DNA of 64,000 nucleotides, taken from the NCBI GenBank assembly GCA_963760215.1, contig CAVXCJ010000002.1, forward strand, positions 3,665,920 to 3,729,919. The letters run 5' to 3'. Below are positions 1 through 64,000 of the stretch, in pieces. Positions within the stretch are counted from its first letter, which is position 1; each line of letters opens with the position of its first letter. A model generated the notes under the pieces. It was not told where the DNA came from and searched no databases. It saw only the letters and a list, made by a program, of their open reading frames with translations. This stretch comes from Terriglobia bacterium. GTDB lineage: Bacteria > Acidobacteriota > Terriglobia > Terriglobales > Acidobacteriaceae. The position numbers were made by a program, and so were the translations under genes.

Positions 1-1
1 A

Positions 2-340
2 ACGCGCTTGCCGGCATTCAACAACCACATCCTGCGCAGCAAGTGGAATTACCAGTTCACGCGCGAGCTGTCGGCGCGCGTCATCCTGCAATACAACTCC
101 ATCATCGGCAATCCGCTGTGGACTTCGCTGGCGCCGGCCAAGAACGTCAATGCCGATTTCCTGATCACCTACCTTGTCCATCCCGGCACGGCCATCTATG
201 TCGGCTACAACAGCAACGCGGAGAATTTCGATCGCCTGCTGGCGCTCGGTCCCGATGGCAGCCTGCTGCGTACCCGGAGCAGCTTCATCAATGACAATCG
301 TGAATTCTTCGTCAAGGTGTCGTACTTGCTGCGGTTCTGA
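2..340 (+). CDS. 3' end of a window-truncated outer-membrane beta-barrel protein (DUF5916-like paralog)
   Basis: Frame is open to the window edge. C-terminus ...AIYVGYNSN...FFVKVSYLLRF* parallels ...ALYVGYNRQ...VFVKLSYLFAF* of the full-length gene at 28660-30888. A terminal Phe is typical of OM barrels. Confidence 0.6.
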   Translation, partial: TRLPAFNNHILRSKWNYQFTRELSARVILQYNSIIGNPLWTSLAPAKNVNADFLITYLVHPGTAIYVGYNSNAENFDRLLALGPDGSLLRTRSSFINDNREFFVKVSYLLRF

Positions 341-367
341 GTGGCTACGCAAATCACCGGATCAGCC

Positions 368-394
368 GTCCCGTAGGTGTCTGTGTCGTAGCTG
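368..394 (+). repeat. IS left terminal inverted repeat
   Basis: GTCCCGTAGGTGTCTGTGTCGTAGCTG is the exact reverse complement of 1709-1735. Confidence 0.9.
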
Positions 395-433
395 GTGCTT
401 GTTTTTCACAGGGGAGATGAGCGACAAAGAGGC

Positions 434-1627
434 ATGTCACGATTCTTTGACTACGATCCGAACCAAGCGTACTTGCTGCCGCCGAACGTGAAGGACGTAC
501 TGGGACAAGAGCATCTCTGTTTTCGCCTGCACGCGATGGTGGAACAGTTCGAGGTGCGGCAGTTTGAGGAGGCGTACGCGGCCGAGGGGCGGCTGGCGTA
601 TCCGCCGCGGATGATGCTGAAGGTATGGCTGTACGCGTTTTGTCTGCGGGTGACCTCGACCCGGCGGCTGGAGCGGAGGATCCAGGAAGACCTGGCCTTC
701 CGCTACCTGGCGGGCGGGTTGGCGCCGGACCACAAGACCCTGAGCGAGTTTCTGCGGCGGCATCGGCGGGCGATCAACGATGTGTTCACGCAGGTGGTGC
801 AGATGGCGCGGCGGGCGGGGATGGCGCGGCTGGGGCATGTGGCGATCGATGCGACGCGGGTGCGGGCCAACGCCTCGCGGCGCAGCGTGGTGGAGTGGGA
901 GCAGGCGCGACGGCAGCAGTGGGCCCGCGACCGGCGGTTGGTACGCGGCTTTCAGCAGAAGGCGAGCGCGCAGGACCCGGAGGAGGACGGCGGAGTTCGG
1001 CTGAGCGCGGCCGAACAGCAATCGCTGCAGACGGTCAGGCTCCCGGCGCTGCCCAAGAAAGGGCGACAGCAGGTCTCGTTGACCGATCCCGACAGCCGGT
1101 TTTTGCGGACGGCGCAAGGCTGGGAGTTGGGCTACACGCCGGAGATGGCGGTCAGCGACGACCACATCATCGTGGCCACGCGGGTGACGCAGCATGCCCC
1201 CGACAACGGGTCGCTGGTGCCGATGGTGGAGGAGGTGGAACGACAGTGCGGCGCGCGTCCGGAGAAGGTGACGGCGGATTCCGGTTTTTTCAGCGGGCGG
1301 GCGCTGTACGAGATGAAGGAGCGCGGCATCGATCTGTACGTCCCCGACAACAACCTGCGACACGAGATGTGCACGGGGCAGCGGGCGGCGGGGATCGGGA
1401 AGAACCCGATTCGGGACCCGGAACATTTACGCATGCGGGAGAAGCTGCGCAGCCCGGAGGGACGGAGAATCTATCGGCGGCGGCAAGCGGTGGTGGAACC
1501 GGTGTTTGGCATTCTGAAGGAACAGCGCGGGATGCGGAAGTTCCAACGGCGCGGATTGCCGGCCGTCACCACGGAGTGGATGCTGGCTGCCATTGCCTAC
1601 AACCTGACCCGCCTGGCGCGCGGGTGA
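434..1627 (+). CDS. DDE transposase (IS1182/IS5-like)
   Basis: 397 aa from the internal ATG (MSRFFDYDPNQAYLLPP...). C-terminal ...EPVFGILKEQRGMRKFQRRGL...AYNLTRL is typical of this transposase family. The upstream 13 codons of the ORF lie inside the IR. Confidence 0.85.
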   Translation: MSRFFDYDPNQAYLLPPNVKDVLGQEHLCFRLHAMVEQFEVRQFEEAYAAEGRLAYPPRMMLKVWLYAFCLRVTSTRRLERRIQEDLAFRYLAGGLAPDHKTLSEFLRRHRRAINDVFTQVVQMARRAGMARLGHVAIDATRVRANASRRSVVEWEQARRQQWARDRRLVRGFQQKASAQDPEEDGGVRLSAAEQQSLQTVRLPALPKKGRQQVSLTDPDSRFLRTAQGWELGYTPEMAVSDDHIIVATRVTQHAPDNGSLVPMVEEVERQCGARPEKVTADSGFFSGRALYEMKERGIDLYVPDNNLRHEMCTGQRAAGIGKNPIRDPEHLRMREKLRSPEGRRIYRRRQAVVEPVFGILKEQRGMRKFQRRGLPAVTTEWMLAAIAYNLTRLARG

Positions 1628-1708
1628 GCGACTGGGGAACCCAACTGCCGAGCCGAATCCTCGGCATCGACTGAAACTGTTTTCTTAACCCGCCGCTGAG
1701 GCGTAAGA

Positions 1709-1735
1709 CAGCTACGACACAGACACCTACGGGAC
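1709..1735 (+). repeat. IS right terminal inverted repeat
   Basis: CAGCTACGACACAGACACCTACGGGAC is the exact reverse complement of 368-394. Confidence 0.9.
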
Positions 1736-1773
1736 TCGGAAGAGTTTTTGGGGCGGGCTTCCCCAGGACTGAA

Positions 1774-1806
1774 GTCCCTTCGACTTCGCTCAGGGCAGGC
1801 TCTGGG
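1774..1806 (+). repeat. GC-rich repeat core (family CCYTTCGRCTNCGYTCAGGGCAGGCTC)
   Basis: GTCCCTTCGACTTCGCTCAGGGCAGGCTCTGGG. Near-identical cores occur at 15743, 20166, 24808, 44567 and 58136, all in + orientation. Confidence 0.85.
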
Positions 1807-1865
1807 CTACTTTCGGCCGTCGCTACGCGACTACGCACAGCCGGGGCGGCCCGTGTGCCTCACGC

Positions 1866-3980
1866 TTATTCCTGCACGCTCACCACCTGCAACACTTCTT
1901 CCACCGAAGTATCGCCATTCAGCAGCAGTAAGCCCGCGTATTTCTTCAGGTCGAGCATGCCGTGGCGCAGCGCGGCGTTGTGGATTTCTTCCGTCAGCGC
2001 GCCTTTGGCGACCATGGTGCGCAACTCGGCGTTCATCTTCATCACTTCGTAGATTCCGATGCGGCCCTTCACGCCTTTGCCGGCGCAGGCGTCGCAGCCG
2101 CGGCCTTTCCAGAACTTGGAGCCGCGCGGCAGGCCCATGTAATCGCAGGTCGCGTCTTCGGCGACGTACTCTTCCTTGCAGTGCTTGCACAGGCGCCGCG
2201 CCAGGCGCTGCGCCATCACGCCGATGGTGGAAGACGAGATCAGGAAGGGCTCGATGCCCATTTCGTTCAGGCGGGTGAAGGCGCCGGCGGCGGAATTGGT
2301 GTGCAGCGTGGTGAAGACCAGGTGCCCGGTGAGCGCGGCTTCCACCGCGATGTGCGCGGTCTCTTTATCGCGGGTTTCGCCGACCAGGATGATGTCGGGA
2401 TCCTGCCGGAGGAAGGCGCGCAGAATGCGCGCGAAGTCGAGGCCGATATCGCTGTTGGCCTGGATCTGGTTGACGCCCGCGAGGTCGTACTCGATGGGGT
2501 CTTCGGCGGTGGAGATGTTGAAGCCCGGGTCGTTGATCTCGGTCAGCGCGGAGTAGAGCGTGGTGGTTTTGCCCGATCCCGTCGGACCGGTCACGTACAG
2601 GATTCCGTAGGGCTGGCTGATCAGTTCGCGGACGAGCTTGAGGGTGGGCTCGTGCGAGATGACCTTGTCGAGCCCCAGCATGGTGTTGGACTTGTCGAGG
2701 ATGCGCAGGCAGACCTTTTCTCCCCACTTGCCGGGAATGGTGGAGACGCGGAAGTCAATCGGCCTGGATTCCATGTTGACGGAGATGCGGCCGTCCTGCG
2801 GCAGGCGCTTCTCGCTGATGTCGAGCTTGGAGATGATCTTGAGGCGCGAAATAAGCCCGAGCTGCACTTTTTTGGGCAGGTTCTGGATGGTCTGCAGCAC
2901 GCCGTCAATGCGGTAGCGGACGATGACGTTTTTCTCCATGGGCTCGACATGAATGTCGCTGGCGCCCTTCTTGATGGCCAGTCCGAGCACGGAATTGGCG
3001 AGGCGGATGATGGGCGCGTCCTCGCTGGCGGACATCAGGTCCTGCTTGCTTTCGGCGATTCTGTCCTCGGAGACCTGGATGTCGCGGATGAGGTCGGACT
3101 GCATCATGTCGATCATGGCCTCGGACGAGGCCGGCGGCGCAGCCAGGGTGGTGGTGGGGGTGACGCCGGTGGCGGACTTGTCCTCTTCCTTTTTCATGAG
3201 CTGGTTGTAGGTGGTGCTCATGAACTTTTTGAAATCTTCCTCGGTGGTGACGACCGGCTCGATCATGACGCCCTTGATGATGCGGCGGATGTCGTCCACG
3301 GCGATGATGTTGTTGGGATTGACCATCGCGAGGGAGAGACGGTTATTGATGAAGGCGATGGGAATCACCTTGTGCTGCAGCACCATGGGCAGGGGAAGCA
3401 ACCCGAGCACGCGGGGATCGAAGTGCATCTTGGCGAGGTTGATGAATTCGATGCCGACATGCTGGCTGGCGTTCTCGACGCGCTCGGCGAGCACGGTGGT
3501 CAGGGCGAGGCCGATTTTCGGGTACTGCATCAGCAGGTCGTGGAAGTCGGCCTGTTCCAGCACGGCGCAGGTGGTGGGCTGAAGAGAGGTGACGGAGGCG
3601 GTGCGCGGCTTGCCGGTGAGCAGCGCCATTTCGCCGAAGTTCTGTCCCGGACCCATTTCGCTGAGGAGGAAGTCAATGCCGGTGTGCGGGTCCTTTTTGC
3701 GGATCTCCACCAGGCCGGCGGTGATGAAGAACATGGAACTGCCCGGCGCGCCTTCACGGACGATGATCTGGTTGGGCAGGAAGTCGCGGCGCTTCATGCG
3801 CTTGACCACCTGCTGGCAGTCGTCAACGGAGAGGGCGCTGAACAGTTTGATGCGCTGCAGGAAATGCTGCGGCTCGGCCGCGGGCTTGGACTCGTCGACG
3901 GCTTCGCGCGGGAAAGCGTCAGCAGCAGCGGCGGCGCCGCCATTCGGCGGGACAACCCCTTTCACCGGGTCAGACGACAT
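1866..3980 (-). CDS. GspE/PilB-family secretion ATPase with N-terminal cyclic-nucleotide-binding domain
   Basis: 704 aa. cNMP phosphate-binding cassette 'FGEMALLTGKPRTASV', T2SSE_N-like middle domain, Walker A 'GPTGSGKTTT', C-terminal Cys cluster 'CKHCKEEY...CDACAGKG'. GGAGG lies 7 nt before the ATG at 3980. The 12 upstream codons (MKLKLKL...) are read from a hexamer repeat. Confidence 0.85.
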   Translation of the reverse strand: MSSDPVKGVVPPNGGAAAAADAFPREAVDESKPAAEPQHFLQRIKLFSALSVDDCQQVVKRMKRRDFLPNQIIVREGAPGSSMFFITAGLVEIRKKDPHTGIDFLLSEMGPGQNFGEMALLTGKPRTASVTSLQPTTCAVLEQADFHDLLMQYPKIGLALTTVLAERVENASQHVGIEFINLAKMHFDPRVLGLLPLPMVLQHKVIPIAFINNRLSLAMVNPNNIIAVDDIRRIIKGVMIEPVVTTEEDFKKFMSTTYNQLMKKEEDKSATGVTPTTTLAAPPASSEAMIDMMQSDLIRDIQVSEDRIAESKQDLMSASEDAPIIRLANSVLGLAIKKGASDIHVEPMEKNVIVRYRIDGVLQTIQNLPKKVQLGLISRLKIISKLDISEKRLPQDGRISVNMESRPIDFRVSTIPGKWGEKVCLRILDKSNTMLGLDKVISHEPTLKLVRELISQPYGILYVTGPTGSGKTTTLYSALTEINDPGFNISTAEDPIEYDLAGVNQIQANSDIGLDFARILRAFLRQDPDIILVGETRDKETAHIAVEAALTGHLVFTTLHTNSAAGAFTRLNEMGIEPFLISSSTIGVMAQRLARRLCKHCKEEYVAEDATCDYMGLPRGSKFWKGRGCDACAGKGVKGRIGIYEVMKMNAELRTMVAKGALTEEIHNAALRHGMLDLKKYAGLLLLNGDTSVEEVLQVVSVQE

Positions 3981-3996
3981 GATGGGCCTCCAAACG

Positions 3997-4076
3997 AGTT
4001 TCAGTTTCAGTTTCAAGTTTCAGACGGTCGGAGCTGAACCCGAAACTGCGGACTCAAAACCCGAAACTGAAACTTC
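3997..4076 (+). repeat. Hexamer (AGTTTC) tandem array plus inverted partner: periodic-arm hairpin
   Basis: Left arm GAGTTTCAGTTTCAGTTTCAAGTTTCAG (3997-4023). Right arm contains CCCGAAACTGCGG and CCCGAAACTGAAACTTC (4034-4076). It lies directly upstream of the SD of the GspE-like gene. Confidence 0.85.
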
Positions 4077-4090
4077 TTCGTCGGGTTGCG

Positions 4091-4175
4091 GCTGACTTCC
4101 GCAAGTAACGCCGAGGGGAGAGGCGAGGGATTATACATCAGGCACCGGAAAGGCCGGATGGATTGCGAAGTCAGC
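4091..4175. repeat. 13-bp inverted repeat pair in divergent intergenic region
   Basis: GCTGACTTCCGCAA (4091-4104) versus TTGCGAAGTCAGC (4163-4175), with one bulge. They enclose a CCGGAAAGGCCGG mini-hairpin. Function unknown. Confidence 0.6.
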
Positions 4176-4300
4176 GCCCGGGACGGAGGGTACCTCCCTT
4201 GCAAGCGGGGGCAACGGTTTTTTTTCCCCGGCTCTTGAGCTATAGTGACGGCTCTGTCAGCAAGCACCAGTGTGCGCGCGCGCGCTGGTCAGGCCGGCCT

Positions 4301-6364
4301 ATGAGTACCACCAAAGCAACGCCGGACAAGGCGAGCGTGTCCAGCGCCTTGCGCACCATGCCTGCCGTCATCTGCTTCGATGGCGACACGCTGGCGCACA
4401 AGGCGATTGCCGCCTGCCAGCGCTACGCGCGGTTGAAGTACGCCGACCTGGCGTCGCGCGAGGCGGAGACCATCGTGGTGGTCTCCTCGGAACGGCTGCT
4501 GGCGCAATACCAGCCGCTGCTGCGCGCGCCCAACATCCGCATCATCGCCCTTTCCGACACCCGCTACCGCGACGCGCGGCTGGACGGCGCCGTGTACGGG
4601 TACCTGCCGGCCAATACCCAGCCGTTGCTGGTGGAACGCATGATGGACCAGGCGCTGGACCACATCCATCTGTCGGCGACGCGGCGGGAGGCGAACGAGC
4701 GGCTGGATCGCGCCACCAACGAGATCAAGGAGCTGAACGCGATCGGGGCGGCGCTGTCGGGCGAGCACGACACGGACAAGCTGCTGGAGATGATCCTGAA
4801 AAAGTCGCGGGAGATCACCAAGAGCGACGCGGGGTCGTTGTACCTGGTGAAAGAAGTGCCGCTGGAGGGCGAGGCGCTGCCGCCCGTACCCGAGGAACTG
4901 AAGGAGTACGGCGGCGCCAAGCTGGTGGTCAGCCGCAAGGAAAATACCAAGAAGGTACTGCTTTTCAAGCTGCCGCAGAATGACACCGTGGGTAACGTCG
5001 CGTTCCGCGAAGCGGTGATGGAGATCAGCGACAAGTCCATCGCCGGTTACGTGGTGCAGACGGGCGAGATCGTGAACCTGGAAGACGCGTATCACCTGCC
5101 GGAGCTGGTGCCGTACTCGTTCAACCGCAAGTTCGACGAGGATTCGGGATACCGCACCAAGTCCATGATCGCGGTGCCGATGCGCAACCCGAAGACGGGG
5201 GAGATCGTGGGCGTGGTGCAGTTGATCAACGCCAAACGGAACGCCGAGGCGAAGCTGAATTCGCTGTCGGCGGTAGTGACGCAGGTGGTGGCGTACTCGG
5301 TGCGGCAGCAGGAGATGGTGGCGTCGCTGGCCAGCCAGGCGGCGGTGGCGCTGGAGAACAGCCGGCTGTACCAGAAACAGCAGGAGCTGTTCGAGGGATT
5401 CGTGAAGGCGTCGGTGACGGCGATCGAGTCGCGCGATCCGACCACGTCGGGCCATTCGGAACGGGTGATGAACCTGACGGTGGCGCTGGCGGAGACGGTG
5501 GACCGAGCCGGCGACGGGGTGTACAAGGACGTCCAATTCACGCGCGACCAGATGAAGGAGATCCGGTACGCGTCGCTGCTGCACGATTTCGGCAAGGTGG
5601 GCGTGCCGGAGCAAGTGCTGGTGAAGGCGAAGAAGCTGCTTCCAGCGGACTTTAGGGATCTGCAGCGGCGGTTCCGCGACTCCGTGAAGCGCAGCATGCA
5701 GGTGCGGTCGCTGCAGTCGAAGCTCAATTACGTGCTGGAAAAGGGGCGCGACGAATACCTGGCAAAGCAGACGGAGTTCGATGCCTTTGTCGGGCAGCAG
5801 TTGGAGGAAGTGGACGCTCATTTCGCGACGGTGCTGCAGTCGAACGAGCCGACGGTGCTGCCGGAAGGAAGTTTCGAGAAGCTGACGGAGATTGCCGCGC
5901 GGCACTTTTTGGATTTCGATGGCGCGGACCAGCAGTTGCTGACGCCTGACGAGGTGAGGCTGCTTTCGATCCGCAAGGGATCGCTGGATGACAACGAGCG
6001 GGTGCTGATCGAGTCGCACGTGACGCACACCTTCGACTTTCTCAGCAAGATTCCGTGGACCAAGGAGATCCGTAACATTCCGGAAATCGCGCGCGGCCAC
6101 CACGAAAAGCTGACCGGGAAGGGATATCCCAACAGGCTGACGGCGCCGGAGATTCCGCTGCAAACGCGGATGATGACGATCTCCGACATTTTTGACGCGC
6201 TGGGGGCGAGCGACCGTCCTTACAAAAAGGCAGTGACGCTGGAAAGGTCGCTGCAAATCCTGGAGACGGAAGTGAAGGACGGCAACATCGATTCCAACCT
6301 GTTCCGCCTGTTCGTGGAAGCCAAGATTTGGGAGCGCTGGTATCAGGCGCCGTTCCCGTACTAG
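4301..6364 (+). CDS. GAF-domain HD-GYP phosphodiesterase (c-di-GMP hydrolase type)
   Basis: 687 aa. Receiver-like N-terminal region without an obvious phospho-Asp context, GAF-like middle region, then 'LLHDFGKVGVPE' and 'HHEKLTGKGYPNRL' (HD and GYP motifs). Start taken at MSTTKATPDK. Confidence 0.85.
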   Translation: MSTTKATPDKASVSSALRTMPAVICFDGDTLAHKAIAACQRYARLKYADLASREAETIVVVSSERLLAQYQPLLRAPNIRIIALSDTRYRDARLDGAVYGYLPANTQPLLVERMMDQALDHIHLSATRREANERLDRATNEIKELNAIGAALSGEHDTDKLLEMILKKSREITKSDAGSLYLVKEVPLEGEALPPVPEELKEYGGAKLVVSRKENTKKVLLFKLPQNDTVGNVAFREAVMEISDKSIAGYVVQTGEIVNLEDAYHLPELVPYSFNRKFDEDSGYRTKSMIAVPMRNPKTGEIVGVVQLINAKRNAEAKLNSLSAVVTQVVAYSVRQQEMVASLASQAAVALENSRLYQKQQELFEGFVKASVTAIESRDPTTSGHSERVMNLTVALAETVDRAGDGVYKDVQFTRDQMKEIRYASLLHDFGKVGVPEQVLVKAKKLLPADFRDLQRRFRDSVKRSMQVRSLQSKLNYVLEKGRDEYLAKQTEFDAFVGQQLEEVDAHFATVLQSNEPTVLPEGSFEKLTEIAARHFLDFDGADQQLLTPDEVRLLSIRKGSLDDNERVLIESHVTHTFDFLSKIPWTKEIRNIPEIARGHHEKLTGKGYPNRLTAPEIPLQTRMMTISDIFDALGASDRPYKKAVTLERSLQILETEVKDGNIDSNLFRLFVEAKIWERWYQAPFPY

Positions 6365-6394
6365 CAATTAGCGAATTAGCAATTAGCGATTAGC
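6365..6394 (+). repeat. Tandem 7/8-mer array (ATTAGCG units)
   Basis: CAATTAGCGAATTAGCAATTAGCGATTAGC begins at the HD-GYP stop codon. No inverted partner nearby. Confidence 0.85.
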
Positions 6395-6615
6395 TTGTGC
6401 AGTGTGAGGGATGGAGTGTCGTTGCACGACAGATCTAGTCTGCGCGCGCGCATCGCCTGGCGCGCTGCGTTGTCACATGGCAATGTGAGGTGACTCACTG
6501 AAACGGCCGCCCCAATTGAACCCGTATCGAGAGCGGCGGGGCCACGATTTGCTGGCGTTTTCGCGGCAAAGTACTAGACTTGCCTGTTTTCCATAGTTCA
6601 TACAGGGAGTCGGAC

Positions 6616-8274
6616 ATGCGTCGTCTGCTTGGGCCGCTCATCGCCATTCTCCTGGTCGTTCCCTGTCTTGCCACCGCCCAAACCACAGCAGCACCCGCTG
6701 CCGCCAGCGCTCCGGCGGCTGCGCCGCCCACGCCGGCGGTCGCGCTGGCGCAAGCCGAAGGCTTGTATCGCGCCGGGAAGTTCACGGACGCGATGCGCGG
6801 CTTCGAGCAGGCGCTGAAACTGGACGCAAAATCGGGCGGGGCGTGCGAAGGGGTGGTGCGCTCCTACCTGAAGTTGGACAAGGTGCAGCAGGCGTGGGAG
6901 ACGGCGCAGCAAGGGATAAAGACGGCGCCGGAGCAGTCGTTGACGCACAGCGCCATGGGCGAAGTGCTGTTTCGGAAGGGAAAGATCGAGGAGGCGCAGC
7001 GCGAGTTCATCACCGCCTACAACATGAGCGAACGGGATGCGCGCGCGCCCTATGGTCTGTACCGGGTGTATCGCAGCGCGTCGTATCACGCGCAGGCCAG
7101 GAAGATGCTGGACACGGCGTACGCGATTGAACCGCAGGACCGTGACATTCAACGCTCCTGGATGGTGTACCGGCCGCGCAAAGAAAAAATTCCGGCGCTG
7201 GAGCAAGAGCTGGCAAAGGAGACCGACAAGAAAGAGCGCGCGGGAACGCAGAAGTACCTGGAATTTCTGAAGGCGGCAGATAAACAGCCGCACACGTGCC
7301 AGTTGGCTACCAAGGTGACCGAGACCCAGGTCCCGCTCAAGGTACTGATGCCGGACCCGCAGACGATGGAGGGGGTCGAGCTCAAAGCAACCATTAACGG
7401 CAAGGCGATGAATCTGCTGCTCGACACCGGCGCCAGCGGCATTCTGATCAAGCGGGGAGCGGCGAATGGGGCAGGGTTGGTTCCGGCCATTGAGTCGAAG
7501 ATCAGCGGGGTCGGCGATGAAGGCGCCATCAAGGGTTACATCGCTTACGCCGATTCCATCCGGGTTGGCGCCTTGGAATTCCAGAACTGCATGGTCGGCG
7601 TTGCGGACACGAGAGAGCGAGAGATACTAAGCGGCATGGACGGGTTGATTGGCGCTGACGTATTTTCCAGTTACCTGGTGTCCATTGATTTTCCCGGCGA
7701 GCGGTTGACGCTCAAGCCGCTGCCGATAGCTCCCGGCAAGGATGCACCGGACGCAGCGACGTTGCTGACGGCGACTGGGCTAAGCGAGGATGACGACGCG
7801 TCGTCCCACGACCGTTACATCGCACCGGAGATGCGGAACTACACGCCGTTCTTCCGCTTCGGACACTACATGCTGATTCCGACCAAGATCGGCGACACGG
7901 ATCCGAAATTGTTCATGATTGACAGCGGAGCGTTTTGGTCCAGCATTACTCCCGAGGCGGCGCGTGAGGTTACGTCATTGGGTTATGACCTGGATCTTCA
8001 GGTGAGCGGGTTGAGCGGTGAGGTGAAGAGCATGGCGAAGGCGCGACGGGCAGTGCTGCAATTCGGCCACATTAAGCAGGAAAATTTGAACATGTGGTCC
8101 ATGGACCTATCGGGGATTAGCCGCAGCGCGGGGGTAGAGGTTTCGGGTTTCCTGGGCTACACGGCGCTGGCGTTCATGCAGATGGACATTGACTATCGCG
8201 ACGGACTGGTCAACTTCAGCTACGACCCGAAAAAATACCGGCCGCTCATGAGGTGGAAGCAACAGGGAAAGTGA
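6616..8274 (+). CDS. Secreted TPR protein with two retropepsin-like aspartic protease domains
   Basis: Signal peptide MRRLLGPLIAILLVVPCLATAQ, TPR-like helical repeats, then 'LLLDTGASGILIK' and 'FMIDSGAFWSSIT' (two D-T/S-G-A catalytic motifs). AGGGAG lies 7 nt upstream of the ATG. Confidence 0.75.
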   Translation: MRRLLGPLIAILLVVPCLATAQTTAAPAAASAPAAAPPTPAVALAQAEGLYRAGKFTDAMRGFEQALKLDAKSGGACEGVVRSYLKLDKVQQAWETAQQGIKTAPEQSLTHSAMGEVLFRKGKIEEAQREFITAYNMSERDARAPYGLYRVYRSASYHAQARKMLDTAYAIEPQDRDIQRSWMVYRPRKEKIPALEQELAKETDKKERAGTQKYLEFLKAADKQPHTCQLATKVTETQVPLKVLMPDPQTMEGVELKATINGKAMNLLLDTGASGILIKRGAANGAGLVPAIESKISGVGDEGAIKGYIAYADSIRVGALEFQNCMVGVADTREREILSGMDGLIGADVFSSYLVSIDFPGERLTLKPLPIAPGKDAPDAATLLTATGLSEDDDASSHDRYIAPEMRNYTPFFRFGHYMLIPTKIGDTDPKLFMIDSGAFWSSITPEAAREVTSLGYDLDLQVSGLSGEVKSMAKARRAVLQFGHIKQENLNMWSMDLSGISRSAGVEVSGFLGYTALAFMQMDIDYRDGLVNFSYDPKKYRPLMRWKQQGK

Positions 8275-8308
8275 TCTCGAGTCGCGAGCGCCCAGACTGG
8301 TCTGCGAT

Positions 8309-8707
8309 TCAAGAATAGAGTTCGGTCAGCAATGCGTACGCCCGTCGCAGGTGCGGGATCACAATCGAGCCGCCGACCATGAGCGCGACGTTGAGCGCTT
8401 CCTCCTGCTCGGGACGCGAAGCGCCGAGGCGGTACGACTGGATGATGTGGTAGTTGATGCAGTCGTCGCAGCGCAGCCCGGCGGAAACCACCAGCCCCAT
8501 CAATTCCTTGTACTTGGCCGGGATGGCGCCTTCCAGGTAGGTATTGTGGTCAAGGTTGTAGAAGCGCTTGACCAGGTAGTTGTCGGCGGCGTCCACGTTC
8601 TCGTTCAGCCGGCGGCGCGTGTCAAGGAACTGGCGCGCGATGGGGCTGCGCGCGGCGGCGTCTTGTTCGCTGTGGAGGTAGGTGGGCTCGCGGCGATCGT
8701 CAGGCAT
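8309..8707 (-). CDS. Carboxymuconolactone decarboxylase / AhpD-like family protein
   Basis: 132 aa with 'GLRCDDCINYHI' (CxxC in the AhpD-like fold context). Confidence 0.7.
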   Translation of the reverse strand: MPDDRREPTYLHSEQDAAARSPIARQFLDTRRRLNENVDAADNYLVKRFYNLDHNTYLEGAIPAKYKELMGLVVSAGLRCDDCINYHIIQSYRLGASRPEQEEALNVALMVGGSIVIPHLRRAYALLTELYS

Positions 8708-8710
8708 GGG

Positions 8711-8890
8711 GCAATTCTATCGGGTGATCGGGTGATCTGGTGATCGGGCGATTGAAAAGCAATCCAGAAGCGTGGCCGATTGCGGATTGAAGAACGGCAG
8801 GCAATTCTATCGGGTTATCGGGCGATCGGGTGATCGGGTGATTGAAATGCAAAACAGAAGCAGTGGCGATTGCCGATTGAAGAAGGGCAG
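8711..8890 (+). repeat. 2 x 90-bp tandem duplication, each copy containing 8-mer (ATCGGGTG) and 7-mer (ATTGCGG) sub-arrays
   Basis: Copy 1 (8711-8800) and copy 2 (8801-8890) both start GCAATTCTATCGGGT and end GATTGAAGAA(C/G)GGCAG. By eye about 85-90% identical. They fill the divergent intergenic region. Confidence 0.9.
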
Positions 8891-8912
8891 CGCGAGCGAA
8901 TAGACTCCGGCA

Positions 8913-10385
8913 ATGCATACTCAACCAAGTTCCCGTTTTCCGCTTTTCCTGATGCTGACCATGATGGGCGGGCTGGCGTTTGGGATGCTGGCGCTGTCTG
9001 GCCGGTCGGCAACGCTGCGAAACTCCCAAGCTCGCCCACAGGCGGTCGATCCGCGACTGAAAACGGCGTGGCGTTTTCAACGCGGAGGGTGGACGTATGT
9101 GCACCTGGAGGGATCGCCGGCGGAGATCGGATATCAGCACGGGTACCTGCTGGCTTGGGAGATCGAGGGTGCGTTCCGGGCGGTGAAGCTGCAGGACACG
9201 CACAACACCAAGCGCGAGTGGGAATTTTTCCGCGCGACGGCTCGCGACGTGCTGTGGCCGCACATTGACACCGAGTACCGGCAGGAGTTGCAGGGCATCG
9301 CCGATGGGCTGAAGGCGCGCGGCGTCGCCATGGACGTGTGGGACGTGGTGGCGCTGAACGCATTCGAAGAGGTGCCGGATTACTACGTGCCGTGGCTGGA
9401 CGCGAAGGAGAAGCGCGCCGGCGCGCCGTCGCTGCACGCGCCGGGGAATTGCAGCGCGTTCGTCGCCACCGGGAGCTGGACGAAAGATCATCGCCCGGTG
9501 ATCGCGCACAACAACTGGACCAGCGTTCTTCACGGGGCGCGCTGGCGAATCATCTTCGACATCGTGCCGCAGAAGGGCTACCGCATGATCATGGACGGAT
9601 TTCCGGGGGTGATCGTCAGCGATGATGACTTCACCATCAATGCGGCGGGGCTGGCGGTGACGGAGACCACGATCGCGCGCTTCCACGGGTTCGATCCCAA
9701 CGGCAAGCCGGAGTTCGTGCGCGCGCGCAAAGCGACGCAGTACGCGAAGTCCATCGATGAGTACGTCAAGATCATGAACGACGGCAACAACGGCGGCTAC
9801 GCCAACGACTGGCTGCTGGCCGACTTCAACACCGGCGAGGTGGCGCGCTTCGAGCAGGGCCTGAAACACACGCGCCTGTGGCGGACGAAGGACGGGTACT
9901 TCGTGGGATCGAATTTTCCCAGCGACCCGGAATTGATCAAGGACGAAACCGATTTCGATGTCAGCGACAAGTCGAGCTCGATGAACGCGCGGCACGCGCG
10001 CTGGGACCAGTTGATGGCGCAGCATAAAGGGAAGATTGACGCCGCGCTGGCGAAGAAGTTCGAGAGCGACCACTACGATTCATTCCAGAAGAAAGAAGAG
10101 GCGAACGAGCGGACGCTGTGCGGGCACGTGGAGAAGTCGCCGCGCGGGACGGAGGAATGGGACTGGGATCCGTATTATCCCGGGGGCACGGTGCAGGCCA
10201 AGGCCGCCGACGCGGCCATGGCGAAGAAGATGGCCTTTGTGGCGCGCGCCGGCCACGCGTGCGGCGCGAACTTCAAGGCGACGGAGTTCCTATTCGAGCA
10301 TCCGGAATTTGCATGGCAAAAACCGGCGCTGACGGACATGATCGCCGGGCCGTGGACGGAGTTTAAGATCGGGGAGAGGAAGTAG
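8913..10385 (+). CDS. Phospholipase B-like / C45-type Ntn-hydrolase family protein (secreted or membrane-anchored)
   Basis: 490 aa. N-terminal hydrophobic segment, candidate nucleophile 'PGNCSAFVATG', and 'NNGGYANDWLLADFNTGE', which resembles the PLB-like family signature. Confidence 0.6.
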   Translation: MHTQPSSRFPLFLMLTMMGGLAFGMLALSGRSATLRNSQARPQAVDPRLKTAWRFQRGGWTYVHLEGSPAEIGYQHGYLLAWEIEGAFRAVKLQDTHNTKREWEFFRATARDVLWPHIDTEYRQELQGIADGLKARGVAMDVWDVVALNAFEEVPDYYVPWLDAKEKRAGAPSLHAPGNCSAFVATGSWTKDHRPVIAHNNWTSVLHGARWRIIFDIVPQKGYRMIMDGFPGVIVSDDDFTINAAGLAVTETTIARFHGFDPNGKPEFVRARKATQYAKSIDEYVKIMNDGNNGGYANDWLLADFNTGEVARFEQGLKHTRLWRTKDGYFVGSNFPSDPELIKDETDFDVSDKSSSMNARHARWDQLMAQHKGKIDAALAKKFESDHYDSFQKKEEANERTLCGHVEKSPRGTEEWDWDPYYPGGTVQAKAADAAMAKKMAFVARAGHACGANFKATEFLFEHPEFAWQKPALTDMIAGPWTEFKIGERK

Positions 10386-10462
10386 TTTGGGAAGGCTCAC
10401 CGCAAAGGACGTCCCTCGGCCGCACTCGGGACATGCTCCGGACGCAAGGAAAAACGTCGGCT

Positions 10463-10524
10463 GCAGATGATCGCGGATGAACGCAGATGCTGATTGATAT
10501 TGGCTCATCCGGGTACATCTGTGG
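10463..10524 (+). repeat. 10-mer periodic array (GCRGATGNNN) with partial inverted arm
   Basis: GCAGATGATCGCGGATGAACGCAGATGCTGATTGAT ... CATCCGGGTACATCTGTGG. Confidence 0.75.
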
Positions 10525-10596
10525 CCAATTTTGTTGGCGCAAGCCTCCGTATACAATCAAAGCGAAAATTACTGAAACGAAAGGGCTCTCTGGCCG

Positions 10597-11967
10597 ATGA
10601 GAATGCTATTTGGAACCGACGGGATCCGCGGCGTGGCGGGCGATCCGCCGCTGGATGCCGCCACCGTGTATGCCGTGGGTGCGGCGCTGGGGCGGCAGTT
10701 GAAGGCGCAGCACGGCGACGCGCAGGTGGTGATCGGGCAGGACACGCGGGAGTCGAGCGCGTGGATTGCGGAGTCGCTGACACGGGGGCTGGAATCGGCG
10801 GGCGTCGCCGCGCAGAGCGCGGGCGTGATCACCACGCCGGCGGTGGCGTTTTTGGCGCGCGGCGGTTTTGCGGCGGGCGTGGTGATTTCCGCCTCGCACA
10901 ATCCCTGGACCGATAACGGCATCAAGATTTTCGGGCACGACGGCTACAAGCTCTCCGATGAGGTGGAGGAAAAACTGGAGGGCGACATCTTCGCGCTGCT
11001 GCACGGGAACCGGGTTCCGGCCGCCGCTGCGCAGCGAAGCGACAAGCCGGGGCCGATGGGCACCGAGCCGCGGCTGCTGAAGGAATATGTGGCGTGGCTG
11101 GCGAAGAGCGTGGAAGGGACTTCGCTGCGCCGCCTGCGCGTGCTGGTGGACTGTGCGAACGGAGCGGCGACACCGGTGGTGCACGAGGTGTTTCGTATTT
11201 GCGGCATTCACGCCGAACTGACCTGCGATCAGCCGAGCGGGCGGAACATCAACGAGAGTTGCGGCGCGCTGCATCCGAAAATCGTCGCGGAAAAAGTCGC
11301 GCATCGGCGCGGGATCTTCGACCTGGGAGTCACCTTCGACGGAGACGCAGACCGGGCGCTGTTCTCGGACCGCGAAGGACGAGTGGTGAACGGCGACGGC
11401 ATCCTGCTGCTGGCGGCGCGCGACATGAAAGCGCGGGGGCGGCTGAAGGGCGACACGGTGGTGGCGACCACGATGTCGAACATGGGCCTGGAGGTGGCGC
11501 TGGAGCGCAGCGGCATCCGCATGCTGCGGGCGCCGGTCGGAGACAAATACGTGCTGGAGGAGATGAAAAAGACCGGCGCGACGCTGGGCGGCGAGCAGTC
11601 GGGGCACATCATCTTCCGCGACGGCGATTCCACCACCGGCGACGGGCTGCTGACCGCGTTGCGGGTGATGGAGGTGATGGCGCGCAGCGCAAAGCCGCTC
11701 CACAAACTGGTCGGCGATTTGAAGGTCTATCCGCAGACGATCAAGAACGTGCGGGTCAGGGAGAAAACCCCGTTCGCCGATTTGCCCGAGGTCGCCGGCG
11801 CCATTGACGCGGCGCAAAAGGAGCTGCACGGGAGCGGAAGGGTGGTGGTGCGATATTCCGGGACGGAGGGGCTGGCGCGCGTGATGGTGGAAGCGGAGTC
11901 GGAAGACACGATGAAGCGGATCACGGAGGGAATCGCGGGAGCGATTGAGAGAGCGTTGGGAATTTAG
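10597..11967 (+). CDS. glmM: Phosphoglucosamine mutase
   Basis: 456 aa. 'LFGTDGIRG' N-terminus and phosphoserine loop 'SASHNPWTDNGIKIF'. Confidence 0.92.
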   Translation: MRMLFGTDGIRGVAGDPPLDAATVYAVGAALGRQLKAQHGDAQVVIGQDTRESSAWIAESLTRGLESAGVAAQSAGVITTPAVAFLARGGFAAGVVISASHNPWTDNGIKIFGHDGYKLSDEVEEKLEGDIFALLHGNRVPAAAAQRSDKPGPMGTEPRLLKEYVAWLAKSVEGTSLRRLRVLVDCANGAATPVVHEVFRICGIHAELTCDQPSGRNINESCGALHPKIVAEKVAHRRGIFDLGVTFDGDADRALFSDREGRVVNGDGILLLAARDMKARGRLKGDTVVATTMSNMGLEVALERSGIRMLRAPVGDKYVLEEMKKTGATLGGEQSGHIIFRDGDSTTGDGLLTALRVMEVMARSAKPLHKLVGDLKVYPQTIKNVRVREKTPFADLPEVAGAIDAAQKELHGSGRVVVRYSGTEGLARVMVEAESEDTMKRITEGIAGAIERALGI

Positions 11968-12005
11968 TGATTTAGCGATTGAGTGATTTAGTGATTGCGT
12001 GATGG
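11967..12005 (+). repeat. Tandem 8-mer array (GTGATTNN units)
   Basis: GTGATTTAGCGATTGAGTGATTTAGTGATTGCGTGATGG spans from the last base of the glmM stop codon across the cobB start codon. Confidence 0.85.
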
Positions 12006-12727
12006 TCCGGATTGACGGTAACGATCGGGTGTTCGTGCTGACCGGCGCGGGGGTGAGCGCGGAGAGCGGGCTGCCGACGTTTCGCGGGGCGGGCGGGTTG
12101 TGGCGGGGGAATCGGGTGGAGGACGTCGCGTCGCCGGTGGCGTGGGCGCGCGATCCGCTGATGGTCTGGCAGTTTTATTCCATGCGGCGCAAGGCGCACG
12201 GCGGGAAGCACCCGAACCCGGCGCATTTCGCACTGGCGAAACTTCAAGAGGCGCTCGGGGACCGGTTTTTCTTGTGCACGCAGAATGTTGACAAGCTGCA
12301 CGAGGAAGCGGGGTCGCGCAGCGTGGTCCACATGCACGGGCGGCTGTTCCAGAGCCGGTGCGACAGCTGCGCCCGGCCGCCGTTCGAGGACGCCAACACC
12401 TACGAGGACAACGTGCCGCGATGCGCGTGCGGCGGGCAAATCCGGCCGCACATCTGCTGGTTTGGCGAGACGCCGTACGAGATGGACGTGATTGAGCGGG
12501 AACTGCAGCGCTGCTCGGTGTTCATGGCGGTGGGAACGTCGGGCGTGGTGTACCCGGCGGCGGCATTCGCGGCTCAGGCACGCCGCCGTGGTGGGGCGAG
12601 GACGTATTACGTGGGGCCGGAGGAACCGGCCAACCGCGCCCTGTTCGACGAGTGTTTTCTGGGCATGGCCGGGGAGTTGCTGCCGCGGCTGTTCCACTGG
12701 TCCCAGCTCGGCGCAGTTAAGGTTTGA
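11999..12727 (+). CDS. cobB: NAD-dependent protein deacylase (Sir2 family)
   Basis: 242 aa. 'LTGAGVSAESGLPTFRGAGGLW' and Zn-binding Cys pairs 'CDSC ... CACG'. Confidence 0.9.
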   Translation: MMVRIDGNDRVFVLTGAGVSAESGLPTFRGAGGLWRGNRVEDVASPVAWARDPLMVWQFYSMRRKAHGGKHPNPAHFALAKLQEALGDRFFLCTQNVDKLHEEAGSRSVVHMHGRLFQSRCDSCARPPFEDANTYEDNVPRCACGGQIRPHICWFGETPYEMDVIERELQRCSVFMAVGTSGVVYPAAAFAAQARRRGGARTYYVGPEEPANRALFDECFLGMAGELLPRLFHWSQLGAVKV

Positions 12728-12826
12728 CTTACCTTTGGAGTGGACCTACGCTGAACGGCAGGCGGGGTGAGGCCCGGCGTCTTTACCATTTCCTCGTTAT
12801 TTCAACAGTCCGCATCGAGGTGTGCC

Positions 12827-14485
12827 ATGCCTTCTGCGCGAGCACTCTTCCGGTACGCAGCCTGCATCGTTCTGCTGACCATGCCTTGCGCATATGGACA
12901 GTCCAGCGGCCAAACCGGAGGAGGAAGCGGTGAGGGTAGTACGACGATGAACACTCCCACCACGTCAACACGCCCGACGACGCCGACAATACAGGAGGAG
13001 CGCCGGTTGGTGTTCCTCAGCGGGCGGGTCATGTTGGACGACGGCACGGAGCCGCCGGAAAGGGCGTCCATCGAACGCGTGTGTAACGGGCGGGTGCGGC
13101 GGGAGGCCTATACCGACTCGCACGGACAGTTTGGGTTTCAGTTGGGCGCGGAGATGCGAGGTTTTCAGGATGCAACGGTGGGGGGCAGTCCCGATCCGAT
13201 GCGCAATTCGTATCGGTGTTCAGCGAATACACCAGCGTCAGGCACGCCGCTCGGAACGGCGAGTCAGGGCGTCACGCAGCGGGAATTGATGAGTTGCGAG
13301 CTACGGGCGAATCTGCCGGGATTCCGTTCGGATTCCATTTCGCTGGCAGGGCGCCAGCTTTTCGACAATCCCAGCGTGGGGACGATCGTGCTGCACCGAA
13401 TCGGCAAAGTAGAGGGTACCCGCATCAGCGCCACGTCGCTGCAGGCGCCGCGGGATGCGAAAAAGGCGTTTGAACGTGGCCAGAATTTTCTGAAGAAAGG
13501 GAAGAAAGCGGAGGCGGCCGGGGAGTTCAGCACAGCGATCAAACTGTATCCGAAGTACGCAGAGGCGCTGGTGCAACTCGGCGATGTCTACGCCGACCTG
13601 GGACGCCGTGAGGAAGCGAAGAAGTTGTACGAGCAGGCCATCGAAGTTGATCCGCGCTTCCTGCCGCCGTACTTCGGCCTGGCGGTGCTGGCGGCCAAGG
13701 AGCAGGACTGGAAGGCAGTCGCCGAATTCAGCGGACGGGCGCTGGCGCTGAACGCCTACGAATATCCCGCCGCGTATTTTTACGACGCGGTCGCCAACTA
13801 CAATCTGCGCAACCTCGATCGAGCCGAGAAAAGCGCGCACACGGCGCGGCGACTCGATTCGCAACATCGCCTGCCGCGCATCGATTTCCTGCTCGCCAAT
13901 ATTCTCCTGGAGCGCGAGGACTACGCCGGCTCCGCGGAGCAACTGCAGTCATTCCTGAAATGCCAGCCGGCGGGCGCGGACGCGGACGCGGCGCGCGAGA
14001 TGCTGGCAAAGACACAGCAGAGGATCGCCTCCGGGCGGCGCCTGGGCCGCAATAGTGTGGCGCAGGCTCACTCCAGGTCGCGCCAGTTCTTGCCCACGCC
14101 GATATCCACCAGCAGCGGGACTTTGAGCGGATGGGCCTGCTCCATCTGCTCCTTGACCAGCGCGCGCAGGGTTTCGATTTCCTCTTCCGGCGCTTCAAAG
14201 ACCAGCTCGTCATGGACCTGCAGCAGCATGCGCGACTTGAGTTTTTGTTGGCGCAGCAGGCGGTCAATGCGGATCATGGCGATCTTGATGAGGTCGGCGG
14301 CGGCGCCCTGCAGCGGGGTGTTGACGGCGGTGCGCTCGGCAAAGCCGCGCAGGTTGGAGTTCTTGCTGAGAATGTCGGGAATGGGGCGCACGCGGCCGAA
14401 CAGTGTGGCCACCTTCTGGTCGCGCCTCGCCTGCGCCAGGGTCTGGTCGATGAAGCGGCGCACGCCCTGGTATTTTTCGAAGTAG
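12827..14485 (+). CDS. Secreted CarboxypepD_reg-like + TPR repeat protein (3' end uncertain)
   Basis: Signal peptide MPSARALFRYAACIVLLTMPCAYGQ, a beta-sandwich-like region, and TPR motifs (AIKLYPKYAEALVQLGDVY...). The ORF runs 418 nt antisense into polA without a stop. An out-of-frame TAG sits at 14053-14055. Confidence 0.6.
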   Translation: MPSARALFRYAACIVLLTMPCAYGQSSGQTGGGSGEGSTTMNTPTTSTRPTTPTIQEERRLVFLSGRVMLDDGTEPPERASIERVCNGRVRREAYTDSHGQFGFQLGAEMRGFQDATVGGSPDPMRNSYRCSANTPASGTPLGTASQGVTQRELMSCELRANLPGFRSDSISLAGRQLFDNPSVGTIVLHRIGKVEGTRISATSLQAPRDAKKAFERGQNFLKKGKKAEAAGEFSTAIKLYPKYAEALVQLGDVYADLGRREEAKKLYEQAIEVDPRFLPPYFGLAVLAAKEQDWKAVAEFSGRALALNAYEYPAAYFYDAVANYNLRNLDRAEKSAHTARRLDSQHRLPRIDFLLANILLEREDYAGSAEQLQSFLKCQPAGADADAAREMLAKTQQRIASGRRLGRNSVAQAHSRSRQFLPTPISTSSGTLSGWACSICSLTSARRVSISSSGASKTSSSWTCSSMRDLSFCWRSRRSMRIMAILMRSAAAPCSGVLTAVRSAKPRRLEFLLRMSGMGRTRPNSVATFWSRLACARVWSMKRRTPWYFSK

Positions 14486-16983
14486 GCCTCAATGTAGGCC
14501 TTGGCTTCCCTGGTATCAATCCCCAGAGTTTGCGAGAGGCCGAACGCGGAGAGGCCGTAGACGATGCCGAAGTTCACCACCTTGGCGCGGCGGCGATGCT
14601 CGGAGTCCACCATGAGCGGGGGCACGCCAAAGACCTGCGAGGCGGTGAGGGTGTGAATGTCGTCGCCGCGGCGGAAGGCCTCCACCAGCAACCGGTCTTC
14701 GGAGAGGTGCGCCAGCAGGCGGAGCTCGATCTGCGAGTAATCACCCGCCAGCAGCAGGCAGCCGGGCTCAGCGATGAAGGCGGCGCGGATTTCGCGGCCC
14801 AGCTCGGTGCGGACGGGAATGTTCTGCAGGTTCGGGTTCTTCGACGAGAGGCGGCCGGTGGCGGTGTTGGTCTGATCGAAGGTGGTGTGCAGGCGGCGCG
14901 TGCTTTGGTTGAGCAGCAAAGGCAGCGCGTCCACATAGGTGGACTTCAGCTTTGAGAGCTGGCGGTAGGAGAGCACCAGGCGCGGCATTTCGTGCGCGGC
15001 GGCGAGGTCCTGCAGCACGTCCACGGCGGTGGAAATGGTCTTGCCTTTGCCGTATTTCATCGGCTTCGGCAGGTTGAGCTTGTTGAACAGAATGTCGCCG
15101 AGCTGCTTAGGAGAGTTGATGTTGAATACCTGCCCGGCAAGTTCGTAGATCTGGCGCGCCACCGACTGGCAGTCGCGATCCAGGCGCTTCGACATTTCGG
15201 CCAAAACGTCGCAATCGATTTTCACGCCGGCGTCTTCCATGCGCGCCAGCACGGGCACGAGCGGGAGATCAATGTCGCCGTAAAGCTGCTTCAAGCCAGC
15301 CTGCTCGACTTTTTCGCGCAGGGAGGAGGCGAGGCGGCCGGTGACGTCGGCGGCTTCGGGGAGCGATCCACCCAGCTTGAGGTTGAAGTGGCGCAGCGCG
15401 ACCTGGGGCAGGTCGTGGTTGGAGTAGGTTGGGTCGAGCAGGTAGGAGTAGAGCATGGGGTCGTGCTCGACGCCGGCAAGAGTCGTTCGACTTTGTGAAA
15501 CATCCCCACCCTGTCGCTCCAAACCCGGGAGCGACAAGGGTGGGCCACCCAGCGCGTGCAGGGCGGCCTTGAAGTCGTGAATGGATTTCGCGAGGTTGGG
15601 ATCGGCGAGCGCCTTTTTGACGCGCGCGGCGGCGTCGCCGTCGTCGAGGGAAATTGACAGTGCATGGCCGGGATGGGCGGAGATGGCAAGCCTGTCGGGC
15701 GCGGCGGCGGTCACTTCGGAAACATCCCCACCCTGTCGCTCCCCTTCGGCTGCGTTCAGGGCAGGCTCCAGCGGGAGCGACAAGGGTGGGGCAACCGTGG
15801 TTTCGCTATCAGCGATTTCGTCTTCTTCAGTCGCGGGCGAGGGCGCCCGCGCCACATTGGCTTGCTGCACGGCGATAGCGAGCGGGGCGTGCTTGCTCAC
15901 CGACTTAAGCACGCTTTCCACGTCGGCGGCGGATGCGGCGTCTCGGTAATCGGTCTCGCCGAGTTCGACGCCCGAAGGCAGGAATTCCTTCAGCAGCGTG
16001 GTGAACTCCAGCTCGGCAAAAAGCTCGCGGCAGGCGTCGGCGTCAGGCTCGACGGCGCGCATGGGCTCCAGGTCAAGCGTGACCGGGACGTTAGCATCGA
16101 TCGTGGCCAACTGCTTCGACCATAGAATCTGCTCGCGATAATTCTGCAGCGACTCGCGGTAAGTTTTCTTCTCGATTTCGGCGGCGTGCGCGAGGGCGTT
16201 CTCCACCGAGCCGAAGCGCTGGATGATGTCCACCGAGCCCTTGTCGCCGATGCCGGGCGCGCCGGGAATATTGTCAATCGCGTCGCCGCGCAGCGCCATG
16301 ACGTCCACCACGCGCTCGGGCGGCACGCCGAGAATTTCCTCGACCTTGGGTGGATCGCAAATCAGGTTGTCCTTGGGCGGATTGAGGACGCTGACCCGGT
16401 CGCTGACGAGCTGCAGCATGTCCTTGTCGTTGGAGACGACGTAGACGGTGTGCGACTGCGCGGCGGCCTGGCGGGCGAGCGTGCCGATGACGTCGTCGGC
16501 CTCGTAGCCCGGCATCTCGAGGATGGGAATGCGGTAGGCCTCAAGCAGGCGGCGGATGTGAGGGATCTGCTGCGCCAGGTCGGCGGGCATTTCCGCACGC
16601 TGCGCCTTGTAGCCCTTGTACTCCTGCTGCTGGAAGGTTTGCGTTTTCAGGTCGAACTTGCCGACAGCGGACATTTGCGCCGCCTGCTGGTCGCGGAAGG
16701 TGGGTGCGGCCACGTCGAAAACGGCGGCGCGGTACTCGGGCGCAAAGTCCTTTACCAGCTTGAGCAGCATGTTGGTGAAGACGAAGGTGGCGCTGGTGGG
16801 AACGCCGGTCTTGGTGCTCATCGGCCGCTGGCGCGCCATGGCGTGATAGGCGCGGAAGATGAACGACATGGCGTCGATCAGGAAGATGCGGGGGTTGCCG
16901 TCATTTTTCGGCGGCGTCTTGGGGGACGACGGCGCGGGCGCGGTGGTCGCGGGTTGCTGAGCGAATTTTTTGCGTGGGGGCAA
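14068..16983 (-). CDS. polA: DNA polymerase I
   Basis: 971 aa. 5'-nuclease 'IFLIDAMSFIFRAYHA'; polymerase motifs 'DYSQIELRLLAH' and 'LLQVHDELVFEAP'. Contains two repeat-derived in-frame insertions (see repeats at 15504 and 15723). Confidence 0.95.
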   Translation of the reverse strand: MPPRKKFAQQPATTAPAPSSPKTPPKNDGNPRIFLIDAMSFIFRAYHAMARQRPMSTKTGVPTSATFVFTNMLLKLVKDFAPEYRAAVFDVAAPTFRDQQAAQMSAVGKFDLKTQTFQQQEYKGYKAQRAEMPADLAQQIPHIRRLLEAYRIPILEMPGYEADDVIGTLARQAAAQSHTVYVVSNDKDMLQLVSDRVSVLNPPKDNLICDPPKVEEILGVPPERVVDVMALRGDAIDNIPGAPGIGDKGSVDIIQRFGSVENALAHAAEIEKKTYRESLQNYREQILWSKQLATIDANVPVTLDLEPMRAVEPDADACRELFAELEFTTLLKEFLPSGVELGETDYRDAASAADVESVLKSVSKHAPLAIAVQQANVARAPSPATEEDEIADSETTVAPPLSLPLEPALNAAEGERQGGDVSEVTAAAPDRLAISAHPGHALSISLDDGDAAARVKKALADPNLAKSIHDFKAALHALGGPPLSLPGLERQGGDVSQSRTTLAGVEHDPMLYSYLLDPTYSNHDLPQVALRHFNLKLGGSLPEAADVTGRLASSLREKVEQAGLKQLYGDIDLPLVPVLARMEDAGVKIDCDVLAEMSKRLDRDCQSVARQIYELAGQVFNINSPKQLGDILFNKLNLPKPMKYGKGKTISTAVDVLQDLAAAHEMPRLVLSYRQLSKLKSTYVDALPLLLNQSTRRLHTTFDQTNTATGRLSSKNPNLQNIPVRTELGREIRAAFIAEPGCLLLAGDYSQIELRLLAHLSEDRLLVEAFRRGDDIHTLTASQVFGVPPLMVDSEHRRRAKVVNFGIVYGLSAFGLSQTLGIDTREAKAYIEAYFEKYQGVRRFIDQTLAQARRDQKVATLFGRVRPIPDILSKNSNLRGFAERTAVNTPLQGAAADLIKIAMIRIDRLLRQQKLKSRMLLQVHDELVFEAPEEEIETLRALVKEQMEQAHPLKVPLLVDIGVGKNWRDLE
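15504..15544 (+). repeat. Hairpin repeat inside polA CDS
   Basis: CCCCACCCTGTCGCTCC-AAACCC-GGGAGCGACAAGGGTGGG. Translated on the - strand as ...GGPPLSLPGLERQGGDV... Confidence 0.85.
15723..15796 (+). repeat. Composite hairpin repeat inside polA CDS (core family nested in hairpin loop)
   Basis: CATCCCCACCCTGTCGCTCC-CCTTCGGCTGCGTTCAGGGCAGGCTCC-AGC-GGGAGCGACAAGGGTGGGGCAACC. Translated as ...VAPPLSLPLEPALNAAEGERQGGDV... Confidence 0.85.
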
Positions 16984-17033
16984 CAGATCAGTTTAGCAAG
17001 GGCGGGAGCGGTCGGCGAGGGGCGGAGACGGTA

Positions 17034-17167
17034 GGGGTCCTTCGACTCGGACGCGCAAAAGCGGCGCGCAAAAGCCAAGAGTTCCCTCGGCTTCGCCTCG
17101 GGATTTCGGCAGCGGGCTCCCGCTTCGCTCACGCCCGCTAAACGCCTCAACCTCGCTCAGGATGACA
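17034..17167 (+). repeat. GC-rich repeat unit bounded by GGGGTCCTTCGACTCGG ... CTCGCTCAGGATGACA (long variant)
   Basis: The termini match units at 28549, 37543, 42721 and 45113. Intergenic, between the 5' end of polA and the 3' end of the CDO-like gene. Confidence 0.8.
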
Positions 17168-17197
17168 TCCGTTAATTTTTCTCCAAGACTTGAACAG

Positions 17198-17237
17198 CTG
17201 ATCCGCATTGATCCGTGAGATCCGTGGCCATCTGCGG
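17198..17237 (+). repeat. Tandem 9/10-mer array (ATCCGYNNN units)
   Basis: CTGATCCGCATTGATCCGTGAGATCCGTGGCCATCTGCGG ends at the stop codon of the gene at 17238. Confidence 0.8.
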
Positions 17238-17834
17238 CTAAGCTTTCTTTCCGTACTCGGTCGTGTAGCTCAGCTTGATTTCGCCGCAGGTGCCCTGCTC
17301 CTCGGAATAAACGACGCAGGAATCGAACGGCTTGGAGTAGATGTGCAGGCTGACGGCGCGCTGGTTGAACTCGCGCGGGTTGGACACCTTGTGCACCGGT
17401 TCGGCGGGATCGACGGCGCAGCACTGCACGGGATTCATTTCCTGGATGTCGGTGGGCTCGAGCTTGCAGCGGCCGCCCACGAGATCTTCCATCAGCGTGC
17501 GGTAGTTCTGCACCAGCAGGCGTCCGATGGGCACGGCCATCCAGCAGTTCTGCTGGTGATGGTTGTGGATGGAGCTGCCCTGGCCGATTTCCCAGCAGAT
17601 GGCGACCAGCTCGTACAGCGGCGTTTTGTCAATCAGGTTGCGCGTGTAATGCTGGCGGTCCCAGATGAGGTAGGGCGCGAGCGTGTCAGGCTCGATGGGA
17701 TGCGAGTTGAGGAAGCGCTGCAGTTGCGCGACCTCCAGGAACGCGGATTCGGGGAACTTGCGCAATTCGCGGACGAAGTCCTGGATGGAACAGGCGTTCA
17801 CGGCCGGCTGAGTGCTCACGGGCGTCCTCCCCAC
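17238..17834 (-). CDS. Cysteine dioxygenase type I family (cupin) protein
   Basis: 198 aa. 'CWEIGQGSSIHNHHQQNCWMAVPIG' matches the CDO-type cupin metal-site region. Confidence 0.7.
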   Translation of the reverse strand: MGRTPVSTQPAVNACSIQDFVRELRKFPESAFLEVAQLQRFLNSHPIEPDTLAPYLIWDRQHYTRNLIDKTPLYELVAICWEIGQGSSIHNHHQQNCWMAVPIGRLLVQNYRTLMEDLVGGRCKLEPTDIQEMNPVQCCAVDPAEPVHKVSNPREFNQRAVSLHIYSKPFDSCVVYSEEQGTCGEIKLSYTTEYGKKA

Positions 17835-17915
17835 ACATGCTTATTGTGCCACGGATAAGCGCGGGACCGTGATTCCTTCTGTGCGGTCGCATACAATGCC
17901 GCGGGAGAGGACAAC

Positions 17916-18641
17916 GTGAACGACAAGCAACGGCTGCTGCTGATCAGCAATTCTACGCAGCACGGGCGCGGCTACCTGGAACACGCGGAAGAAGAGTTGC
18001 GGGATTTTCTGGGCGGAGTGAAGCGCGCCCTGTTCGTGCCGTACGCGCTGAAGGACCGCGACAGGTACGCGGAAATAGCGCGGGCCAAGTTCTCGCAGAT
18101 GGGCTTCGCGCTGGAATCGATTCATCGCGCGCCCGACCCGCGGAAGGCGGCGGAAAGCGCCGAGGCCATTTTCATCGGCGGCGGCAACACGTTTCGCCTG
18201 CTGAAGACGCTCTACGAATACGGGCTGCTGGAGCCGATTCGCCGCCGGGTGGAGGGCGGAATGCCTTACATCGGGTCAAGCGCGGGATCGGTGGTAGCGT
18301 GTCCGACGATTAAGACGACCAACGACATGCCCATTGTCGAACCCCCGAGCCTGACGGCGTTGGCGCTGGTGCCGTATCAGATCAACGCGCATTATGTCGA
18401 TCCCGACCCAAATTCAAAGCACATGGGCGAAACGCGCGAGGTGCGCTTGCGCGAATTTCACGAGGAGAATGAAACGCCGGTGGTCGGAATCCGCGAAGGT
18501 TCGATGCTGCGCGTGGAGAACGGCGCGACGACGCTGAAGGGAACCACGGGGGCGAAGATTTTTCGGCGCGGCGAGCAGCCGGTCGAGATCGCGCCGGGAA
18601 TGGTGGTGGACCCGTTTGTGGTCCAAGCGGCCAGGCGGTAA
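17916..18641 (+). CDS. pepE: Dipeptidase E (peptidase S51)
   Basis: 241 aa, GTG start preceded by GGGAGAGG. 'IFIGGGNTFRLLK' and nucleophile region 'YIGSSAGS'. Confidence 0.85.
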   Translation: MNDKQRLLLISNSTQHGRGYLEHAEEELRDFLGGVKRALFVPYALKDRDRYAEIARAKFSQMGFALESIHRAPDPRKAAESAEAIFIGGGNTFRLLKTLYEYGLLEPIRRRVEGGMPYIGSSAGSVVACPTIKTTNDMPIVEPPSLTALALVPYQINAHYVDPDPNSKHMGETREVRLREFHEENETPVVGIREGSMLRVENGATTLKGTTGAKIFRRGEQPVEIAPGMVVDPFVVQAARR

Positions 18642-18661
18642 GCGGCCGTTATTCGGTCGTG

Positions 18662-18677
18662 CCGTCCCTAGGGACGG
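18662..18677. repeat. Perfect 16-nt palindrome between convergent genes
   Basis: CCGTCCCTAGGGACGG. No U-tract on either strand. Confidence 0.7.
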
Positions 18678-18708
18678 GATCCGATCTGAGGCGCATAACG
18701 GAGGCGCA

Positions 18709-19143
18709 TTAGGTCTCTGCGTTTGTAAACACCACCCGGTCGCTGAGCAGGAAATTCAATAGGCAGCACGCTGTGATCGCGAGCAGATTGGCCGGGACCA
18801 CAGGGAAGCGCAGCTCGCCTACAAGCCAGCGCATCGCGAGCGCATTCCCGGCCAGCGACACTGCGCCGTTGGTCAGGTGGAAGCGCACCAGTCGCGCCAA
18901 CCATTCCGACCGCAAGGCGCCCGCGCGGTCGCGCCAGGTATAGCGCTCGTGCCAGACGAAATTGTGGAGGATGGCCGCTTCGACCGCGAGCACGGTTGCC
19001 AACAGGTAATCCACCCCGGCCCGGCGCAGCAGCTCGAGTATCCCGAGCTGCACCGCGAGCCCGATCGCACCCACGAGATTGAAGCGGAAGAAGCGGCGCG
19101 CAGTTGCGGGGGATTGTTCTCGACGGTTAGAGCAGACTCGCAT
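18709..19143 (-). CDS. GtrA-family membrane protein
   Basis: 144 aa from MRVCSNRR.... 'FFRFNLVGAIGLAVQLGILELL' and 'AAILHNFVWHERYTW' are typical of GtrA. The longer ORF start (19206) reads through hairpin repeats. Confidence 0.75.
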   Translation of the reverse strand: MRVCSNRREQSPATARRFFRFNLVGAIGLAVQLGILELLRRAGVDYLLATVLAVEAAILHNFVWHERYTWRDRAGALRSEWLARLVRFHLTNGAVSLAGNALAMRWLVGELRFPVVPANLLAITACCLLNFLLSDRVVFTNAET

Positions 19144-19172
19144 TTCGCGTAGCCCTCGACAAACTACCTCAG

Positions 19173-19224
19173 CGGCTAAAGCCGGAAGATTGTGACCCGC
19201 CATCACGCAGGCCTAAAGGCCTGC
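19173..19224. repeat. Two GC-stem tetraloop mini-hairpins
   Basis: CGGC-TAAA-GCCG (19173-19184) and GCAGGCC-TAAA-GGCCTGC (19207-19224). Same family as 35216-35358 and 54823-54888. Confidence 0.8.
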
Positions 19225-19281
19225 TCCACCCAATGCCAAAACCTGAATCACCTGCACACGCGAGGGCGCGGTGCCACAATA

Positions 19282-20043
19282 TCACCCCAGGCGCTCCTCG
19301 CGGTAAAGCTGCGCGATATGCCCGGCCGCGGAAACCAGCAGCATGATCGTCATCCCCGCGATTCCCACAACGCCGCCTAGGTCCAACAGGAGAAATCTTC
19401 CGCCGAGCACGTGCGCGTCGCCGCGGAAGTAAAGCGCAAGGTTGCCAATCGCCAGCGCGATGCGGATCTCCGTCGGGCCGAGCTTGCCGTAGGAGAGCTG
19501 GAATGTGCCGAGCGTGTAGGTGGCCAGGTAGACCTCGATGGAGAGCAGCAGAAACGCGATCAGCATTGCCATCGCGATCCAGGGATTGATGCAGCCCGAC
19601 ACGGCCAGCCCGCCCATCAGGAACAGGGCCCCGAAGCTATCGAGTAAGTGATCGACGTAAAAGCCGTAGCGCGGACGCTGGCAATTGCGGAGACGCGCGA
19701 GTGTGCCGTCCAGGCTGTCGCCGAACCAGTTCACGGCGAGAAAAAAAGTGGAGGCCAGCAGCCCCCAGGCATGCCAGCGCGCGACCGCATACGATGCCCC
19801 CGCCAGCAGTATGCCGAGCGAGCCCAGGACCGTGAGGTGGTCCGAGTTCACCCACGCCGGCAGTCGCACCGCCAGCCAGTTCAGCGCTTTCTTCTCCGCC
19901 GCCGCGGAGAAGCTTTCCTGAACCCGTTTTTCCTGTTGAAACCCGACCTGCGCCGCGCCTTTGGCCCGCATCCTTGTCACCGGGGCGCCGCCCATGTCCG
20001 AATACCAGTCATCGTAGGTTGTCATTGCCGCATCCTCCGTCAC
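19282..20043 (-). CDS. CDP-alcohol phosphatidyltransferase family protein
   Basis: 253 aa, multi-TM. 'GDSLDGTLARL...YVDHLLD' fits the D-x2-D-G-x2-A-R...D-x3-D motif. Confidence 0.85.
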   Translation of the reverse strand: MTEDAAMTTYDDWYSDMGGAPVTRMRAKGAAQVGFQQEKRVQESFSAAAEKKALNWLAVRLPAWVNSDHLTVLGSLGILLAGASYAVARWHAWGLLASTFFLAVNWFGDSLDGTLARLRNCQRPRYGFYVDHLLDSFGALFLMGGLAVSGCINPWIAMAMLIAFLLLSIEVYLATYTLGTFQLSYGKLGPTEIRIALAIGNLALYFRGDAHVLGGRFLLLDLGGVVGIAGMTIMLLVSAAGHIAQLYREERLG

Positions 20044-20160
20044 TCGGGCGGACTATGCGGCTGGGTCCGGATGACCGCAATGCAGGGCGGGTCAAATGCA
20101 GGTCAATTGCTAAGCCGCTCGGTACGTGTCACATACGCGCGCGCATCATCTGGCGCGAAA

Positions 20161-20307
20161 CATCCCCCTTCGGCTTCGCTCAGGGCAGGCTCTGTCTCGC
20201 CCCCTCGCTACGCTTCGGGGCAGGCTCCCCCGGGCGAGACAAGGGTGGGGCAACCGCAACTGCGGCTGAAACCCACATCTGCCAAAGGCGGGCAGATGTG
20301 GGGCACC
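20161..20307 (+). repeat. Composite repeat block (core + GGGTGGGGCAACC hairpin + CACATCTGCC hairpin)
   Basis: CCCTTCGGCTTCGCTCAGGGCAGGCTC (20166-20192) ... GGGCGAGACAAGGGTGGGGCAACC, then ACCCACATCTGCC-AAAGGCG-GGCAGATGTGGGGCACC (20271-20307). The last hairpin has a twin inside the CDS at 54037. Confidence 0.85.
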
Positions 20308-20431
20308 ATCAACCCCGAGCGTGCCGTGCCCCGCGTGACGACGCGCGAGTTGCCGTACCAGCCAGGGTTTCTGATAAATTGGTGCGCCCGGAGTCTAGCT
20401 CCGGCGGCCGGAATGAGGGTGGGGCTCATTC

Positions 20432-20554
20432 ATGTATCCGCACGCCTTCCGTTACGATCGCGCCGCTTCACTCCAGAAAGCCGCGTCCATGATTACCGAA
20501 CTGGGCGGTGACGCCAAGCTGCTCGCCGGCGGGCGGCGCCAGATCACCGGATGA
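20432..20554 (+). pseudogene. 40-codon N-terminal remnant of a CoxM/XdhB-type FAD-binding molybdopterin-dehydrogenase subunit
   Basis: MYPHAFRYDRAASLQKAASMITELGGDAKLLAGG resembles the N-terminus of medium (FAD) subunits up to the LLAGG motif. It then ends at a TGA that overlaps the panE ATG. Confidence 0.45.
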
Positions 20555-21501
20555 AAAAGGTTCTCATCGTCGGCTGTGGGGCCATCGGCTCGCTCTACGC
20601 CGCGCATCTGGCGCGCGTCGCCGAGGTGTGGGCGCTGGTCCGCCGGGACGACCACGCGCGTGTCTTGAACGAACGCGGAATTCGCGTCACCGGTCAGCGC
20701 AGCTTTGTCGCGCACGTCCACGCCACCGGCGATCCGCAACAACTCCCCGAATTCGACCTCGCCATCGTCGCCACCAAGGCCACGCACACGCGCCAGGCCT
20801 TCGCCCCGGTCGGAAAGTGCTGCGACCGCGCCGCCGTGATCTCCGCGCAGAACGGCCTCGGCAGCGAGGAAGTGCTGGCGGAACTCACCCGCGGATACGT
20901 CATCCGCGGCACAACGTTCATGAGCGCAACGCGCCACAGCGATTGCGACGTTGAACTCGAACTCGACCAGTACACATGGCTGGGGCCATTCGAGCCCTCG
21001 GGAACGCCGTTCGCGCTGGTGAAAGAAGTGGCGGACTTGATCGTCGCCGGCGGCCTCAAGGCAGTGGCGCTGGAAGATGCGCGCCCGGCGCAATGGTCGA
21101 AGCTGATCTTCAATGCCTCGGTCAATGCGGTTTCCGCGCTCACCCGTTTGCCGCATTCGCCCGAGTTTGCCGACGAGCGCTCGCCCGAGGCGCTCGGCCG
21201 CCTGCTTCACGAGCTGATCGATGAAGGCAGGCGCGTGGCGCAGGCGTGTGGCGTCGCGCTGCACGAAGATCCGTGGGAGATGAACAAGATCGGCGCGCAA
21301 ACCAATCACCCGACCTCCATGCTCTTCGATGTGGACCACGAGCTGCCGACCGAGGTGGATTATCTTTGCGGCGCCATCGCGCGCGAGGCGAAACGCGCCG
21401 GCGCCTCGGCTCCGCTGCACGCCGCGATGTGGCGATTGATCCGGGGCCTGGAAATTTCCTGGCAGCACGAGAAACGCAAGAAGGCTACGCAGAGGGCGTG
21501 A
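20551..21501 (+). CDS. panE: 2-dehydropantoate 2-reductase (ketopantoate reductase)
   Basis: 316 aa. Rossmann 'VLIVGCGAIGSLYA' and ApbA/PanE-like C-terminal domain. Confidence 0.8.
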   Translation: MKKVLIVGCGAIGSLYAAHLARVAEVWALVRRDDHARVLNERGIRVTGQRSFVAHVHATGDPQQLPEFDLAIVATKATHTRQAFAPVGKCCDRAAVISAQNGLGSEEVLAELTRGYVIRGTTFMSATRHSDCDVELELDQYTWLGPFEPSGTPFALVKEVADLIVAGGLKAVALEDARPAQWSKLIFNASVNAVSALTRLPHSPEFADERSPEALGRLLHELIDEGRRVAQACGVALHEDPWEMNKIGAQTNHPTSMLFDVDHELPTEVDYLCGAIAREAKRAGASAPLHAAMWRLIRGLEISWQHEKRKKATQRA

Positions 21502-21516
21502 AACGCAGGTCAGATC

Positions 21517-21583
21517 GACCGCGGATTTGCGCGGATTGACGCGGATAAGAAAATAATCCGCGAAGATCCGCGTTGATCCGCGG
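21517..21583. repeat. Periodic-arm hairpin: 3 x CGCGGAT modules and 3 x ATCCGCG modules, 10-nt period
   Basis: CCGCGGATttgCGCGGATtgaCGCGGAT-aagaaaata-ATCCGCGaagATCCGCGttgATCCGCGG. It fills the gap between the convergent stops at 21501 and 21584. Confidence 0.9.
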
Positions 21584-22783
21584 TTAGTCTTTTCCTACGG
21601 CGCGCGCCGCGACCAACGCATGATGAATCGTGCGGAACTCCTCGTCGGTGACCAGCCCGCGCTTGGCAATGGACTTCTTTTTCACTTCCGCGAGCAAGGC
21701 GGCGCGCTGTTCCGGCGCGATCTCCAGTTTCAGTTCGCGGCATTTCAAATCGATGGAATCCAGGCCGCTCTTCTTGCCGAGCACGATGCTGCGCGTCGCG
21801 CCCACCAGGTCGGCGGCGTAGGGCTCGATGGCTTCGGGAATGTGAAACTGAGTGGCCACCGCACCGCTCTCGCGATTGAAAAGATTATTTCCCACTGCCG
21901 GCTTCCACGGTTCCATCTGGTATCCCGAAAGCCGCTGCACCGTCTCGGAAGTTTCGCGCAGCTTGGGCAGATTCATCTCAACCGGCACGCCATACAGGCA
22001 GCTCAACGCCAGAGCGGTTTCGCCGAGGTCGCAATTCCCGGCGCGCTCGCCCATGCCGTTGATGGTGCCCTGCACCCAGGTGGCGCCGGCGCGCACTGCC
22101 GCCACCGAGCACGCCGTTCCGAAGCCGAAATCGTTGTGCCCGTGCCAGTGGATGGGCACGCTGTCGCCGACCCAGCGCTTCACCTCGGCGACCAGGAAGT
22201 CCACCGCTTCCGGCCCGCAAACTCCAATCGTGTCCACCACCACCAGCTCCGCCGCGCCCGCTTCCAGGGCGGCGAGGTAGATCTGCTGGAGAAATTCCAA
22301 GCCGGTGCGGGTGCAGTCCACAGGGAAGAACGCAACGCGAATGCCATTCTGCTTCGCCAGCGAGACGGCGTTGACCAAACGCTTCTGCGATTCTTCGCGC
22401 GTCAGGCCGTACGCCTTTAGCTTGATGTCGCTGGTCGGCACCTCAATGACAGTAGCTTTGACGCCGAGTTCCAGCAGCGCCTCGATGTCGGCTTTCTGGG
22501 CGCGCGAAAATCCCCAGATTTCCGCCTTCAGCCCGGCGCGCAAGATCAGCCGGATCGCCTCCGCGTCTTCCGGGCTGACGCGCGGAAAGCCGGCTTCGAT
22601 GCGCGAGATGCCGAGCACGTCCAGCTGGCGCGCGATTTCCAGCTTATGCTCGGGGCTGAGCACCACGCCGACCGTCTGCTCGCCGTCGCGCAGCGTGGTG
22701 TCGTAGAAACGAATCGGCTCGGCGACGTGGAACCGGCCGTGCTCATTCAGCTCGCTGACCCAGACTTTGTTGTTGTTCATCAC
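21584..22783 (-). CDS. HMGL-like aldolase (homocitrate / 2-isopropylmalate / citramalate synthase family)
   Basis: 399 aa. 'FYDTTLRDGEQ' and 'IHWHGHNDFGFG' motifs. No LeuA-type regulatory domain. Confidence 0.8.
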   Translation of the reverse strand: MMNNNKVWVSELNEHGRFHVAEPIRFYDTTLRDGEQTVGVVLSPEHKLEIARQLDVLGISRIEAGFPRVSPEDAEAIRLILRAGLKAEIWGFSRAQKADIEALLELGVKATVIEVPTSDIKLKAYGLTREESQKRLVNAVSLAKQNGIRVAFFPVDCTRTGLEFLQQIYLAALEAGAAELVVVDTIGVCGPEAVDFLVAEVKRWVGDSVPIHWHGHNDFGFGTACSVAAVRAGATWVQGTINGMGERAGNCDLGETALALSCLYGVPVEMNLPKLRETSETVQRLSGYQMEPWKPAVGNNLFNRESGAVATQFHIPEAIEPYAADLVGATRSIVLGKKSGLDSIDLKCRELKLEIAPEQRAALLAEVKKKSIAKRGLVTDEEFRTIHHALVAARAVGKD

Positions 22784-22908
22784 GCCGCCTCAAACAATTT
22801 ACGAATTGAAGCATTTGAACGCGCGGCAGTGTATGTGAAGCGGGAAGGCTTGTCCAACCCGCGTTTTGTTGCATCCGGCGCGGCGCGGCGCACATCTAGT
22901 GTGAACTT

Positions 22909-23616
22909 ATGACGCGCAATTCCTCTCTCGAATCGCAATTGACCGAAGTCCTGGGCCTGACCCGCCGGCCGGTGGCGGTCAGCTCGTCGCAGCAGCCGGG
23001 AATCCCGAAATTTTCCGGCAGCGTGCCCGCGGGCTGCAGCTTCTGGCGCCTGGCCGCCGAAGGCCGCTCGTTTTACACCGAAGCCGGCGACCACTACAAC
23101 TGCGCCATCGGTTGCTACACGCACAACATCCCGCTGCCGCCGGAGCGCGAGGCGGAGCTGGGCGCGACCGTCGCCTTCATGACCTCGATTGGCTACATCC
23201 GGCCGGAAGACATTCCCGGCATCGCGCGCCTGACGAACTCGCCAGGGTACATGGCGTATGCGCCGCTGGCCGACGCATCGTTCACGCCCGAGGTGGTGAT
23301 CCTGGTCGGCAAGCCGGGGAAGCTGATGCTGCTGCAGGAAGCCGCGGCGCGGGCCGGCGTGCAAACTCAGCCGTCGCTGCTCGCGCGTCCGACGTGCATG
23401 GCGATTCCGGCGGCGCTTGCGGGCGGCACGACCGCCTCCAGTGGGTGCGTGGGGAATCGCGTCTATACCGATCTTGCCGATGACGAGCTCTACATCATGG
23501 TTCCGGGCGCCGACCTGGAGAAGATCGCCGCCGAGCTGGACACCATCCTCGATGCCAACGCGAAGTTGAACGACTACCACCGCCAGCGCAAGGCGGAGCT
23601 GCTGAGCGTGAAATAG
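22909..23616 (+). CDS. DUF169-family protein
   Basis: 235 aa. 'GCSFWRLAAEG...GDHYNCAIGCYTHNI' resembles the DUF169 (COG2043) family. Confidence 0.6.
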   Translation: MTRNSSLESQLTEVLGLTRRPVAVSSSQQPGIPKFSGSVPAGCSFWRLAAEGRSFYTEAGDHYNCAIGCYTHNIPLPPEREAELGATVAFMTSIGYIRPEDIPGIARLTNSPGYMAYAPLADASFTPEVVILVGKPGKLMLLQEAAARAGVQTQPSLLARPTCMAIPAALAGGTTASSGCVGNRVYTDLADDELYIMVPGADLEKIAAELDTILDANAKLNDYHRQRKAELLSVK

Positions 23617-23637
23617 ACGTGTGCCACAAACGCATGG

Positions 23638-24640
23638 CTATTGAGAAATTCGCAGCACGCCTGCGCCCTCGATGCGGCTGTGCTTGAGCGCTTGCAACGC
23701 CTGGTTGGCCTGCTCGAGCGGGAATATCTGGACTGCGGTTTTGACCGGGAACTTCGGCCGCGATGCGCAGGCACTCGCGCACATCGTCGCGGGAGCTGTT
23801 GGCGGCCGAGCGCAACACACGTTCCTGGTACAGCAAGTCGTAATCCATGGCCGGAATCTGGCTCATGGTGATTCCCGCCAGCGCGACCGTCCCACCCTTG
23901 CGCACCGCGCGCAGCGCCTGGGGAACCAGCGTTCCTGCAGGCGCAAAAACGATCGCCGCATCCAACGGCGCCGGCAGGGTCTCTTCCGACGTTCCGACCC
24001 AGGCTGCGCCGAGCTTCTTCGCCAGTTCGCGATGCGCCGCGGTGCGGGTGAAGACCATGACCTCGCATCCGAGATGGTGCGCGATTTGCAGCACGATGTG
24101 CGCCGAACCGCCGAAACCATACATCCCGAGCCGCTCCCCGGGACGCACATTGCTCAGCCGAAACGAGCGGTAGCCGATCACTCCGGCGCACAACAGCGGC
24201 GCCGCATGCTCATCATCGAATTGCGCAGGGATGGAGTAGGCGAAATCCTCGCGCACGATGATTGCCTCGGCATAACCGCCATCAACGTGCAACCCGGTGA
24301 AGCGGCCGGTTTCGCACAGGTTCTCCTGGCCGCGTCGGCAGTACGGGCAATCTCCGTCGGTGGAATACAGCCAGGGCACGCCGACGCGATCACCCTCGCG
24401 GAAGAGCTTGACCTCGGGGCCGGCTGCATCCACCGTTCCCACAATCTGGTGCCCCGGAACCACGGGCAACTTCGGGAGCTTGAGATCGCCTTCGACGATG
24501 TGCAGGTCGGTCCGGCATACGCCGCAACAGCGCACGCGCAGGCGAATCTCCCCCGCGCGCGGTTCAGGCAGGGGCAGATGGCGCAGCTTGAGCGGGTTAT
24601 CCTCCGCCGGGCGGGGCTGGTCGAGCACCATGGCGCGCAT
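23638..24640 (-). pseudogene. Zn-dependent alcohol dehydrogenase with a +1 frameshift near its 3' end
   Basis: N-terminal 296 codons are intact ('GHQIVG', 'CPYCRRGQENLC', 'GFGGSAH'). After ...IAAEVP the homologous continuation VKTAVQIFPLEQANQALQALKHSRIEGAGVLRISQ* is in another frame. The shift is at about 23745-23749 (sense GTTCCCGGTCAAA). Span length 1003 nt = 3n+1. Confidence 0.8.
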
Positions 24641-24665
24641 GCGCGGAGTGTAACAAAGCAGGCGC

Positions 24666-24690
24666 CAGTCGTCAGTCGCCAGTCGTCAGC
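24666..24690 (+). repeat. Tandem heptamer array (AGTCGYC units)
   Basis: CAGTCGTCAGTCGCCAGTCGTCAGC, 26 nt upstream of the ADH start codon. Confidence 0.85.
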
Positions 24691-24805
24691 TACGGAAAGA
24701 GAGGTGGCTTGCGAGCGAAGCGCCCGCAGGAGCGGCGATCTCGCGAACGTTGGGGGCGGCCCAAGCGAGGCGCTGGGGCCTACTACCCCGTGAAAGAACA
24801 GCAGG

Positions 24806-24907
24806 TTCCCTTCGACTTCGCTCAGGGCAGGCTCTCGACTCGGACGCGCCGTGCGTGCGCGCAAACCCAGCGCGCACGCTTGTGGCGCGTCCTCGCTCGG
24901 AATGACA
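24806..24907 (+). repeat. Composite GC-rich repeat (core fused to TCGACTCGG...CTCGCTCGGAATGACA unit)
   Basis: TTCCCTTCGACTTCGCTCAGGGCAGGCTC-TCGACTCGGACGCG...CCTCGCTCGGAATGACA. Confidence 0.85.
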
Positions 24908-24921
24908 CAAGTTAAGGACTG

Positions 24922-26701
24922 TCAATGAATCGCGGACTGTGCCGAGCCGCGAGCCTTTTCCGCCAGCCAGGCATTCACGTTCTGCTCCAGCACATCGAGC
25001 GGAAGAGCGCCATTGCGCAGTACGACTTCGTGGAATTCCTTGAGGTCGAATTGCGGTCCGAGCTGGCGGCGGGCGCGCTCCCGCAATTCCCGGATTTTCA
25101 TCTGGCCGATCTTGTAGCCGAGCGCCTGTCCGGGCCAGGCGATGTAGCGGTCAATCTCGTTGACGATGTCGAGCTCCGCCTTGGGCGCGTTCTGCATGAA
25201 ATAGTCGATCGCCTGCTGGCGCGTCCAGTGCATGGAATGCATGCCGGTATCCACCACCAGGCGCACGGCGCGCCACATTTCATACGTCAGTTGGCCGAAT
25301 TTCGAGTATGGATCGGTGTACAAGCCCATGTCATCGCCGAGCGACTCGGCGTAGAGTCCCCAGCCTTCGACGAAGGCGCCGTAGCCGCCGTAGCGCCGGA
25401 ATTTGGGCTGCTCGCTGGCTTCGTAAGCGAGCGCAATCTGCAAGTGATGACCGGGAACTGCCTCGTGCAAGCGTAAGCGCCATCATCTCCCACTTGGGCC
25501 GCGTCTCCGGCTTGTAGAGATTGACGAAAAACGTGCCCGGACGCGAGCCGTCGGCGCTGAGCTGGCGGTAGTACGCGGTGGTGGTGTCGGGGGCGGAGAT
25601 TTCCGGGATCGGTTCAACGCCATAGGGCGCGCGCGGCAATGTGCGAAAGACCTTCACCAGGTTGGGATCAATGGTCTTGGCCAGCGCCTTGTAGGCTTCC
25701 AGGAGTTCGTCCGGGTTCTTATAGAAGAAGCGCGGATCGCTGCGCAGGAACTGAAAAAATTCCGCCATCGAACCCTTGAAACCGGCTTTTTCCTTAATGG
25801 CCTCCATTTCGCCGCGGATGCGCTTCACCTCGTCCAGGCCCATCTGGTGCACCTGCTGCGGCGTCAGGTCGGTGGTGGTGTATTCGCGCACGAAGTAGGC
25901 GTACATCTCGCCGCCGTGCGGGAGTTGCCAGATGCCGACCTGGTCGAAGCATGCAGGCAGGTAATTCTTCACAAAGAAATCGTGGAAGCGCTGGAACGAC
26001 GGGACAAGTTGCTCGCGAATCGCTTTTTGAGCCGCGGCAGCGAGGCGCTGGCGGTCTGCTTCGGCGATGGAAGCGGGAAAATTCCGGAACGGCTTGTAGA
26101 AAGCGCTCGCCTGCGGGTCCTGCACGATCTGCTTGGCGATCTGGGCCGGGACGCGCTCCATGATCACCTTGGGCAGCACGATGCGTTCGCGAATTCCCTG
26201 GCGCATCAGCGCGATGGTCTGGTCCATGTGCTCGGGAAAGCGCTGCAGGCGGGCGATCCAGTCTTCGTAATCCTTGACGGTGGTGAAGCGCAGGGCGTCG
26301 CCGAGTTCGTTGGCGGTCTGGATGCCGCCGCGCTGGTTCAGCGGAACCAGGTACCAATGAAACCTGTGGCCCTGGGCGGAAAGCTCGTGCTGGCGATGGA
26401 AGAGGTCATAGTTGATCTGGTCCGGGGGCGAGAGGCGCGCGCGATCCACGCGCTTGATCTCGTCCAGCACGGCGAGCGTGTGCTGGTAGCGCGCTTCGAT
26501 GGCGGTGAGGCTATCGTCTGCCCAGCGATCGTTCCAGCGGCGGTCGCCCAGCGACGAAGCGCGCGTCGGATGCTGCTGCATCTGGTAGTCCCATTCGCGG
26601 TCGAACAGCGCGTGCAGGGAGTGCGTGGCGTCGCTGGCCGGTGTTTGCGCAGCCAGCGGGGCAGCGGAAATCAAAAGCAGGAACCAGAGCAGATGTCGCA
26701 T
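24922..26701 (-). pseudogene. DUF885-family secreted protein with a +1 frameshift
   Basis: Signal peptide MRHLLWFLLLISAAPLAAQ. The frame breaks after ...KWEMMALTL, and the conserved 'HEAVPGHHLQ' motif plus the remaining 180 aa continue in another frame. The extra base is at about 25468 (sense ACGCTT-G-CACGAG). Span 1780 nt = 3n+1. Confidence 0.8.
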
Positions 26702-26746
26702 GGCGCGGAAGGATAGCAGAGTTTCGCGGCCGCAAAGCGCACCGGT

Positions 26747-27142
26747 TTAGCCGGGGAGTTTGATGTTCTTGAAACGCCGGAAGCCTTCCTCGGTCAGCTT
26801 CTTCAGTTCGGCAAAGAGCGCCGCGTCGGGAGCGGTGAAGTTGAAGCAGGTTTTGCCCTGCATCCGTTTCTTCAGCGCGGGCGAGATGGAGGCGGTCATC
26901 TCCGGACAGGTGTAGAGCGGGAAGAGATGAAAGCTGACGTAGGCCTTGCCGGTGCGCACGGCGGCGAACATGATGGCGCGGCCCCGATAAGGCTTGTCGT
27001 GGGTTTCAAGGTAGTAGTAGCCGGACTTGTCGTGCGCGACGTGAAGTTTTTCGCCATACGGCTCGAGGATGGCCTTGAGTTGGCGGAAGCTGGCAGCGAA
27101 ATCGGCAGCGGGAGCGCGGCGGGCGGCGGGGGCTTTGGGCAT
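26747..27142 (-). CDS. Small conserved hypothetical protein (DUF1801/YdhG-like)
   Basis: 131-aa ORF with coding-like composition. The family assignment is from memory of similar sequences only. Confidence 0.5.
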   Translation of the reverse strand: MPKAPAARRAPAADFAASFRQLKAILEPYGEKLHVAHDKSGYYYLETHDKPYRGRAIMFAAVRTGKAYVSFHLFPLYTCPEMTASISPALKKRMQGKTCFNFTAPDAALFAELKKLTEEGFRRFKNIKLPG

Positions 27143-27174
27143 GGTCGGCCTCGGTGAAATCGGGCGATTCTAGC

Positions 27175-28407
27175 TCACGCCATCCAGCTTAGCCATAGCC
27201 ATCCGAATAGCAGCGTCACGGCAGTGACCGGCAGCCCGACGCGGAAGTAGTCCCAGAATCCGATGTGCACCGCCGGGCGCGACCGTTCCACGACGATGAT
27301 ATTGGCGATCGAGCCGGTGATGGTCAGGTTCCCGGCGAGCGTGCTGGCCATGGCGAGGACGAGCCAGGCGTGCTGTGGATTTTGAAATCCTGGCGCCAAC
27401 GACTTCAGCAGCATTACGGCGGGTACGTTGCTGACCAGGTTCGACAACGCGGCGGTCACAATGGTGAGAATGCCCGCGTTGTGCAGGTTCCAGCGCTGCG
27501 CCACCTCCAGCAGCAAGGACGTGAGCCCTACCTGCTCGGCGCCGCCGACGATGAGAAACAGCCCGATGAAAAATACCAGCAGGCCCCAGTCCACTTCGTC
27601 GTAAACCAGGCGCGGCTCCAGCGAGCGCGTGATCAACAAGATCGCTGCGCCCACGGCCGCCACCAGCGCGGGCGGCGCACCGGCCATGAAGCCCGCGAGC
27701 ACGGCTGCGGTCACCACAACCGGCTTGCCCAGCGAGCGTGCAGCGCCTTGCGTGACTTCCACGACAACGCCGTTGTTGTTGTCCGGTGTTTGTCCGTCGC
27801 CGACGAAATGCAGCACCAGCCAGTCGAGCAGCAGGCCAATAATCGCGACAGGTCCGAGGTGGGCAAGAAATGACCGATAGGGAATTCCGGAGAAGGAGCC
27901 GATCAGGATGTTCTGCGGGTTGCCGGTGATGGTGGCGACGCTGCCGATGTTGGATGCGGTGGCCACCGCGAGCAGGTAGCGCGCTGGGGGAACGTTCATC
28001 CGTCGCGTGATGGTCAGCACGAATGGGACCATGACCAAGCAGATGATGTCGTTCACAAAAAATGCGGAGAGAATGCCGCTGGTGAAGATGATCGCCGGGA
28101 GCAGGTGGTGCCGTCCCATGCGGGCAACAGCAAACAGCGCGACGCGGTCGAAGAAGCCCGCCAGGTGCAGGTTGCCGACGATCAGCATCATCGAGAACAG
28201 CAGCACGATGGTGGCGAAATTGATGTAACGCAGCGAGTCGCCGGGGCCGAGTATGCGGAAGGCGAACATCAGCACCGCACCGATAATCGCCATGCCGGGG
28301 CGGTCAATTTTCCAGCCGGGGAACTTGCCGATGGCGAACACCAGATAGCTGGCGAGGAAGATCAGGTATCCGGCGACGATGTGCGCTTCCGTGAAGGCGT
28401 GGTGCAT
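27175..28407 (-). CDS. ArsB/NhaD-superfamily anion permease
   Basis: 410 aa from MHHAFTEAH..., about 10-12 TM helices. The repeated 'GNPQNIL / GSIANIIV'-type hairpin-loop motifs are typical of the ArsB/NhaD/SLC13 fold. The longer ORF start reads through repeats. Confidence 0.75.
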   Translation of the reverse strand: MHHAFTEAHIVAGYLIFLASYLVFAIGKFPGWKIDRPGMAIIGAVLMFAFRILGPGDSLRYINFATIVLLFSMMLIVGNLHLAGFFDRVALFAVARMGRHHLLPAIIFTSGILSAFFVNDIICLVMVPFVLTITRRMNVPPARYLLAVATASNIGSVATITGNPQNILIGSFSGIPYRSFLAHLGPVAIIGLLLDWLVLHFVGDGQTPDNNNGVVVEVTQGAARSLGKPVVVTAAVLAGFMAGAPPALVAAVGAAILLITRSLEPRLVYDEVDWGLLVFFIGLFLIVGGAEQVGLTSLLLEVAQRWNLHNAGILTIVTAALSNLVSNVPAVMLLKSLAPGFQNPQHAWLVLAMASTLAGNLTITGSIANIIVVERSRPAVHIGFWDYFRVGLPVTAVTLLFGWLWLSWMA

Positions 28408-28444
28408 GGAGAAGAAACAGGATAGCAAGTTGACTGCGAGTTGC

Positions 28445-28497
28445 GATTGATGATTTGTGATTTGAACCGCAAAGGACGCGAAGGTCGCGAAGGGCGG
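28445..28497 (+). repeat. Tandem heptamer (GATTKRT) array followed by 9-mer (AAGGNCGCG) array
   Basis: GATTGATGATTTGTGATTTGA (28445-28465) and AAGGACGCGAAGGTCGCGAAGGGCGG (28472-28497). Confidence 0.8.
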
Positions 28498-28548
28498 TTG
28501 GATTCGAGTGGAGGTGCGTTCTGATGTGCGGGCGCTGCGGGCAAAGTA

Positions 28549-28614
28549 GGGGTCCTTCGACTCGATCGCAACGTGCCCAAAAGCGGGGCCCGTTGGATCT
28601 CGCTCAGGATGACA
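28549..28614 (+). repeat. GC-rich repeat unit GGGGTCCTTCGACTCG...CTCGCTCAGGATGACA
   Basis: Termini match the units at 17034, 37543, 42721 and 45113. + orientation. Confidence 0.85.
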
Positions 28615-28659
28615 CCACCTCAATTTTAGTGGGAAGGGCAGATTTCGTGGCAGGTCAAA

Positions 28660-30888
28660 CTAGAAGGCAAAGAGGTAGGAAAGCTTCACGAACACCTGGT
28701 TGCCGAGGTCGGTGACGTCGAACGGCGAGCGGCGCTGGCGGTTGTAGCCGACGTAAAGCGCGCTGCGGGCGGTGAAATCGTAGGCGAACAGCGAGTTGAT
28801 GCTGAGGTCATTGCCGTGGCGGTCGCTGGCGTACTGCGCGAAGACGCGGGCGCGCGCCTTGGTGTTGAACTGGTAGGTCCAGCGCGAGATGAAGAAGCGC
28901 CGGTACTGAAAGTGACGGCCGTCCCGGAGATGTTCGTCAATGAGGATGGCGTTGAGCTCGGAACGCAGGTGGCGGCCCAGCCGAGCCGTGGACTGGAGTT
29001 GCAGCGCCTTCATTGAGCCGTAGAAGTTCTCGTTGAACTGCACCATTTTCTGCGTCTGGAACAGCAAGTCAAAATACACGCGACGGCTCTGGTTGGAGGA
29101 AAGCTCCACGACATAAATTGGCTCCTGGTACCCGCGCGTATTGGGGAGCCGCTGGAAGTCCGGCGTAAAGAAGAAAAAGCGAGTGCGGTCGTAGGAACCG
29201 CGGAAGTGCGCGGTCCAGAAATTCTTGAATTGCGCTTTGAAGTCGAAGTCCGCTCCGGCATCCTCCAGTTCTCCGTGGGTGCCGTTGCTCTGGTCGTAGT
29301 TCAAATTGAAAAAGAGCTGGCGGATGCCATAGCGGTTGATGAATGGCTTCCAGGTGGCGGACATCCAGCCGGTCCAGCGGTCCACTTCGGGCTCGAAGCC
29401 GGTATGGCTGAGGTCGGTTTTGTTGCCCAGGAACTTGCCGCCGGTGTCGTAGGTGAACTTGTCAGAGTCGTAGATGAATTCCGAGGTCCACCCGAGATGC
29501 TGCGCGTCCACGCCGGGATTTCGGTCGTTGGTGTTGACCATGGCCTGCGAAACCCAGCGGATATGCGAGCCTGAGAGGATGCTGAGATCCACGGCATGCG
29601 TGCTCTCGTTCTGGCCAACGCTGCCCGGCTGCTGCCGGCGATTCACCGTCATGAAGCCGATGGCGGACTTCTGAAATAAATCGTGCTGCAGGCGCACTAC
29701 GCCGAAAAACGCTCCCGGCGCCTGCTGCAGGGTTTGGGTTGCGGGATCGACGTAGTCCTGGGCCTGCGTGAGCGCCTCGAGCGCGCCGATGGTCCACCCG
29801 CCGCTCTTGCCGGTGACCTTGCCGCCCTCCAGGATGCGCTGCGGTTCGCCGTCGGGCATGGGCGAGCCGATGCGGCGGGAGAAGAACAGTTGCAGCGGCG
29901 TCTGGAAATAGTTGGCGCCCTCAGTGAAAAACTGGCGCTTTTCAGGGAAGAAGATTTCGAAGCGGGAGACCTCGGCGGTGAACTGGTCGGCCTCGGTTTC
30001 GCCGAAGTCGGGATTGATGGCGAGGTTGGCGGTCAGGTTCTGGCGCAGGCCGTAGCGCGCGTTGAGTCCGCCGTTGGCGGTGACCTTGTTGAGCTGGGGC
30101 TGGCGTCCGCCGCTGCGGTCGGCGCCGCCGGCGAACGGAACCAGTTCGAGGTTGCGCCCGACGTGCACGTCTTCCAGCCCGGTGAGCACGCCGGCGCGCG
30201 AGGGCTTCATGTAACCTTCGAAGCGCGGCACCGGAACCCAGAATGCGAATTCGTTTTCGCGCAGCCGCTCGCGCCCGATGTTGATGCCCCACTCCTGCGA
30301 GGAGCCCTGCGAGATGCGGATGGACTTGAACGGGATCACGACTTCCGCCGACCAGCCCCAGGACTCGCGCGACACCGCGCTGTACCAGATGCCGTCCCAG
30401 GTCAGGTCAATCGTGCCGAAGCCCTGACCGCCGCGCGATTCGTCGAAGGTGCCGTCGAACTGCGCGCCGGCGGCGGTAACGCTGAAGAAGTATCCGGTGC
30501 GGCGGTCGTGGAAGGTGTCGAGCAGGATGTCGGCGCTGTCGGAGCCGCTGGAGACGTCGCGGGCGACGAAGTGGTAGTTGATCTTGTCGGGGTCGTCCTC
30601 GAAGCGGAAACCGAAGTAGATGTTGTTTTCGTCGTAGAAAATGCGGGCTTCGGTGCGGCGGCTGACGGGCGCGCCTTCGTGGGGCTGCGTTTGGGTGAAG
30701 TTTGTGATCGGCTCGATCGTCGTCCAGACCGGTTCGTCGAGCTTGCCGTCAATTCTTAGGTGCGCGTCGTTGATGCGGCGCACGCGGATTTTGTGGTCCT
30801 CGGTAGTCCCGGCCAGTTGCGCGTGAAGGGGCGCGACAGCCAGCGGAAGAATGGCGAAGATGAGGACGAACAGGATCCGGCGCATCAT
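28660..30888 (-). CDS. CBM9-like + DUF5916 outer-membrane beta-barrel protein
   Basis: 742 aa from MMRRILFVLIFAILPLAVAPLHAQ (signal peptide). 'IDGKLDEPVWTTIEPITNFTQ' CBM9-like N-domain, alternating beta-strand pattern, C-terminal ...KLSYLFAF*. Confidence 0.65.
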   Translation of the reverse strand: MMRRILFVLIFAILPLAVAPLHAQLAGTTEDHKIRVRRINDAHLRIDGKLDEPVWTTIEPITNFTQTQPHEGAPVSRRTEARIFYDENNIYFGFRFEDDPDKINYHFVARDVSSGSDSADILLDTFHDRRTGYFFSVTAAGAQFDGTFDESRGGQGFGTIDLTWDGIWYSAVSRESWGWSAEVVIPFKSIRISQGSSQEWGINIGRERLRENEFAFWVPVPRFEGYMKPSRAGVLTGLEDVHVGRNLELVPFAGGADRSGGRQPQLNKVTANGGLNARYGLRQNLTANLAINPDFGETEADQFTAEVSRFEIFFPEKRQFFTEGANYFQTPLQLFFSRRIGSPMPDGEPQRILEGGKVTGKSGGWTIGALEALTQAQDYVDPATQTLQQAPGAFFGVVRLQHDLFQKSAIGFMTVNRRQQPGSVGQNESTHAVDLSILSGSHIRWVSQAMVNTNDRNPGVDAQHLGWTSEFIYDSDKFTYDTGGKFLGNKTDLSHTGFEPEVDRWTGWMSATWKPFINRYGIRQLFFNLNYDQSNGTHGELEDAGADFDFKAQFKNFWTAHFRGSYDRTRFFFFTPDFQRLPNTRGYQEPIYVVELSSNQSRRVYFDLLFQTQKMVQFNENFYGSMKALQLQSTARLGRHLRSELNAILIDEHLRDGRHFQYRRFFISRWTYQFNTKARARVFAQYASDRHGNDLSINSLFAYDFTARSALYVGYNRQRRSPFDVTDLGNQVFVKLSYLFAF

Positions 30889-31026
30889 GGCAAAATGACG
30901 GGAAAGAATACAGCAGCGGCGATACAAACCGCAGTGCTTTGGCCGCAGGTAACAACTTTTTACAGACACAAGCGTCTACATTAGTGCTGTCCGTGGTCGG
31001 CACGCCCGCCACACAGGAAGGTTTTC

Positions 31027-31719
31027 ATGAGACGCCATTTCGCCGTTCTTCTCCTGCTTGCCGCGCCTGTGCTGTGCAGCGCGCAAACCAGCGATAAACC
31101 TGCTACCAGCGACAAGCCCGCCAGTCCCGAAGCTCAGCCGCGGGGCGAGGGCCGCGGCATGCGCCAAGGGCCGGGGATTGCCGGGACGATCGGTGAAATC
31201 AGGCCGGACGGATTTACCGTGAATACCTTGCAGGGCAAGACGGTGACGGTGAAGGTCACGAGCGAGACGCGCTTCAGAAAGGACCGCCAGGACGCCAAGC
31301 TTGCCGATTTCAAGCCCGGCGACATGGTGATGGTCGGCGGCGAACCGGCAGGCAACGACGCTTGGACGGCGCGGTTAGTGTCGTCACGCCAGGGCATGGG
31401 CGAAGGCAACATGCAGGCGCTGCACGAAGGCATGGGCAAGCAGTTCATCGCCGGCGAAGTGAAGGCGATTGATGGCACCAAGCTCACCATCGCGCGCCCC
31501 GATGGCCAAATCCAGACCATCGAGGTGGACGAGAACACTTCCTTCCGTAAAGGGCGCGAGAGCATCACGCTGCCGGACATCAAGGTGGGCGATCGGGTAT
31601 TCGGGCGCGGGCAGTTGAATGCGGCGGGCGTATTTGTGCCGACGACATTCAACGTGGGCGACATGCGCATGATGATGGGCGGAGAACGCCAGCAGACGCC
31701 GCCTCAGCCTCCGAAATAG
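31027..31719 (+). CDS. Secreted protein with two DUF5666-like beta domains
   Basis: Signal peptide MRRHFAVLLLLAAPVLCSAQ. Internal duplication (GEIRPDGFTVNTLQGKTVTVKVTSETRFRK / GEVKAIDGTKLTIARPDGQIQTIEVDENTSFRK). Confidence 0.6.
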   Translation: MRRHFAVLLLLAAPVLCSAQTSDKPATSDKPASPEAQPRGEGRGMRQGPGIAGTIGEIRPDGFTVNTLQGKTVTVKVTSETRFRKDRQDAKLADFKPGDMVMVGGEPAGNDAWTARLVSSRQGMGEGNMQALHEGMGKQFIAGEVKAIDGTKLTIARPDGQIQTIEVDENTSFRKGRESITLPDIKVGDRVFGRGQLNAAGVFVPTTFNVGDMRMMMGGERQQTPPQPPK

Positions 31720-31816
31720 TCGTCCCGTATATTGACAAAATTTTACGTGGCTTTTGCGCCGCGAACGAAGCCGAATCGCTTACCTTCGGGTTAGTACACT
31801 CGTCTACATTCTGCCG

Positions 31817-34800
31817 ATGAAGTTGGTCCCAGTGCTTCCGACATTCTCCAGACGCGGCCGGCTTGCGGCCATGGTGCTGCTGTTGGCCGCGGCGTCGTGC
31901 GCGTTCGCGCAAGCGCCGGCATCCTGCGACGTGGCGGGAAAGGCGGTGGCCGGGGCGGTTCCGCTGCCCGGTGTCGCCATCTCGGCTTCCAATTCCTTAA
32001 CCGGCAAGAAGGCCGCGACCTCCACCGGGGTGGACGGCGCCTACTTCCTGGTTGCGCCGGCGAATGGGCGGTACGTCATCCGCGCCGAACTGGCGGGTTT
32101 CGCACCCGTGACCAAGGAAGTGGTGGTCAACGCCGCCAACTGCCATCCGCGCGCCGACCTGGAAATGATGTTGCAGTCGCGCGCGCAGGTGGAGGAAGAG
32201 CGCCAGCAACGGCAGACACAGCAGCAGGTTTCCGGCTTGGCGGGCCGCGGCTTCCAGAACCTTGCGCTGTCCACCGATCCTACCGGCATGGGGCAGAGCG
32301 AGGGCAACGGGAACGGTGGCGGTGCGACCGACATGACCGGCATGCCGTCGCAGGCGCTGAACCCGGACGCGGCGACCGAGTCGGTGGCGATTGCGTCCTC
32401 CAACAATGCCGCGCAGACCAACGACATGATGTTCGGCGGCAATGACGAGCAGTTGCGCGAACGCATCCAGGAGTTCCGCGACCGCGCCGCCCGCGGCGAA
32501 TTCGGAAACATGGGCGGCGGCATGGGCGGACCCGGAGGAGGCCCGGGAGGGCGCGGAGGTCCCGGCGGCGGCGGCGGACAGATCATCAGGATCGGCGGAC
32601 GCCGCGGCTTCAACCTCAACAAGCCGCATGGATCGCTGTTTTACTCCGCCAGTGACGGTGTCTTCGACGCCAAGCCCTATTCGCTGAATGGCCAGCCCAC
32701 GACGCAGCCGAGTTATTTGCAGCAGCGCTTCGGCGCCACCTTGGGCGGGCCGCTGAAAATTCCGCATATCTATAACGGCGGCACCAAGACCTTCTTCTTC
32801 CTCAACTATTCCGGCAATCGTTCGGACAATCCGTACGACGTGTTCTCCACGGTTCCCACGCTGGCGGAGCGCGGGGGCGATTTTTCCGGCGTGACCACGC
32901 GCAACGGCGCGCCGGTGCAGATCTTCGATCCGGTCACGCATCTTCCGTTCGCCAATAACCAGATCCCCACGATCGATCCCGCGGCGCAGGCGTTATTGAA
33001 TTTCATCCCGCTGCCCAACGAGCCCGGCAGTTCCCAGAATTTTCACTACATCACCTCGACGGCGAACAGCAACGACAACTTGAACCTGCGCATCATTCAC
33101 AATTTCGGAGCGTCGTCCGATATGCCGTTCCTGATGGGTCCAGGCGGCGGCGGGCGTGGCGGCGCGCGTGGACCGCGCAACAATTTGAATTTCGGGATCC
33201 ACTGGCAGCGCTCGGACGCAGTGCAGAACAACCCCTTGCCCACGATCGCGGGGCGGTCGAAATCCAGCGCGCTGGACGTTCCCGCCGGTTGGGTCTACGG
33301 CAAGGGCCACCTGACCAACATGTTGCGCTTCGATTTCAATCGCAGGAATTTCTCGACCAACAATTTGTACGCGGGTGTCGAGAACATCGCGGCCGAAGCG
33401 GGAATTCTCGGTGTTTCGCAGAACCCGTTCGACTGGGGCCTGCCGGGGCTTTCGTTTACCAACTTCGTCGGCGTGAACGACATCACGCCGCTGGCGCGCC
33501 ACGATAGTACCTGGTCGCTCTCCGATACCGTGATCTGGAACCACGGCAAGCACAACGTGCGCTGGGGCGGCGATTTCCGCCGCATTTATCAGAACCCGCA
33601 GACGGACAAGAATGCGCGCGGCAGCTTCGTTTTCACCGGCCTCTACACCGCGCAATACGTGAACGGCGCGGCCGTGCCGGGCACGGGATTCGATTTTGCC
33701 GACTTCCTCCTCGGTACGCCGCAGCAGGCCTCGGTGCAGTACGGCGTCAACGACTATCATTTCGCGGCGAATTCCTGGGACCTGTTCATTCAGGACGACT
33801 GGCGCGTGCGCGGCAACCTGACCATCAACGTTGGCTTGCGCTATGAATACGTGTCGCCTTTCACGGAACAGAACCATCGCCTCGCCAACCTGGATGCCGC
33901 GCCCGGATTCGTCGCGGTGGCGCCGGTGTGTGCGGCCGCAATCGGCGGATGCAGTTCGGTGGGGCCGTACAGCGGCGCGTTTCCCGCGACGCTGGTGAAT
34001 CCCGATCGCAACAATCTGGCGCCACGCATCGGCATCGCCTGGAAGCCCATGACGAAGACCGTGGTGCGCGCCGGATACGGGATCAACTACAACACCACGC
34101 AGTACTCGGCGATCGTGCAGAACCTGTCGTTCCAGCCGCCGTTCGATTTCACGCAGACCAACATCGGAACCACCGGCAGTCCGCTCCTGCTGCAAAACGC
34201 GTTCACCGGTGTGTCGCCGGCCACCACCACCAACAACTACGGTGTGGACCGCAATTACCGGCTGGGGTACGTGCAGATCTGGAACCTCGACGTGCAGCGC
34301 GAACTGACGCGCACCCTGGTGCTGAACCTGGATTACAACGGCAGCAAGGGAACGCATCTCGACCTGTTCCGCGCGCCCAACCGGACGCCGGGCGGAGGCT
34401 TGAGCATCGCCGGCGTGCAGCCGTTCCTGTGGGAGTCGTCGAATGCGGATTCCATCATGCACGGCGGCACGGTGCGGCTGCGGAAGCGCATGTCGCACGG
34501 CCTGTCGGTGGGCGGCAGCTACACGTATTCCAAGTCGATTGATAACGCGTCCTCGATCGGCGGCGGTGCGGTCGTGGTGGCGCAGAACGATCAGGACCTG
34601 GCGGCGGAGCGCGGGCTGTCCAGCTTCGACCAGCGACACCGGCTCACCGCGGATTACGTGTACGAATTTCCCTGGGGCACGAACAAGCGCTGGCTTTCGA
34701 CCAGCACGCTGGCCTCGCGCATCTTCGGCGATTGGCAATGGAGCGGCAATATCGCCTTTGCCACCGGGCTGCCATTCACCGCGCGCGTGCTGGGCAGCTT

Positions 34801-35173
34801 TACCGACGTGGCCAGCGGCGTGAACGGCACGCTCCGCGCCAATACGACCGGCCAGCCGGTATCGCTGTCCGATCCCTCCGTGGCGGAATGGTTCAATACG
34901 GCGGCCTTCGTCATTCCTCCGGCTGGGACATTCGGCTACGCGGGGCGCAACACCATCGAAGGCCCGCACACGTTTTCCGTGAACATGGCGATCGCCAAGA
35001 CTTTCAGCATGGGCGACACGAAAGGGTTCGAAGTGCGCCTGCAGGCGACCAACGTGTTCAACAACCCGCAGTTCACGACCATTGACACGGTCGTGAATTC
35101 CCCCACGTTCGGCCGCGTGGTCGGAGTTGGCGGGATGAGGAAGCTGCAATTCCTGGCGAGGTACAGGTTCTAG
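31817..35173 (+). CDS. Large CarboxypepD_reg-domain / TonB-dependent-receptor-like outer-membrane barrel
   Basis: 1118 aa. Signal peptide, N-terminal 'GVDGAYFLVAPANGRYVIRAELAGFAP' beta-sandwich, Gly-rich linker, long beta-strand-rich region ending ...LQFLARYRF*. Confidence 0.75.
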   Translation: MKLVPVLPTFSRRGRLAAMVLLLAAASCAFAQAPASCDVAGKAVAGAVPLPGVAISASNSLTGKKAATSTGVDGAYFLVAPANGRYVIRAELAGFAPVTKEVVVNAANCHPRADLEMMLQSRAQVEEERQQRQTQQQVSGLAGRGFQNLALSTDPTGMGQSEGNGNGGGATDMTGMPSQALNPDAATESVAIASSNNAAQTNDMMFGGNDEQLRERIQEFRDRAARGEFGNMGGGMGGPGGGPGGRGGPGGGGGQIIRIGGRRGFNLNKPHGSLFYSASDGVFDAKPYSLNGQPTTQPSYLQQRFGATLGGPLKIPHIYNGGTKTFFFLNYSGNRSDNPYDVFSTVPTLAERGGDFSGVTTRNGAPVQIFDPVTHLPFANNQIPTIDPAAQALLNFIPLPNEPGSSQNFHYITSTANSNDNLNLRIIHNFGASSDMPFLMGPGGGGRGGARGPRNNLNFGIHWQRSDAVQNNPLPTIAGRSKSSALDVPAGWVYGKGHLTNMLRFDFNRRNFSTNNLYAGVENIAAEAGILGVSQNPFDWGLPGLSFTNFVGVNDITPLARHDSTWSLSDTVIWNHGKHNVRWGGDFRRIYQNPQTDKNARGSFVFTGLYTAQYVNGAAVPGTGFDFADFLLGTPQQASVQYGVNDYHFAANSWDLFIQDDWRVRGNLTINVGLRYEYVSPFTEQNHRLANLDAAPGFVAVAPVCAAAIGGCSSVGPYSGAFPATLVNPDRNNLAPRIGIAWKPMTKTVVRAGYGINYNTTQYSAIVQNLSFQPPFDFTQTNIGTTGSPLLLQNAFTGVSPATTTNNYGVDRNYRLGYVQIWNLDVQRELTRTLVLNLDYNGSKGTHLDLFRAPNRTPGGGLSIAGVQPFLWESSNADSIMHGGTVRLRKRMSHGLSVGGSYTYSKSIDNASSIGGGAVVVAQNDQDLAAERGLSSFDQRHRLTADYVYEFPWGTNKRWLSTSTLASRIFGDWQWSGNIAFATGLPFTARVLGSFTDVASGVNGTLRANTTGQPVSLSDPSVAEWFNTAAFVIPPAGTFGYAGRNTIEGPHTFSVNMAIAKTFSMGDTKGFEVRLQATNVFNNPQFTTIDTVVNSPTFGRVVGVGGMRKLQFLARYRF

Positions 35174-35215
35174 CGCCGGGCACCAGAGGGCATTTTTGAG
35201 TGGAGGTTTTGAAAG

Positions 35216-35358
35216 GGCACGGCTTCAGCCGTGCCGCTTGGGCGCCCAAAACATGAGGGCTTTAGCCCCTGAGGGAATATCTCGTACCAGCAACTCTTCC
35301 CTCAGCGGCTAAAGCCGGCGACCGAGCCAGGCATGAACGGCGCGGCTGAAGCCGCGCC
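35216..35358. repeat. Cluster of four GC-stem tetraloop mini-hairpins
   Basis: GGCACGGC-TTCA-GCCGTGCC (35216-35235), GGGC-TTTA-GCCC (35257-35268), CGGC-TAAA-GCCG (35306-35317), GGCGCGGC-TGAA-GCCGCGCC (35339-35358). Confidence 0.85.
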
Positions 35359-35387
35359 CCTTCAAAGAAACCATGCACGGTGTTTGA

Positions 35388-37520
35388 GTGATTAGTAGGC
35401 TCACAACGCGCGTAATTGCCTTACTGCTGGTCGCGACTATCCTTGTGCCGCCGCTTCCGGGGCAGCAGCAGGGCGGGGCGCTCTACCGCTTCCGCGTCGA
35501 GACCGACGTGGTGCTGGTCAACGTCGTCGTCCGCGACAAGAGCGGCGCCATCGTCGGCGGCCTGAAGAAGGAAGATTTCACGCTGTTCGAGGACGGCAAG
35601 CAGCAGCGCGTCGCCAGCTTCGATTTCGAGCAGACGGAAACCCAGGCCGTCCCGCAGCCGGCGCAAGCGGTGCTGGTGGCGCCGCGCACCACCCCGGCAG
35701 CGCCCGCGGTGAAGCCCACCGACAAGCTGGAATTCCGCGACCATCGGGTCATCGTGCTGTTCTTCGATCTCACCTCCATGCAGCCGGAGGAGATTGAGCG
35801 CGCGGTGCAGGCCGCGCAGAAGTTCGTGGACAAGCAGATGACGCCCTCCGACATGGTCGCCGTGATCTCGCTGGCGTCGTCGCTGCAAGTGAACCAGGAC
35901 CTTACATCGGACCACGATCTGTTGGTGAAAGCGCTGGCACGAATGAGTCCATCGAGCGGAGGAGGTTTCGACGCCGGGATAACCGGCGATACCGAGGGCA
36001 CCGCCGATACCGCGCAGCCCTTCACGCCTGACGACACCGAGTACAACATCTTCAACACCGACCGGCGGCTGGAAGCGCTGCAGTCGCTCGCCGACTCGCT
36101 CTCCCGCATCGAGCAGAAAAAATCGGTCATTTATTTCAGCAGCGGCATGGACAAGACCGGGATCGAGAACCAGTCGCAGTTGCGCAACGCCATCAACCGC
36201 GCGGTGCGCGGGAACGTCGCCATTTACCCGATGGACATGCGCGGCTTGCAGGCCATTATTCCCGGCGGCGAGGCGCAGCAGGCCAGCCTGCGCGGGACCT
36301 CGCCCTACTCGGGAGCGTCGGTGCGCAACGCCTTCGATTCCAATTTCTCCACCCAGGAGACGCTGGTCACCCTGGCCGCCGACACCGGCGGGCGCGCCTT
36401 CCTTGATTCCAACGATTTCGGCGCCGTCTTCAAGAAAGTCCAGGAAGACACCTCGGCCTACTACGTGCTCGGCTATCGCAGCTCGAATCCCGCGCGCGAC
36501 GGGCGTTTCCGCAAGATCACAGTCAAGACCTCGGTTCCGAACGTCAAGATCGAATTCCGCAAGGGCTACTACGCGCCGCGCGATTTCGCGCATTCCAACA
36601 AGGACGACCGCGAGCAGCAGTTGGTGGATGAATTGAGTTCAGAGCTGTCGTCCACCGACCTCGACGTCTTCCTGTCGGCCGCATACTTCCGCCTCAGCGA
36701 TTCGCGCTTCTACGTGCCGGTATCGCTGGTGGTGCCGGGGTCGGAAATTCCGTTCACGAACTCCGGCGACAAGGACAAGGCGACGCTCGACATCATCGGC
36801 GTGGTGCGCGACGAGTTGCAGCGCCCGGTCGGCAACGTGCGCGACACCGTCAAGCTCAATCTCGACGAATCGCAGCAGGTGCGCCGCAAGAACGTGCAGT
36901 ACCAGACCGGCTTCACCCTGCCGCCCGGAAAGTTTCACTTGAAATTCGTGCTGCGTGAAAATCAGAGCGGCCGGTTGGGTTCTTTCGAGACCGATGTCGT
37001 GATTCCCGATTTCAGGAAGAACAAGGCGCCGCTGAAGCTGAGTTCTGTGGTGATGGGCACGCAGATCCAGAACGCAGGCAAGCGCAAATCGGACAACGTC
37101 CTGGCCAAGGATGGCGAGGAGCTAATCCCCAACGTGTTGCACGTCTTCTCGCCGGCCCAGCACCTCTATTTCTATTACGAAGTTTATGAGCCGGTGAAGT
37201 GTGGCACAGCCGCCCCCGGATGTGCACAAGCGGGCTCGGTCAAGGGAACTCATATTCACCTGTTGACCAGCATCCAGTTCTTCCAGGGAAGGGTGAAGCA
37301 ATTCGAGACGCCGCTGGTGGAAGCGCACCAGCTCACCGCGCCCGAACGCAAGGCCGCTGTCTTCCAGTTTGACGTGCCGCTCAGCCAACTCAAGCCGGGG
37401 CTGTACACCTGCCAGGTGACCGTGATTGATGATGCAGCGGGGACGTTTGCGTTCCCGCGCTTGGCGCTGCTGGTCAAGAGCGATGCGCCGAAACCGGCGA
37501 CAGCGGCGGGGGGAGAATAG
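35388..37520 (+). CDS. VWA-domain protein of the acidobacterial 'VWFA-related' type
   Basis: 710 aa, GTG start, N-terminal TM/signal. 'FRVETDVVLVNVVVRDKSGAIVGGLKKEDFTLFEDGKQQ' matches the TIGR03436-type N-terminus. VWA-like 'VIVLFFDLTSM'. Confidence 0.75.
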   Translation: MISRLTTRVIALLLVATILVPPLPGQQQGGALYRFRVETDVVLVNVVVRDKSGAIVGGLKKEDFTLFEDGKQQRVASFDFEQTETQAVPQPAQAVLVAPRTTPAAPAVKPTDKLEFRDHRVIVLFFDLTSMQPEEIERAVQAAQKFVDKQMTPSDMVAVISLASSLQVNQDLTSDHDLLVKALARMSPSSGGGFDAGITGDTEGTADTAQPFTPDDTEYNIFNTDRRLEALQSLADSLSRIEQKKSVIYFSSGMDKTGIENQSQLRNAINRAVRGNVAIYPMDMRGLQAIIPGGEAQQASLRGTSPYSGASVRNAFDSNFSTQETLVTLAADTGGRAFLDSNDFGAVFKKVQEDTSAYYVLGYRSSNPARDGRFRKITVKTSVPNVKIEFRKGYYAPRDFAHSNKDDREQQLVDELSSELSSTDLDVFLSAAYFRLSDSRFYVPVSLVVPGSEIPFTNSGDKDKATLDIIGVVRDELQRPVGNVRDTVKLNLDESQQVRRKNVQYQTGFTLPPGKFHLKFVLRENQSGRLGSFETDVVIPDFRKNKAPLKLSSVVMGTQIQNAGKRKSDNVLAKDGEELIPNVLHVFSPAQHLYFYYEVYEPVKCGTAAPGCAQAGSVKGTHIHLLTSIQFFQGRVKQFETPLVEAHQLTAPERKAAVFQFDVPLSQLKPGLYTCQVTVIDDAAGTFAFPRLALLVKSDAPKPATAAGGE

Positions 37521-37542
37521 GCATTGGTGCCGCAAAACCCAA

Positions 37543-37609
37543 GATCCCTCGACTCGGGTTTCCCGCGCTGGAAAAAGCGCGCGGGAGCCCTCCCTCGCTC
37601 GGGATGACA
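37543..37609 (+). repeat. GC-rich repeat unit (GATCCCTCGACTCGG...CCTCGCTCGGGATGACA) with inner hairpin
   Basis: The inner CCCGCGC-TGGAAAAA-GCGCGGG hairpin is flanked by family termini. + orientation. Confidence 0.8.
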
Positions 37610-37636
37610 TCACACTGGATCAGTGATTGACTTGCG

Positions 37637-38815
37637 CTAGGTGTGATAGTCCGCGTTGATGTGCACGTACTCACTGGTCAGATCGCACGTCCAAAACGTC
37701 GCGCCCACCTTACCGCGGCCCAGTTGCACGCGTACGTCGAACACCGGCTGGCTGAGATAGGAGTGCACTTTCTTTCGTCAAACCGCGCCGCGACGCCGCG
37801 ACGGCAGACCTGGTGCTTGCCGAAGAAAATATCCACCTTCGCGGGATCAAGCGCCACGCCGGAGTAGCCAACCGCCGCCAGCACGCGGCCCCAATTGGGA
37901 TCGGCGCCCGCCCACGCCGTCTTTACCAGCATGGAATTGCCGATCGCCTTCGCCACCTGCGACGCCTCGACATCGGAGCGCGCGGCCTCGATGCGCAAAT
38001 TCACCACGTGCTTCACGCCCTCGCCGTCGCTCACAATCTGCTTCGCCAGTGACTCGCACACCGCCTGCAGCGCCGCGCCAAAGTCTTTTTTCTTCACCTT
38101 GCCCGCTTCTCCACTCGCCAGCAGCAGCACGGTGTCGTTGGTGGAAGTGTCGGTAGTCCACGTTCATGCGGTTGAAGGTGACATGCACGGTGTCGCGCAG
38201 CAATGCGCCCAGTTCGCGCGGGCTCGCCTCGGCGTCGGTGAACAGGTACACCAGCATGGTCGCCAGCCGGGGATGAATCATCCCGGCGCCCTTGCATGTC
38301 CCGAACAGCGTGGCGTTGCCGAAGCGCGCCGAAGCAGTCTTCATGCGCGTGTCGGTGGTCATGATGGCGCGCGCGAAATTTTCTGCCCCGGCGACGGCGG
38401 TTGAACGAGCAGCGAACAATCGTGGTATGGCTTGGATCAGCTTGTCGGCAGGCAGCGGCACGCCGATGATGCCGGTGGAGGCGGGAAATACTTCGTGCTT
38501 TTCGCAGCCCGCAGCCTTCGCGACGCTGCCGCAGACCTGCTCGCACGCGCGCCGGCCCGCCTTGCCCGTGGCGCAGTTGGCGTTGCCGGAATTCACCACC
38601 ACCGCGTGCACGCGTCCCCGGGTTCGGCGCAGATGCTCGCGCCCGCACGCCAGCGGAGCGGCAATCACGCGATTGGTGGTGAACATCGCCGCCGCATTGG
38701 CGCCGCGCGGAGCGAGCGCCAGCGCCATGTCGGGGGAGCCCGAGACCTTGATGCCGGCGGTGGCGGAGGAGAATTCAAATCCCCGCGGTACCAGGATCTC
38801 GGAGGTGAGCTTCAT
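37637..38815 (-). pseudogene. argJ: Bifunctional ornithine acetyltransferase / N-acetylglutamate synthase, interrupted by two compensating frameshifts
   Basis: ArgJ homology is present in three consecutive segments: MKLTSEI...ATMLVYLFTDA...NRMNVD (frame a), TDTSTNDTVLLLASGEAG...DPNWGRVLAAVGYSG...RFDE (frame b), KKVHSYLSQPVFDVRVQLGRGKVGATFWTCDLTSEYVHINADYHT* (frame a again). Shifts are at about 38155 and about 37769-37780. Total span 1179 nt = 3n. Confidence 0.85.
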
Positions 38816-39396
38816 GATTCAGCGCGGCCGATACGGACCAGGGTGGCGATGGCCGGCTGCCGCTCGGGCCGGAGCACGGCGTCAATCTCACGTGTGCATT
38901 CGGGAATTTCGGCGAGCGCCGCTGCGCCCGCATAAACCATCGCCTTCTCGTCGCAGCGGGTGAACATCGGACAGTTGCGGCAGTCCTTGAAGATCTTGTC
39001 CGGCAGCACGGCGTGCGGCACTTCGACAAACCCCAGCCGCCCGAAATACTCCGGCGAGCGCGTGAACAGGCACACTTGCGCGACCTGGTGCTGGCGCGAC
39101 TCCTTCAGCAGCGCTTCCACCAGCTTGCTCCCGGCGCCCCGGCCTTGCGCCTCGCGCGCCACCGCGATGGATCGCACTTCCGCCAGGTGCTGGCCATAGA
39201 GGTGCAGCGCGCCGCAGCCGATCACGCTCCCGTTCTGCTCGACCACCGTGAAGTCGCGCACGTTTTCGCAGATCTCGCCGATGGTGCGTGGCAGCAGGAC
39301 GTTCTGATTGGCGTAGTGCGCGATGAGCGCGTGAATCGCCGGTGCGTCCGGCAGGAGCGCCTTGCGTGTGCGAATTTTTCCTTTGCCGAATCCCAT
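38812..39396 (-). CDS. GNAT acetyltransferase, short N-acetylglutamate-synthase-like (COG1246 type)
   Basis: 194 aa. Acetyl-CoA motif 'QGRGAGSKLVEAL', C-terminal Cys motif 'KDCRNCPMFTRCDE'. Embedded in the arg operon with overlapping start and stop codons. Confidence 0.7.
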   Translation of the reverse strand: MGFGKGKIRTRKALLPDAPAIHALIAHYANQNVLLPRTIGEICENVRDFTVVEQNGSVIGCGALHLYGQHLAEVRSIAVAREAQGRGAGSKLVEALLKESRQHQVAQVCLFTRSPEYFGRLGFVEVPHAVLPDKIFKDCRNCPMFTRCDEKAMVYAGAAALAEIPECTREIDAVLRPERQPAIATLVRIGRAES

Positions 39397-40673
39397 TAGC
39401 GTTTCTTACCTGTCGTCACACCCACCCTAGCCAAACCCGGGCTAGGGTGGGGCACCCGCGATCCGTTTTTCGATTCGACTTCGGTGAGCGCCTGGTCGAG
39501 CAGCTTCACGCCCTCGTCCACCTGTTTTTCCGTAATGATGAAAGGCGGGAGGAAGCGCAGCACCGTGTCGTGCGTGCAATTGATCACCAGCCCGTGCGCC
39601 AGGCACGCGTCCACCACGTCTTTGCCCGGGACTGCAAGTTGCAGCGCCAGCATCAGTCCGATGCCGCGCGCCTCCACCACCGAGGGATGCTTCCGCTTCA
39701 CTGTCTCCAGCTTCTCGCGAAAATACTTTCCCACTCGCCGCACGTTGGCGATCACGTTTTCGCGCTGCAAAGTATCGAGGAAGGTGATGGCCACGGCGCA
39801 GGCCAGCGGCCCGCCGCCGAAGGTTGTGCCGTGCAGGCCGGGCTTGATGGCGGCGGCGACGTGTTCGCGGGTCACGATGGCGCCCAGCGGCAGGCCCGAC
39901 GCCAGCGGCTTTGCCAGAGCCAGAATGTCGGGCGTGACGCCGTATTTCTGGAATGCGAAGTATTCTCCGGTGCGCCCCAGTCCGCATTGGATCTCATCGG
40001 CGATCAGCAGCGCGCCGTGACGCTCGGCCAGCTTGCGCGCCACCGAAAAGAATTCCGGCGTCACCGGGTTGATGCCGCCCTCGCCCTGGATGGGCTCGAG
40101 GAGGACCGCGCACACGCTGCCGTCGAACTTCTTTTCCAGGTCGGCGGCGTTGTTGAATTTGACGAAGCGTACGCCGGGCAGCAAGGGCTCGAACGGCTCG
40201 CGATATTTTTTTGTCGCGGTTGCCGCCAGCGCGCCCGCGGTGCGGCCATGGAATGAATTTTCCATTGCGAGAATCCGCCACGGGGCCTTGCTTCCGTTCT
40301 TGTTATGGAGCCGCGCGTAGGCGCGCGCCAGCTTCAGCGCTCCCTCGATGGCCTCGCTGCCGCTGTTGCAGAAGAACGCGCGGTCGAGGCCGGAGAGCCT
40401 GGTCAGGCGCTCCGCCAAAGCGGCCTGGTAGTCGTGGTAAAAGAGGTTGGAGATGTGCACCAGCCGCGGCGCCTGCTTGCGGATGGCCGCCAGCACCGCC
40501 GGGTGGTTATAGCCGAGCGCGCACACCCCGATACCGCTGAGCCAATCCAGGTACCGCCGGCCGCGGTCGTCCCAGAGATAGCAGCCCTGGCCGCGGCGAA
40601 ACAGCACTCGCTTACGATCGTAGGTGGGCAGCAGAAGTCTGGCTTCCGCCCGCGCCACCGCCTCGAGATTCAC
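39396..40673 (-). CDS. argD: Acetylornithine aminotransferase
   Basis: 425 aa from a GTG that overlaps the argB stop (GTGA). 'NSFHGRT' and 'DEIQCGLGRTG'. The last ~22 codons (...SRVPHPSPGLARVGVTTGKKR*) are encoded by a hairpin repeat. Confidence 0.9.
   Translation of the reverse strand: MNLEAVARAEARLLLPTYDRKRVLFRRGQGCYLWDDRGRRYLDWLSGIGVCALGYNHPAVLAAIRKQAPRLVHISNLFYHDYQAALAERLTRLSGLDRAFFCNSGSEAIEGALKLARAYARLHNKNGSKAPWRILAMENSFHGRTAGALAATATKKYREPFEPLLPGVRFVKFNNAADLEKKFDGSVCAVLLEPIQGEGGINPVTPEFFSVARKLAERHGALLIADEIQCGLGRTGEYFAFQKYGVTPDILALAKPLASGLPLGAIVTREHVAAAIKPGLHGTTFGGGPLACAVAITFLDTLQRENVIANVRRVGKYFREKLETVKRKHPSVVEARGIGLMLALQLAVPGKDVVDACLAHGLVINCTHDTVLRFLPPFIITEKQVDEGVKLLDQALTEVESKNGSRVPHPSPGLARVGVTTGKKR
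39421..39451 (+). repeat. Hairpin repeat (CCCACCCTAGCC-AAACCCG-GGCTAGGGTGGG) inside the argD 3' end
   Basis: 12-bp perfect stem followed by GCACCC. Same GGGTGGGGCA-type 3' end as the hairpins at 15527, 15774, 20236 and 44640. Confidence 0.85.
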
Positions 40674-41452
40674 GCGATCAACTCCGTTCCCACCTGGATT
40701 CCACCCCTCGCAAACTGGTTGAGCGCTTCCATCTGCGCGCCCGGCAGGATGTGCACCGAACCGACGCCGCCGGCCAGCGCGCGCTCGCACGCTTCCAGCT
40801 TCGGCAGCATGCCGCCGGTGATGACCCCCGCCTCCCGCAGTACCGCGATATTGTTCGCCGGCAGAACGCGTATGACGCAACGGTAGGCGTCCAGGACGCC
40901 GTTCACGTCGGTCAAAAACGCCAACCGCGCTGCCTGGCACGCCACCGCGCACGCCGCCGCCATCTGGTCGGCGTTGATGTTGTAATACTCGCCGTCGGCG
41001 CCCAGCGCCAGGCTCGCGATCACCGGCACCGCGCCGGCGTTCCAGATGGCGTTCAGCCAATGGGGATCCACCGACGAAATTTCGCCTACGAATCCCAGGT
41101 CCGTGCCGCCGTTGGCGCGCTTGCGAGCGCGGAAGCTGAGGCCGTCGCCACCGCACATGCCGATCGCCGGCTGTCCCAGTTTGCCCAGCGCACCCACAAG
41201 TTTCTTGTTGATCCCGCCGGCGAGCACCATCAACGCGGCATCGCGCGTTTCCGCGTCGGTGACTCGCAAGCCGTGAACGAACTCGCTTTTCTTGCCCAGG
41301 CGTTCCAGAAGCCGGGTCAGGGCTTTGCCTCCGCCATGCACCACCGCCACCTGGTCGCCGGTCTCGACCAGGCCGGCAACGCAGCGCGCGCAACGCTCCA
41401 CCAGGGCGGCATCATCCAGCAGGGCGCCGCCGATTTTGATGACCAGCCTCAA
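40670..41452 (-). CDS. argB: Acetylglutamate kinase
   Basis: 260 aa from a TTG that overlaps the argC stop (TTGA). 'LVIKIGG' and 'VAVVHGGG'. The 333-aa ORF in the track extends upstream out of frame with argC. Confidence 0.88.
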   Translation of the reverse strand: MRLVIKIGGALLDDAALVERCARCVAGLVETGDQVAVVHGGGKALTRLLERLGKKSEFVHGLRVTDAETRDAALMVLAGGINKKLVGALGKLGQPAIGMCGGDGLSFRARKRANGGTDLGFVGEISSVDPHWLNAIWNAGAVPVIASLALGADGEYYNINADQMAAACAVACQAARLAFLTDVNGVLDAYRCVIRVLPANNIAVLREAGVITGGMLPKLEACERALAGGVGSVHILPGAQMEALNQFARGGIQVGTELIA

Positions 41453-42585
41453 TGGACCGTCCCCGCAATGTAGCTCGCCTGCGTTGCCGCCGCTACGTAG
41501 GCGGCGCGCGGGAAGCGGCTGCGCGTGGCCGGCACCGGGATCAGTCCCTCGCGCTCGTCCCAGCCGTACATCAGGTTCATGCTCTGCACCGCCTGCCCGG
41601 CCGCGCCCTTGATCAGGTTGTCGAGGCATGAAACCAGCATCACGCGTTTGCCGTCGGGCGCCAGCACCCAACCGATGTCGCAGAAATTCGAGTGCTGCGA
41701 GTGCTGCACCTCGGGCAGGCGCGGCGGCGCAAAAATCCTGACGAAGGGGCTGCTCGCGTAAAAATCGCGAATCAGCTCTTCCAACTCCTGCGCCGTGACC
41801 ACCCGCTTCAAGCGGGCGTAAATGCTCGACAGAATCCCGCGGCGGATGGGCAGCAGGTGCGTGCTGAACGTCAGTTGCTCGGGCGCGAGTTGCAACTGCT
41901 CCAGGATCTCGCCGGCGTGCCGGTGAGTGAATGCCGAGTAGGCGCGAAAATTTTCAGCGGTCTCGACGAAGTGCGTTTCCGCCGTCGGCGACTTGCCCGC
42001 GCCGGAGACGCCGGATTTCGAATCGCACACCACGCCGTGCTCCACGTCGAGCAGCCCGGCTTCGATCAGCGGGGCCAGCGCCAGGATGGCCGACGTCGGA
42101 TAGCAGCCGGGATTGGCGACCAGTTGCGCGTCGGGCAGCTGGGCGCGGCAGAGTTCCGGCAGCCCGTACAGCGCCTTGTCCATTACCGCTTCGGACGCGG
42201 GCGAGCCGATGTCCTTGAAGCCGTACACGGCGGCGTACTGGGGCGTGCGCAGCCGCCACGCACCGCTCAGGTCAATCACGCGCAGCCCGCGTTCCAATGC
42301 CTCCGGCACCCAGGCGCGCGAGACCTCGTGCGGCGTGGCCAGGAACAGCAGGTCAACTCCGCGCTGGTGCAGCAGCCGCCAGGAGAAAGGATGGATCGGC
42401 ACCGCGGTGCCGTCCACCGGCGAGATGATCTCGGCGTTCGCGCTGCCGTTGTCGCCCTCCCGCGAGAGCAGCAGGGGCGGCCTCATGCGCGGGTGCTGAA
42501 ACAGGATGCGGGTGAGTTCCTGCCCGGAATACCCGGTGGCGCCGACGATGGCGGATTGCAGTTCTGCACTCATAAGCGGGCCCAT
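41449..42585 (-). CDS. argC: N-acetyl-gamma-glutamyl-phosphate reductase
   Basis: 378 aa. 'VGATGYSGQEL' and catalytic 'NPGCYPTS'. An alternative ATG lies at 42573. Confidence 0.9.
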   Translation of the reverse strand: MGPLMSAELQSAIVGATGYSGQELTRILFQHPRMRPPLLLSREGDNGSANAEIISPVDGTAVPIHPFSWRLLHQRGVDLLFLATPHEVSRAWVPEALERGLRVIDLSGAWRLRTPQYAAVYGFKDIGSPASEAVMDKALYGLPELCRAQLPDAQLVANPGCYPTSAILALAPLIEAGLLDVEHGVVCDSKSGVSGAGKSPTAETHFVETAENFRAYSAFTHRHAGEILEQLQLAPEQLTFSTHLLPIRRGILSSIYARLKRVVTAQELEELIRDFYASSPFVRIFAPPRLPEVQHSQHSNFCDIGWVLAPDGKRVMLVSCLDNLIKGAAGQAVQSMNLMYGWDEREGLIPVPATRSRFPRAAYVAAATQASYIAGTVH

Positions 42586-42592
42586 AACCTTC

Positions 42593-42628
42593 CGGAATAA
42601 TTATGCATGCAATGAATATTTATGCACT
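42593..42628 (-). promoter_or_regulatory. Candidate ArgR operator: two tandem ARG-box-like imperfect palindromes
   Basis: AT-rich island in a GC-rich genome, immediately upstream of argC. On + it reads cgGAATaattATGCAtgc (42593-42610) and aaTGAATatttATGCAct (42611-42628), compared with the ARG box TGAAT-wwww-ATTCA. Centre-to-centre spacing is 19 bp, shorter than the 21 bp of E. coli. Confidence 0.4.
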
Positions 42629-42661
42629 CATTGCGGGCGGTGTCAACCGAAAAAACAGGAA

Positions 42662-42703
42662 CAAGGCGCAAGGCTCAAGGCACAAGGCCTCGGGCTTCGG
42701 GCT
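42662..42703 (+). repeat. Tandem heptamer arrays (4 x CAAGGCN, then 2 x TCGGGCT)
   Basis: CAAGGCGCAAGGCTCAAGGCACAAGGCC TCGGGCTTCGGGCT. Confidence 0.85.
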
Positions 42704-42720
42704 TAAGCATTCAACGAATA

Positions 42721-42765
42721 GGGGGGTCCCTTCGACTCGGGCGTGCGCCCTCGCTCAGGATGACA
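42721..42765 (+). repeat. GC-rich repeat unit, short variant (GGGGGGTCCCTTCGACTCGG...CTCGCTCAGGATGACA)
   Basis: Termini identical to the family. + orientation. Confidence 0.85.
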
Positions 42766-42802
42766 GCCGTTGAAATCGAAATAATTGAGCGATGGCGCGC
42801 CG

Positions 42803-44395
42803 CTACCGGTCCATAGGCAGCGATTGTTTTTGCCAGCCGGTGAGACCGTCGCGGTAGACGACCACTTTGTTGTATCCGTGGCCAAGCAGAACGCGGCCGA
42901 CGGCGCGGCTGGCGGCGCAGACATCATTGCCGCCGCCACTTCCACCTTCGTAGAGGACAATGGTTTTGTCGCGCGGCAGCTCGGTGGCGCGGCGCTGGGC
43001 TTCGAGCAGGGGAATGTTGACCGCGCCTGGAATGCGGGCGGCGCGAAAGTCGCCGGCAGAGCGGACGTCCACGAAGACGGCGCCGCTGTGGAACAGCTTC
43101 TCCGCTTCCGCGGTGTGGATCATCGCCGGTTCAGGTCCCTGGGGGGCGTCTTCGGAGCAATCGGTGGAGCTGCCGGCGACGTTGAGGAAGGGATTGGACG
43201 CGGCGCCGAATGCGCCCAGCGAAGATGATGCGGCCTGTTCTTGCGCCGGCTTGCTCGACGATCCGCGCGGGGCAGTGGAGGGAGCGGGAGCGGCCGAAAC
43301 TTGCTTAGAAGCGGATGAGGAAGCGATCGCCTGATTCAGCATCTGCTGGAATTGGGGCATTTCGGGCGCGCCAATGATGCGCTGGTTGGCGAGAAAAAAC
43401 GTCGGCGTGCCGCGAACACCCAGGGCGCGGCCATCTTCGCGGTCACGCTGAATGACCGCCCGGGTCGCGCCGCTGCCGAGGCAGGATTGGAACATCGCGG
43501 TATCCAGGCCAAGCTCTGCGGCGTAGCGCAGCAGCGATTCGTCCTTGAGGTCTCCGTTGGCGGAATAGAAGCGCTCCAGCGACTGCCAAAACTTTCCCTG
43601 CTGGGCGGCGCACTCGCTGGCCTCGGCGGCCTTGAGGGCATAGACGTGGACGCTTTCCAGGGGGAATTGCCGGAAGACGAAGCGCACGCGGTTGCGGTAA
43701 AGGCGGCGCAATTCGCGCATCTCGGGTTCGGCGGCGACACACGACGGACACTGCAGGTCGCCGAATTCGACCAGCGTGACCGGGGCTTGCGGATTGCCGG
43801 TACTGTGGCTGTCAGGACGCACCAGGCGAGAGGCAACATCGGGGGCGCTGGGCGCGGCGGCCTCGACGGGCGCTTGTTCGCGGCTTTGGAGCCAGGTGAA
43901 GGCGCGAGAGCCGACGACGATGGCCAGCACCAGCACGAGCGCGTGACGCCAGAATGCGGCGCGGGAGCGCGCGCGATCGTCGAAGCGCGCGCCCAACAGC
44001 GTGAGGGAGACGATGAAGATGATGGTGACCGCGATGGATTGCAGCACGCACCAGGTGCACCAGGCGTGGATGATGAAGGCCTCAATCGCGGTCAGGGCGG
44101 CGGAGGCGACTACGCCCAGGGCGGCGATGACGCTAACGGCGCGGCGCAGCAGCGCGCCGGTTGCAGGCGCTACCAGCGGTTCGGCGAAGATGAGAAGCGC
44201 AAGGGTGACGTACATGACCACGCCGTACAGGGGAGTCGGCACTCCGGCGATATGGGCAAAGCGGCTGGCGCGGACCTGGTCGCAGCCGCCGCCGAGGCAG
44301 ACCATCGGCTGGGAAGGCGAGGCGTAGACCCAGAGCAGGTAAAGGGAGTCGAACAGACCCAAGAGAGTGAGCGCGAATGTGATGGAGCGGCGCAC
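42803..44395 (-). CDS. VKOR - DsbA-like thioredoxin - rhodanese triple-domain fusion protein
   Basis: 530 aa. VKOR membrane domain (loop 'CLGGGCDQV', 'HAWCTWCV'), a fifth TM, thioredoxin fold 'EFGDLQCPSCV', Ser/Ala-rich linker, and a C-terminal rhodanese-like domain ('VFVDVRSAGDFRAARIPGAVNIP ... VCAASRAVG'). Confidence 0.8.
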   Translation of the reverse strand: MRRSITFALTLLGLFDSLYLLWVYASPSQPMVCLGGGCDQVRASRFAHIAGVPTPLYGVVMYVTLALLIFAEPLVAPATGALLRRAVSVIAALGVVASAALTAIEAFIIHAWCTWCVLQSIAVTIIFIVSLTLLGARFDDRARSRAAFWRHALVLVLAIVVGSRAFTWLQSREQAPVEAAAPSAPDVASRLVRPDSHSTGNPQAPVTLVEFGDLQCPSCVAAEPEMRELRRLYRNRVRFVFRQFPLESVHVYALKAAEASECAAQQGKFWQSLERFYSANGDLKDESLLRYAAELGLDTAMFQSCLGSGATRAVIQRDREDGRALGVRGTPTFFLANQRIIGAPEMPQFQQMLNQAIASSSASKQVSAAPAPSTAPRGSSSKPAQEQAASSSLGAFGAASNPFLNVAGSSTDCSEDAPQGPEPAMIHTAEAEKLFHSGAVFVDVRSAGDFRAARIPGAVNIPLLEAQRRATELPRDKTIVLYEGGSGGGNDVCAASRAVGRVLLGHGYNKVVVYRDGLTGWQKQSLPMDR

Positions 44396-44432
44396 GGGAA
44401 ATCTACGGTCATTCTAAAACACGGAGTGAACC

Positions 44433-44556
44433 ATTGCCGATTGTCGATTGACGATTGCAGACAGCCGACTGCGTGCACACATTCATCCCAAGGTGATTCC
44501 GCGGGACTTGCCAGTTGTTGGTTGTTAGCGAAAGATATTGGCGATTGTCGGTTGAG
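44433..44556 (+). repeat. Three heptamer arrays (ATTGNCG type) in a divergent intergenic region
   Basis: ATTGCCGATTGTCGATTGACGATTGCAG (44433-44460), AGTTGTTGGTTGTTAGCG (44513-44530), ATTGGCGATTGTCGGTTGAG (44537-44556). Confidence 0.8.
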
Positions 44557-44561
44557 AAAAA

Positions 44562-44659
44562 CCCCACCCCTTCGGCTTCGCTCAGGGCAGGCTCTATCTC
44601 GCCCCTTCGACTGCGTTCCAGAACAGGGTCCCCCAGGGCGAGATAAGGGTGGGGCAACC
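44562..44659 (+). repeat. Composite repeat (core nested in GGGCGAGATAAGGGTGGGGCAACC hairpin)
   Basis: CCCCACCCCTTCGGCTTCGCTCAGGGCAGGCTCTATCTCGCCC...GGGCGAGATAAGGGTGGGGCAACC. Same architecture as 15723 and 20161. Confidence 0.85.
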
Positions 44660-44681
44660 ACGTCCGGCCGGAGGAGCAACC

Positions 44682-45053
44682 ATGGAAGTCGTGAATGTGG
44701 CGCAGAAGCTGGCGCAGTTTTCCGAGTACTGGTCGCCGAAGATTGCCGGCGAGGTGAACGATTCCTACGTCAAGCTGGTGAAGTTCAAGGGTGAGTTTGT
44801 CTGGCACCACCACGAGCAGGAAGACGAACTGTTCCTGGTAATTCGCGGAAGGTTGCGGATGAAGTTACGCGAGCATGGCGTGGAGCGGGAGGAGACGATC
44901 CTGCCGGGGGAGTTCATCATCGTGCCGCGCGGGCTGGAGCACATGCCGATCGCGGACGAGGAAGTCGAGGTTATGCTGCTGGAGCCGAAGTCCACGCTGA
45001 ACACGGGGAATGTGCGGAATGAACGGACGCGGGAAAAGCTGCAGCGGATCTGA
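44682..45053 (+). CDS. Cupin-domain protein
   Basis: 123 aa. GGAGGAG SD 6 nt upstream. 'FVWHHHEQEDELFLVIRGRL' and 'IVPRGLEHMP' cupin motifs. Confidence 0.75.
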   Translation: MEVVNVAQKLAQFSEYWSPKIAGEVNDSYVKLVKFKGEFVWHHHEQEDELFLVIRGRLRMKLREHGVEREETILPGEFIIVPRGLEHMPIADEEVEVMLLEPKSTLNTGNVRNERTREKLQRI

Positions 45054-45112
45054 ACCGCTGCCAGTTTGGTGACCGAAGTGCCTTCGGACGGTTCAGGCGA
45101 TCTGTAAGAATA

Positions 45113-45165
45113 GGGGTCCTTCGACTCGGACGCCCAAAAGCAGGGCTTCCTCGCTCAGGATGACA
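45113..45165 (+). repeat. GC-rich repeat unit (GGGGTCCTTCGACTCGG...CTCGCTCAGGATGACA)
   Basis: Termini identical to the units at 17034, 28549 and 42721. + orientation. Confidence 0.85.
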
Positions 45166-45329
45166 GCCGTGTTTAAGCTGCTTACCATTTATGCTGCCGC
45201 GGTGTACCTGAACGAGCAACGTGCAGCTTTGCGCCCTGCGCCTGAAGCCTTGCCACATAAGCTTTCTGAAGCCGGCTCGTCACCCGCCGCATCTTATTCA
45301 CAGAGCGCAATTTGGAGTCCCAGCCCGGT

Positions 45330-45358
45330 TTGTCTTTTGCCCCTCTGAGGCGTATATT
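45330..45358 (+). promoter_or_regulatory. Candidate sigma70-type promoter of the rimP-nusA-infB operon
   Basis: TTGTCT (45330-45335), 17-nt spacer, TATATT (45353-45358), about 100 nt upstream of the rimP ATG. Confidence 0.4.
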
Positions 45359-45400
45359 TGTACGCGACTGCTGTGTCGGGCAGCTTCGGCGACGATAACC

Positions 45401-45426
45401 AGTGGGCGCGAGCCCACTTTTTATTT
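45401..45426 (+). terminator. Intrinsic-terminator-like hairpin in the rimP leader (possible attenuator)
   Basis: AGTGGGC-GCGA-GCCCACT followed by TTTTATTT. It lies between the candidate promoter and the rimP ATG (45457). Confidence 0.5.
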
Positions 45427-45456
45427 GAGCTGTCCCCAGCCGGTCAGAGCACGAAA

Positions 45457-45927
45457 ATGGCGATCGAGCTGGAGCACGTGCGGCAAATTGCCGAGCGCGT
45501 CACCGCATCCCAAGGTCTGGAACTGGTGGATGTCGAGTTCCGGGGCGGCGGCAAGGCCCGCCTGCTGCGATTGTTCATTGATAAGCCGGGCGGCGTTACG
45601 CACGAGGATTGCGCGTTCGTCAGCCGCGAGCTGGGGACCATCCTCGATGTCGAGGACGCGATCCCTGGTTCGTACACGCTGGAGGTCTCTTCGCCGGGGC
45701 TGGATCGCAAGCTGGTCAAGGCGGCTGATTTCGAGCGCTTCGCCGGCAGCCGCGTTCGCCTGAGCACGTGCGAGCCGGTGGAGGGCAGCCGTCACTTTGA
45801 AGGACGGTTGCAGGGCCTGCGAGATGGACGCGTCGCGCTGGAGGTCGGCAGCAAGAAGGCGCCGGCGCACGCGGTCGAGATCGAGTTGGGCAACGTCGAA
45901 CGGGCGAGCCTGGTTCCGGAGTTCTGA
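45457..45927 (+). CDS. rimP: Ribosome maturation factor RimP
   Basis: 156 aa. 'LELVDVEF...LLRLFIDKPGGVTHEDC...LEVSSPGLDRKL'. Conserved position upstream of nusA. Confidence 0.88.
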   Translation: MAIELEHVRQIAERVTASQGLELVDVEFRGGGKARLLRLFIDKPGGVTHEDCAFVSRELGTILDVEDAIPGSYTLEVSSPGLDRKLVKAADFERFAGSRVRLSTCEPVEGSRHFEGRLQGLRDGRVALEVGSKKAPAHAVEIELGNVERASLVPEF

Positions 45928-45930
45928 AGC

Positions 45931-46002
45931 AGTCGTTAGTCGTTGATCGTTGGCCGCATCGAGCAACATTCCGGTGACCGACTAACGACGAACGACCAAC
46001 GA
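45931..46002 (+). repeat. Periodic-arm hairpin, heptamer GTCGTTN
   Basis: Left AGTCGTTAGTCGTTGATCGTTGGCC (45931-45955). Right GACCGACTAACGACGAACGACCAACGA (45976-46002). It fills the rimP-nusA gap. Confidence 0.9.
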
Positions 46003-46012
46003 CAGGATTGTT

Positions 46013-47596
46013 ATGGCAAGCGAGCTTTTCAACACCATTGACGCACTCAGCCGTGAGAAGGGGATCGACCCGCAGATTGTAGTCAGCGCGGTGGAAGACG
46101 CCATTGTGGTCGCCACCCGCAAGTACTACAAGACGCAGGAAAACTTGCGCGCCGAGCTGGACAAGGACACCGGCCAGATCCGTGCCTTCGTGGTCAAGCA
46201 GGTGGTGGAAAGCGCCGCGCAGATCGAAGACGCGACCAACCAGATCACGATTGATGACGCCCGCCGCCTCGATCCCAAAGCCGAGATCGGCGGCGAGTTG
46301 CGCATCCCGAAAGCCACCGACGTGCTGGGCCGCATTGCGGCCCAACTGGCCAAACAAGTCATCTTCCAAAAAGTACGCGAGGCCGAGCGCGACACGGTTT
46401 ACAACGAGTACATCGGCCGCGTGAACGAGGTCGTCAACGCCACCGTCAAGCGCGTCGAGGGGCCGGACCTGATCTTTGATATCGGCAAAGCCGAAGCCCG
46501 CATGCCGCGCAAGGAGCAGTCGCGGCTGGAATCGTTTGCCCCCGGCGAGCGTGTCCGCGCCGTCATCATCCGCGTCGAAAAGGCCGCCAAGGGCCCGCAG
46601 GTGATCGTCTCGCGCGCCGTGCCGGATCTGGTGCAGCACCTCTTCCAGACCGAGGTGCCGGAAATTTACGACGGCACCGTGGTCATCCGCGCCATTGCGC
46701 GCGAAGCCGGCGAGCGCACCAAGATTGCGGTGATGTCGAAGGACAAGGACGTGGACGCCGTCGGCGCCTGCGTGGGCATGAAGGGCATGCGCGTGCAGTC
46801 CATCATTCGCGAGCTGCGCGGCGAGAAGATTGACATCATCGAGTACCACGAAGATGCGGTCACCTTCGCCGAAAAGGCCTTGCAGCCCGCCAAGGTCAGC
46901 CGCGTCAGCGTGCTCGATACCGGCGAGAAGCACCTGGAAGTTATTGTGGACGATAGCCAGCTCTCGCTCGCCATCGGCAAGAAGGGCCAGAACGTTCGCC
47001 TGGCCGCCAAGCTGCTCGGCTGGAAAATTGATATCAAGAGCGAGGAAGAGAAGCGCCAGGAGGTCGAGCAGCAGATGTCGGCGCTGGTCGGAACCCAGGC
47101 CACGCCGCTGTCGGTGGTGCCTGATCTCGGCGAAGGCCTGCTGGAGAAGCTGACGGCCGCCGGCGTTTCCACTGTCGAGCAGTTGGCCGACATGACGCCG
47201 GAGCAACTCGAGGCAATTCCCGGCATCGGCCCCAAGACAGTGGAAAAAATCAGCATTGCGGTCAATAATTATTTTTCCAGCCTGGAAAGCGGAGAGGTTC
47301 CGTCGGCCGCGCCGGATTTAGACGCCTCTGACGACCTCCCTGTCCCGGGCGAGCAGGGTGCCCTGCCGCCGGAAGATGTCGGCCCCGATGCCGGCGGTGA
47401 GGCGGGCGATACCGAGGGCTTGGCGCAGGATTCTGCCGCGTCACCGCAGAGTGCGAGCGAGTTGGCGGAAGAGGGCCAGGACCTGGAAGCGGGAACCGTC
47501 AGCGGGGTGGAGAACGCTCCTCCTGCCGGCGAGGCGGAAGCCACGACGCAGGACCAGCATCCTGACGCAGAAGATGTTCCGAAGGAAGAGCAGTAA
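46013..47596 (+). CDS. nusA: Transcription termination/antitermination factor NusA (acidic C-terminal extension)
   Basis: 527 aa. S1/KH regions 'GERVRAVIIRV' and 'ACVGMKGMRVQSIIREL', an HhH-type repeat, and an acidic low-complexity tail. Confidence 0.95.
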   Translation: MASELFNTIDALSREKGIDPQIVVSAVEDAIVVATRKYYKTQENLRAELDKDTGQIRAFVVKQVVESAAQIEDATNQITIDDARRLDPKAEIGGELRIPKATDVLGRIAAQLAKQVIFQKVREAERDTVYNEYIGRVNEVVNATVKRVEGPDLIFDIGKAEARMPRKEQSRLESFAPGERVRAVIIRVEKAAKGPQVIVSRAVPDLVQHLFQTEVPEIYDGTVVIRAIAREAGERTKIAVMSKDKDVDAVGACVGMKGMRVQSIIRELRGEKIDIIEYHEDAVTFAEKALQPAKVSRVSVLDTGEKHLEVIVDDSQLSLAIGKKGQNVRLAAKLLGWKIDIKSEEEKRQEVEQQMSALVGTQATPLSVVPDLGEGLLEKLTAAGVSTVEQLADMTPEQLEAIPGIGPKTVEKISIAVNNYFSSLESGEVPSAAPDLDASDDLPVPGEQGALPPEDVGPDAGGEAGDTEGLAQDSAASPQSASELAEEGQDLEAGTVSGVENAPPAGEAEATTQDQHPDAEDVPKEEQ

Positions 47597-47676
47597 CCCC
47601 GTCGTGAGTCACCAAATTTGAACCGTGAGGTAGCTATGAGGACATAGCGCGGCGCACGGAGGAAAAAGAAGCTCGG

Positions 47677-50589
47677 ATGGTAGACACCTCTAAGATTCGA
47701 ATCAACGACCTGGCCCGGGAACTGGAAGTCAAGAGCAAGGCGATTCTCGATGCTCTGCCGAAGGTTGGCGTCACCGAAAAGAAAACGCATTCCAGTTCCA
47801 TCTCCGTCGAAGAAGCGGAAAAAGTGCGCCAGCACTTTCAAGCGGACAACAACGGGCAGGGCGGTGCGGCGCGTGCCGCGCGCCCGCGGCCGGACGACAT
47901 CAAGACCAAGGTCGATCTCTCGCACATCTCCAAGCCCGGCGATGTTCTGAAGGCGCTGCAGCAAACGCAGCATCCCGCCGCCCCGGCTGCGCCGCGTCCC
48001 ATGGCGGTTCCGCCGCGCGCCCCCGAGATTGCGAAGCCTGCCATCCAGACCCCGGTCGCCAAGGCTCCGGTCGCCGTGCCTCCGCCGCCGAAGCCGGCCG
48101 CGCCGCCCGAGCCGGTGGCGCCCCCGCCGCGTTTGGTGAAGCCTGCCGAGGCTCCCGTGCGCCCGGTCTACCGCGCTCCGGAACCACCGCCGGCGGCGGA
48201 ACCGGAGCCTGAGGTTGAAATTCCAGAAGTGATCTCCGAGCCCATCCTTGCCGAAGTAGAAAGGCCCGCTGCCTCTGTGCCCATGCCACTCATAAGCGCT
48301 TCTCCCGTTGCGCCGCCTGTCGCCCAGGCTCCGCCCATGCAAGTTGCGCCGCCGCAAACCGCGCACCCCAAGCCGCCGGCTGCGCCGCCGCGGCGTGTCA
48401 TTGTTCCGCAGACCGGCCCGCGCCCGGTTTACACCGCGCCGCCGCAGATCGAGCGGCCCGCTGCCAGCACCCCGCGCCCTGCGCCCGGCCGCCCAGTGCC
48501 CGGTCAACCGATTTTCCAGCGTCCGCGTCCCGCCGCGCCAGGATCGCGTCCGCCGCTGCGTCCGGGCGAACGCCGCCCGATGCATCCCACGCGCCAGTCT
48601 CCTACCGGCGCGCGTCCCCTGGGCGTTGGCCCGGGCGCTCCCGCCGCGCCGCCGAGCGGACGTCCCGCGGGACGACCCGCGCCGTCGCGCCGTCCCGGTC
48701 AGCGCTACGTTCCTCGCGGGGTGAAGGAAGGCCCGATGAAGGGCTTTGTTCCTCCGCCGCGGCTGATGATATCCAACGAGCCGCTGCCGATCACGCGCGA
48801 GATCACGATCACCGAAGGCATCAGCGTGAAGGATCTGGCGGAGAAGCTCGGCATTCGCGCCAAGGACCTGATCACGCGCTTGCTCGCGCGCGGCGTCTTC
48901 GCCACCGTGAACCAGACGCTGGACGCCAACCTGGCCGGCGACATGGCCCGGCAGTTCGGCGCCGACACCAACATCATCACCTTCGAGCAGCAGGCCGCCG
49001 CCGAGGTTGCGCAGGCCGAAGCCGCCACCGCCGAACAGGGCAGCGTCGGCGCCGTGCCGCGTTCCCCGGTGGTCACCATCATGGGTCACGTGGACCATGG
49101 CAAGACCACGCTGCTGGATTCCATCCGCCACGCCAATGTCGCCGAAGGCGAGGCCGGCGGCATCACGCAGCACATCGGCGCCTACAAGGTCACCATCACC
49201 GACACCAACTCGCCTGCGTATGGCCGCCAGATCGTGTTCATCGACACGCCCGGCCACGAGGCCTTCACCCGCATGCGCGCCCGCGGCGCCAAGGTCACCG
49301 ATATTGTCGTGCTCGTGGTCGCCGCCGACGACGGCGTCATGCCCCAGACTCTGGAGGCCATGGACCACGCCAAGGCCGCCGCCGTGCCCATCATCGTTGC
49401 GGTCAACAAGATTGATAAGCCCGACGCCTTGCCCGAGCGCGTCAAGAAGCAACTGGCGGATCGCGGCCTGATGCCGGAAGACTGGGGCGGCACCACGGTT
49501 TTCGTGGACGTCTCCGCCAAGCAGAAGAAGAACCTGAACCTGCTGATGGAGATGATCTGCCTGGTCGCCGACCTGCAGGAGCTGAAGGCCAATCCCGAGC
49601 GCTCCGCCACCGGCACCGTGATGGAGGCCAAGCTCGACCGCGGCCGCGGCAGCGTCGCCACCGTGCTCGTCGCCGACGGTACGCTGCGCACCGGCGACAA
49701 CTTCGTCGTCGGCAACACTTTTGGCAAGGTCCGCGCCATGTTCGACGATCGGGCTAACGCGCTCGACGAAGCGCCGCCTTCAACCCCGGTCGAACTGCTC
49801 GGACTGGAAGGCCTGCCGCAGGCGGGCGACCAGTTCGTGGTGGTCGCCGACCGCGAAAAAGCCCGCGGCATTTCCGAGTACCGCGAGCAGAAGGCGCGCG
49901 AAGCCACGCTGGCCAAGAGCTCGCGCGTATCGCTGGAAGGTCTGGCCGAGCAGCTCAAGAGCGCCGGCATCAAGGACCTCAACGTCATCCTCAAGGCCGA
50001 CGTGCAGGGCTCCGTTGAAGTGCTGAGCGACCTGCTCGCCAAGCAGTCCACCGACATGGTGAAGGTGAAGCTTCTGCACAGCGGCGTCGGCGCCATCACC
50101 GAAACCGACGTGCTGCTGGCCTCGGCGTCGAACGCCATCATCATCGGCTTCAGCGTCCGGCCGGAACGCAAGGCCTCGGAGATCGCCGAGCAGGAGAAGG
50201 TGGACATCCGCCTGCACTCCATCATCTACGAGTTGCAAGACGAAATCCGCAAGGCCATCACCGGCATGCTGGAGCCGGTCTTCAAGGAGAACTACCAGGG
50301 GCGCGCCGAAGTGCGCGATACCTTCCGCATTCCGAAGGTCGGCACCGTCGCCGGCTGCTACATGCAGGATGGCTTGATCAAGCGCGATTCCGAGGTCCGG
50401 CTGCTGCGCGACAACGTGGTCGTCTTCAAGGGCAAGATCTCCTCGCTGCGCCGCTTCAAGGAGGACGTCTCGGAAGTCCGCAACGGCCTGGAGTGCGGCA
50501 TCGCCATCCAGAACTACGGCGACGTCAAAGTCGGCGACGTCATCGAGGCCTTTGTCACCGAGCGCGTGGCCGCGGAATTGACGGCGTAA
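47677..50589 (+). CDS. infB: Translation initiation factor IF-2
   Basis: 970 aa. Pro/Ala-rich N-region, G domain '[12 protein letters not shown]', 'DTPGHEAF', 'NKIDKP'. Confidence 0.97.
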
Positions 50590-50593
50590 GAAC

Positions 50594-50663
50594 GGTGGTC
50601 AGTGGTTAGTGGCCAGTGGTCGGTGGTTTGCTGGCCACTGAGCACCGGCCACTGACCACTGAC
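50594..50663 (+). repeat. Periodic-arm hairpin, heptamer AGTGGYC
   Basis: Left GGTGGTCAGTGGTTAGTGGCCAGTGGTCGGTGG. Right GGCCACTGAGCACCGGCCACTGACCACTGAC. The right arm ends one base before the ATG at 50664. Confidence 0.9.
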
Positions 50664-50951
50664 ATGATCGCTTTTCTAACAATTGAACTTCGCATCGAAG
50701 CGGCGCACTCCCTCAAGGACAAGCGCCAGGTGCTGCGCAGCCTCAAGGACAAGCTGCGCGCCAGCTTCAACGTGTCGGTGGCGGAACTGGACGCGACCGA
50801 CTTGTGGCAGCGGGCGACCGTGGGTGTGGTAAGTATTTCCGGGTCGCGCGACTACCTGCGCGGCCTGATGGAAAAAGTGGAGCGCGCGGCCACCAGAATT
50901 ACCAATAATGCCGGAGCAGAAATCACCGATTCCTTCATCGAATACTTCTAG
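50664..50951 (+). CDS. DUF503 (YlxP-like) protein
   Basis: 95 aa. 'LRIEAAHSLKDKRQVLRSLKDKLRASFNVSVAELD'. Conserved infB-rbfA operon position. Confidence 0.75.
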   Translation: MIAFLTIELRIEAAHSLKDKRQVLRSLKDKLRASFNVSVAELDATDLWQRATVGVVSISGSRDYLRGLMEKVERAATRITNNAGAEITDSFIEYF

Positions 50952-51023
50952 CCATTAGCCGTTCGCCATTGGCCATGGGCAACAAAGAACGGTCCTAACG
51001 GCCCAAGGCCAATGGCCAACGGC
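50951..51023 (+). repeat. Periodic-arm hairpin, heptamer GCCRTTN
   Basis: Left GCCATTAGCCGTTCGCCATTGGCCATGGGC. Right GGTCCTAACGGCCCAAGGCCAATGGCCAACGGC. It fills the DUF503-rbfA gap. Confidence 0.9.
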
Positions 51024-51032
51024 TGATTTCTT

Positions 51033-51395
51033 ATGGAACACCGCAACGCACAACATCATTACGATCGCCTCGGCGAGACCCTGCGCGAGGAGATCTCCGC
51101 CATGATCGAGGGCGAACTCACCGACCCCCGCATCGGCCTGGCCACGGTCACCGACGTCAGAATGTCGCCCGACGGCAAGTCCGCCCACGTCTCCATCAAT
51201 GTAGCGGGCGACGACCAAGAGGCGGAGCAGACCCTGGAGGGTCTGGAAGCCGCCCGCAACTATATCCGGCACGAGCTTTTGGACCGTTTAAGGATTCGTC
51301 ATGCGCCCGATCTGTTTTTTCATCTGGACAGGTCGCAACAGTTGGAGACTAGAATTGACGAGTTACTCCGGCGAGTGAAAAAGCGGAGAAGGTAA
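51033..51395 (+). CDS. rbfA: Ribosome-binding factor A
   Basis: 120 aa. 'RLGETLREEISAMI...DPRIGLATVTDVRMSPDGKSAHVSI'. Confidence 0.9.
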   Translation: MEHRNAQHHYDRLGETLREEISAMIEGELTDPRIGLATVTDVRMSPDGKSAHVSINVAGDDQEAEQTLEGLEAARNYIRHELLDRLRIRHAPDLFFHLDRSQQLETRIDELLRRVKKRRR

Positions 51396-51427
51396 CCCGC
51401 CCGGCGGGACTCAGGACGATTCGGCCC

Positions 51428-52384
51428 GTGGGAGAGAAGCTCAACGCGATTCTGGCGGAGATCGGACGGCGGGACCGCTTTGTCCTCACCTCGCATGCGC
51501 GTCCCGACGGCGATGCCATCGGCTCCGTGCTCGCCTGCTGCGAGATCCTCCGCCGCATGGGCAAGCAGGCGGAAGTCGTGCTCAACGGCGCCGTGCCGCA
51601 CATCTACCGCCCGCTTCCTTTCGCCGATTCCGTCATTAACGCGCAGGCCATCAACGGCCACTACGAAGCCGCGATCGTGCTGGAGTGCGACAGTATCCAG
51701 CGCGCCAACCTGGAAGGACTGGAAAAACAGTTTCTCATCAACATTGATCACCACGTCAGCGGGCAGCCGTTTGCGCACGTCAACTGGATCGATCCCAGCG
51801 CCTGCGCCACCGCCGAGTTGATTTACCGGCTGGCGCGCGCCGCCAATGTACCCATCTGCCCCAACGTCGCCACCTGCCTCTACACCGCCGTCCTGACCGA
51901 CACCGGCGCGTTCTGCTACGTCGGCACCAGCGAACGGACCTTTGCCCTGGCGCAGGAGCTGGTGCGCGCCGGCGCCGATCCCGCGCGCATCGCGCAGAAT
52001 ATTTATTTTTCCGTGCCCACGTCGAAAATTCGCCTGCTCGGCGCCGCGCTTTCCGGCCTGCATCGCGACGGCGACCTGGCGTGGATGGCCGTCAACCGCG
52101 AGCAAATGGAGCGCTGCGGAGCGATTGACGAAGATTGTGAAGGGCTGGTGAATTACGCCCTCGGAATCGAAGGCGTGGAGGTCGCGGTCTTCTTCCGCGA
52201 ACTGGCCGACCGGCGCTGGCGCGTCAGCCTGCGCAGCAAGGGCGCGGTCGATGTCTCCCACGTCGCCGCCCGCTTCGGCGGCGGAGGCCACTTCTGCGCC
52301 AGCGGCTGCGCCCTCGATGGCCCCGTCTCCGTCGCCGCCGAACGCATTCTCGCCCAGCTCCGCATGGAGCGGAAAACTGTATGA
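51428..52384 (+). CDS. DHH-family phosphoesterase (NrnA-like oligoribonuclease / pAp phosphatase)
   Basis: 318 aa, GTG start. 'HARPDGDAIGS', 'NIDHHVS', DHHA1 'GGGGHFCASG'. Confidence 0.85.
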   Translation: MGEKLNAILAEIGRRDRFVLTSHARPDGDAIGSVLACCEILRRMGKQAEVVLNGAVPHIYRPLPFADSVINAQAINGHYEAAIVLECDSIQRANLEGLEKQFLINIDHHVSGQPFAHVNWIDPSACATAELIYRLARAANVPICPNVATCLYTAVLTDTGAFCYVGTSERTFALAQELVRAGADPARIAQNIYFSVPTSKIRLLGAALSGLHRDGDLAWMAVNREQMERCGAIDEDCEGLVNYALGIEGVEVAVFFRELADRRWRVSLRSKGAVDVSHVAARFGGGGHFCASGCALDGPVSVAAERILAQLRMERKTV

Positions 52385-52399
52385 TCATAGCCGCGGTGA

Positions 52400-52903
52400 A
52401 TGGCGGCGGAGGAATCTGTAATCGTGCAGACCGATAATTGGGCGGCGTTAATGGAGCAATTTGATAGTGGGGCTCCCATTCCGACGGCGAATTTGTCGGA
52501 CATGAAGCAGATGTGGGATGCCTCTCGTCGCATGCAACCGAAGCCCAATGCTGCGATGGGACTGGGCGGATACGCAGCGTACGGAGTCGATGCTTCGACC
52601 GGAGGCGCGGAGAAATTCATCCCGCTATGGTTGCGGCAGAATTTGCTGGCAGCGCTGGTTGGGTGCGGAGTTCTCAACGACTACCTGCATGGCGATGAAT
52701 TGGACGAGAAGGTAATCCGGGCAGCCGCCACCATGCCGTGCAACAAAGACGATTTGGCTGAGGCCGCGGTGCAACTCCGGCTTGCGCAATCCCCAGCGGA
52801 ACTCGTGGCACAAGCTAAAGAAGAGATGCGGGCAAAAGGTTACGACGCCGACAAACCAAGCATCGACGGCAAATTCCTCGCATGGATGCGTGATAACTGC
52901 TGA
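52400..52903 (+). CDS. Hypothetical protein (no recognisable domain)
   Basis: 167-aa ORF 15 nt after nrnA. GC content is visibly lower than its neighbours. Start uncertain (an alternative GTG at 52424 lies 11 nt after GGAGG). Confidence 0.45.
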   Translation: MAAEESVIVQTDNWAALMEQFDSGAPIPTANLSDMKQMWDASRRMQPKPNAAMGLGGYAAYGVDASTGGAEKFIPLWLRQNLLAALVGCGVLNDYLHGDELDEKVIRAAATMPCNKDDLAEAAVQLRLAQSPAELVAQAKEEMRAKGYDADKPSIDGKFLAWMRDNC

Positions 52904-53103
52904 CATCTCTTGTCGTCAGCAGAAAAGGACAGCAACACGGCGACAAAGGAACGCTTAGCCAGCCGGCCACGCGGTTCGCACGCGCACTTCCCCAGCGCCA
53001 CGCGCTCCTTACCTGGATGCATTCCTGCGCGCGCGCGTCGTTCTTCCTGCGCGCATGGGTAAAATGGTTGCGTGAGTCAATCTGTGATTCAGGCAGGGAG
53101 CAT

Positions 53104-54792
53104 GTGACCGATACCCGTGCCGCCGCTCCTGCCGCCCCCACCCAAGCCGCCGCCTGGACCGAACTGGTGACGCTGGCGGGTTTCTGCGCCTACCTGTTCT
53201 ACTTCGGGTTGGGAAGCTTCGGGCTGGTCGGCGCCGATGAGCCGAGGTACGCGCAGATCGCGCGCGAGATGCTCGCCCGCCACGACTGGATCACGCCCAC
53301 GCTCAACGGCCTGCCGTGGCTGGAAAAACCGGCGCTGTACTACTGGAGCGCCATGGTTTCTTACAAGCTGTTCGGGGTGAGCGACTGGGCGGCGCGCGTG
53401 CCCTCCGCCGTGTTCGCCACCGCGATGATCGCGGCCATGTATGGCTTCGTGCGGCGCTTCCAGGCCGGCATGCAACTCGATGCCGCGCTGATCGCGGCTT
53501 CTTTTGCGGCCGTGATCGGATTTGGCCGCGGCGCCTCCACCGACATGCCGCTGGCGGCGACGCTGACCCTGGGACTGCTCGCGTGGTACGCCTGGCGGGA
53601 GACCGGACGCAAACCGTGGCTGGCGATTTTCTACCTCATGATTGCGCTGGGCACGCTGGCCAAAGGTCCGGTCGCGCCGGCGCTGGCGGGCGCGATCATC
53701 GTTGTATTTGCCCTGATGCAACGGTCGGAAACCCGCGCCACACGCCTGATCGCGGACACAATGTGGATTCCGGGCGTGCTGCTGTTTTTCGCGGTCGCGC
53801 TGCCCTGGTATGTCGCAGTGCAAATGAAGACCCACCAGTTTTTCCAGGTGTTCATCCTGCAGCACAACCTGGAGCGCTTCGGAACCAACCTGTATCGCCA
53901 CCAGCAGCCCTACTGGTATTACGTACCGGTATTCCTGCTCGGCGTGCTGCCGTGGACGGTGTACGTACTGGCGGCCATTGTGGCAGCACTGCGCGGCACG
54001 ACGGGCCACGACGCGGCGCCGACGCTTGCCAACACACCCACATCTGCCAAAAACGGGCAGATGTGGGGCACCAACGCGTGGCGCGCGTTTCTGCTGCTGT
54101 GGATTGCGGCGCCGCTGGTGGTGTTCACGATTTCGCGGTCGAAACTGCCCGGTTACATTCTGCCTTCCGTTCCACCGTGCGCGCTGCTGCTTGCCGATTG
54201 GATGAGAACCCGCCGGGGCGAGCGCGCCGCTGCGCCGTTGGCCATTTTTCATTCTCTGGCGTGCGGACTGCTGCTCGGAGGAGCGCTGCTGGCGCCTTAC
54301 TTCATCGTGCGGATGCATCCGCCGGCGCAGGCAACCACCATCGCCGCTGCTGCCGCCGCGGTGATCGCCGTCGCCATGCTGGCCAGTTTGCGCTGGCAGG
54401 GCCTGCGCGTGCTCCGCTTTGTCACGCTGGTGCCGGTGGTGCTCGGGCTGGCATTCGTGCTGCGAGTGAGCGCGCCGGCCATTGACCGCACCCAATCGGC
54501 GCGGCCGGTAGCGCTTGAGCTGGCGCGGCTGGATACGCGCGGCGCACCGCTATCCGCGTTCAACGTCACCCGCGAGCTGGAGTATGGCCTGGATTTTTAC
54601 CGCAACCAGCCGCTGTTGCGCTACGAGCGCGGCGAGGTGCCTGCGGGCGGCCACCTGCTGATCGCGCGCTCCGGCTCGGAGCCGCAACTCGAGGCGCTGC
54701 TCGCGCCGCGGCGGCTGTCGCATGTGGGCAGCTTCGCCCCGCAGCATCTGGAGTTTTATTGGGTATCGTCGGGAGCGGCGCATCACCACTGA
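53104..54792 (+). CDS. Family-39 glycosyltransferase (ArnT/PMT-like), polytopic membrane protein
   Basis: 'GADEPRYAQIAREM' motif after TM1, then more than 10 TM helices. GTG start chosen (AGGGAG upstream); an in-frame ATG at 53017 is an alternative. Carries an in-frame hairpin repeat at 54037. Confidence 0.8.
   Translation: MTDTRAAAPAAPTQAAAWTELVTLAGFCAYLFYFGLGSFGLVGADEPRYAQIAREMLARHDWITPTLNGLPWLEKPALYYWSAMVSYKLFGVSDWAARVPSAVFATAMIAAMYGFVRRFQAGMQLDAALIAASFAAVIGFGRGASTDMPLAATLTLGLLAWYAWRETGRKPWLAIFYLMIALGTLAKGPVAPALAGAIIVVFALMQRSETRATRLIADTMWIPGVLLFFAVALPWYVAVQMKTHQFFQVFILQHNLERFGTNLYRHQQPYWYYVPVFLLGVLPWTVYVLAAIVAALRGTTGHDAAPTLANTPTSAKNGQMWGTNAWRAFLLLWIAAPLVVFTISRSKLPGYILPSVPPCALLLADWMRTRRGERAAAPLAIFHSLACGLLLGGALLAPYFIVRMHPPAQATTIAAAAAAVIAVAMLASLRWQGLRVLRFVTLVPVVLGLAFVLRVSAPAIDRTQSARPVALELARLDTRGAPLSAFNVTRELEYGLDFYRNQPLLRYERGEVPAGGHLLIARSGSEPQLEALLAPRRLSHVGSFAPQHLEFYWVSSGAAHHH
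54037..54072 (+). repeat. Hairpin repeat inside the GT39 CDS
   Basis: CCCACATCTGCC-AAAAACG-GGCAGATGTGGG-GCACC, encoding PTSAKNGQMWGT. Near-identical to the intergenic copy at 20271-20307. Confidence 0.9.
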
Positions 54793-54911
54793 GTTGTGAG
54801 AAATGCCAAACCTGGATTCCTCGCGGGCTGAAGCCCGCTCGGAATGACAAAGATCAAAGAGCTTGTCCGGCACGGCTGAAGCCGTGCCCTTCCCACAGTG
54901 CGCACAACTCA
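54790..54911 (+). repeat. MITE-like 122-bp unit bounded by 9-bp inverted repeats, carrying two tetraloop hairpins
   Basis: TGAGTTGTG (54790-54798, overlapping the GT39 stop) / CACAACTCA (54903-54911). Inside are GCGGGC-TGAA-GCCCGC and GGCACGGC-TGAA-GCCGTGCC. It is followed by AACTCAAAACTCAGAACTCG heptamers. Confidence 0.6.
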
Positions 54912-55036
54912 AAACTCAGAACTCGTTGCGCCCGGTGTTCCCCGGTTTGCTTCCGCAGTTCCCCGCGTCTAGACTTCCACGTTGCGTTAAACCGCGGTCG
55001 GCGTGGCTGGCATCGAATCCGGTAGTGGACTGAAGC

Positions 55037-56002
55037 GTGGAGATCCTCGATCTCAGGCATTTTTCGTCGTCGGACCTGCGTCCGCTGCTGGACGAAGAGG
55101 CACAGGTGTGGTCCAAGCTGCTGGCGTGGGACTACAGCAATTCGACGGAGATGATCCTGCGCTACATTGACGCGCGCATCCTGCCCGGCTACGCGGCGCT
55201 GGAGAAAGGCCGCATCTGCGGGTATGCGTTCTTCGTCTACGAGGGCAGCAAGGGAGTGATCGGCGATTTGTTTGTGGAAGGCGACGGCGTGCGCTACGCC
55301 AGTCCGACCGAACACCCGGTGGAAACGCGGCTGCTGACGCACGTCATCGAGACGCTGCAACAGTCACCGGGCATTCACCGCATCGAGGCGCAACTGCTGG
55401 TGCATCCGACGGGCGCGGTGGCGCGGCCGTTCCTGGAAGACGGCTTCCATCGCTATCCGCGCTTGTTCATGGTGCTGCCAATAGCGTCGAACGGGAACAA
55501 CGGGCAGGGCAGGCCGCCTTCCGTCCCCGAGGGAGTTGATATCCGGCGTTGGAGCGAACAGGACTACCAGGCGGCCGCGGCGGTGATCACGGCGGCCTAC
55601 CGCGGGCACATCGATTCCGAGATCAACGACCAGTACCGCACCATCGCCGGGTCGCTGCGGTTCCTGAACAATATCGTGCGTTTTCCCGGCTGCGGGCAGT
55701 TCGACGGCGGCTCATCCTTTATCGCCTATCACCGCCCTTCGCGAACCGCGGTGGGATTGATCCTGTGCTCGCGGGTGAAGAACGACGTCGGGCATATCAC
55801 GCAGGTGTGCGTCCTTCCCGAGCACCGCGGCAAGGGAATCGGCGAGGCGCTGCTGGCGGCGAACCTGCAGGACCTGAAGCACCGGCGATTTTCCATGCTG
55901 TCGCTGACCGTCACGGAAGCGAACAAATCGGCGGTGGAGCTGTATAAGCGCCTGGGCTACCACATCGAGCGGGTGTTTGACGCGTTTGTCTGGGAAGGGT
56001 GA
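55037..56002 (+). CDS. GNAT-family N-acetyltransferase (two-lobed)
   Basis: 321 aa, GTG start. C-terminal lobe 'VLPEHRGKGIGEALL...AVELYKRLGY' is the acetyl-CoA binding motif. Confidence 0.75.
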   Translation: MEILDLRHFSSSDLRPLLDEEAQVWSKLLAWDYSNSTEMILRYIDARILPGYAALEKGRICGYAFFVYEGSKGVIGDLFVEGDGVRYASPTEHPVETRLLTHVIETLQQSPGIHRIEAQLLVHPTGAVARPFLEDGFHRYPRLFMVLPIASNGNNGQGRPPSVPEGVDIRRWSEQDYQAAAAVITAAYRGHIDSEINDQYRTIAGSLRFLNNIVRFPGCGQFDGGSSFIAYHRPSRTAVGLILCSRVKNDVGHITQVCVLPEHRGKGIGEALLAANLQDLKHRRFSMLSLTVTEANKSAVELYKRLGYHIERVFDAFVWEG

Positions 56003-56259
56003 AGAAATTGCCGAATTGCCGAATTTGAGAATTGGCGAATTTTACGGCTCAATTCTGCAATTCTGCAATTCGTCAATGTCTGCAGCAGCCACATGGCCCA
56101 GCCGGCGCCGATCACGCCGACAATAAACAACGTGAAGCAATAGGCGCCGTAGCGCACCATGTCGCGCGGGGTGTTGCGTTGCGTGATGCCGAAGACCACG
56201 GAAGCGAAGAGGGCGAACAGCAGCGCGGCGGTGAAGTGCGACAAGTGCAGGGGGCTCAT
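55957..56259 (-). CDS. Small membrane protein (2 TM); C-terminal ~40 codons repeat-derived
   Basis: ATG overlaps the upstream stop (ATGA). MSPLHLSHFTAALLFALFASVVFG...FTLFIVGVIGAGWAMWLL. The tail reads through the 8-mer array, and the ORF's last 46 nt overlap the convergent GNAT gene. Confidence 0.5.
   Translation of the reverse strand: MSPLHLSHFTAALLFALFASVVFGITQRNTPRDMVRYGAYCFTLFIVGVIGAGWAMWLLQTLTNCRIAELSRKIRQFSNSAIRQFLHPSQTNASNTRSMW
56006..56078 (+). repeat. Periodic-arm hairpin, octamer AATTGCCG / CAATTCTG
   Basis: Left AATTGCCGAATTGCCGAATTTGAGAATTGGCGAATTTT. Right CTCAATTCTGCAATTCTGCAATTCGTCAATG. Confidence 0.9.
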
Positions 56260-56675
56260 GGTTTCTTCCCGATGGCGATGTGGTAAGCGTCCACGGCGCT
56301 GATGATGTTGAGCAGCCCGGCGACGATCAGGTACTTGGTGCCATAGTCGGCGGTGGCGCGTGCAATGTTGCCGGTGCCGGCATCGAGCGCCTTGCTGACA
56401 ATGTAGAGCGCGCCCGCGCCGACGTCGCCAATGAATCCGAGGACGTCGAGAATGTCGCCGGTGTTGGGCGAGTAGAGCTTGCCTTCCATCAGCAGGCCGA
56501 GCACGAACATCGCGACCACCGAAACCATCAGCAGCAGGCCGCGCGTCCAGCGTTTCTGCAGCAGGTGACCGGCGCCGGGAATCAGCCATCCCACCGCGGG
56601 CGCCACCACGGCCATGACGGCATTGGGCGCGGCCACCGCTTCGGCGCGCTCGATATTGGACTTGCTCGCGGCCAT
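56256..56675 (-). CDS. Membrane protein (3-4 TM), DUF6677-like
   Basis: 139 aa. 'GWLIPGAGHLLQKRWTRGLLLMV'. Its start overlaps the stop of the upstream M24 peptidase by 1 nt. Confidence 0.6.
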   Translation of the reverse strand: MAASKSNIERAEAVAAPNAVMAVVAPAVGWLIPGAGHLLQKRWTRGLLLMVSVVAMFVLGLLMEGKLYSPNTGDILDVLGFIGDVGAGALYIVSKALDAGTGNIARATADYGTKYLIVAGLLNIISAVDAYHIAIGKKP

Positions 56676-57847
56676 CAGATGATCACCAACTCGCTCTGCA
56701 CTTTCCCGGTGACCTCGGCGGCGCCCTTCCGCACCAGCACGTTCACCTCGCTGCGCACGCCGAATTCGGGCAGGTAAATTCCGGGTTCCACGGAGAAGCA
56801 GGTATTGGGCAGGACCAGCCGCTCGTCGTGGATTTCCAGATTATCCATGTTGGCGCCGTTGCCGTGGACTTCGGTGGCAATGGAATGGCCGGTGCGATGG
56901 ATGAAATATTTTCCGTAGCCGGCGGTTTCAATCACGTCGCGCGTCGCCTTGTCCACTTCCCATCCGGCGATCTTCTGTCCGGCGGAAATAGCGGACTTCA
57001 CCTTTTCCACGCCGGCATCGCGCGCTTGTTTCACCACCTCAAAAACCTCGCGCTGCTTCTGCGAGGGCGCCTTGCCGACGAAGCCCATCCAGGTGATGTC
57101 GTAGTAGACGGCGCCGGGCTTGTTCTGCTTCGCCCAGACGTCGAGCAGCACCAGGTCGCCCTCGCGGATGGGCGAATGATGCTCGGCGGAGGGGCCGTAA
57201 TGCGGGTTGCTGGCGTTGGCGTTGGCGGCGACGATGGGCAGGTCGTCGGTGACCAGGTCCTCGCGCTGGAACGACTCGGCGAAAAACTTCTGGATGTCGA
57301 ATTCGTTGGTGCCGCCGTTGCGCACGCGGCGCCCGATTTCCTGGAAGGCGGCGGCCGTGATCGCATCCACCTTCTTGCCGGCGGCGAAATGGGTTTCGAT
57401 CTGTTCGTCGAGCAACGTGGCCTCGAAGCGCGACACCAGGTCGGCGGAGCTGACGATGTTCTTGCCAAAGCTGCGTATCAGTTCCACCGTGCCGGCGTCC
57501 ACCAGCGAGACCGTGAACACGATGTTATTGGGCGAATACTGCATGGCGAGGTTGCGGTACGGCGCCAGCATGGACTTGAGATTTTCGAACAGCTCCTGCC
57601 AGCCCGAGTACTCGCGCTTGGTGCCGGGCAGAGAGTCGAGATGGCCGGCCTCGATGCGATGCACCAGCTTGCGCGGCTCGCCCTCGGCGGGCACAACGTA
57701 ATACCAGCGCCGGGTGACCATCAGGTGCTCGGGAACTCCGAGCACGCGATAGGCAATGGCGTCGCGGTGGTGGTGGTCGTAAAACAGCCACGCATCGATT
57801 TTCTGCTCGCGCAGGGCGGCTTGAATGGCGGGAAGGTCCATGGGCAA
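56675..57847 (-). CDS. M24-family metallopeptidase (Xaa-Pro aminopeptidase type)
   Basis: 390 aa. 'DITWMGF', 'HRTGHSI', 'SVEPGIY', 'VRSEVNV' are pita-bread metal-ligand regions. Confidence 0.85.
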   Translation of the reverse strand: MPMDLPAIQAALREQKIDAWLFYDHHHRDAIAYRVLGVPEHLMVTRRWYYVVPAEGEPRKLVHRIEAGHLDSLPGTKREYSGWQELFENLKSMLAPYRNLAMQYSPNNIVFTVSLVDAGTVELIRSFGKNIVSSADLVSRFEATLLDEQIETHFAAGKKVDAITAAAFQEIGRRVRNGGTNEFDIQKFFAESFQREDLVTDDLPIVAANANASNPHYGPSAEHHSPIREGDLVLLDVWAKQNKPGAVYYDITWMGFVGKAPSQKQREVFEVVKQARDAGVEKVKSAISAGQKIAGWEVDKATRDVIETAGYGKYFIHRTGHSIATEVHGNGANMDNLEIHDERLVLPNTCFSVEPGIYLPEFGVRSEVNVLVRKGAAEVTGKVQSELVII

Positions 57848-57868
57848 AAATCTATTGTATCGGACACA

Positions 57869-58096
57869 TTACGATTTCTGCGAATCCTGCACTTGACGCT
57901 CCAGGCGGCGGATCGAATCGTCGGTTTCGCGCAGGAACCCCGAGGATTCGACCGCGCCGAGTTGGTGCTCGAAGGCCGGCACGAACAGCGGCCGGTGTTC
58001 GAACATCATGCGCTTGAGCGCTTCAAGGTGCAGCTTGAGTTCGCGGATTTGTTTTTGTTGGGCAAGGAGAAGTTCGTAGATCGCAGTTTCATTCAT
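57869..58096 (-). CDS. Small hypothetical coiled-coil protein
   Basis: 75-aa ORF 21 nt upstream of the M24 gene on the same strand, with heptad-like hydrophobic pattern. No family recognised. Confidence 0.45.
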   Translation of the reverse strand: MNETAIYELLLAQQKQIRELKLHLEALKRMMFEHRPLFVPAFEHQLGAVESSGFLRETDDSIRRLERQVQDSQKS

Positions 58097-58132
58097 AGGA
58101 TTTGTAGGATCAGCCCGGATTCTCTATCTGCC

Positions 58133-58240
58133 GTCCCCTTCGACTGCGCTCAGGGCAGGCTCTACGGGACTCTGAACATTTTTCGAACAGCTTCCCCGGC
58201 ACTTACGTGCCGGGCTAGGTTCTACCGCCCCTTCGGGGCT
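58133..58240 (+). repeat. Repeat block (core + two mini-hairpins)
   Basis: CCCTTCGACTGCGCTCAGGGCAGGCTC (58136-58162), CCGGCAC-TTAC-GTGCCGG (58196-58213), GCCCC-TTC-GGGGC (58228-58240). Confidence 0.8.
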
Positions 58241-58251
58241 CTCGTTACGAG

Positions 58252-59037
58252 CTACAAGCCAGCAGCCGCTTTTGCCAGCACCTTGGCTCGCGTTTCCGCC
58301 GGCAACGTTTCGCAGGCGGTGCGCAGCACCAGCCGCGGCGCGCGCACGCGCAGTTTCATCAGCAGTTTCACCGCGTTGGCGGCGTCGGCCTTGGCGTACT
58401 CGCGCAACAGCCACCCGAGGCCTTTCTGCACCATATCATCATCATCGGCGTCGTTCAGCAGCATTGCCGACAGCCGGGCAATCTCGCTGCGAAACATCCG
58501 CCGGCGGGCGCCCCGGATCAGCGCCACCGCCGAGGCGCGGCGGCGCCAGCGGTTGCGCGAGCGCGCCCAAACGAAGACGAACCGCACCCGCGAGGGTTCG
58601 TCCACGATCATGGGACCGATGAGGTAATGCAGGAGCGCGTCGTGGTCCGCCCAGCTCGACACGCGATCGAGCCACTGGTCGAACAGCCGGAATTGTTTCG
58701 GGCCGAAGTCGGGCACGGATTTTTCCAACAGCATCACCGCCATGTTTTTTTCTTCCAGCACGCGGCCGCGAAAGAGCTGGTCGGCGACGGAAACCAGGTA
58801 GTCGAGCCCGTGTTCGTCCAGCAGCACGCGGTGGAAGCGGTACGCAACCTTGCGCAGCTCGGCGGTGTACCAGCCGCGGGAAGCGACCTCCTCCTTGAAA
58901 AATCGCTGTACCTCTTCCGAGTGCGGCGCCGAAGCTCCGTCCACCAGCACGCGGCGGACATGGTCGGCCATGTAGGCGGGAGGTTTCATCCTGCTCATCA
59001 TGATAAATGGGTTGTTGAGCGGTTGTGTTCTGCTCAA
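58252..59037 (-). CDS. DNA alkylation repair protein (AlkD-like HEAT-repeat family)
   Basis: 261 aa. 'VQKGLGWLLREY' and the overall helical-repeat pattern resemble PF08713 proteins. Alternative start at 59001 (MMSRMKPP). Confidence 0.6.
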   Translation of the reverse strand: MSRTQPLNNPFIMMSRMKPPAYMADHVRRVLVDGASAPHSEEVQRFFKEEVASRGWYTAELRKVAYRFHRVLLDEHGLDYLVSVADQLFRGRVLEEKNMAVMLLEKSVPDFGPKQFRLFDQWLDRVSSWADHDALLHYLIGPMIVDEPSRVRFVFVWARSRNRWRRRASAVALIRGARRRMFRSEIARLSAMLLNDADDDDMVQKGLGWLLREYAKADAANAVKLLMKLRVRAPRLVLRTACETLPAETRAKVLAKAAAGL

Positions 59038-59058
59038 CCGCTCCTATACATTGCCCCC

Positions 59059-60333
59059 ATGGTTTCTCGCCGCGAAGTTTTGAGGTTGGGCGCAGTCGCC
59101 GCCGGAACATCTTTCCTGCCGTTGACCGCCATTAGTGAGCAGACAGCCGCGCAGCCAGCGTCCATCCAGGCGCTCAAGTCCATGCGCGACCAGGCCCGCC
59201 CGATTACGGGTGACGAGCGCCGGCTACGCATCGAGCGCGCACGCCAACTCATGGCCGCCAACAGGCTTGACGCCATCTTCATGATCGGCGGCAGCTCGCT
59301 CCTCTATTTCGCCAATGTCAGTTGGTGGAACAGCGAGCGCCTGGGCGCGCTGGTGCTTCCCGCCAAAGGCGAACCGTTTTTTGTCGCACCCGCGTTCGAA
59401 GAGGAACGGCTGAGGGAGCAACTCGCGAATGGGCCGTTCGACAGCAAGGCCGACGTGCGGGTCTGGCAGGAAGACGAAGACCCATATCGTCTCGTTGCGC
59501 AAGGACTGAAGGACCGCGGCATCTCGGCGGGCACGCTGGGCATGGAAGAACGGGTGACATTCGTGTTCAGCAACGGCGTGGCGCAGGCGGCGCCGGCGCT
59601 TAAGATGGTGAGCGCGACCCCGGTCACGGCTGGGTGCCGCATGGCGAAATCGGCGCACGAACTCGAGCTGATGAAGCTGGCCAACCAGGCGACATGGACG
59701 GTGTATCGCGCCGTCTATCAGGCGATGCAGCCGGGCATGACGCAGCGCGATGTCGGCGCGCTGATTACCGCTGCGTACGGCAATGTCGGTTTCCGCGGAG
59801 GCGCAAGCGTGCAGGTGGGCGAATACACCGCGCTGCCACATGGCTCGCGCACCGCGCAAGTCATCCACGAAGGCATGCCGATCATGATTGACGATGGATG
59901 CACGGTGGAGGGCTACAACTCCGACATCACGCGCACCTTCGTGCTCGGTAAAGCCAGCGACCAGCAGAAGCGCGTGTTCGAACTGGTGCAGCGGGCGCAG
60001 CAAGCGGCGCTGGCGGCGGCGCGCCCGGGCGTGGCGTGCGAAGCCGTGGACGCGGCCGCGCGCACAGTCATCACCGGCGCCGGATACGGCCCGGGGTATA
60101 AATTTTTCGGGCACCGCGTGGGCCACGGTATCGGCATGGACGGCCACGAATGGCCGTACCTGGTGCATGGCAACACCCTTCCACTGGCGCCGGGCATGAC
60201 GTTCAGCGATGAGCCGGGCATCTACATTCGCGGCGAATTCGGCGTGCGGCTGGAGGACGATATCTACGTCACCACCGAGGGCGCGGAGATGTTCACCACC
60301 CCCAGCCCGTCCATCGAGCACCCGTTCGGCTGA
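59059..60333 (+). CDS. M24-family Xaa-Pro dipeptidase with Tat-like signal
   Basis: 424 aa from MVSRREVLRLGAVAAG. 'HRVGHGIGMDGHE' and 'SDEPGIY'. The upstream 144 codons of the ORF are antisense to the alkD-like gene. Confidence 0.85.
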   Translation: MVSRREVLRLGAVAAGTSFLPLTAISEQTAAQPASIQALKSMRDQARPITGDERRLRIERARQLMAANRLDAIFMIGGSSLLYFANVSWWNSERLGALVLPAKGEPFFVAPAFEEERLREQLANGPFDSKADVRVWQEDEDPYRLVAQGLKDRGISAGTLGMEERVTFVFSNGVAQAAPALKMVSATPVTAGCRMAKSAHELELMKLANQATWTVYRAVYQAMQPGMTQRDVGALITAAYGNVGFRGGASVQVGEYTALPHGSRTAQVIHEGMPIMIDDGCTVEGYNSDITRTFVLGKASDQQKRVFELVQRAQQAALAAARPGVACEAVDAAARTVITGAGYGPGYKFFGHRVGHGIGMDGHEWPYLVHGNTLPLAPGMTFSDEPGIYIRGEFGVRLEDDIYVTTEGAEMFTTPSPSIEHPFG

Positions 60334-60336
60334 GCG

Positions 60337-60367
60337 AGTCTTCGGTCGTCAGTCTTCAGTCGTTAGC
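60337..60367 (+). repeat. Tandem heptamer array (AGTCKTC units)
   Basis: AGTCTTCGGTCGTCAGTCTTCAGTCGTTAGC starts 4 nt after the stop codon at 60333. Confidence 0.85.
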
Positions 60368-60445
60368 AAGCCGGAATCCCGGATTGTGGATGGCTGGCTG
60401 AACCACCGGGCCCCAAACCGGCGCTAGTGATAGGCGCGGAATTAT

Positions 60446-60482
60446 CTAACTGGCCACCGGCCACTAGCCACAGACCACTACC
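60446..60482 (+). repeat. Tandem heptamer array (GGCCACN units; reverse complement of the AGTGGCC type)
   Basis: CTAACTGGCCACCGGCCACTAGCCACAGACCACTACC. Not complementary to the array at 60337. Confidence 0.85.
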
Positions 60483-60598
60483 TTTTGACCCATCGCCTCA
60501 CGATGAGTATCATGGCCGCGCCGAATTTCGTCGCTCGTGGGGGCGCGCAGCCGGTCAAGGGGTTCACCGCTGGTCTCTCTTTCAAGGAGGAATTACGT

Positions 60599-61936
60599 AT
60601 GGCGAAAAAGCGCAGTGGAAGCTTCACCCGAAGGGATTTCCTTAAGACCACCGGCGCCGCAGCCGTGGTGGCGGGAGCGGGTCCATATTTTCTGTTTCCG
60701 GAACGAGCGCAAGCGCAGCAGAAGACGCTGAAGATTGCGCAGTGGAGCCACTTCGTTCCCGAATACGACAAATGGTTCGACAACGAGTACACCAAGGCGT
60801 GGGGGCAGAAACACGACACCAATGTTGTGGTGGACCACATCAACCTCACCGAGATCAACGCTCGTGCCGCCGCCGAAGTATCGGCCAAGAAGGGACACGA
60901 CCTGTTCATGTTCCTGTCGCCTCCGGCGGCCTACGAACTGCAGACTGTCGATATGACGCACGTGTACCAGGAAGTCGAAAAGAGACACGGCAAGATGATC
61001 GACCTGGCACACAAGTCCACCTACAACCCGAAGACGAAGAAGTATTTCGCCTTTTCCGACTCCTACGTTCCCGATCCCGGCAACTATTACAAGGAGTGGT
61101 GGGCGGAGGCAGGCTATCCCAACGGTCCCGACACCTACGACGACCTGCGCACCGGCGCGAAGAAAATTCGCGACAAGCACGGCAACCCGTGCGGCATCGG
61201 ACTGTCGCAGGAACTGGATACCAGCATGGCGCTGCGCGCCCTGCTGTGGTCGTTCGGCGGCGCCGAGCAGGATGAGCACGGCAACGTGACCATCAATTCC
61301 AAGGCGACCATCGAGGCGCTCAAGTACATGAAGGCGCTCTACCAGGAGTCGGAGACGCCGGAAGTCTTCACCTGGGACCCGTCGTCGAACAACCGCGCCA
61401 TGCTCGCCGGCAAGACTTCGTACGTGGCCAACGCGATCTCGGTCACCCGGCAGGCGGAGCGGGAGCACAGTCCGATTTCCAGCCACATCATGATCTGCCG
61501 GGCGCCGAAGGGACCGGTACGTCGCATCGCGGCCGAACACGTGATGGACTGCTACGTGGTGTGGAACTTTGCCGAGAACAAGGACGGCGCGCAGCAGTTC
61601 CTGATTGACTACATCGACAACTTCAAGCAGGGCTTCGAGGCGGGCAAGTGGTACAACTTTCCCTGCTTCCCCAGCACCGTTCCGGACATCAAAAAGATCG
61701 TCCAAAACGACGCCGCAGCCGATCCGCATGACAAGTACAAGGTGTTGGCCGACGTGTTGGACTGGGCCACCAACGTAGGTTATCCAGGTTACGCCACAGC
61801 CGCCATTGACGAGGCATTCAAGACTTGGGTCATTCCCACCATGTTTGCCAAGGTTGCCCGCGGCGACGAGACTCCCGAAAACGCCGCCAAGGCGGCCGAA
61901 CAGGAGTACAAGCGTATCTTCGAAAGATGGAAATAA
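60599..61936 (+). CDS. ABC transporter substrate-binding protein (family 1, sugar type) with Tat signal
   Basis: 445 aa. AAGGAGG SD 8 nt upstream. 'TRRDFLKTTGAAAVVAGAG' twin-arginine signal. Confidence 0.8.
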   Translation: MAKKRSGSFTRRDFLKTTGAAAVVAGAGPYFLFPERAQAQQKTLKIAQWSHFVPEYDKWFDNEYTKAWGQKHDTNVVVDHINLTEINARAAAEVSAKKGHDLFMFLSPPAAYELQTVDMTHVYQEVEKRHGKMIDLAHKSTYNPKTKKYFAFSDSYVPDPGNYYKEWWAEAGYPNGPDTYDDLRTGAKKIRDKHGNPCGIGLSQELDTSMALRALLWSFGGAEQDEHGNVTINSKATIEALKYMKALYQESETPEVFTWDPSSNNRAMLAGKTSYVANAISVTRQAEREHSPISSHIMICRAPKGPVRRIAAEHVMDCYVVWNFAENKDGAQQFLIDYIDNFKQGFEAGKWYNFPCFPSTVPDIKKIVQNDAAADPHDKYKVLADVLDWATNVGYPGYATAAIDEAFKTWVIPTMFAKVARGDETPENAAKAAEQEYKRIFERWK

Positions 61937-61951
61937 CCGTTCGAGGGATCG

Positions 61952-62989
61952 ATGGCAGTTGTCGAAACCAGAAAACTAAGCAAGGTCTTCAAAGAGGGCG
62001 AACTCGGCGCCGTGAACGATGTGAATCTGGAAACTCGCGAAGGCGAGTTTCTGGTCTTCCTCGGTCCATCGGGATCGGGGAAGACCACGCTGTTGCGCAT
62101 GATCGCCGGCCTGGAAAATCCCACGGCCGGCGAGATTCGCATTGGGGGCCAGGTGGTGACCCACCTCACCCCGCGTGAGCGCGGCATCGCCATGGTCTTC
62201 CAGAGTTACGCGCTCTATCCCCACCTTTCCGTGTACAACAACATCGCCTTCCCGCTGAAGGCGCAAAAAGTTCCCAAGCAACTGCACAAGCAGAAAGTCG
62301 AGTGGGCCTCGTCGCTGCTGGGAATCGGCGCACTCTTGCAGCGCAAGCCGCGCGAATTGTCGGGCGGCGAGCGGCAGCGAGTCGCGCTCGCCCGCGCCAT
62401 CGTGCGCGAGCCTTCGGTCTTCCTGCTGGACGAGCCCTTGTCGAACCTCGACGCCAAGCTGCGCGCCAGCGCCCGCGAGGAGTTGGAACTGTTCCACAAG
62501 CGCGTCGGCACGACGACCATTTACGTCACCCACGACCAGGTGGAGGCCATGGCCATGGGCGACCGTGTCATGGTGCTGCACAAGGGATACGTGCGCCAGC
62601 TGGGCACCCCGCGCGAAGTGTACGACACCCCGGCCGACACCTTCGTCGCCACCTTCCTCGGCTCGCCGCCCATGAACCTGCTGGAGAATGGCGACTTCAT
62701 TGTCGGTTTCCGTCCCGAACATCTCCTGCCCACCGAACTCGCGCCGCAAGCGGCAATCACGTTTCGGCTTAAGGTCAAGATCACCGAGTACCTCGGCGCC
62801 GAGTGGATCCTATACGGCACGCCCGTCGGGGGAAAATTCGAGGGCAAGGAAGTCGTCTCGCGGCTCGCGTCCGCCGCGCAGTTCAAACCCGATGAGGTTT
62901 ACGACTTTGGGGTTCGCGAAGCCGACCTGCACTTCTTCGATCGCCACTCCGAGAAGCGGACCCAAGCCAAGGTGCTGGAATGGCAGTGA
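61952..62989 (+). CDS. ABC transporter ATP-binding protein (MalK/UgpC type)
   Basis: 345 aa. Walker A 'GPSGSGKTT', signature 'LSGGERQRVALARA', Walker B 'FLLDEPLSNLD', C-terminal TOBE-like domain. Confidence 0.9.
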   Translation: MAVVETRKLSKVFKEGELGAVNDVNLETREGEFLVFLGPSGSGKTTLLRMIAGLENPTAGEIRIGGQVVTHLTPRERGIAMVFQSYALYPHLSVYNNIAFPLKAQKVPKQLHKQKVEWASSLLGIGALLQRKPRELSGGERQRVALARAIVREPSVFLLDEPLSNLDAKLRASAREELELFHKRVGTTTIYVTHDQVEAMAMGDRVMVLHKGYVRQLGTPREVYDTPADTFVATFLGSPPMNLLENGDFIVGFRPEHLLPTELAPQAAITFRLKVKITEYLGAEWILYGTPVGGKFEGKEVVSRLASAAQFKPDEVYDFGVREADLHFFDRHSEKRTQAKVLEWQ

Positions 62990-63939
62990 GCAAGGCCCCG
63001 TCCGAGACGGTTGGCGTGGAGGAAGGGATTCCGGTCGCGATTCCCTGGCACCGCACCCCGGAAAACCGCGCCAAACTGCTGGGCGTGGCCATGTTTTCGC
63101 CCGCGATCATCTTCATCGCCGCGCTCATCGGCGTTCCCTTCATCCTGGCGTTTGTCTATGCCTTCACCGACGTCAGGGTCGGCAGCATCGAGTCGCACTG
63201 GGTCGGGCTGGAAAATTTCCGCAGTATCCTGCAGAGCCCCAGCTTCAGGAAGGCGCTGATGAATTCGTTCATTTTCACCATCATCTCCCAGGTGCTGGTG
63301 ATCGTCGGCTCCACCATCCTGTCGGTGGCGCTGAAGGAAAAATTCCACGGCCGCGGGTTTGTGCGCTTCCTGATCCTGCTGCCCTGGGTGGCGCCGATCT
63401 CCCTGGGCGCGATCGGCTGGAAGTGGATTCTCGATTCGCTGTATAGCGTCATCAACTGGGTGCTGGTGGCGCTGCATTTTTACCAACCATACTCCGCGCC
63501 CATGTGGCTCGGCGAACCGTATCTCGCAATGGCGTCGGTCATCCTGGTGCACACCTGGCGCCTGCTGCCGTTTTCCACCGTCATCATGCTGGCCGGCCTG
63601 ACCGCCATCCCCAAGGACATCCCCGAGGCCGCGCAGGTGGATGGCGCCGGTTTCTGGCGCACCCTGTTCCAGATCACCATTCCGATGATGCTGCCCATCA
63701 TCATGGTCGCGGTGCTGTTCGGCATCATCTTCACCTTTACCGACATGACCGTGGTGTACGTGCTGACCGCCGGCGGCCCGTACGATTCCACCCAGGTGCT
63801 GCCGTCGCTGGCCTTCTTCACCGGCATTCTCGCCGGCGACCTCTCCCAGGGCGCGGCGATCTCGCTGTTCCTGGTGCCAATCATGGTGGCGGTGACCTAC
63901 GTGATGTTGCGTCTGGCGTACAAGTCGGAGGTGGCGTGA
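62980..63939 (+). CDS. Sugar ABC transporter permease
   Basis: 319 aa, 6 TM, EAA loop 'EAAQVDGAGFWRTLFQITIPM'. Overlaps the ATPase gene by 10 nt. Confidence 0.88.
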   Translation: MAVSKAPSETVGVEEGIPVAIPWHRTPENRAKLLGVAMFSPAIIFIAALIGVPFILAFVYAFTDVRVGSIESHWVGLENFRSILQSPSFRKALMNSFIFTIISQVLVIVGSTILSVALKEKFHGRGFVRFLILLPWVAPISLGAIGWKWILDSLYSVINWVLVALHFYQPYSAPMWLGEPYLAMASVILVHTWRLLPFSTVIMLAGLTAIPKDIPEAAQVDGAGFWRTLFQITIPMMLPIIMVAVLFGIIFTFTDMTVVYVLTAGGPYDSTQVLPSLAFFTGILAGDLSQGAAISLFLVPIMVAVTYVMLRLAYKSEVA

Positions 63940-64000
63940 TGCAGCGCGGCGCCGCTCGGCCCGTCGGCCACGTCATCGCGCGCTGGGCTGTCCTGGTGGT
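63939..64000 (+). CDS. 5' end of a further CDS, probably the second ABC permease (window-truncated)
   Basis: The ATG overlaps the preceding TGA by 1 nt (GTGATG). Only 20 codons are visible, so the function is inferred from operon position alone. Confidence 0.4.
   Translation, partial: MQRGAARPVGHVIARWAVLV

Follow-up and report, generated by a model that had tools for sequence, protein, structure and literature searches.

The window, a 64,000-nt stretch of a contig from a Terriglobia bacterium, contains many short interspersed repeats of three motif classes: a core module (type 1), type-2 units and REP-type hairpins. The only transposase gene is a DDE gene of an IS5-like element (395-1627), and a Y1 transposase is absent from the window, as a reading of the sequence alone (hereafter the sequence-only reading) had stated. 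The core, CCYTTCGRCTNCGYTCAGGGCAGGCTC, occurs six times (at 1776, 15742, 20166, 24808, 44568 and 58136), with 0 matches expected in a shuffled window. The copy at 1776..1802 (+) is located between convergent genes, 40 nt from the IS5-like element, and that at 58136..58162 (+) lies between two - strand genes. The core at 24808-24834 is fused to the 5' side of a type-2 unit (24835-24907), the two spanning 24808..24907 (+). Another type-2 unit, GGGGTCCTTCGACTCGG..hairpin..CTCGCTCAGGATGACA (17034..17167, +), includes an extra nested insert of ~80 nt. Further units are found at 28549..28614 (+), flanked by two - strand genes, at 37541..37609 (+), between convergent genes and with a 5' end that has diverged, and at 45113..45165 (+), flanked by two + strand genes. 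A short unit occupies 42724..42765 (+; an identical variant exists in relative L126) and a degenerate one 54817..54849 (+).

Several hairpins lie within genes. Two are in frame within polA (- strand), one without a core and with the loop CAAACC (15504..15550, +), the other with a core (15742-15768) in its loop (15726..15797, +). Another is in frame within a PMT-family glycosyltransferase gene of the + strand (54036..54073, +), and a class-III aminotransferase gene of the - strand has one at its 3' end (39420..39457, +). Two divergent intergenic regions contain composites. The first (20166..20255, +) consists of a core (20166-20192), a degenerate core-like segment (20203-20228) and REP-type arms ending GGGTGGGGCAACC; beyond it, the hairpin ACCCACATCTGCC..GGCAGATGTGGGGCACC (20271..20308, +) is the reverse complement of a published A. 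capsulatum REP type. In the second (44562..44660, +), which also has REP-type arms, the left arm holds a core (44568-44594) and the loop a degenerate one.

Every copy of the three classes has the same orientation, as originally claimed. All six cores, all seven copies of the type-2 3' end (CTCGCTCRGGATGACA) and 5/5 copies of the type-2 5' end are on the + strand, as are the hairpin tails ..GGGTGGGGCA / GATGTGGGGCA at 15538, 15784, 20243, 20295, 39445, 44647 and 54060. A search of the window for reverse copies with a profile HMM (126 copies) returned nothing significant, the best minus-strand match having E=2.6. The copies are beside and inside genes of both strands, also as described by the sequence-only reading, and their intergenic contexts are convergent, divergent and tandem. 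A few of the coordinates given by that reading deviate by 1-3 nt (15743 for 15742, 44567 for 44568, 37543 for 37541 and 42721 for 42724). The figure of ~19 copies given there overstates the number of independent sites, which is ~15 (two-sided p ~6e-5), because copies are nested or adjacent at 15722, 20166-20308, 24808-24907 and 44562-44660. It had also extended the single orientation to every asymmetric repeat. This is correct for the three motif classes, but copies of the hairpin family AAGGGCACGGCTTCAGCCGTGCC point either way (35208 +, 35338 -, 54868 -), and thus polarity is not shared by all repeats of the window.

By sequence comparison, the hairpin class qualifies as a genuine acidobacterial REP with cognate RAYT genes. 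Read on the - strand, the hairpins have a foot, GGTGC or GGGTGC rather than the canonical GTAG, followed by a CCCAC..GTGGG stem. Identical REP sequences were published for RAYTs of A. capsulatum, G. mallensis, T. saanensis and T. roseus (Quentin et al., 2018, PMC6006769, Table S1). REPs are short imperfect palindromes (about 20-65 nt) that can fold as single strands, and the hairpins agree with this: their stems measure 10-19 bp, and the composite has a folding z of -5.6. In related metagenome contigs, the hairpins flank RAYT genes with their tags pointing outward, the arrangement of a REPtron. These genes (L247, L182 and L193) score 101-110 bits against the NCBIfam model REP_Tyr_transpos (cut-off 80) and also match Pfam Y1_Tnp. 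The main form is not the inverted doublet (REPIN/BIME): the window has singlets only, just five close inverted doublets were found in the metagenome contigs, and hairpin pairs more than 300 nt apart in these contigs have the same orientation in 13 cases versus opposite in 3. Stem position 5 is a C.A mismatch in 63/100 hairpins, with a T.G wobble on the opposite strand. Of the two REP strands, the one bearing the guide foot and folding without the mismatch is the C-rich strand, and the hairpin is weaker when folded from the G-rich strand.

The three motifs had been described as related. The core and type-2 units are indeed one family and have CCTTCGACT[..]TCGCTCAGG in common, but the hairpins are not part of it and belong to a separate REP family. 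The core is a non-palindromic, non-folding module of 25-27 nt (folding z of the core alone = +1.2 and +0.5), and type-2 is the form with an internal hairpin. Core strings are missing from published REP tables, and the core has no guide foot. Across about 1.3 Mb of loci, no core copy has a RAYT or other Y1 gene nearby, and the combination of palindrome, foot and linked RAYT was not found for the core/type-2 family. The repeat elements (single hairpins or the 27-nt module) contain no ORFs, and none of the three classes is covered by an Rfam family, even at E<=10. Unlike the species-specific REPs, the core is identical across phyla, and the exact 25-mer spans at least 10 phyla and also turns up in phage contigs. 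The core frequently occupies hairpin loops, both of REPs and of other kinds, and at least 12 unrelated stems enclose it. Its insertion sites include an AT-rich spacer in Aequorivita (L006) and coding sequences in other phyla.

Repeats have been gained and lost between close relatives. Motif matches in four syntenic relatives are all on the window's + strand, at partly different sites. Three close relatives have no repeat at the polA site 15504..15550 and a fourth has the core there, and the site 15726..15797 is filled, half-deleted or empty among relatives. The L123 orthologue of the type-2 unit at 17034..17167 is 53 nt long and does not have the ~80-nt insert. The PMT hairpin (54036..54073) is absent in the orthologues L280 and L281 and present in L282, and both the degenerate type-2 unit at 54817..54849 and the core at 58136..58162 are missing from the orthologous spacers of L280. 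In two independent cases, orthologous hairpins with identical arms have a 27-nt core exchanged for the loop AAA. One polA gene contains three composite hairpin-plus-core units.

We oriented loci by motif and then measured GC skew, which was also the sole basis for assigning the leading strand. The core served to orient 117 independent 8-kb genome loci, whose mean skew is +0.045 (82 positive, 34 negative). Regression gives an intercept of 0.0465 +/- 0.008 with no gene-strand term, and gene bases are divided between the same strand (311 kb) and the opposite strand (288 kb). At third codon positions the strand component is +0.10 (CI 0.07-0.14), and the window's own values (skew 0.0456, r3 0.096) equal those of the pooled core loci. 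By a mixture fit, at least about 90% of cores are on the G-rich strand. The signal is strong in Acidobacteriota (skew positive:negative 61:16, p=6e-7) and not significant for cores outside this phylum (18:17). Metagenome contigs oriented by REP hairpins (n=83) have a mean skew of +0.115 (71 positive, 11 negative, one zero), r3 of +0.23 and genes of 168 kb on the same versus 166 kb on the opposite strand; among the 44 that reach 4 kb, positive and negative skew stand at 40:3. The type-2 3' end word gives 65:19 in core-oriented and 16:1 in REP-oriented loci. For a flip at origin and terminus the indication is anecdotal, from a pair of loci on a single contig, with a + core at 136 kb where skew is +0.028 and a - core at 576 kb where skew is -0.071. 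In Acidobacteria, repeat orientation most likely follows the direction of replication, not of genes.

The sequence-only reading had proposed that either insertion is single-stranded and strand-specific, as in REP/RAYT or IS200/IS605 systems, or selection acts in relation to replication direction. The tracking of the G-rich strand, the independence from gene strand and the REP/RAYT identity of the hairpins support this proposal. We regard it as probable that orientation is fixed relative to the fork and that RAYT-type single-strand processing is the cause. The window would lie on one replication arm of a Terriglobia-type chromosome, with its + strand, the G-rich strand, corresponding to leading-strand sequence and lagging-strand template. 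All copies would be co-oriented because the orientation of each family is set relative to the replication fork, not genes. RAYT-type HUH/Y1 enzymes, encoded elsewhere in the genome, may handle the elements as single strands supplied by the fork, with insertion, excision or both efficient on just one of the two template strands, so that a single orientation accumulates. RAYT activity would then drive the polarity, and the core may use the same or a similar route.

The hairpins resemble known REP/RAYT systems in that they are published REPs reverse-complemented, flank RAYT genes, form inverted doublets at some sites and occur in frame within genes, as reported for other REPs. They differ in being mostly singlets with near-absolute orientation to replication. 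Such orientation is not described in the REP literature that we compared, where the sole hint is from P. fluorescens SBW25, whose tandem REP arrays are oppositely oriented on the two arms. The core/type-2 family differs further, as it is non-palindromic, outside the REP tables and common to several phyla. Hairpin REPs are already known, the core module is undescribed and replication polarity is a newly noted property. Elements of the IS200/IS605 group (IS608, ISDra2 and miniature derivatives) share single-strand hairpin ends, a Y1 HUH enzyme and a strong fork-relative orientation bias, which has been suggested for REPs too, though not demonstrated. However, the elements described here have no transposase and no distinct left and right ends. 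In addition, the active strand of IS608 is on the lagging-strand template, whereas the guide-bearing REP strand here is C-rich (strand taken from GC skew and analogy). The presence of a second element inside a REP hairpin recalls IS1397, ISKpn1, ISPpu9 and interspersed mosaic elements, although the inserted core is tiny (24-27 nt), is non-coding and replaces the loop AAA. Bacterial interspersed mosaic elements are mosaics of palindromic and non-palindromic modules, as are these repeats.

A less likely explanation is that selection sets the polarity, with insertion occurring both ways and the harmful orientation purged or the other orientation useful. One orientation could, for instance, expose a more stable hairpin or a protein-binding sequence on the lagging-strand template, or the repeats could have a polar architectural function like that of Chi or KOPS. 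The orientation of the repeats does follow strand composition as that of architecture-imparting words does, and, like KOPS, Chi and such words, the repeats are co-oriented with the leading strand over long ranges and independently of genes. The weaker hairpin on the G-rich strand, with its C.A mismatch, also agrees with selection, but window copies with perfect stems are equally polar. The core contains GGGCAGGC, which we take to be one base from the E. coli KOPS consensus. As a polar word of this kind GGGCAGGC was rejected, being non-polar outside cores (49:41), as was GGGNAGGG, whose 104:61 is ordinary for G-rich words. KOPS and Chi are fixed 8-mers, whereas these elements are insertions of 25-130 nt that are polymorphic among close relatives and tolerated in essential genes, unlike fixed functional sites. 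Finally, REPs have a known transposase-like partner, which is a direct mechanistic source of asymmetry.

Copying coupled to replication, without a transposase, seems improbable. Nascent lagging-strand pieces would anneal at other forks via homology of the hairpin arms, and the annealed single-stranded pieces would convert sites or seed copies there; fork-relative orientation would therefore be inherited at every copying event. Single-strand annealing recombination has an established lagging-strand bias. The exchanges of core and AAA between identical arms, the repeated composites in one polA gene and the lack of an enzyme linked to the core are all in accord with such copying. However, it leaves unexplained both the identity of the core across phyla and its first arrival at homology-free sites, such as the Aequorivita spacer and the coding sequences in other phyla.

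Two bolder readings, which we hold less likely than not, are that the core is a new kind of mobile unit and that RAYT works on the opposite strand. In the first, the core would be a mobile module, non-coding, non-palindromic and so far undescribed, that is common to bacterial phyla and phages. It would target exposed hairpin loops of one replication strand, taking the place of AAA, by means of a novel enzyme or a fork-coupled copying route. In the second, REP singlets would be polar with the RAYT-recognised strand on the leading-strand template, equivalent to the nascent lagging strand. If so, RAYT would act on the strand opposite to that used by IS200/IS605 transposases, for example through joining at the ends of Okazaki fragments or through removal of copies from the lagging-strand template.

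An RNA identity of the repeats (as sRNAs, terminators or UTR structures), with orientation set by transcription, is very improbable: a 'probable RNA' motif of Rfam, Acido-Lenti-1, adjoins or overlaps two cores, but orientation is independent of neighbour gene strand in the window and in pooled loci, copies are antisense within polA and sense within the PMT gene, and the core is unstructured and, like the type-2 units and REP hairpins, outside Rfam families. The Acido-Lenti-1 covariance model (RF01687; threshold 37) matches 58195..58240 (+) with 57.6 bits, 33 nt 3' of a core, and 1789-1832 with 35.3 bits, just below threshold and overlapping the core at 1776..1802. Both matches are on the + strand and each is tied to a core. 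Elsewhere (L008), a core sits inside one Acido-Lenti-1 hairpin, and the motif therefore looks like a DNA repeat-mosaic module rather than a free-standing sRNA. The match at 58195..58240 appears to belong to the same repeat mosaic as the neighbouring core.

The repeats of the window all face one way. The 27-nt core is present in six copies, the 3' end of the type-2 unit (the hairpin-bearing form of the core) in seven and its 5' end in five, where chance predicts none or almost none of each. All of these copies (6/6, 7/7 and 5/5) are on the + strand, and the tails of the REP-type hairpins were also found on + only. As the sequence-only reading had it, all copies share one orientation: neither word scans with relaxed matching nor a profile HMM trained on 126 copies gave a significant match to a reverse-strand copy in the window. 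That reading treated about 19 copies as independent, a figure we lower to about 15 sites because some copies abut or nest (two-sided p ~6e-5). The polarity of the repeats in the window is real.

Copies had also been described near and inside genes of both strands, and the gene map (constructed from codon-position G+C, Pfam matches and synteny, with ~34 kb of genes on + and ~23 kb on -) bears this out. Repeats on + occupy convergent spacers (1776 and 37541), divergent spacers (20166-20308 and 44562-44660) and tandem spacers of either gene strand. Within genes, they are found in polA (- strand), in a PMT glycosyltransferase gene (+ strand) and at the 3' end of an aminotransferase gene (- strand). 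The G+C content of the window is 63% and the cumulative GC skew climbs along it. Another hairpin repeat, AAGGGCACGGCTTCAGCCGTGCC (35208-35236, 35338-35366 and 54868-54891), falls outside the polarity rule because it is present in both orientations and forms one inverted doublet, with 101 nt between the members. This family is also present in three acidobacterial core-carrying loci (L001, L004 and L011), sometimes with the core in the loop.

The hairpins, one of the three motif classes, are an already described REP. They have the form CCCAC-stem-A-rich loop-stem'-(G/A)TGGGGCA(C/A)C, with stems that vary and covary and ends that are conserved. Table S1 of Quentin et al. 2018 (PMC6006769) gives GGGTGCCCCACATCTCGCAGAGATGTGGG as the REP of the Acidobacterium capsulatum RAYT (REP-associated tyrosine transposase), and also lists RAYT REPs for Granulicella mallensis, Terriglobus saanensis and T. 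roseus; the code AbacA01 in that table is probably strain Ellin345. The published acidobacterial REPs are the reverse complement of the window hairpins, and thus the guide foot GGTGC lies 5' of the hairpin on the - strand of the window. A REP/RAYT kind of element, and a search for RAYT, had been proposed from the sequence alone, and RAYT genes flanked by hairpins do occur in three metagenome contigs. When 120 metagenome contigs picked by hairpin pattern alone were searched with the E. coli RAYT (tblastn), four matched. Three RAYT ORFs score 101-110 bits against the NCBIfam model REP_Tyr_transpos (cut-off 80) and also match Pfam Y1_Tnp. Each has hairpins on both sides with the tags (conserved 3' ends) pointing outward, which is the REPtron arrangement. 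Close inverted doublets with outward tags were also found.

The three motifs had been taken to be related. This holds for the core and type-2 units, which have CCTTCGACT ... TCGCTCAGG in common and are one family; the hairpins are a separate class. In type-2 units the two halves are separated by a hairpin with an A-rich loop, and the terminus is ATGACA. The core by itself is unfolded, with a stability below that of shuffled sequence on both strands, and is frequently carried in an apical loop (30 copies in loops, on at least 12 unrelated stems). In these loop-borne cores the 5' junction is mostly right at the stem and the 3' side keeps 0-7 nt of loop. Flanks complementary over at least 6 bp were detected for 14% of core copies vs 3% of controls.

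Comparison with relatives shows gain and loss of these units. Among PolA orthologues (81-94% identical), two linker sites vary in whether they carry inserted segments of 8-25 residues. DNA comparison with the polA-syntenic relatives (L123-L126) indicates that site A (in the window, the core-bearing hairpin at 15726-15797) is occupied in the window and in L123 and L126; L124 has lost half of the insert, and L125 has none. Site B contains a hairpin without the core in the window (15504-15550), a hairpin with the core in L126, and is empty in L123-L125. The polA of L126 carries a third composite copy. The orthologous polA hairpin loop reads ..CGCTCC-AAA-CCCGGG.. in the window and ..CGCTCC-CCTTCGACTGCGCTCAGGGCAGGCTTC-CCCGGG.. 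in L126 (net +24 nt), and an exchange of AAA and 27 nt likewise distinguishes L123 from L125 in the type-2 unit upstream of polA. The window's version of that unit has an additional nested insert of ~80 nt. The REP within the PMT gene (54036-54073) is present in some orthologues and lacking in others. Another relative, syntenic over 18 kb, has empty sites where the window carries core, type-2 and REP copies. In the four polA-syntenic loci, every motif match is on the window's + strand. The two polA sites suggested a pre-existing GGGGCA / GCCACCC tail as target site; this idea was dropped because at the PMT site the tail arrives with the insert.

Beyond the window, repeat orientation is linked to the replication strand, as read from GC skew. 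Searching species-representative genomes for the exact core 25-mer recovered at least 120 stretches of 8 kb. Among the matches listed, 117 loci have cores in a single orientation, and their core-oriented GC skew has a mean of +0.045 (82 positive, 34 negative). Gene bases around the cores are even (311 kb vs 288 kb), and when skew is regressed on gene-strand fraction (100 listed loci with G+C of at least 54%), the intercept is 0.0465 +/- 0.008 and the slope 0.009 +/- 0.013. For third codon positions, the strand component of the skew (r3) is +0.10 in core-oriented loci (bootstrap CI 0.07-0.14). The window itself matches the pooled loci (skew 0.0456, r3 0.096, 44 of 57 8-kb sub-windows positive). 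In a two-component mixture fit, the best share of G-rich-strand cores is 1.0, with 0.9 and 0.8 being worse by 1.8 and 4.1 log-likelihood units, respectively. Among the matches listed, the signal is found in Acidobacteriota (61:16, p=6e-7) and is not significant beyond this phylum (18:17).

The REP hairpins give the same sign. Scanning metagenomes with the pattern CCCAC N12-30 TGGGGCACCC yielded 83 usable contigs, with a mean REP-oriented GC skew of +0.115 (71 positive, 11 negative and one zero; 40:3 of the 44 contigs of at least 4 kb) and an r3 of +0.23 (CI 0.19-0.28); gene bases amount to 168 kb vs 166 kb. Neighbouring REP copies more than 300 nt apart have the same orientation in 13 cases vs 3. 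The type-2 end word GGATGACA (65:19) is among the most skewed octamers of the core-oriented loci, and in REP-oriented contigs the longer type-2 3' end stands at 16:1. A flip of orientation is hinted at directly in one case only, a pair of cores on a 2.7-Mb contig: one on + at 136 kb with positive local skew, the other on - at 576 kb with negative local skew. Strict polarity had been read as a possible sign of strand-specific insertion of ssDNA or of selection tied to replication direction, and this interpretation is supported. Selection for KOPS was rejected: outside cores, the KOPS-like word that they contain shows no polarity. For REP singlets and the nested core family, a polarity relative to the replication strand appears to be unreported in the REP papers examined.

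At position 5 of the REP stem, 63 of 100 hairpins have a C.A mismatch on the G-rich strand, which is a T.G wobble on the C-rich strand; over all stem positions, A.C-type vs G.T-type mismatches number 75:9. This pattern and the 5' guide foot mark the C-rich strand as the one predicted to be folded and recognised. The GC-skew convention for the leading strand is established for most bacteria. If it applies, the C-rich strand serves as template for the leading strand and corresponds in sequence to the nascent lagging strand. The active strand of IS608 and ISDra2 is on the lagging-strand template, and the sign for the REPs here would thus be reversed. One option is that copies with the active strand on the lagging-strand template would be excised and lost; another is that joining would occur into the nascent lagging strand.

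The spread of REPs has been disputed for decades, and RAYT action on ssDNA at the fork has been proposed, so far without proof from genomes. Abundant REP singlets that keep to one replication strand in at least ~90% of cases, across many genomes, would leave just such a direct footprint of coupling to the fork, and the apparent sign, opposite to that of IS608, narrows the possible mechanism. The polarity is usable as a marker of replication direction on fragmentary acidobacterial contigs. The core also accounts for a common class of unusual peptide insertions in annotated proteins and of spurious ORFs (e.g., ..EPALSAVEGE.. in PolA).

The core is present, exactly conserved in sequence, in Bacteroidota, Patescibacteria, Chloroflexota, Nitrospirota, Verrucomicrobiota, Alphaproteobacteria and others, with some copies within long ORFs. 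It may be among the smallest known mobile units and may cross phylum boundaries. We identified exact cores in 33 IMG/VR viral or proviral contigs (L127-L159), on average on the G-rich strand (r3 +0.12), and phages may be carriers or spreaders of the module. In IMG/VR contigs of very strong skew (0.15-0.28), the core is on the G-rich strand and runs in the same direction as most genes. No core-bearing acidobacterial plasmid was found in the plasmid collection. The sole notable plasmid match is Trichlorobacter lovleyi pIAE1 (L122), in which three places match the core; one copy, ATCCCTTCGACTACGCTCAGGGCAGGCTC (4001-4030), is in the 3' part of an annotated transposase gene.

A literature search with the repeat strings returned nothing relevant, and the core and type-2 strings do not appear in the REP table of Quentin et al. 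(PMC6006769). Searches with Y1 queries (IS608, ISDra2 and E. coli RAYT, approximate in sequence) gave no match in the window or core loci, a negative that is meaningful for RAYT, because this query later matched REP loci, and weak for IS608/ISDra2. The window had been said to lack a Y1 transposase gene, and its sole transposase is indeed of the DDE type. A transposase between the duplicated cores of two core-carrying loci (L020 and L023) was considered; the intervening genes are all ordinary. A link of type-2 units to the 'CnGA-footed' structures of acidobacterial class-3 Y1 genes was rejected, the published Solibacter sequences being unrelated.

In Rfam, only Acido-Lenti-1 (RF01687) matches, at the gathering threshold and also at E<=10. 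It is tied to cores in the window (58195-58240 and 1789-1832) and in L008, L085, L124 and L125, lying 33 nt downstream of one core, overlapping another or, in one genome, having the core within a hairpin of the motif. Because of this physical tie, it may belong to a mosaic of DNA repeats, as one of its modules, and not be an sRNA gene. A REP-bearing metagenome contig (L183, 1634-2975) has a tandem array with a period of 108 nt and every unit in one direction; the unit comprises a REP hairpin, a second hairpin with a GGGGCACCC tail and a type-2-like end, CCAGAATGACG. Strongly strand-skewed octamers of the core-oriented loci (L001-L120) and the window include GCGGGCGG (163:51), GTGGCGGG (74:19) and GCTGGCGG (182:80), candidate acidobacterial Chi/KOPS-type words; GCTGGCGG differs from E. 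coli Chi by one base.

The window's transposase belongs to a complete IS5-like insertion sequence (368-1735), with perfect 27-nt terminal inverted repeats (368-394 and 1709-1735) and a DDE transposase gene (DUF772 + DDE_Tnp_1; 395-1627). The end motif CTACGGGACTC occurs again at 58163, immediately 3' of a core. The argJ gene (37678-38815) is broken into two ORFs that overlap and differ in frame (37847-38815, profile positions 2-202; 37678-38130, profile positions 212-336), which could be due to a frameshift, a pseudogene or sequencing error. Two tandem 90-nt units (8710-8889), 86% identical and full of GATCGGGTGATC sub-repeats, lie in a spacer with a - strand gene on one side and a + strand gene on the other.

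Follow-up and report, generated by a model that had tools for sequence, protein, structure and literature searches.

Short tandem repeat arrays, with units of 7 nt and less often of 8 or 10 nt, occupy the intergenic spacers of a soil acidobacterium, and about half of them are accompanied by an inverted partner array, giving a 25-40 bp stem with periodic mismatches. The reading that we favour, to which we give about an even chance, is that the arrays are repeats of the LSSR (long simple-sequence repeat) or STRR type which are remodelled by slippage and whose hairpin structure is selected as an RNA stem-loop.

Results

The window, a stretch of 64,000 nt, belongs to a Terriglobales (Acidobacteriota) MAG, in which it lies on a contig of 4.36 Mb. 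Intergenic DNA, as defined by a curated map of 48 genes, makes up 9.7% of it (6212 nt). Tandem Repeats Finder (TRF) reported 27 arrays with periods of 5-11, of which 19-21 were intergenic, and the array density was about 27-fold higher there than in coding DNA; the 6-8 intragenic arrays were low-scoring and for the most part GC-rich. When the intergenic DNA was concatenated, it contained 17 arrays, compared with 0.12 +/- 0.34 (maximum 2) in 200 dinucleotide shuffles, a frequency far above that expected by chance. Among the 17 loci listed in the original prediction, 14 were detected by TRF (3997, 6362, 8719, 10463, 11962, 21520, 24666, 42657, 44433, 50595, 50951, 56006, 60337 and 60449), with periods of 6-10 and 2.7-5.2 copies. 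The remaining three (17198, 28445 and 45931) are weaker, yet visible in the sequence; at 45931 the 5' arm of the rimP-nusA hairpin fell under the TRF threshold and the 3' arm at 45979 was detected. Arrays at 8809, 28468, 42690, 54906 and 44511 had been overlooked. The repeat arrays are thereby confirmed as real (Table 1). They also give rise to spurious ORFs, as had been claimed: a KLKLKL stretch is present on the reverse strand at 3997, and at 28445 we read FAVQITNHQSQL by eye, on the reverse strand, as an N-terminal over-extension of ORF 27175-28623.

Table 1. Arrays and hairpins in the window
Feature	Position	Strand	Context and evidence
(AGTTTC)4 array, 5' arm of hairpin	3997..4023	.	Divergent gap; 7 nt upstream of GGAGG ribosome-binding site of minus-strand gene starting 3980; TRF, reading
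Interrupted 3' arm, CCCGAAACTG ... CCCGAAACTGAAACTT, complements 3997-4023	4039..4075	.	Fold: outer stem paired, dG -33.6, z -1.6
(TAGCRAT)4.6 array, unpaired	6362..6394	+	First unit opens with TAG stop of gene 4163-6364; TRF, reading, fold
(ATCGGGYG)4 array	8719..8754	.	Divergent gap; 12 nt upstream of minus-strand gene start 8707; within first copy of 90-bp tandem duplication 8710-8890; TRF, reading
Second (ATCGGGYG)4 array	8809..8844	.	Second copy of 90-bp duplication; TRF
Period-10 hairpin: (GCRGATGNNN)2.7, loop, CATCCGGGTACATCTGTGGC	10463..10525	+	Co-directional genes either side; TRF, dG -34.8, z -4.3
(GTGATTNN)5 array, unpaired	11963..12004	+	Occupies whole 31-nt gap, stop 11965-11967 to start ~11999; TRF, reading, fold
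Weak array, three GATCCGY(N2-3) units	17200..17238	-	Directly 3' of stop codon (17238-17240) of minus-strand gene 17238-17834; sub-threshold for TRF, by reading; fold z -1.4
Period-10 hairpin (CGCGGATNNN)3 / (ATCCGCGNNN)3	21520..21583	.	Occupies whole convergent gap, stops at 21501 and 21584; TRF, dG -52.1, z -9.2
(CAGTCGY)3.4 array, unpaired	24659..24690	.	~20-26 nt upstream of start (24640) of minus-strand alcohol dehydrogenase gene; TRF, fold
Two short arrays side by side, (GATTKRT)3 and (CGCGAAGGN)3	28445..28497	-	Flanked by minus-strand genes; within false N-terminal extension of ORF 27175-28623; reading, TRF array at 28468
(CAAGGCN)4 then (YTCGGGC)2.7	42662..42708	-	Border of 2.4-kb segment missing from close relative L163; pairing weak, z -1.7; TRF, fold
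(ATTGNCG)3.6 array, unpaired	44433..44460	.	Divergent gap; TRF, reading
Direct second array, GTTGKTT-type	44511-44530		Same divergent gap as 44433 array
rimP-nusA hairpin: (AGTCGTT)3, loop, (NAACGAC)4	45931..46003	+	Starts 4 nt after stop, ends 9 nt before nusA ATG; dG -32.0, z -3.2
infB-DUF503 hairpin: (AGTGGYY)5, loop, (GRCCACT)4	50594..50663	+	Starts 5 nt after infB stop; last unit overlaps ATG at 50661; TRF, dG -51.8, z -7.7
DUF503-rbfA hairpin: (GCCRTTN)4, loop, (CAAYGGC)3	50951..51023	+	Begins inside TAG stop, ends 9 nt before rbfA ATG; TRF, dG -45.6, z -8.0
Short (AACTCAR)2.7 array	54906..54925	+	Upstream of gene 55037-56002; spacer is 30 nt in L163; TRF
Octamer hairpin (AATTGCCG)4.5 / (CAATTCTG)3.5	56006..56078	.	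4 nt after stop at 56002; other octamer hairpin at same place in L163; TRF, dG -32.5, z -4.5
(AGTCKTC)4 array, unpaired	60337..60367	+	4 nt after stop at 60333; TRF, reading, fold
(GGCCACN)4 array, unpaired, A/C-rich orientation	60450..60481	+	Ends ~4 nt before presumed start 60485; TRF, reading

When the intergenic regions of the window were compared with each other, no similarity between arrays was found past the units, in agreement with the view that the loci share an architecture and not a sequence and are not a single mobile element; nor are they a CRISPR array. It was true inside the window that each locus has a different unit. Across genomes, however, the same few unit families are met again, and the vocabulary is limited and lineage-wide, with dozens of different units in one genome. 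The cores YAG, CAGT and AATT recur; a motif common to all unit families was not found (GTCGTTG and GGTTTCAA, for example, are without YAG). The form A-K-T-N-K-Y-S, proposed for most units, fits only those heptamers whose first three bases are AGT or ATT; of the 17 units, about seven belong to these. Across the relatives, period 7 accounted for 240 arrays, period 8 for 72, period 10 for 13, period 6 for nine and period 9 for six. Counts across relatives depend on one another, as single orthologous gaps contribute many of the arrays.

RNA folding showed that the periodic-arm pairing is real, but for seven loci (3997, 10463, 21517, 45931, 50594, 50951 and 56006) rather than the eight claimed; at 3997 the arms are complementary and z is only -1.6. 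Arrays without pairing, with z from about 0 to -1.6, are those at 6365, 8711, 11967, 24666, 44433 and 60337/60446. It had also been stated that an AKT-type arm always lies 5' on the + strand. The 5' arm is indeed G/T-rich, in 61 of 68 hairpins, but whichever strand is read, because the A/C-rich 3' arm becomes a G/T-rich 5' arm on the opposite strand. This polarity is strong in paired arrays, and unpaired arrays are without it. Sense strands folded 2.5 kcal/mol better than antisense strands (n=72, p=0.002) and had more G-U pairs, a small difference; at the second gap it did not reach significance (p=0.07), and strand mutational skew is a confounder, as the GC skew of the window is positive. Within a unit family the cores are invariant, and covariation is therefore uninformative there.

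The arrays are confined to non-coding spacers, and their reported closeness to stop and start codons was borne out both by reading and by statistics: 69 arrays began 0-5 nt past a stop codon, compared with 10.7 expected under uniform placement (6.5-fold), and this held also for gaps in which 40 nt or more of other spacer was left. Hairpins often span from the stop codon of one gene to the start of the next, and in operon gaps the base of the stem lies 1-4 nt past the upstream stop and 1-7 nt ahead of the downstream start. Upstream of nusA, array-bearing gaps contained no Shine-Dalgarno sequence, a signal that is confounded by phylogeny. We rejected the hairpins as classical intrinsic terminators: they have no U-tracts, and canonical terminator-like sites were at chance level (18 versus 18.5 expected). 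Other dispersed hairpin repeats occur in the same spacers.

Many MAGs of relatives, and many contigs from soil metagenomes, show the same architecture, and arrays were found at orthologous gaps in relatives, where the original prediction had allowed for their absence. A periodic hairpin was present in the rimP-nusA gap of 32 of 52 relatives and in the infB-DUF503 gap of 23 of 35 (62-66%), compared with 21 of 249 other gaps (8%), and at these two sites it was built from at least eight different unit families. Within unit families the gaps are conserved at least as well as third codon positions (for example L017 versus L023, 0.84 and 0.73 identity). In the DUF503-rbfA spacer, the array hairpin differs in each of five conspecific genomes. 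Among genomes that are 95-96% identical, some hairpins were conserved, one was present or absent, and several were replaced by unrelated units; the rimP-nusA 3' arm has one extra unit in L164, and one unit was switched from GAGCACC to GGCCACT. Unit copy number is three versus four in L082 and L164, and an 80-nt hairpin of L163 and L167 is missing from the window. Close strains vary by unit copy number, homogenisation within the unit, presence or absence, and complete replacement. In a short nusA-infB allele the arm is still represented by its first 1.5 units, an indication that the array grew or was deleted in situ. In L036, L039, L031 and L033, gaps at the corresponding places are 10-20 nt long and free of hairpins, and the hairpin is therefore dispensable.

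Discussion

The arrays had been thought not to belong to a described repeat class. They matched no Rfam family, but intergenic tandem repeats dominated by heptanucleotides have been described before. Heptanucleotides dominate the LSSR (PMC4679880) described by Mrazek 2007, as cited in PMC4679880 and PMC4692102, and this dominance is shared by the Terriglobales arrays. The STRR of the cyanobacterium Calothrix consist of three tandem heptanucleotides. TAACTGA repeats of Beggiatoaceae, cyanobacteria and Bacteroidetes adjoin start codons on the upstream side, and an RNA-binding regulator of translation was proposed for them (PMC4679880); GAACTGA, a 3' arm unit in relatives of the Terriglobales genome, differs from TAACTGA by one base. 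The GGGAATC repeats of Xanthomonas, typically of four units, form 70-75 inverted pairs that are "always convergent", a geometry identical to that of our hairpins; they lie on or beside stop codons, occupy constant positions in different species but with varying length and sequence, and are mostly transcribed (PMC4692102). The Terriglobales version of this known kind is multi-unit and hairpin-rich. In the literature searched, we found no report of heptamer-type arrays in Acidobacteriota or of a version in which many units are in use and close strains have one unit in place of another, and both appear to be new.

Slippage is the most likely origin of the arrays. The unit gains and changes among genomes 95-96% identical are dynamics of that type, and a mutation-accumulation study of A. 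capsulatum reports a high share of indels, more than 26% of mutations, with an excess in non-coding DNA (PMC8717266). Replication slippage together with intrastrand template switching would create and remodel them, and a period that breaks the reading frame would exclude them from genes. Selection may then retain the structure of the hairpin rather than its sequence, because the transcript would need a stem-loop at that place. The hairpins are probably maintained because they form RNA stem-loops, between cistrons or at 3' ends, a function that we wholly infer: they might block exonucleases, or serve as sites of processing or termination where genes converge. In operon gaps that have no Shine-Dalgarno sequence, the hairpin could draw the stop and start codons together; melting of the outer 5' arm by the ribosome that terminates there would then expose the next start, resulting in translational coupling. 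The unpaired arrays in 5' regions could be copy-number tuning knobs. Two features are explained by neither slippage nor an RNA function: the G/T-first polarity, and the fact that periods 6 and 9 are avoided.

It is possible, though we think it rather unlikely, that the arrays are a neutral by-product of a lineage bias to tandem and inverted duplication of 7-8 nt, functionless and accumulating where frameshifts are harmless, and that they abut stops and starts solely because deletion bias has cleared the rest of the spacers. The very fast turnover among genomes 95-96% identical, in which an array may be present or absent and a single site may hold unrelated units, would be expected from this, as would the tiny array-free gaps at the same sites in some relatives and the many, varied units that match no RNA family. 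The high indel share reported for A. capsulatum (PMC8717266) would suit this reading too, and polymerase slippage was invoked for the heptamer preference (Mrazek 2007, as cited in PMC4679880). Against it stand the arrays that begin at stop codons although other spacer is left, the occupancy of two gaps at 62-66% against 8% elsewhere, gap identity equal to or above that of third codon positions within unit families, and a polarity restricted to pairs.

We regard it as improbable that the arrays are periodic protein binding sites, read by an RNA-binding translation regulator, by an oligomeric protein taking one motif per unit, or by a DNA-binding nucleoid protein. Copy numbers of three to five are typical of oligomeric binders such as HutP and TRAP. 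The recurrent cores and the near match to TAACTGA (PMC4679880) are also in line with this reading; dozens of units per genome, unit swaps at one site between strains, the lack of a motif for all families and the locking of about half of the arrays in stems are not. Phase-variable contingency loci, in which copy-number changes in a promoter or 5' UTR switch or tune neighbouring genes, are a slightly less probable reading still. Close relatives do differ in copy number, divergent promoter regions hold the arrays at 3997, 8719 and 44433, and 7-bp repeats are known to tune the adhesin gene hmw1A of Haemophilus (PMC2424069 and PMC8262952). But most arrays follow stops or lie in housekeeping operons (rimP-nusA-infB-rbfA) instead of beside surface or virulence genes, an array of three to five copies is short for rapid switching, and the inverted pairs would be left unexplained. 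A miniature mobile element of the REP/REPIN/MITE type that places hairpins in spacers is very improbable: replacement and presence/absence alleles with sharp borders at stop and start codons would suit it, as would the other dispersed hairpin repeats in these spacers, but the array loci of the window share no sequence except the units, no conserved ends or target duplications were seen, and the partial arm of the short nusA-infB allele is hard to reconcile with it.

In this acidobacterium, a kind of repeat known from cyanobacteria and Xanthomonas comes with many unit sequences; these are swapped from one close strain to another, and the shape of the hairpin and its place persist.

Results

The gene map of the window, drawn from codon-position G+C signatures with doubtful ORFs checked against Pfam, comprises 48 genes and leaves 6212 nt (9.7%) of intergenic DNA; a tRNA scan of the window returned none. 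Tandem Repeats Finder (TRF) reported 14 of the 17 arrays listed in the original prediction, with periods of 6-10 and 2.7-5.2 copies, and the other three (17198, 28445 and the 5' arm at 45931) are short, yet recognisable by reading the sequence. The array finding is confirmed and exceeds chance: 200 shuffles of the concatenated intergenic DNA that preserved dinucleotides averaged 0.12 ± 0.34 arrays (maximum 2), and the real sequence held 17. Between 19 and 21 of the 27 arrays of period 5-11 in the window are intergenic, and the few intragenic ones have low scores and are mostly GC-rich. Folding recovered seven paired loci, each made of a 5' arm array, a loop and a reverse-complement 3' arm array, and the remaining loci are unpaired arrays. 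A 90-bp unit duplicated in tandem in the window contains an (ATCGGGYG)4 array and two CCGATTG units, so that repeats are nested in a repeat.

Arrays, genes and other repeats, in window coordinates unless a relative is named
Feature	Position	Details
Array hairpin	3997	fold z-score -1.6; arms complementary
Array hairpin	10463	fold z-score -4.3; GCGGAT-type unit
Array	17198	GCGGAT-type unit
Array hairpin, convergent gene ends	21517	fold z-score -9.2; GCGGAT-type unit
Array	24666	AGTCGTY family
Array hairpin, rimP-nusA gap	45931	fold z-score -3.2; AGTCGTY family
Array hairpin, infB-DUF503 gap	50594	fold z-score -7.7; AGTGGYC family
Array hairpin, DUF503-rbfA gap	50951	fold z-score -8.0
Array hairpin, convergent gene ends	56006	fold z-score -4.5
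Array	60337	AGTCGTY family
Array	60446	AGTGGYC family
NusA gene	46013-47593	
DUF503 gene	50661-50951	
RbfA gene	51033-51395	
DHH-family protein gene	51428-52384	
ArgJ, two ORFs	37678-38815 (-)	L163: 3925-5103
90-bp tandem duplication	8710-8890	88% identity
Acido-Lenti-1 RNA (RF01687)	58195-58240 (+)	57.6 bits
Acido-Lenti-1 RNA (RF01687)	1789-1832 (+)	35.3 bits, just under gathering score
Dispersed repeat CCCTTCGRCTTCGCTCAGGGCAGGCTCT	1776, 20166, 24808, 44568, 58136	20165-20255 vs 44567-44659: 93-nt match, 87% identity
GGGGTCCTTCGACTCGG/CCTCGCTCAGGATGACA element	17032-17173, 37560-37611, 42720-42771, 45111-45170	also in relatives L001, L009, L024
24-nt hairpin AAGGGCACGGCTTCAGCCGTGCCG	35213-35236, 54868-54891	inverted orientation
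27-nt inverted match GTCCCGTAGGTGTCTGTGTCGTAGCTG	368-394, 1709-1735	perfect; in the two spacers flanking gene 395-1627
2.4-kb segment	42660-45107	vs L163 8949-9096; genes 42803-44413 (-), 44649-45053 (+)
Other indels relative to L163	52372-52994, 54779-54937	the former is 620 nt extra in the window
DUF433/DUF5615 pair	L081 1428-1978	between infB and DUF503

The repeats are of the slippage type and are confined to non-coding DNA. The period spectrum there was sharply peaked, with 240 intergenic arrays of period 7 over all loci, 72 of period 8, 13 of period 10, nine of period 6 and six of period 9; periods 6 and 9 were avoided in non-coding DNA, and intragenic arrays were chiefly of period 6, 9 or 15. 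The unit vocabulary is limited, not unlimited. The 240 heptamer arrays fell into 43 clusters, and GTCGTTG, CAGTGGY and CAGTTCT/CAGGTCT made up 103 of them; GGTTTCAA and ATTGGGTA accounted for 47/72 octamer arrays, in a tally that is biased by orthologous gaps. The units of the window fit families that recur among relatives. Arrays were found in many of 80 related genome loci, orthologous gaps included, at densities in non-coding DNA that reach 5 per kb, and in many of 80 soil-metagenome loci as well, so that their presence in relatives is borne out. The more distant Acidobacteriaceae among the 80 related loci (L069-L080) were essentially without arrays, and Acidobacterium capsulatum belongs to this array-lacking group. 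The NusA of the window matches proteins of Terriglobales and Candidatus Sulfotelmatobacter MAGs at 66-87% identity, and the identical protein is encoded on a 4.36-Mb contig.

The arrays adjoin stop and start codons. In spacers with at least 40 nt of slack, 69 arrays started 0-5 nt past a stop codon, against 10.7 expected under uniform placement. In the rimP-nusA and infB-DUF503 gaps, respectively, the stem base lay a median of 1 and 4 nt past the stop and 7 and 1 nt ahead of the start codon, and the median number of paired bases was 34 and 26; at the convergent gene ends the hairpin reaches from stop to stop. The stems consist of 6-7-bp runs interrupted by regular mismatches or G-U pairs. Of the 68 paired arrays, 61 had a G+T-rich 5' arm (T 35%, G 28%, A 21%, C 16%) and an A+C-rich 3' arm; unpaired arrays showed no G/T bias. 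An A/C-rich arm reads as G/T-rich on the complementary strand, so that this polarity holds for both strands, and the arm order that had been ascribed to the + strand is really intrinsic to the hairpins, G/T-first whichever strand is read. We rejected a polarity set by the transcription or replication strand, since the order is symmetric under reverse complement and true for all orientations of the flanking genes. In a gap-occupancy survey of the window and 41 loci, 2 of 49 gaps between genes that lie on the opposite strand were positive; the contrast with other gaps could stem from crude gene calling, from operon structure or from the replication strand.

Under strict criteria, 32 of 52 relatives had a periodic hairpin in the rimP-nusA gap, and 23 of 35 had one in the infB-DUF503 gap, compared with a background of 21/249 for other gaps of 50-300 nt. 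The hairpin unit in these orthologous gaps varies by clade (ATTGGGTA in about 15 genomes, GGTTTCAA in about seven, AGGTCTC in about six, and further AGTTCTC, AGTTGCC, AGCTCTT and GGGCTTC, with AGTCGTT in the window). Hairpin architecture and position survive replacement of the unit. Many relatives also have an array 3' of the homologue of gene 55037-56002, in most cases a TAGCTYT array that contains the stop codon. A conserved element about 100 nt long (TTGTTACCTCTGTACTTA ... GCGCGACAATAGCAC ... TTTTCTGATATTCTCATGCGTTTTAC) precedes rbfA in most relatives (L002-L054), and after it come a GAGGTG Shine-Dalgarno sequence and a GTG start. Neither the window nor its close relatives have this element; they show instead an array hairpin and an ATG start that has no Shine-Dalgarno sequence.

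Strains related to the window at 95-96% nucleotide identity (L163, L164-L167, L081 and L082) were obtained by exact-protein look-ups; a metagenome scan with the DUF503 protein yielded no strain-level relatives, the best being 86% identical. Copy number and individual units change between these strains, and the coding flanks are conserved up to the stop codon, with conservation resuming a few nt ahead of the start. In the rimP-nusA gap, six genomes share a near-identical hairpin, with 5 substitutions over 85 nt and, in one genome, an additional 3' unit. The infB-DUF503 gap has two alleles, (AGTGGYC) in the window and L163, with one window unit that departs from L163 at three positions simultaneously, and (CAGTTTC) in L164 and L082, which are one unit per arm apart. 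In the nusA-infB gap, an 80-nt (GTCGTTN) hairpin is present in L163 and L167 and only CGTCGTGAGTC is left in the window and three others. Five genomes have five different array hairpins between DUF503 and rbfA, and the gap 3' of gene 55037-56002 carries (AATTGCCG) in the window and (AATTTGGTA) in L163. The turnover is uneven, as the identity of gaps within a unit family may match or exceed that of third codon positions. We therefore dropped the idea of uniformly fast turnover, because the pairwise comparison of gaps with third codon positions was mixed: the persistence of some families equals or exceeds the neutral expectation, and other families are replaced. Birth of a hairpin through inverted duplication of its flank was not supported by the nusA-infB alleles, for which the reverse complement of the short allele scored 19 against the long one, compared with 15.2 ± 2.9 for shuffles.

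Larger differences were also seen among these strains. The DUF433/DUF5615 pair of L081, which is toxin-antitoxin-like, is inserted precisely at the site where other close relatives have the array hairpin. Arrays 42662 and 44433 are located at or within the edges of the 2.4-kb segment, which is missing from L163. In both the window and L163, ArgJ is encoded by two separate ORFs, which reflects either a frameshift that has been conserved or a gene that truly has two pieces.

The spacers contain other repeats as well. An all-versus-all comparison of the intergenic regions of the window recovered such dispersed repeats and no array-to-array match, in agreement with the original view that the arrays are not copies of a mobile element. 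One of them, CCCTTCGRCTTCGCTCAGGGCAGGCTCT, occurs in five intergenic copies and is not a tandem array. Rfam gave no family for any array at gathering and permissive thresholds; its only matches were to Acido-Lenti-1 RNA, outside the arrays. Both of these overlap or sit just downstream of a CCCTTCGRCTTCGCTCAGGGCAGGCTCT copy, and the Rfam motif may therefore belong to a larger repeated element. A second dispersed element consists of GGGGTCCTTCGACTCGG, a variable GC hairpin and CCTCGCTCAGGATGACA; its spacers carry array hairpins instead in close relatives (e.g. gap 37520 compared with L163). The 250-nt spacer after 35173 contains several GC hairpins like AAGGGCACGGCTTCAGCCGTGCCG, and its L163 counterpart is 72 nt long with a (GTGATTTA)4 array.

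Discussion

The original prediction did not recognise the arrays as any described class. We regard them not as a new class but as a variant of the known heptanucleotide long simple-sequence repeats (LSSR) with 5-11-nt units, reported by Mrazek, Guo and Shah in 2007, as summarised in PMC4679880 and PMC4692102. What appears to be new here is a multi-unit, hairpin-rich and fast-turning-over version of known heptamer repeats. As far as those summaries describe LSSR, both are tandem repeats longer than chance, with heptanucleotides most abundant, units that are not multiples of three excluded from genes and a patchy taxonomic distribution. The TRF counts (17 against 0.12 arrays in dinucleotide shuffles) and the period counts place the arrays among such repeats. 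The LSSR work differs in being a statistical genome survey, which in these summaries does not deal with the pairing of arrays into hairpins, their closeness to stop codons or the replacement and resizing of units at orthologous positions. We found no report of such repeats in Acidobacteriota in the literature library that we searched.

The closest known case is the GGGAATC repeat of Xanthomonas, which was described with the GGGGAYT repeat of Nostoc as an intergenic heptamer repeat (Rehm et al. 2015, PMC4692102). It shares with the arrays the heptamer, most often in about four copies, and the intergenic position, mainly between co-directional genes. In Xanthomonas, the repeats are strongly biased toward a position on or beside the stop codon, form 70-75 inverted pairs per genome, all convergent with the G-rich arm first, and keep their place while length and sequence differ among species (PMC4692102). 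The arrays of about four heptamer units beside stop codons in convergent inverted pairs were also found here. However, Xanthomonas has a single G-tract unit that is read as a G-quadruplex former, whereas dozens of units occur here and most lack G-tracts. A GGG or GGGG tract in each unit, giving four quadruplex-capable tracts, was not seen: GGG is present in the window only in the unit ATCGGGYG (8719 and 8809), and the main families GTCGTTG, CAGTGGY, CAGTTCT, GGTTTCAA and ATTGGGTA are mostly without G-tracts. The arrays also differ in that the unit at one site is swapped between strains, in that octamers and decamers occur too, and in the phylum of the host.

The short tandemly repeated repetitive (STRR) heptanucleotides, three of which are known from Calothrix, are cited in PMC4692102 (Mazel et al. 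1990); for Nostoc, only a few inverted heptamer pairs are reported there. To the extent that STRR are described in that source, they are likewise non-coding tandem heptanucleotides with several unit types per genome, but they use a small fixed set of units genome-wide in heterocystous cyanobacteria, whereas the present host is a member of the Terriglobales with 43 heptamer clusters among 240 arrays. The STRR units TTGGTCA, CCCCAGT and CAACAGT presumably resemble units found here (GTCGTTG, TGACCAC). The TAACTGA direct repeats of Beggiatoaceae, cyanobacteria and Bacteroidetes are intergenic heptamers as well, in 2-6 copies, and end, as here, within a few nt of start codons that have no Shine-Dalgarno sequence (MacGregor 2015, PMC4679880). 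That repeat is a single unit in forward orientation just upstream of starts, and repeats of related heptamers are rare; one inverted pair occurs among 170 sets, and an association with stop codons is not reported (PMC4679880). Many other units are present here. TAACTGA is absent from the window, and the nearest unit, (GAACTGA)n in the 3' arms of relatives, shares 6/7 of its bases.

REP, BIME and other extragenic palindromes are also intergenic hairpins, often past stop codons, with a proposed role in mRNA stabilisation, transcription termination or supercoiling. A REP is one conserved palindrome that is present in many copies and moved by a RAYT transposase, whereas the arms here are tandem repeats and the loci share no sequence; near-identical palindrome copies of the arrays with conserved ends, as in REP, REPIN or MITE, were not found when the intergenic regions of the window were compared. 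The units, of 6-10 nt and head-to-tail with no spacers between them, are equally unlike the 24-50-nt repeats and unique spacers of similar length of a CRISPR, as had been noted from the beginning. The hairpins do not resemble intrinsic (Rho-independent) terminators either, as they have no U-tracts. Consensus terminator-like sites in 42-62 kb were at chance level (18 against 18.5 expected), the sole match in an array hairpin was a weak one of 5 pairs at the tip of the 50951 3' arm (51013-51025), and T-runs 3' of the hairpin occurred only in the rimP-nusA gap of some relatives. The arrays have a lower G+C content than the genome (63%), with about 45-50% in the paired arms of all loci and 33-67% in window arrays.

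We suggest that the arrays are born through replication slippage and intrastrand template switching, and that selection may retain the stem-loop rather than the sequence at particular spacers. In Acidobacterium capsulatum, mutation accumulation revealed an unusually high share of indels, which were enriched in non-coding DNA (PMC8717266). In the transcript, the stem, at a 3' end or between cistrons, could serve stability, processing or, at convergent ends, termination. In operon gaps without a Shine-Dalgarno sequence, it would bring the stop beside the next start, and a terminating ribosome might melt the outer 5' arm and so free that start. The main rival is that the hairpins are purely a neutral mutational by-product. 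The fast turnover of the arrays agrees with this, and the hairpin is dispensable in some relatives, which have gaps of 10-20 nt. However, a purely neutral origin does not readily account for the persistence of hairpins at specific sites, their anchoring at the stop codon or the polarity of the pairs.

Strand comparisons lend slight support to a role of the hairpins at the RNA level. The sense strand folded better than the antisense strand by 2.5 kcal/mol in rimP-nusA (p=0.002) and by 1.6 kcal/mol in infB-DUF503 (p=0.07), and the sense strand of the operon-gap hairpins had more G-U pairs, all of which is confounded with strand mutational skew. The covariation analysis of 15 ATTGGGTA hairpins by RNAalifold was uninformative because the cores were invariant and the alignment register was ambiguous. 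The rimP-nusA gaps that bear arrays are without a Shine-Dalgarno sequence and several long array-free gaps have AAGGTGG, a comparison that is suggestive for the coupling of stop and start, although confounded by phylogeny.

Heptanucleotide repeats in bacterial spacers go back at least to the work on Calothrix that is cited in the papers discussed above, and these papers give them no function even now. The arrays share the architecture of the Xanthomonas repeats, in that they have four units, begin at the stop codon and pair convergently, with many unrelated units that are mostly incapable of forming quadruplexes. We take this as an argument that the feature common to bacterial heptamer repeats is the periodic hairpin together with its position, and not a given sequence or quadruplex. 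A bolder reading, which we consider improbable, is that the paired arrays are a general operon device of the Terriglobales, in which a self-renewing hairpin of frame-breaking repeats joins a stop to a start without a Shine-Dalgarno sequence. The next gene would then receive the terminating ribosomes through coupling of a shunt-like or melt-and-reinitiate kind, and the G/U-rich arm would come first because a C-poor arm that is transcribed first never exposes a Rho loading site. If such a device were real, the same logic would explain the heptamer repeats of Xanthomonas, Nostoc and Beggiatoaceae, and would answer what bacterial heptanucleotide repeats are for, a question that dates from the Calothrix heptanucleotide report of 1990.

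For practical purposes, the arrays produce false ORF extensions in gene calls and should be masked or modelled when intergenic DNA is aligned, and they have potential as markers that tell apart strains of abundant soil Acidobacteriota. Their main value is comparative. The rimP-nusA-infB-rbfA operon is a natural experiment, in which strains that are 95-96% identical have conserved, resized, absent or replaced hairpins, and these differences can separate structural selection from mutational churn.
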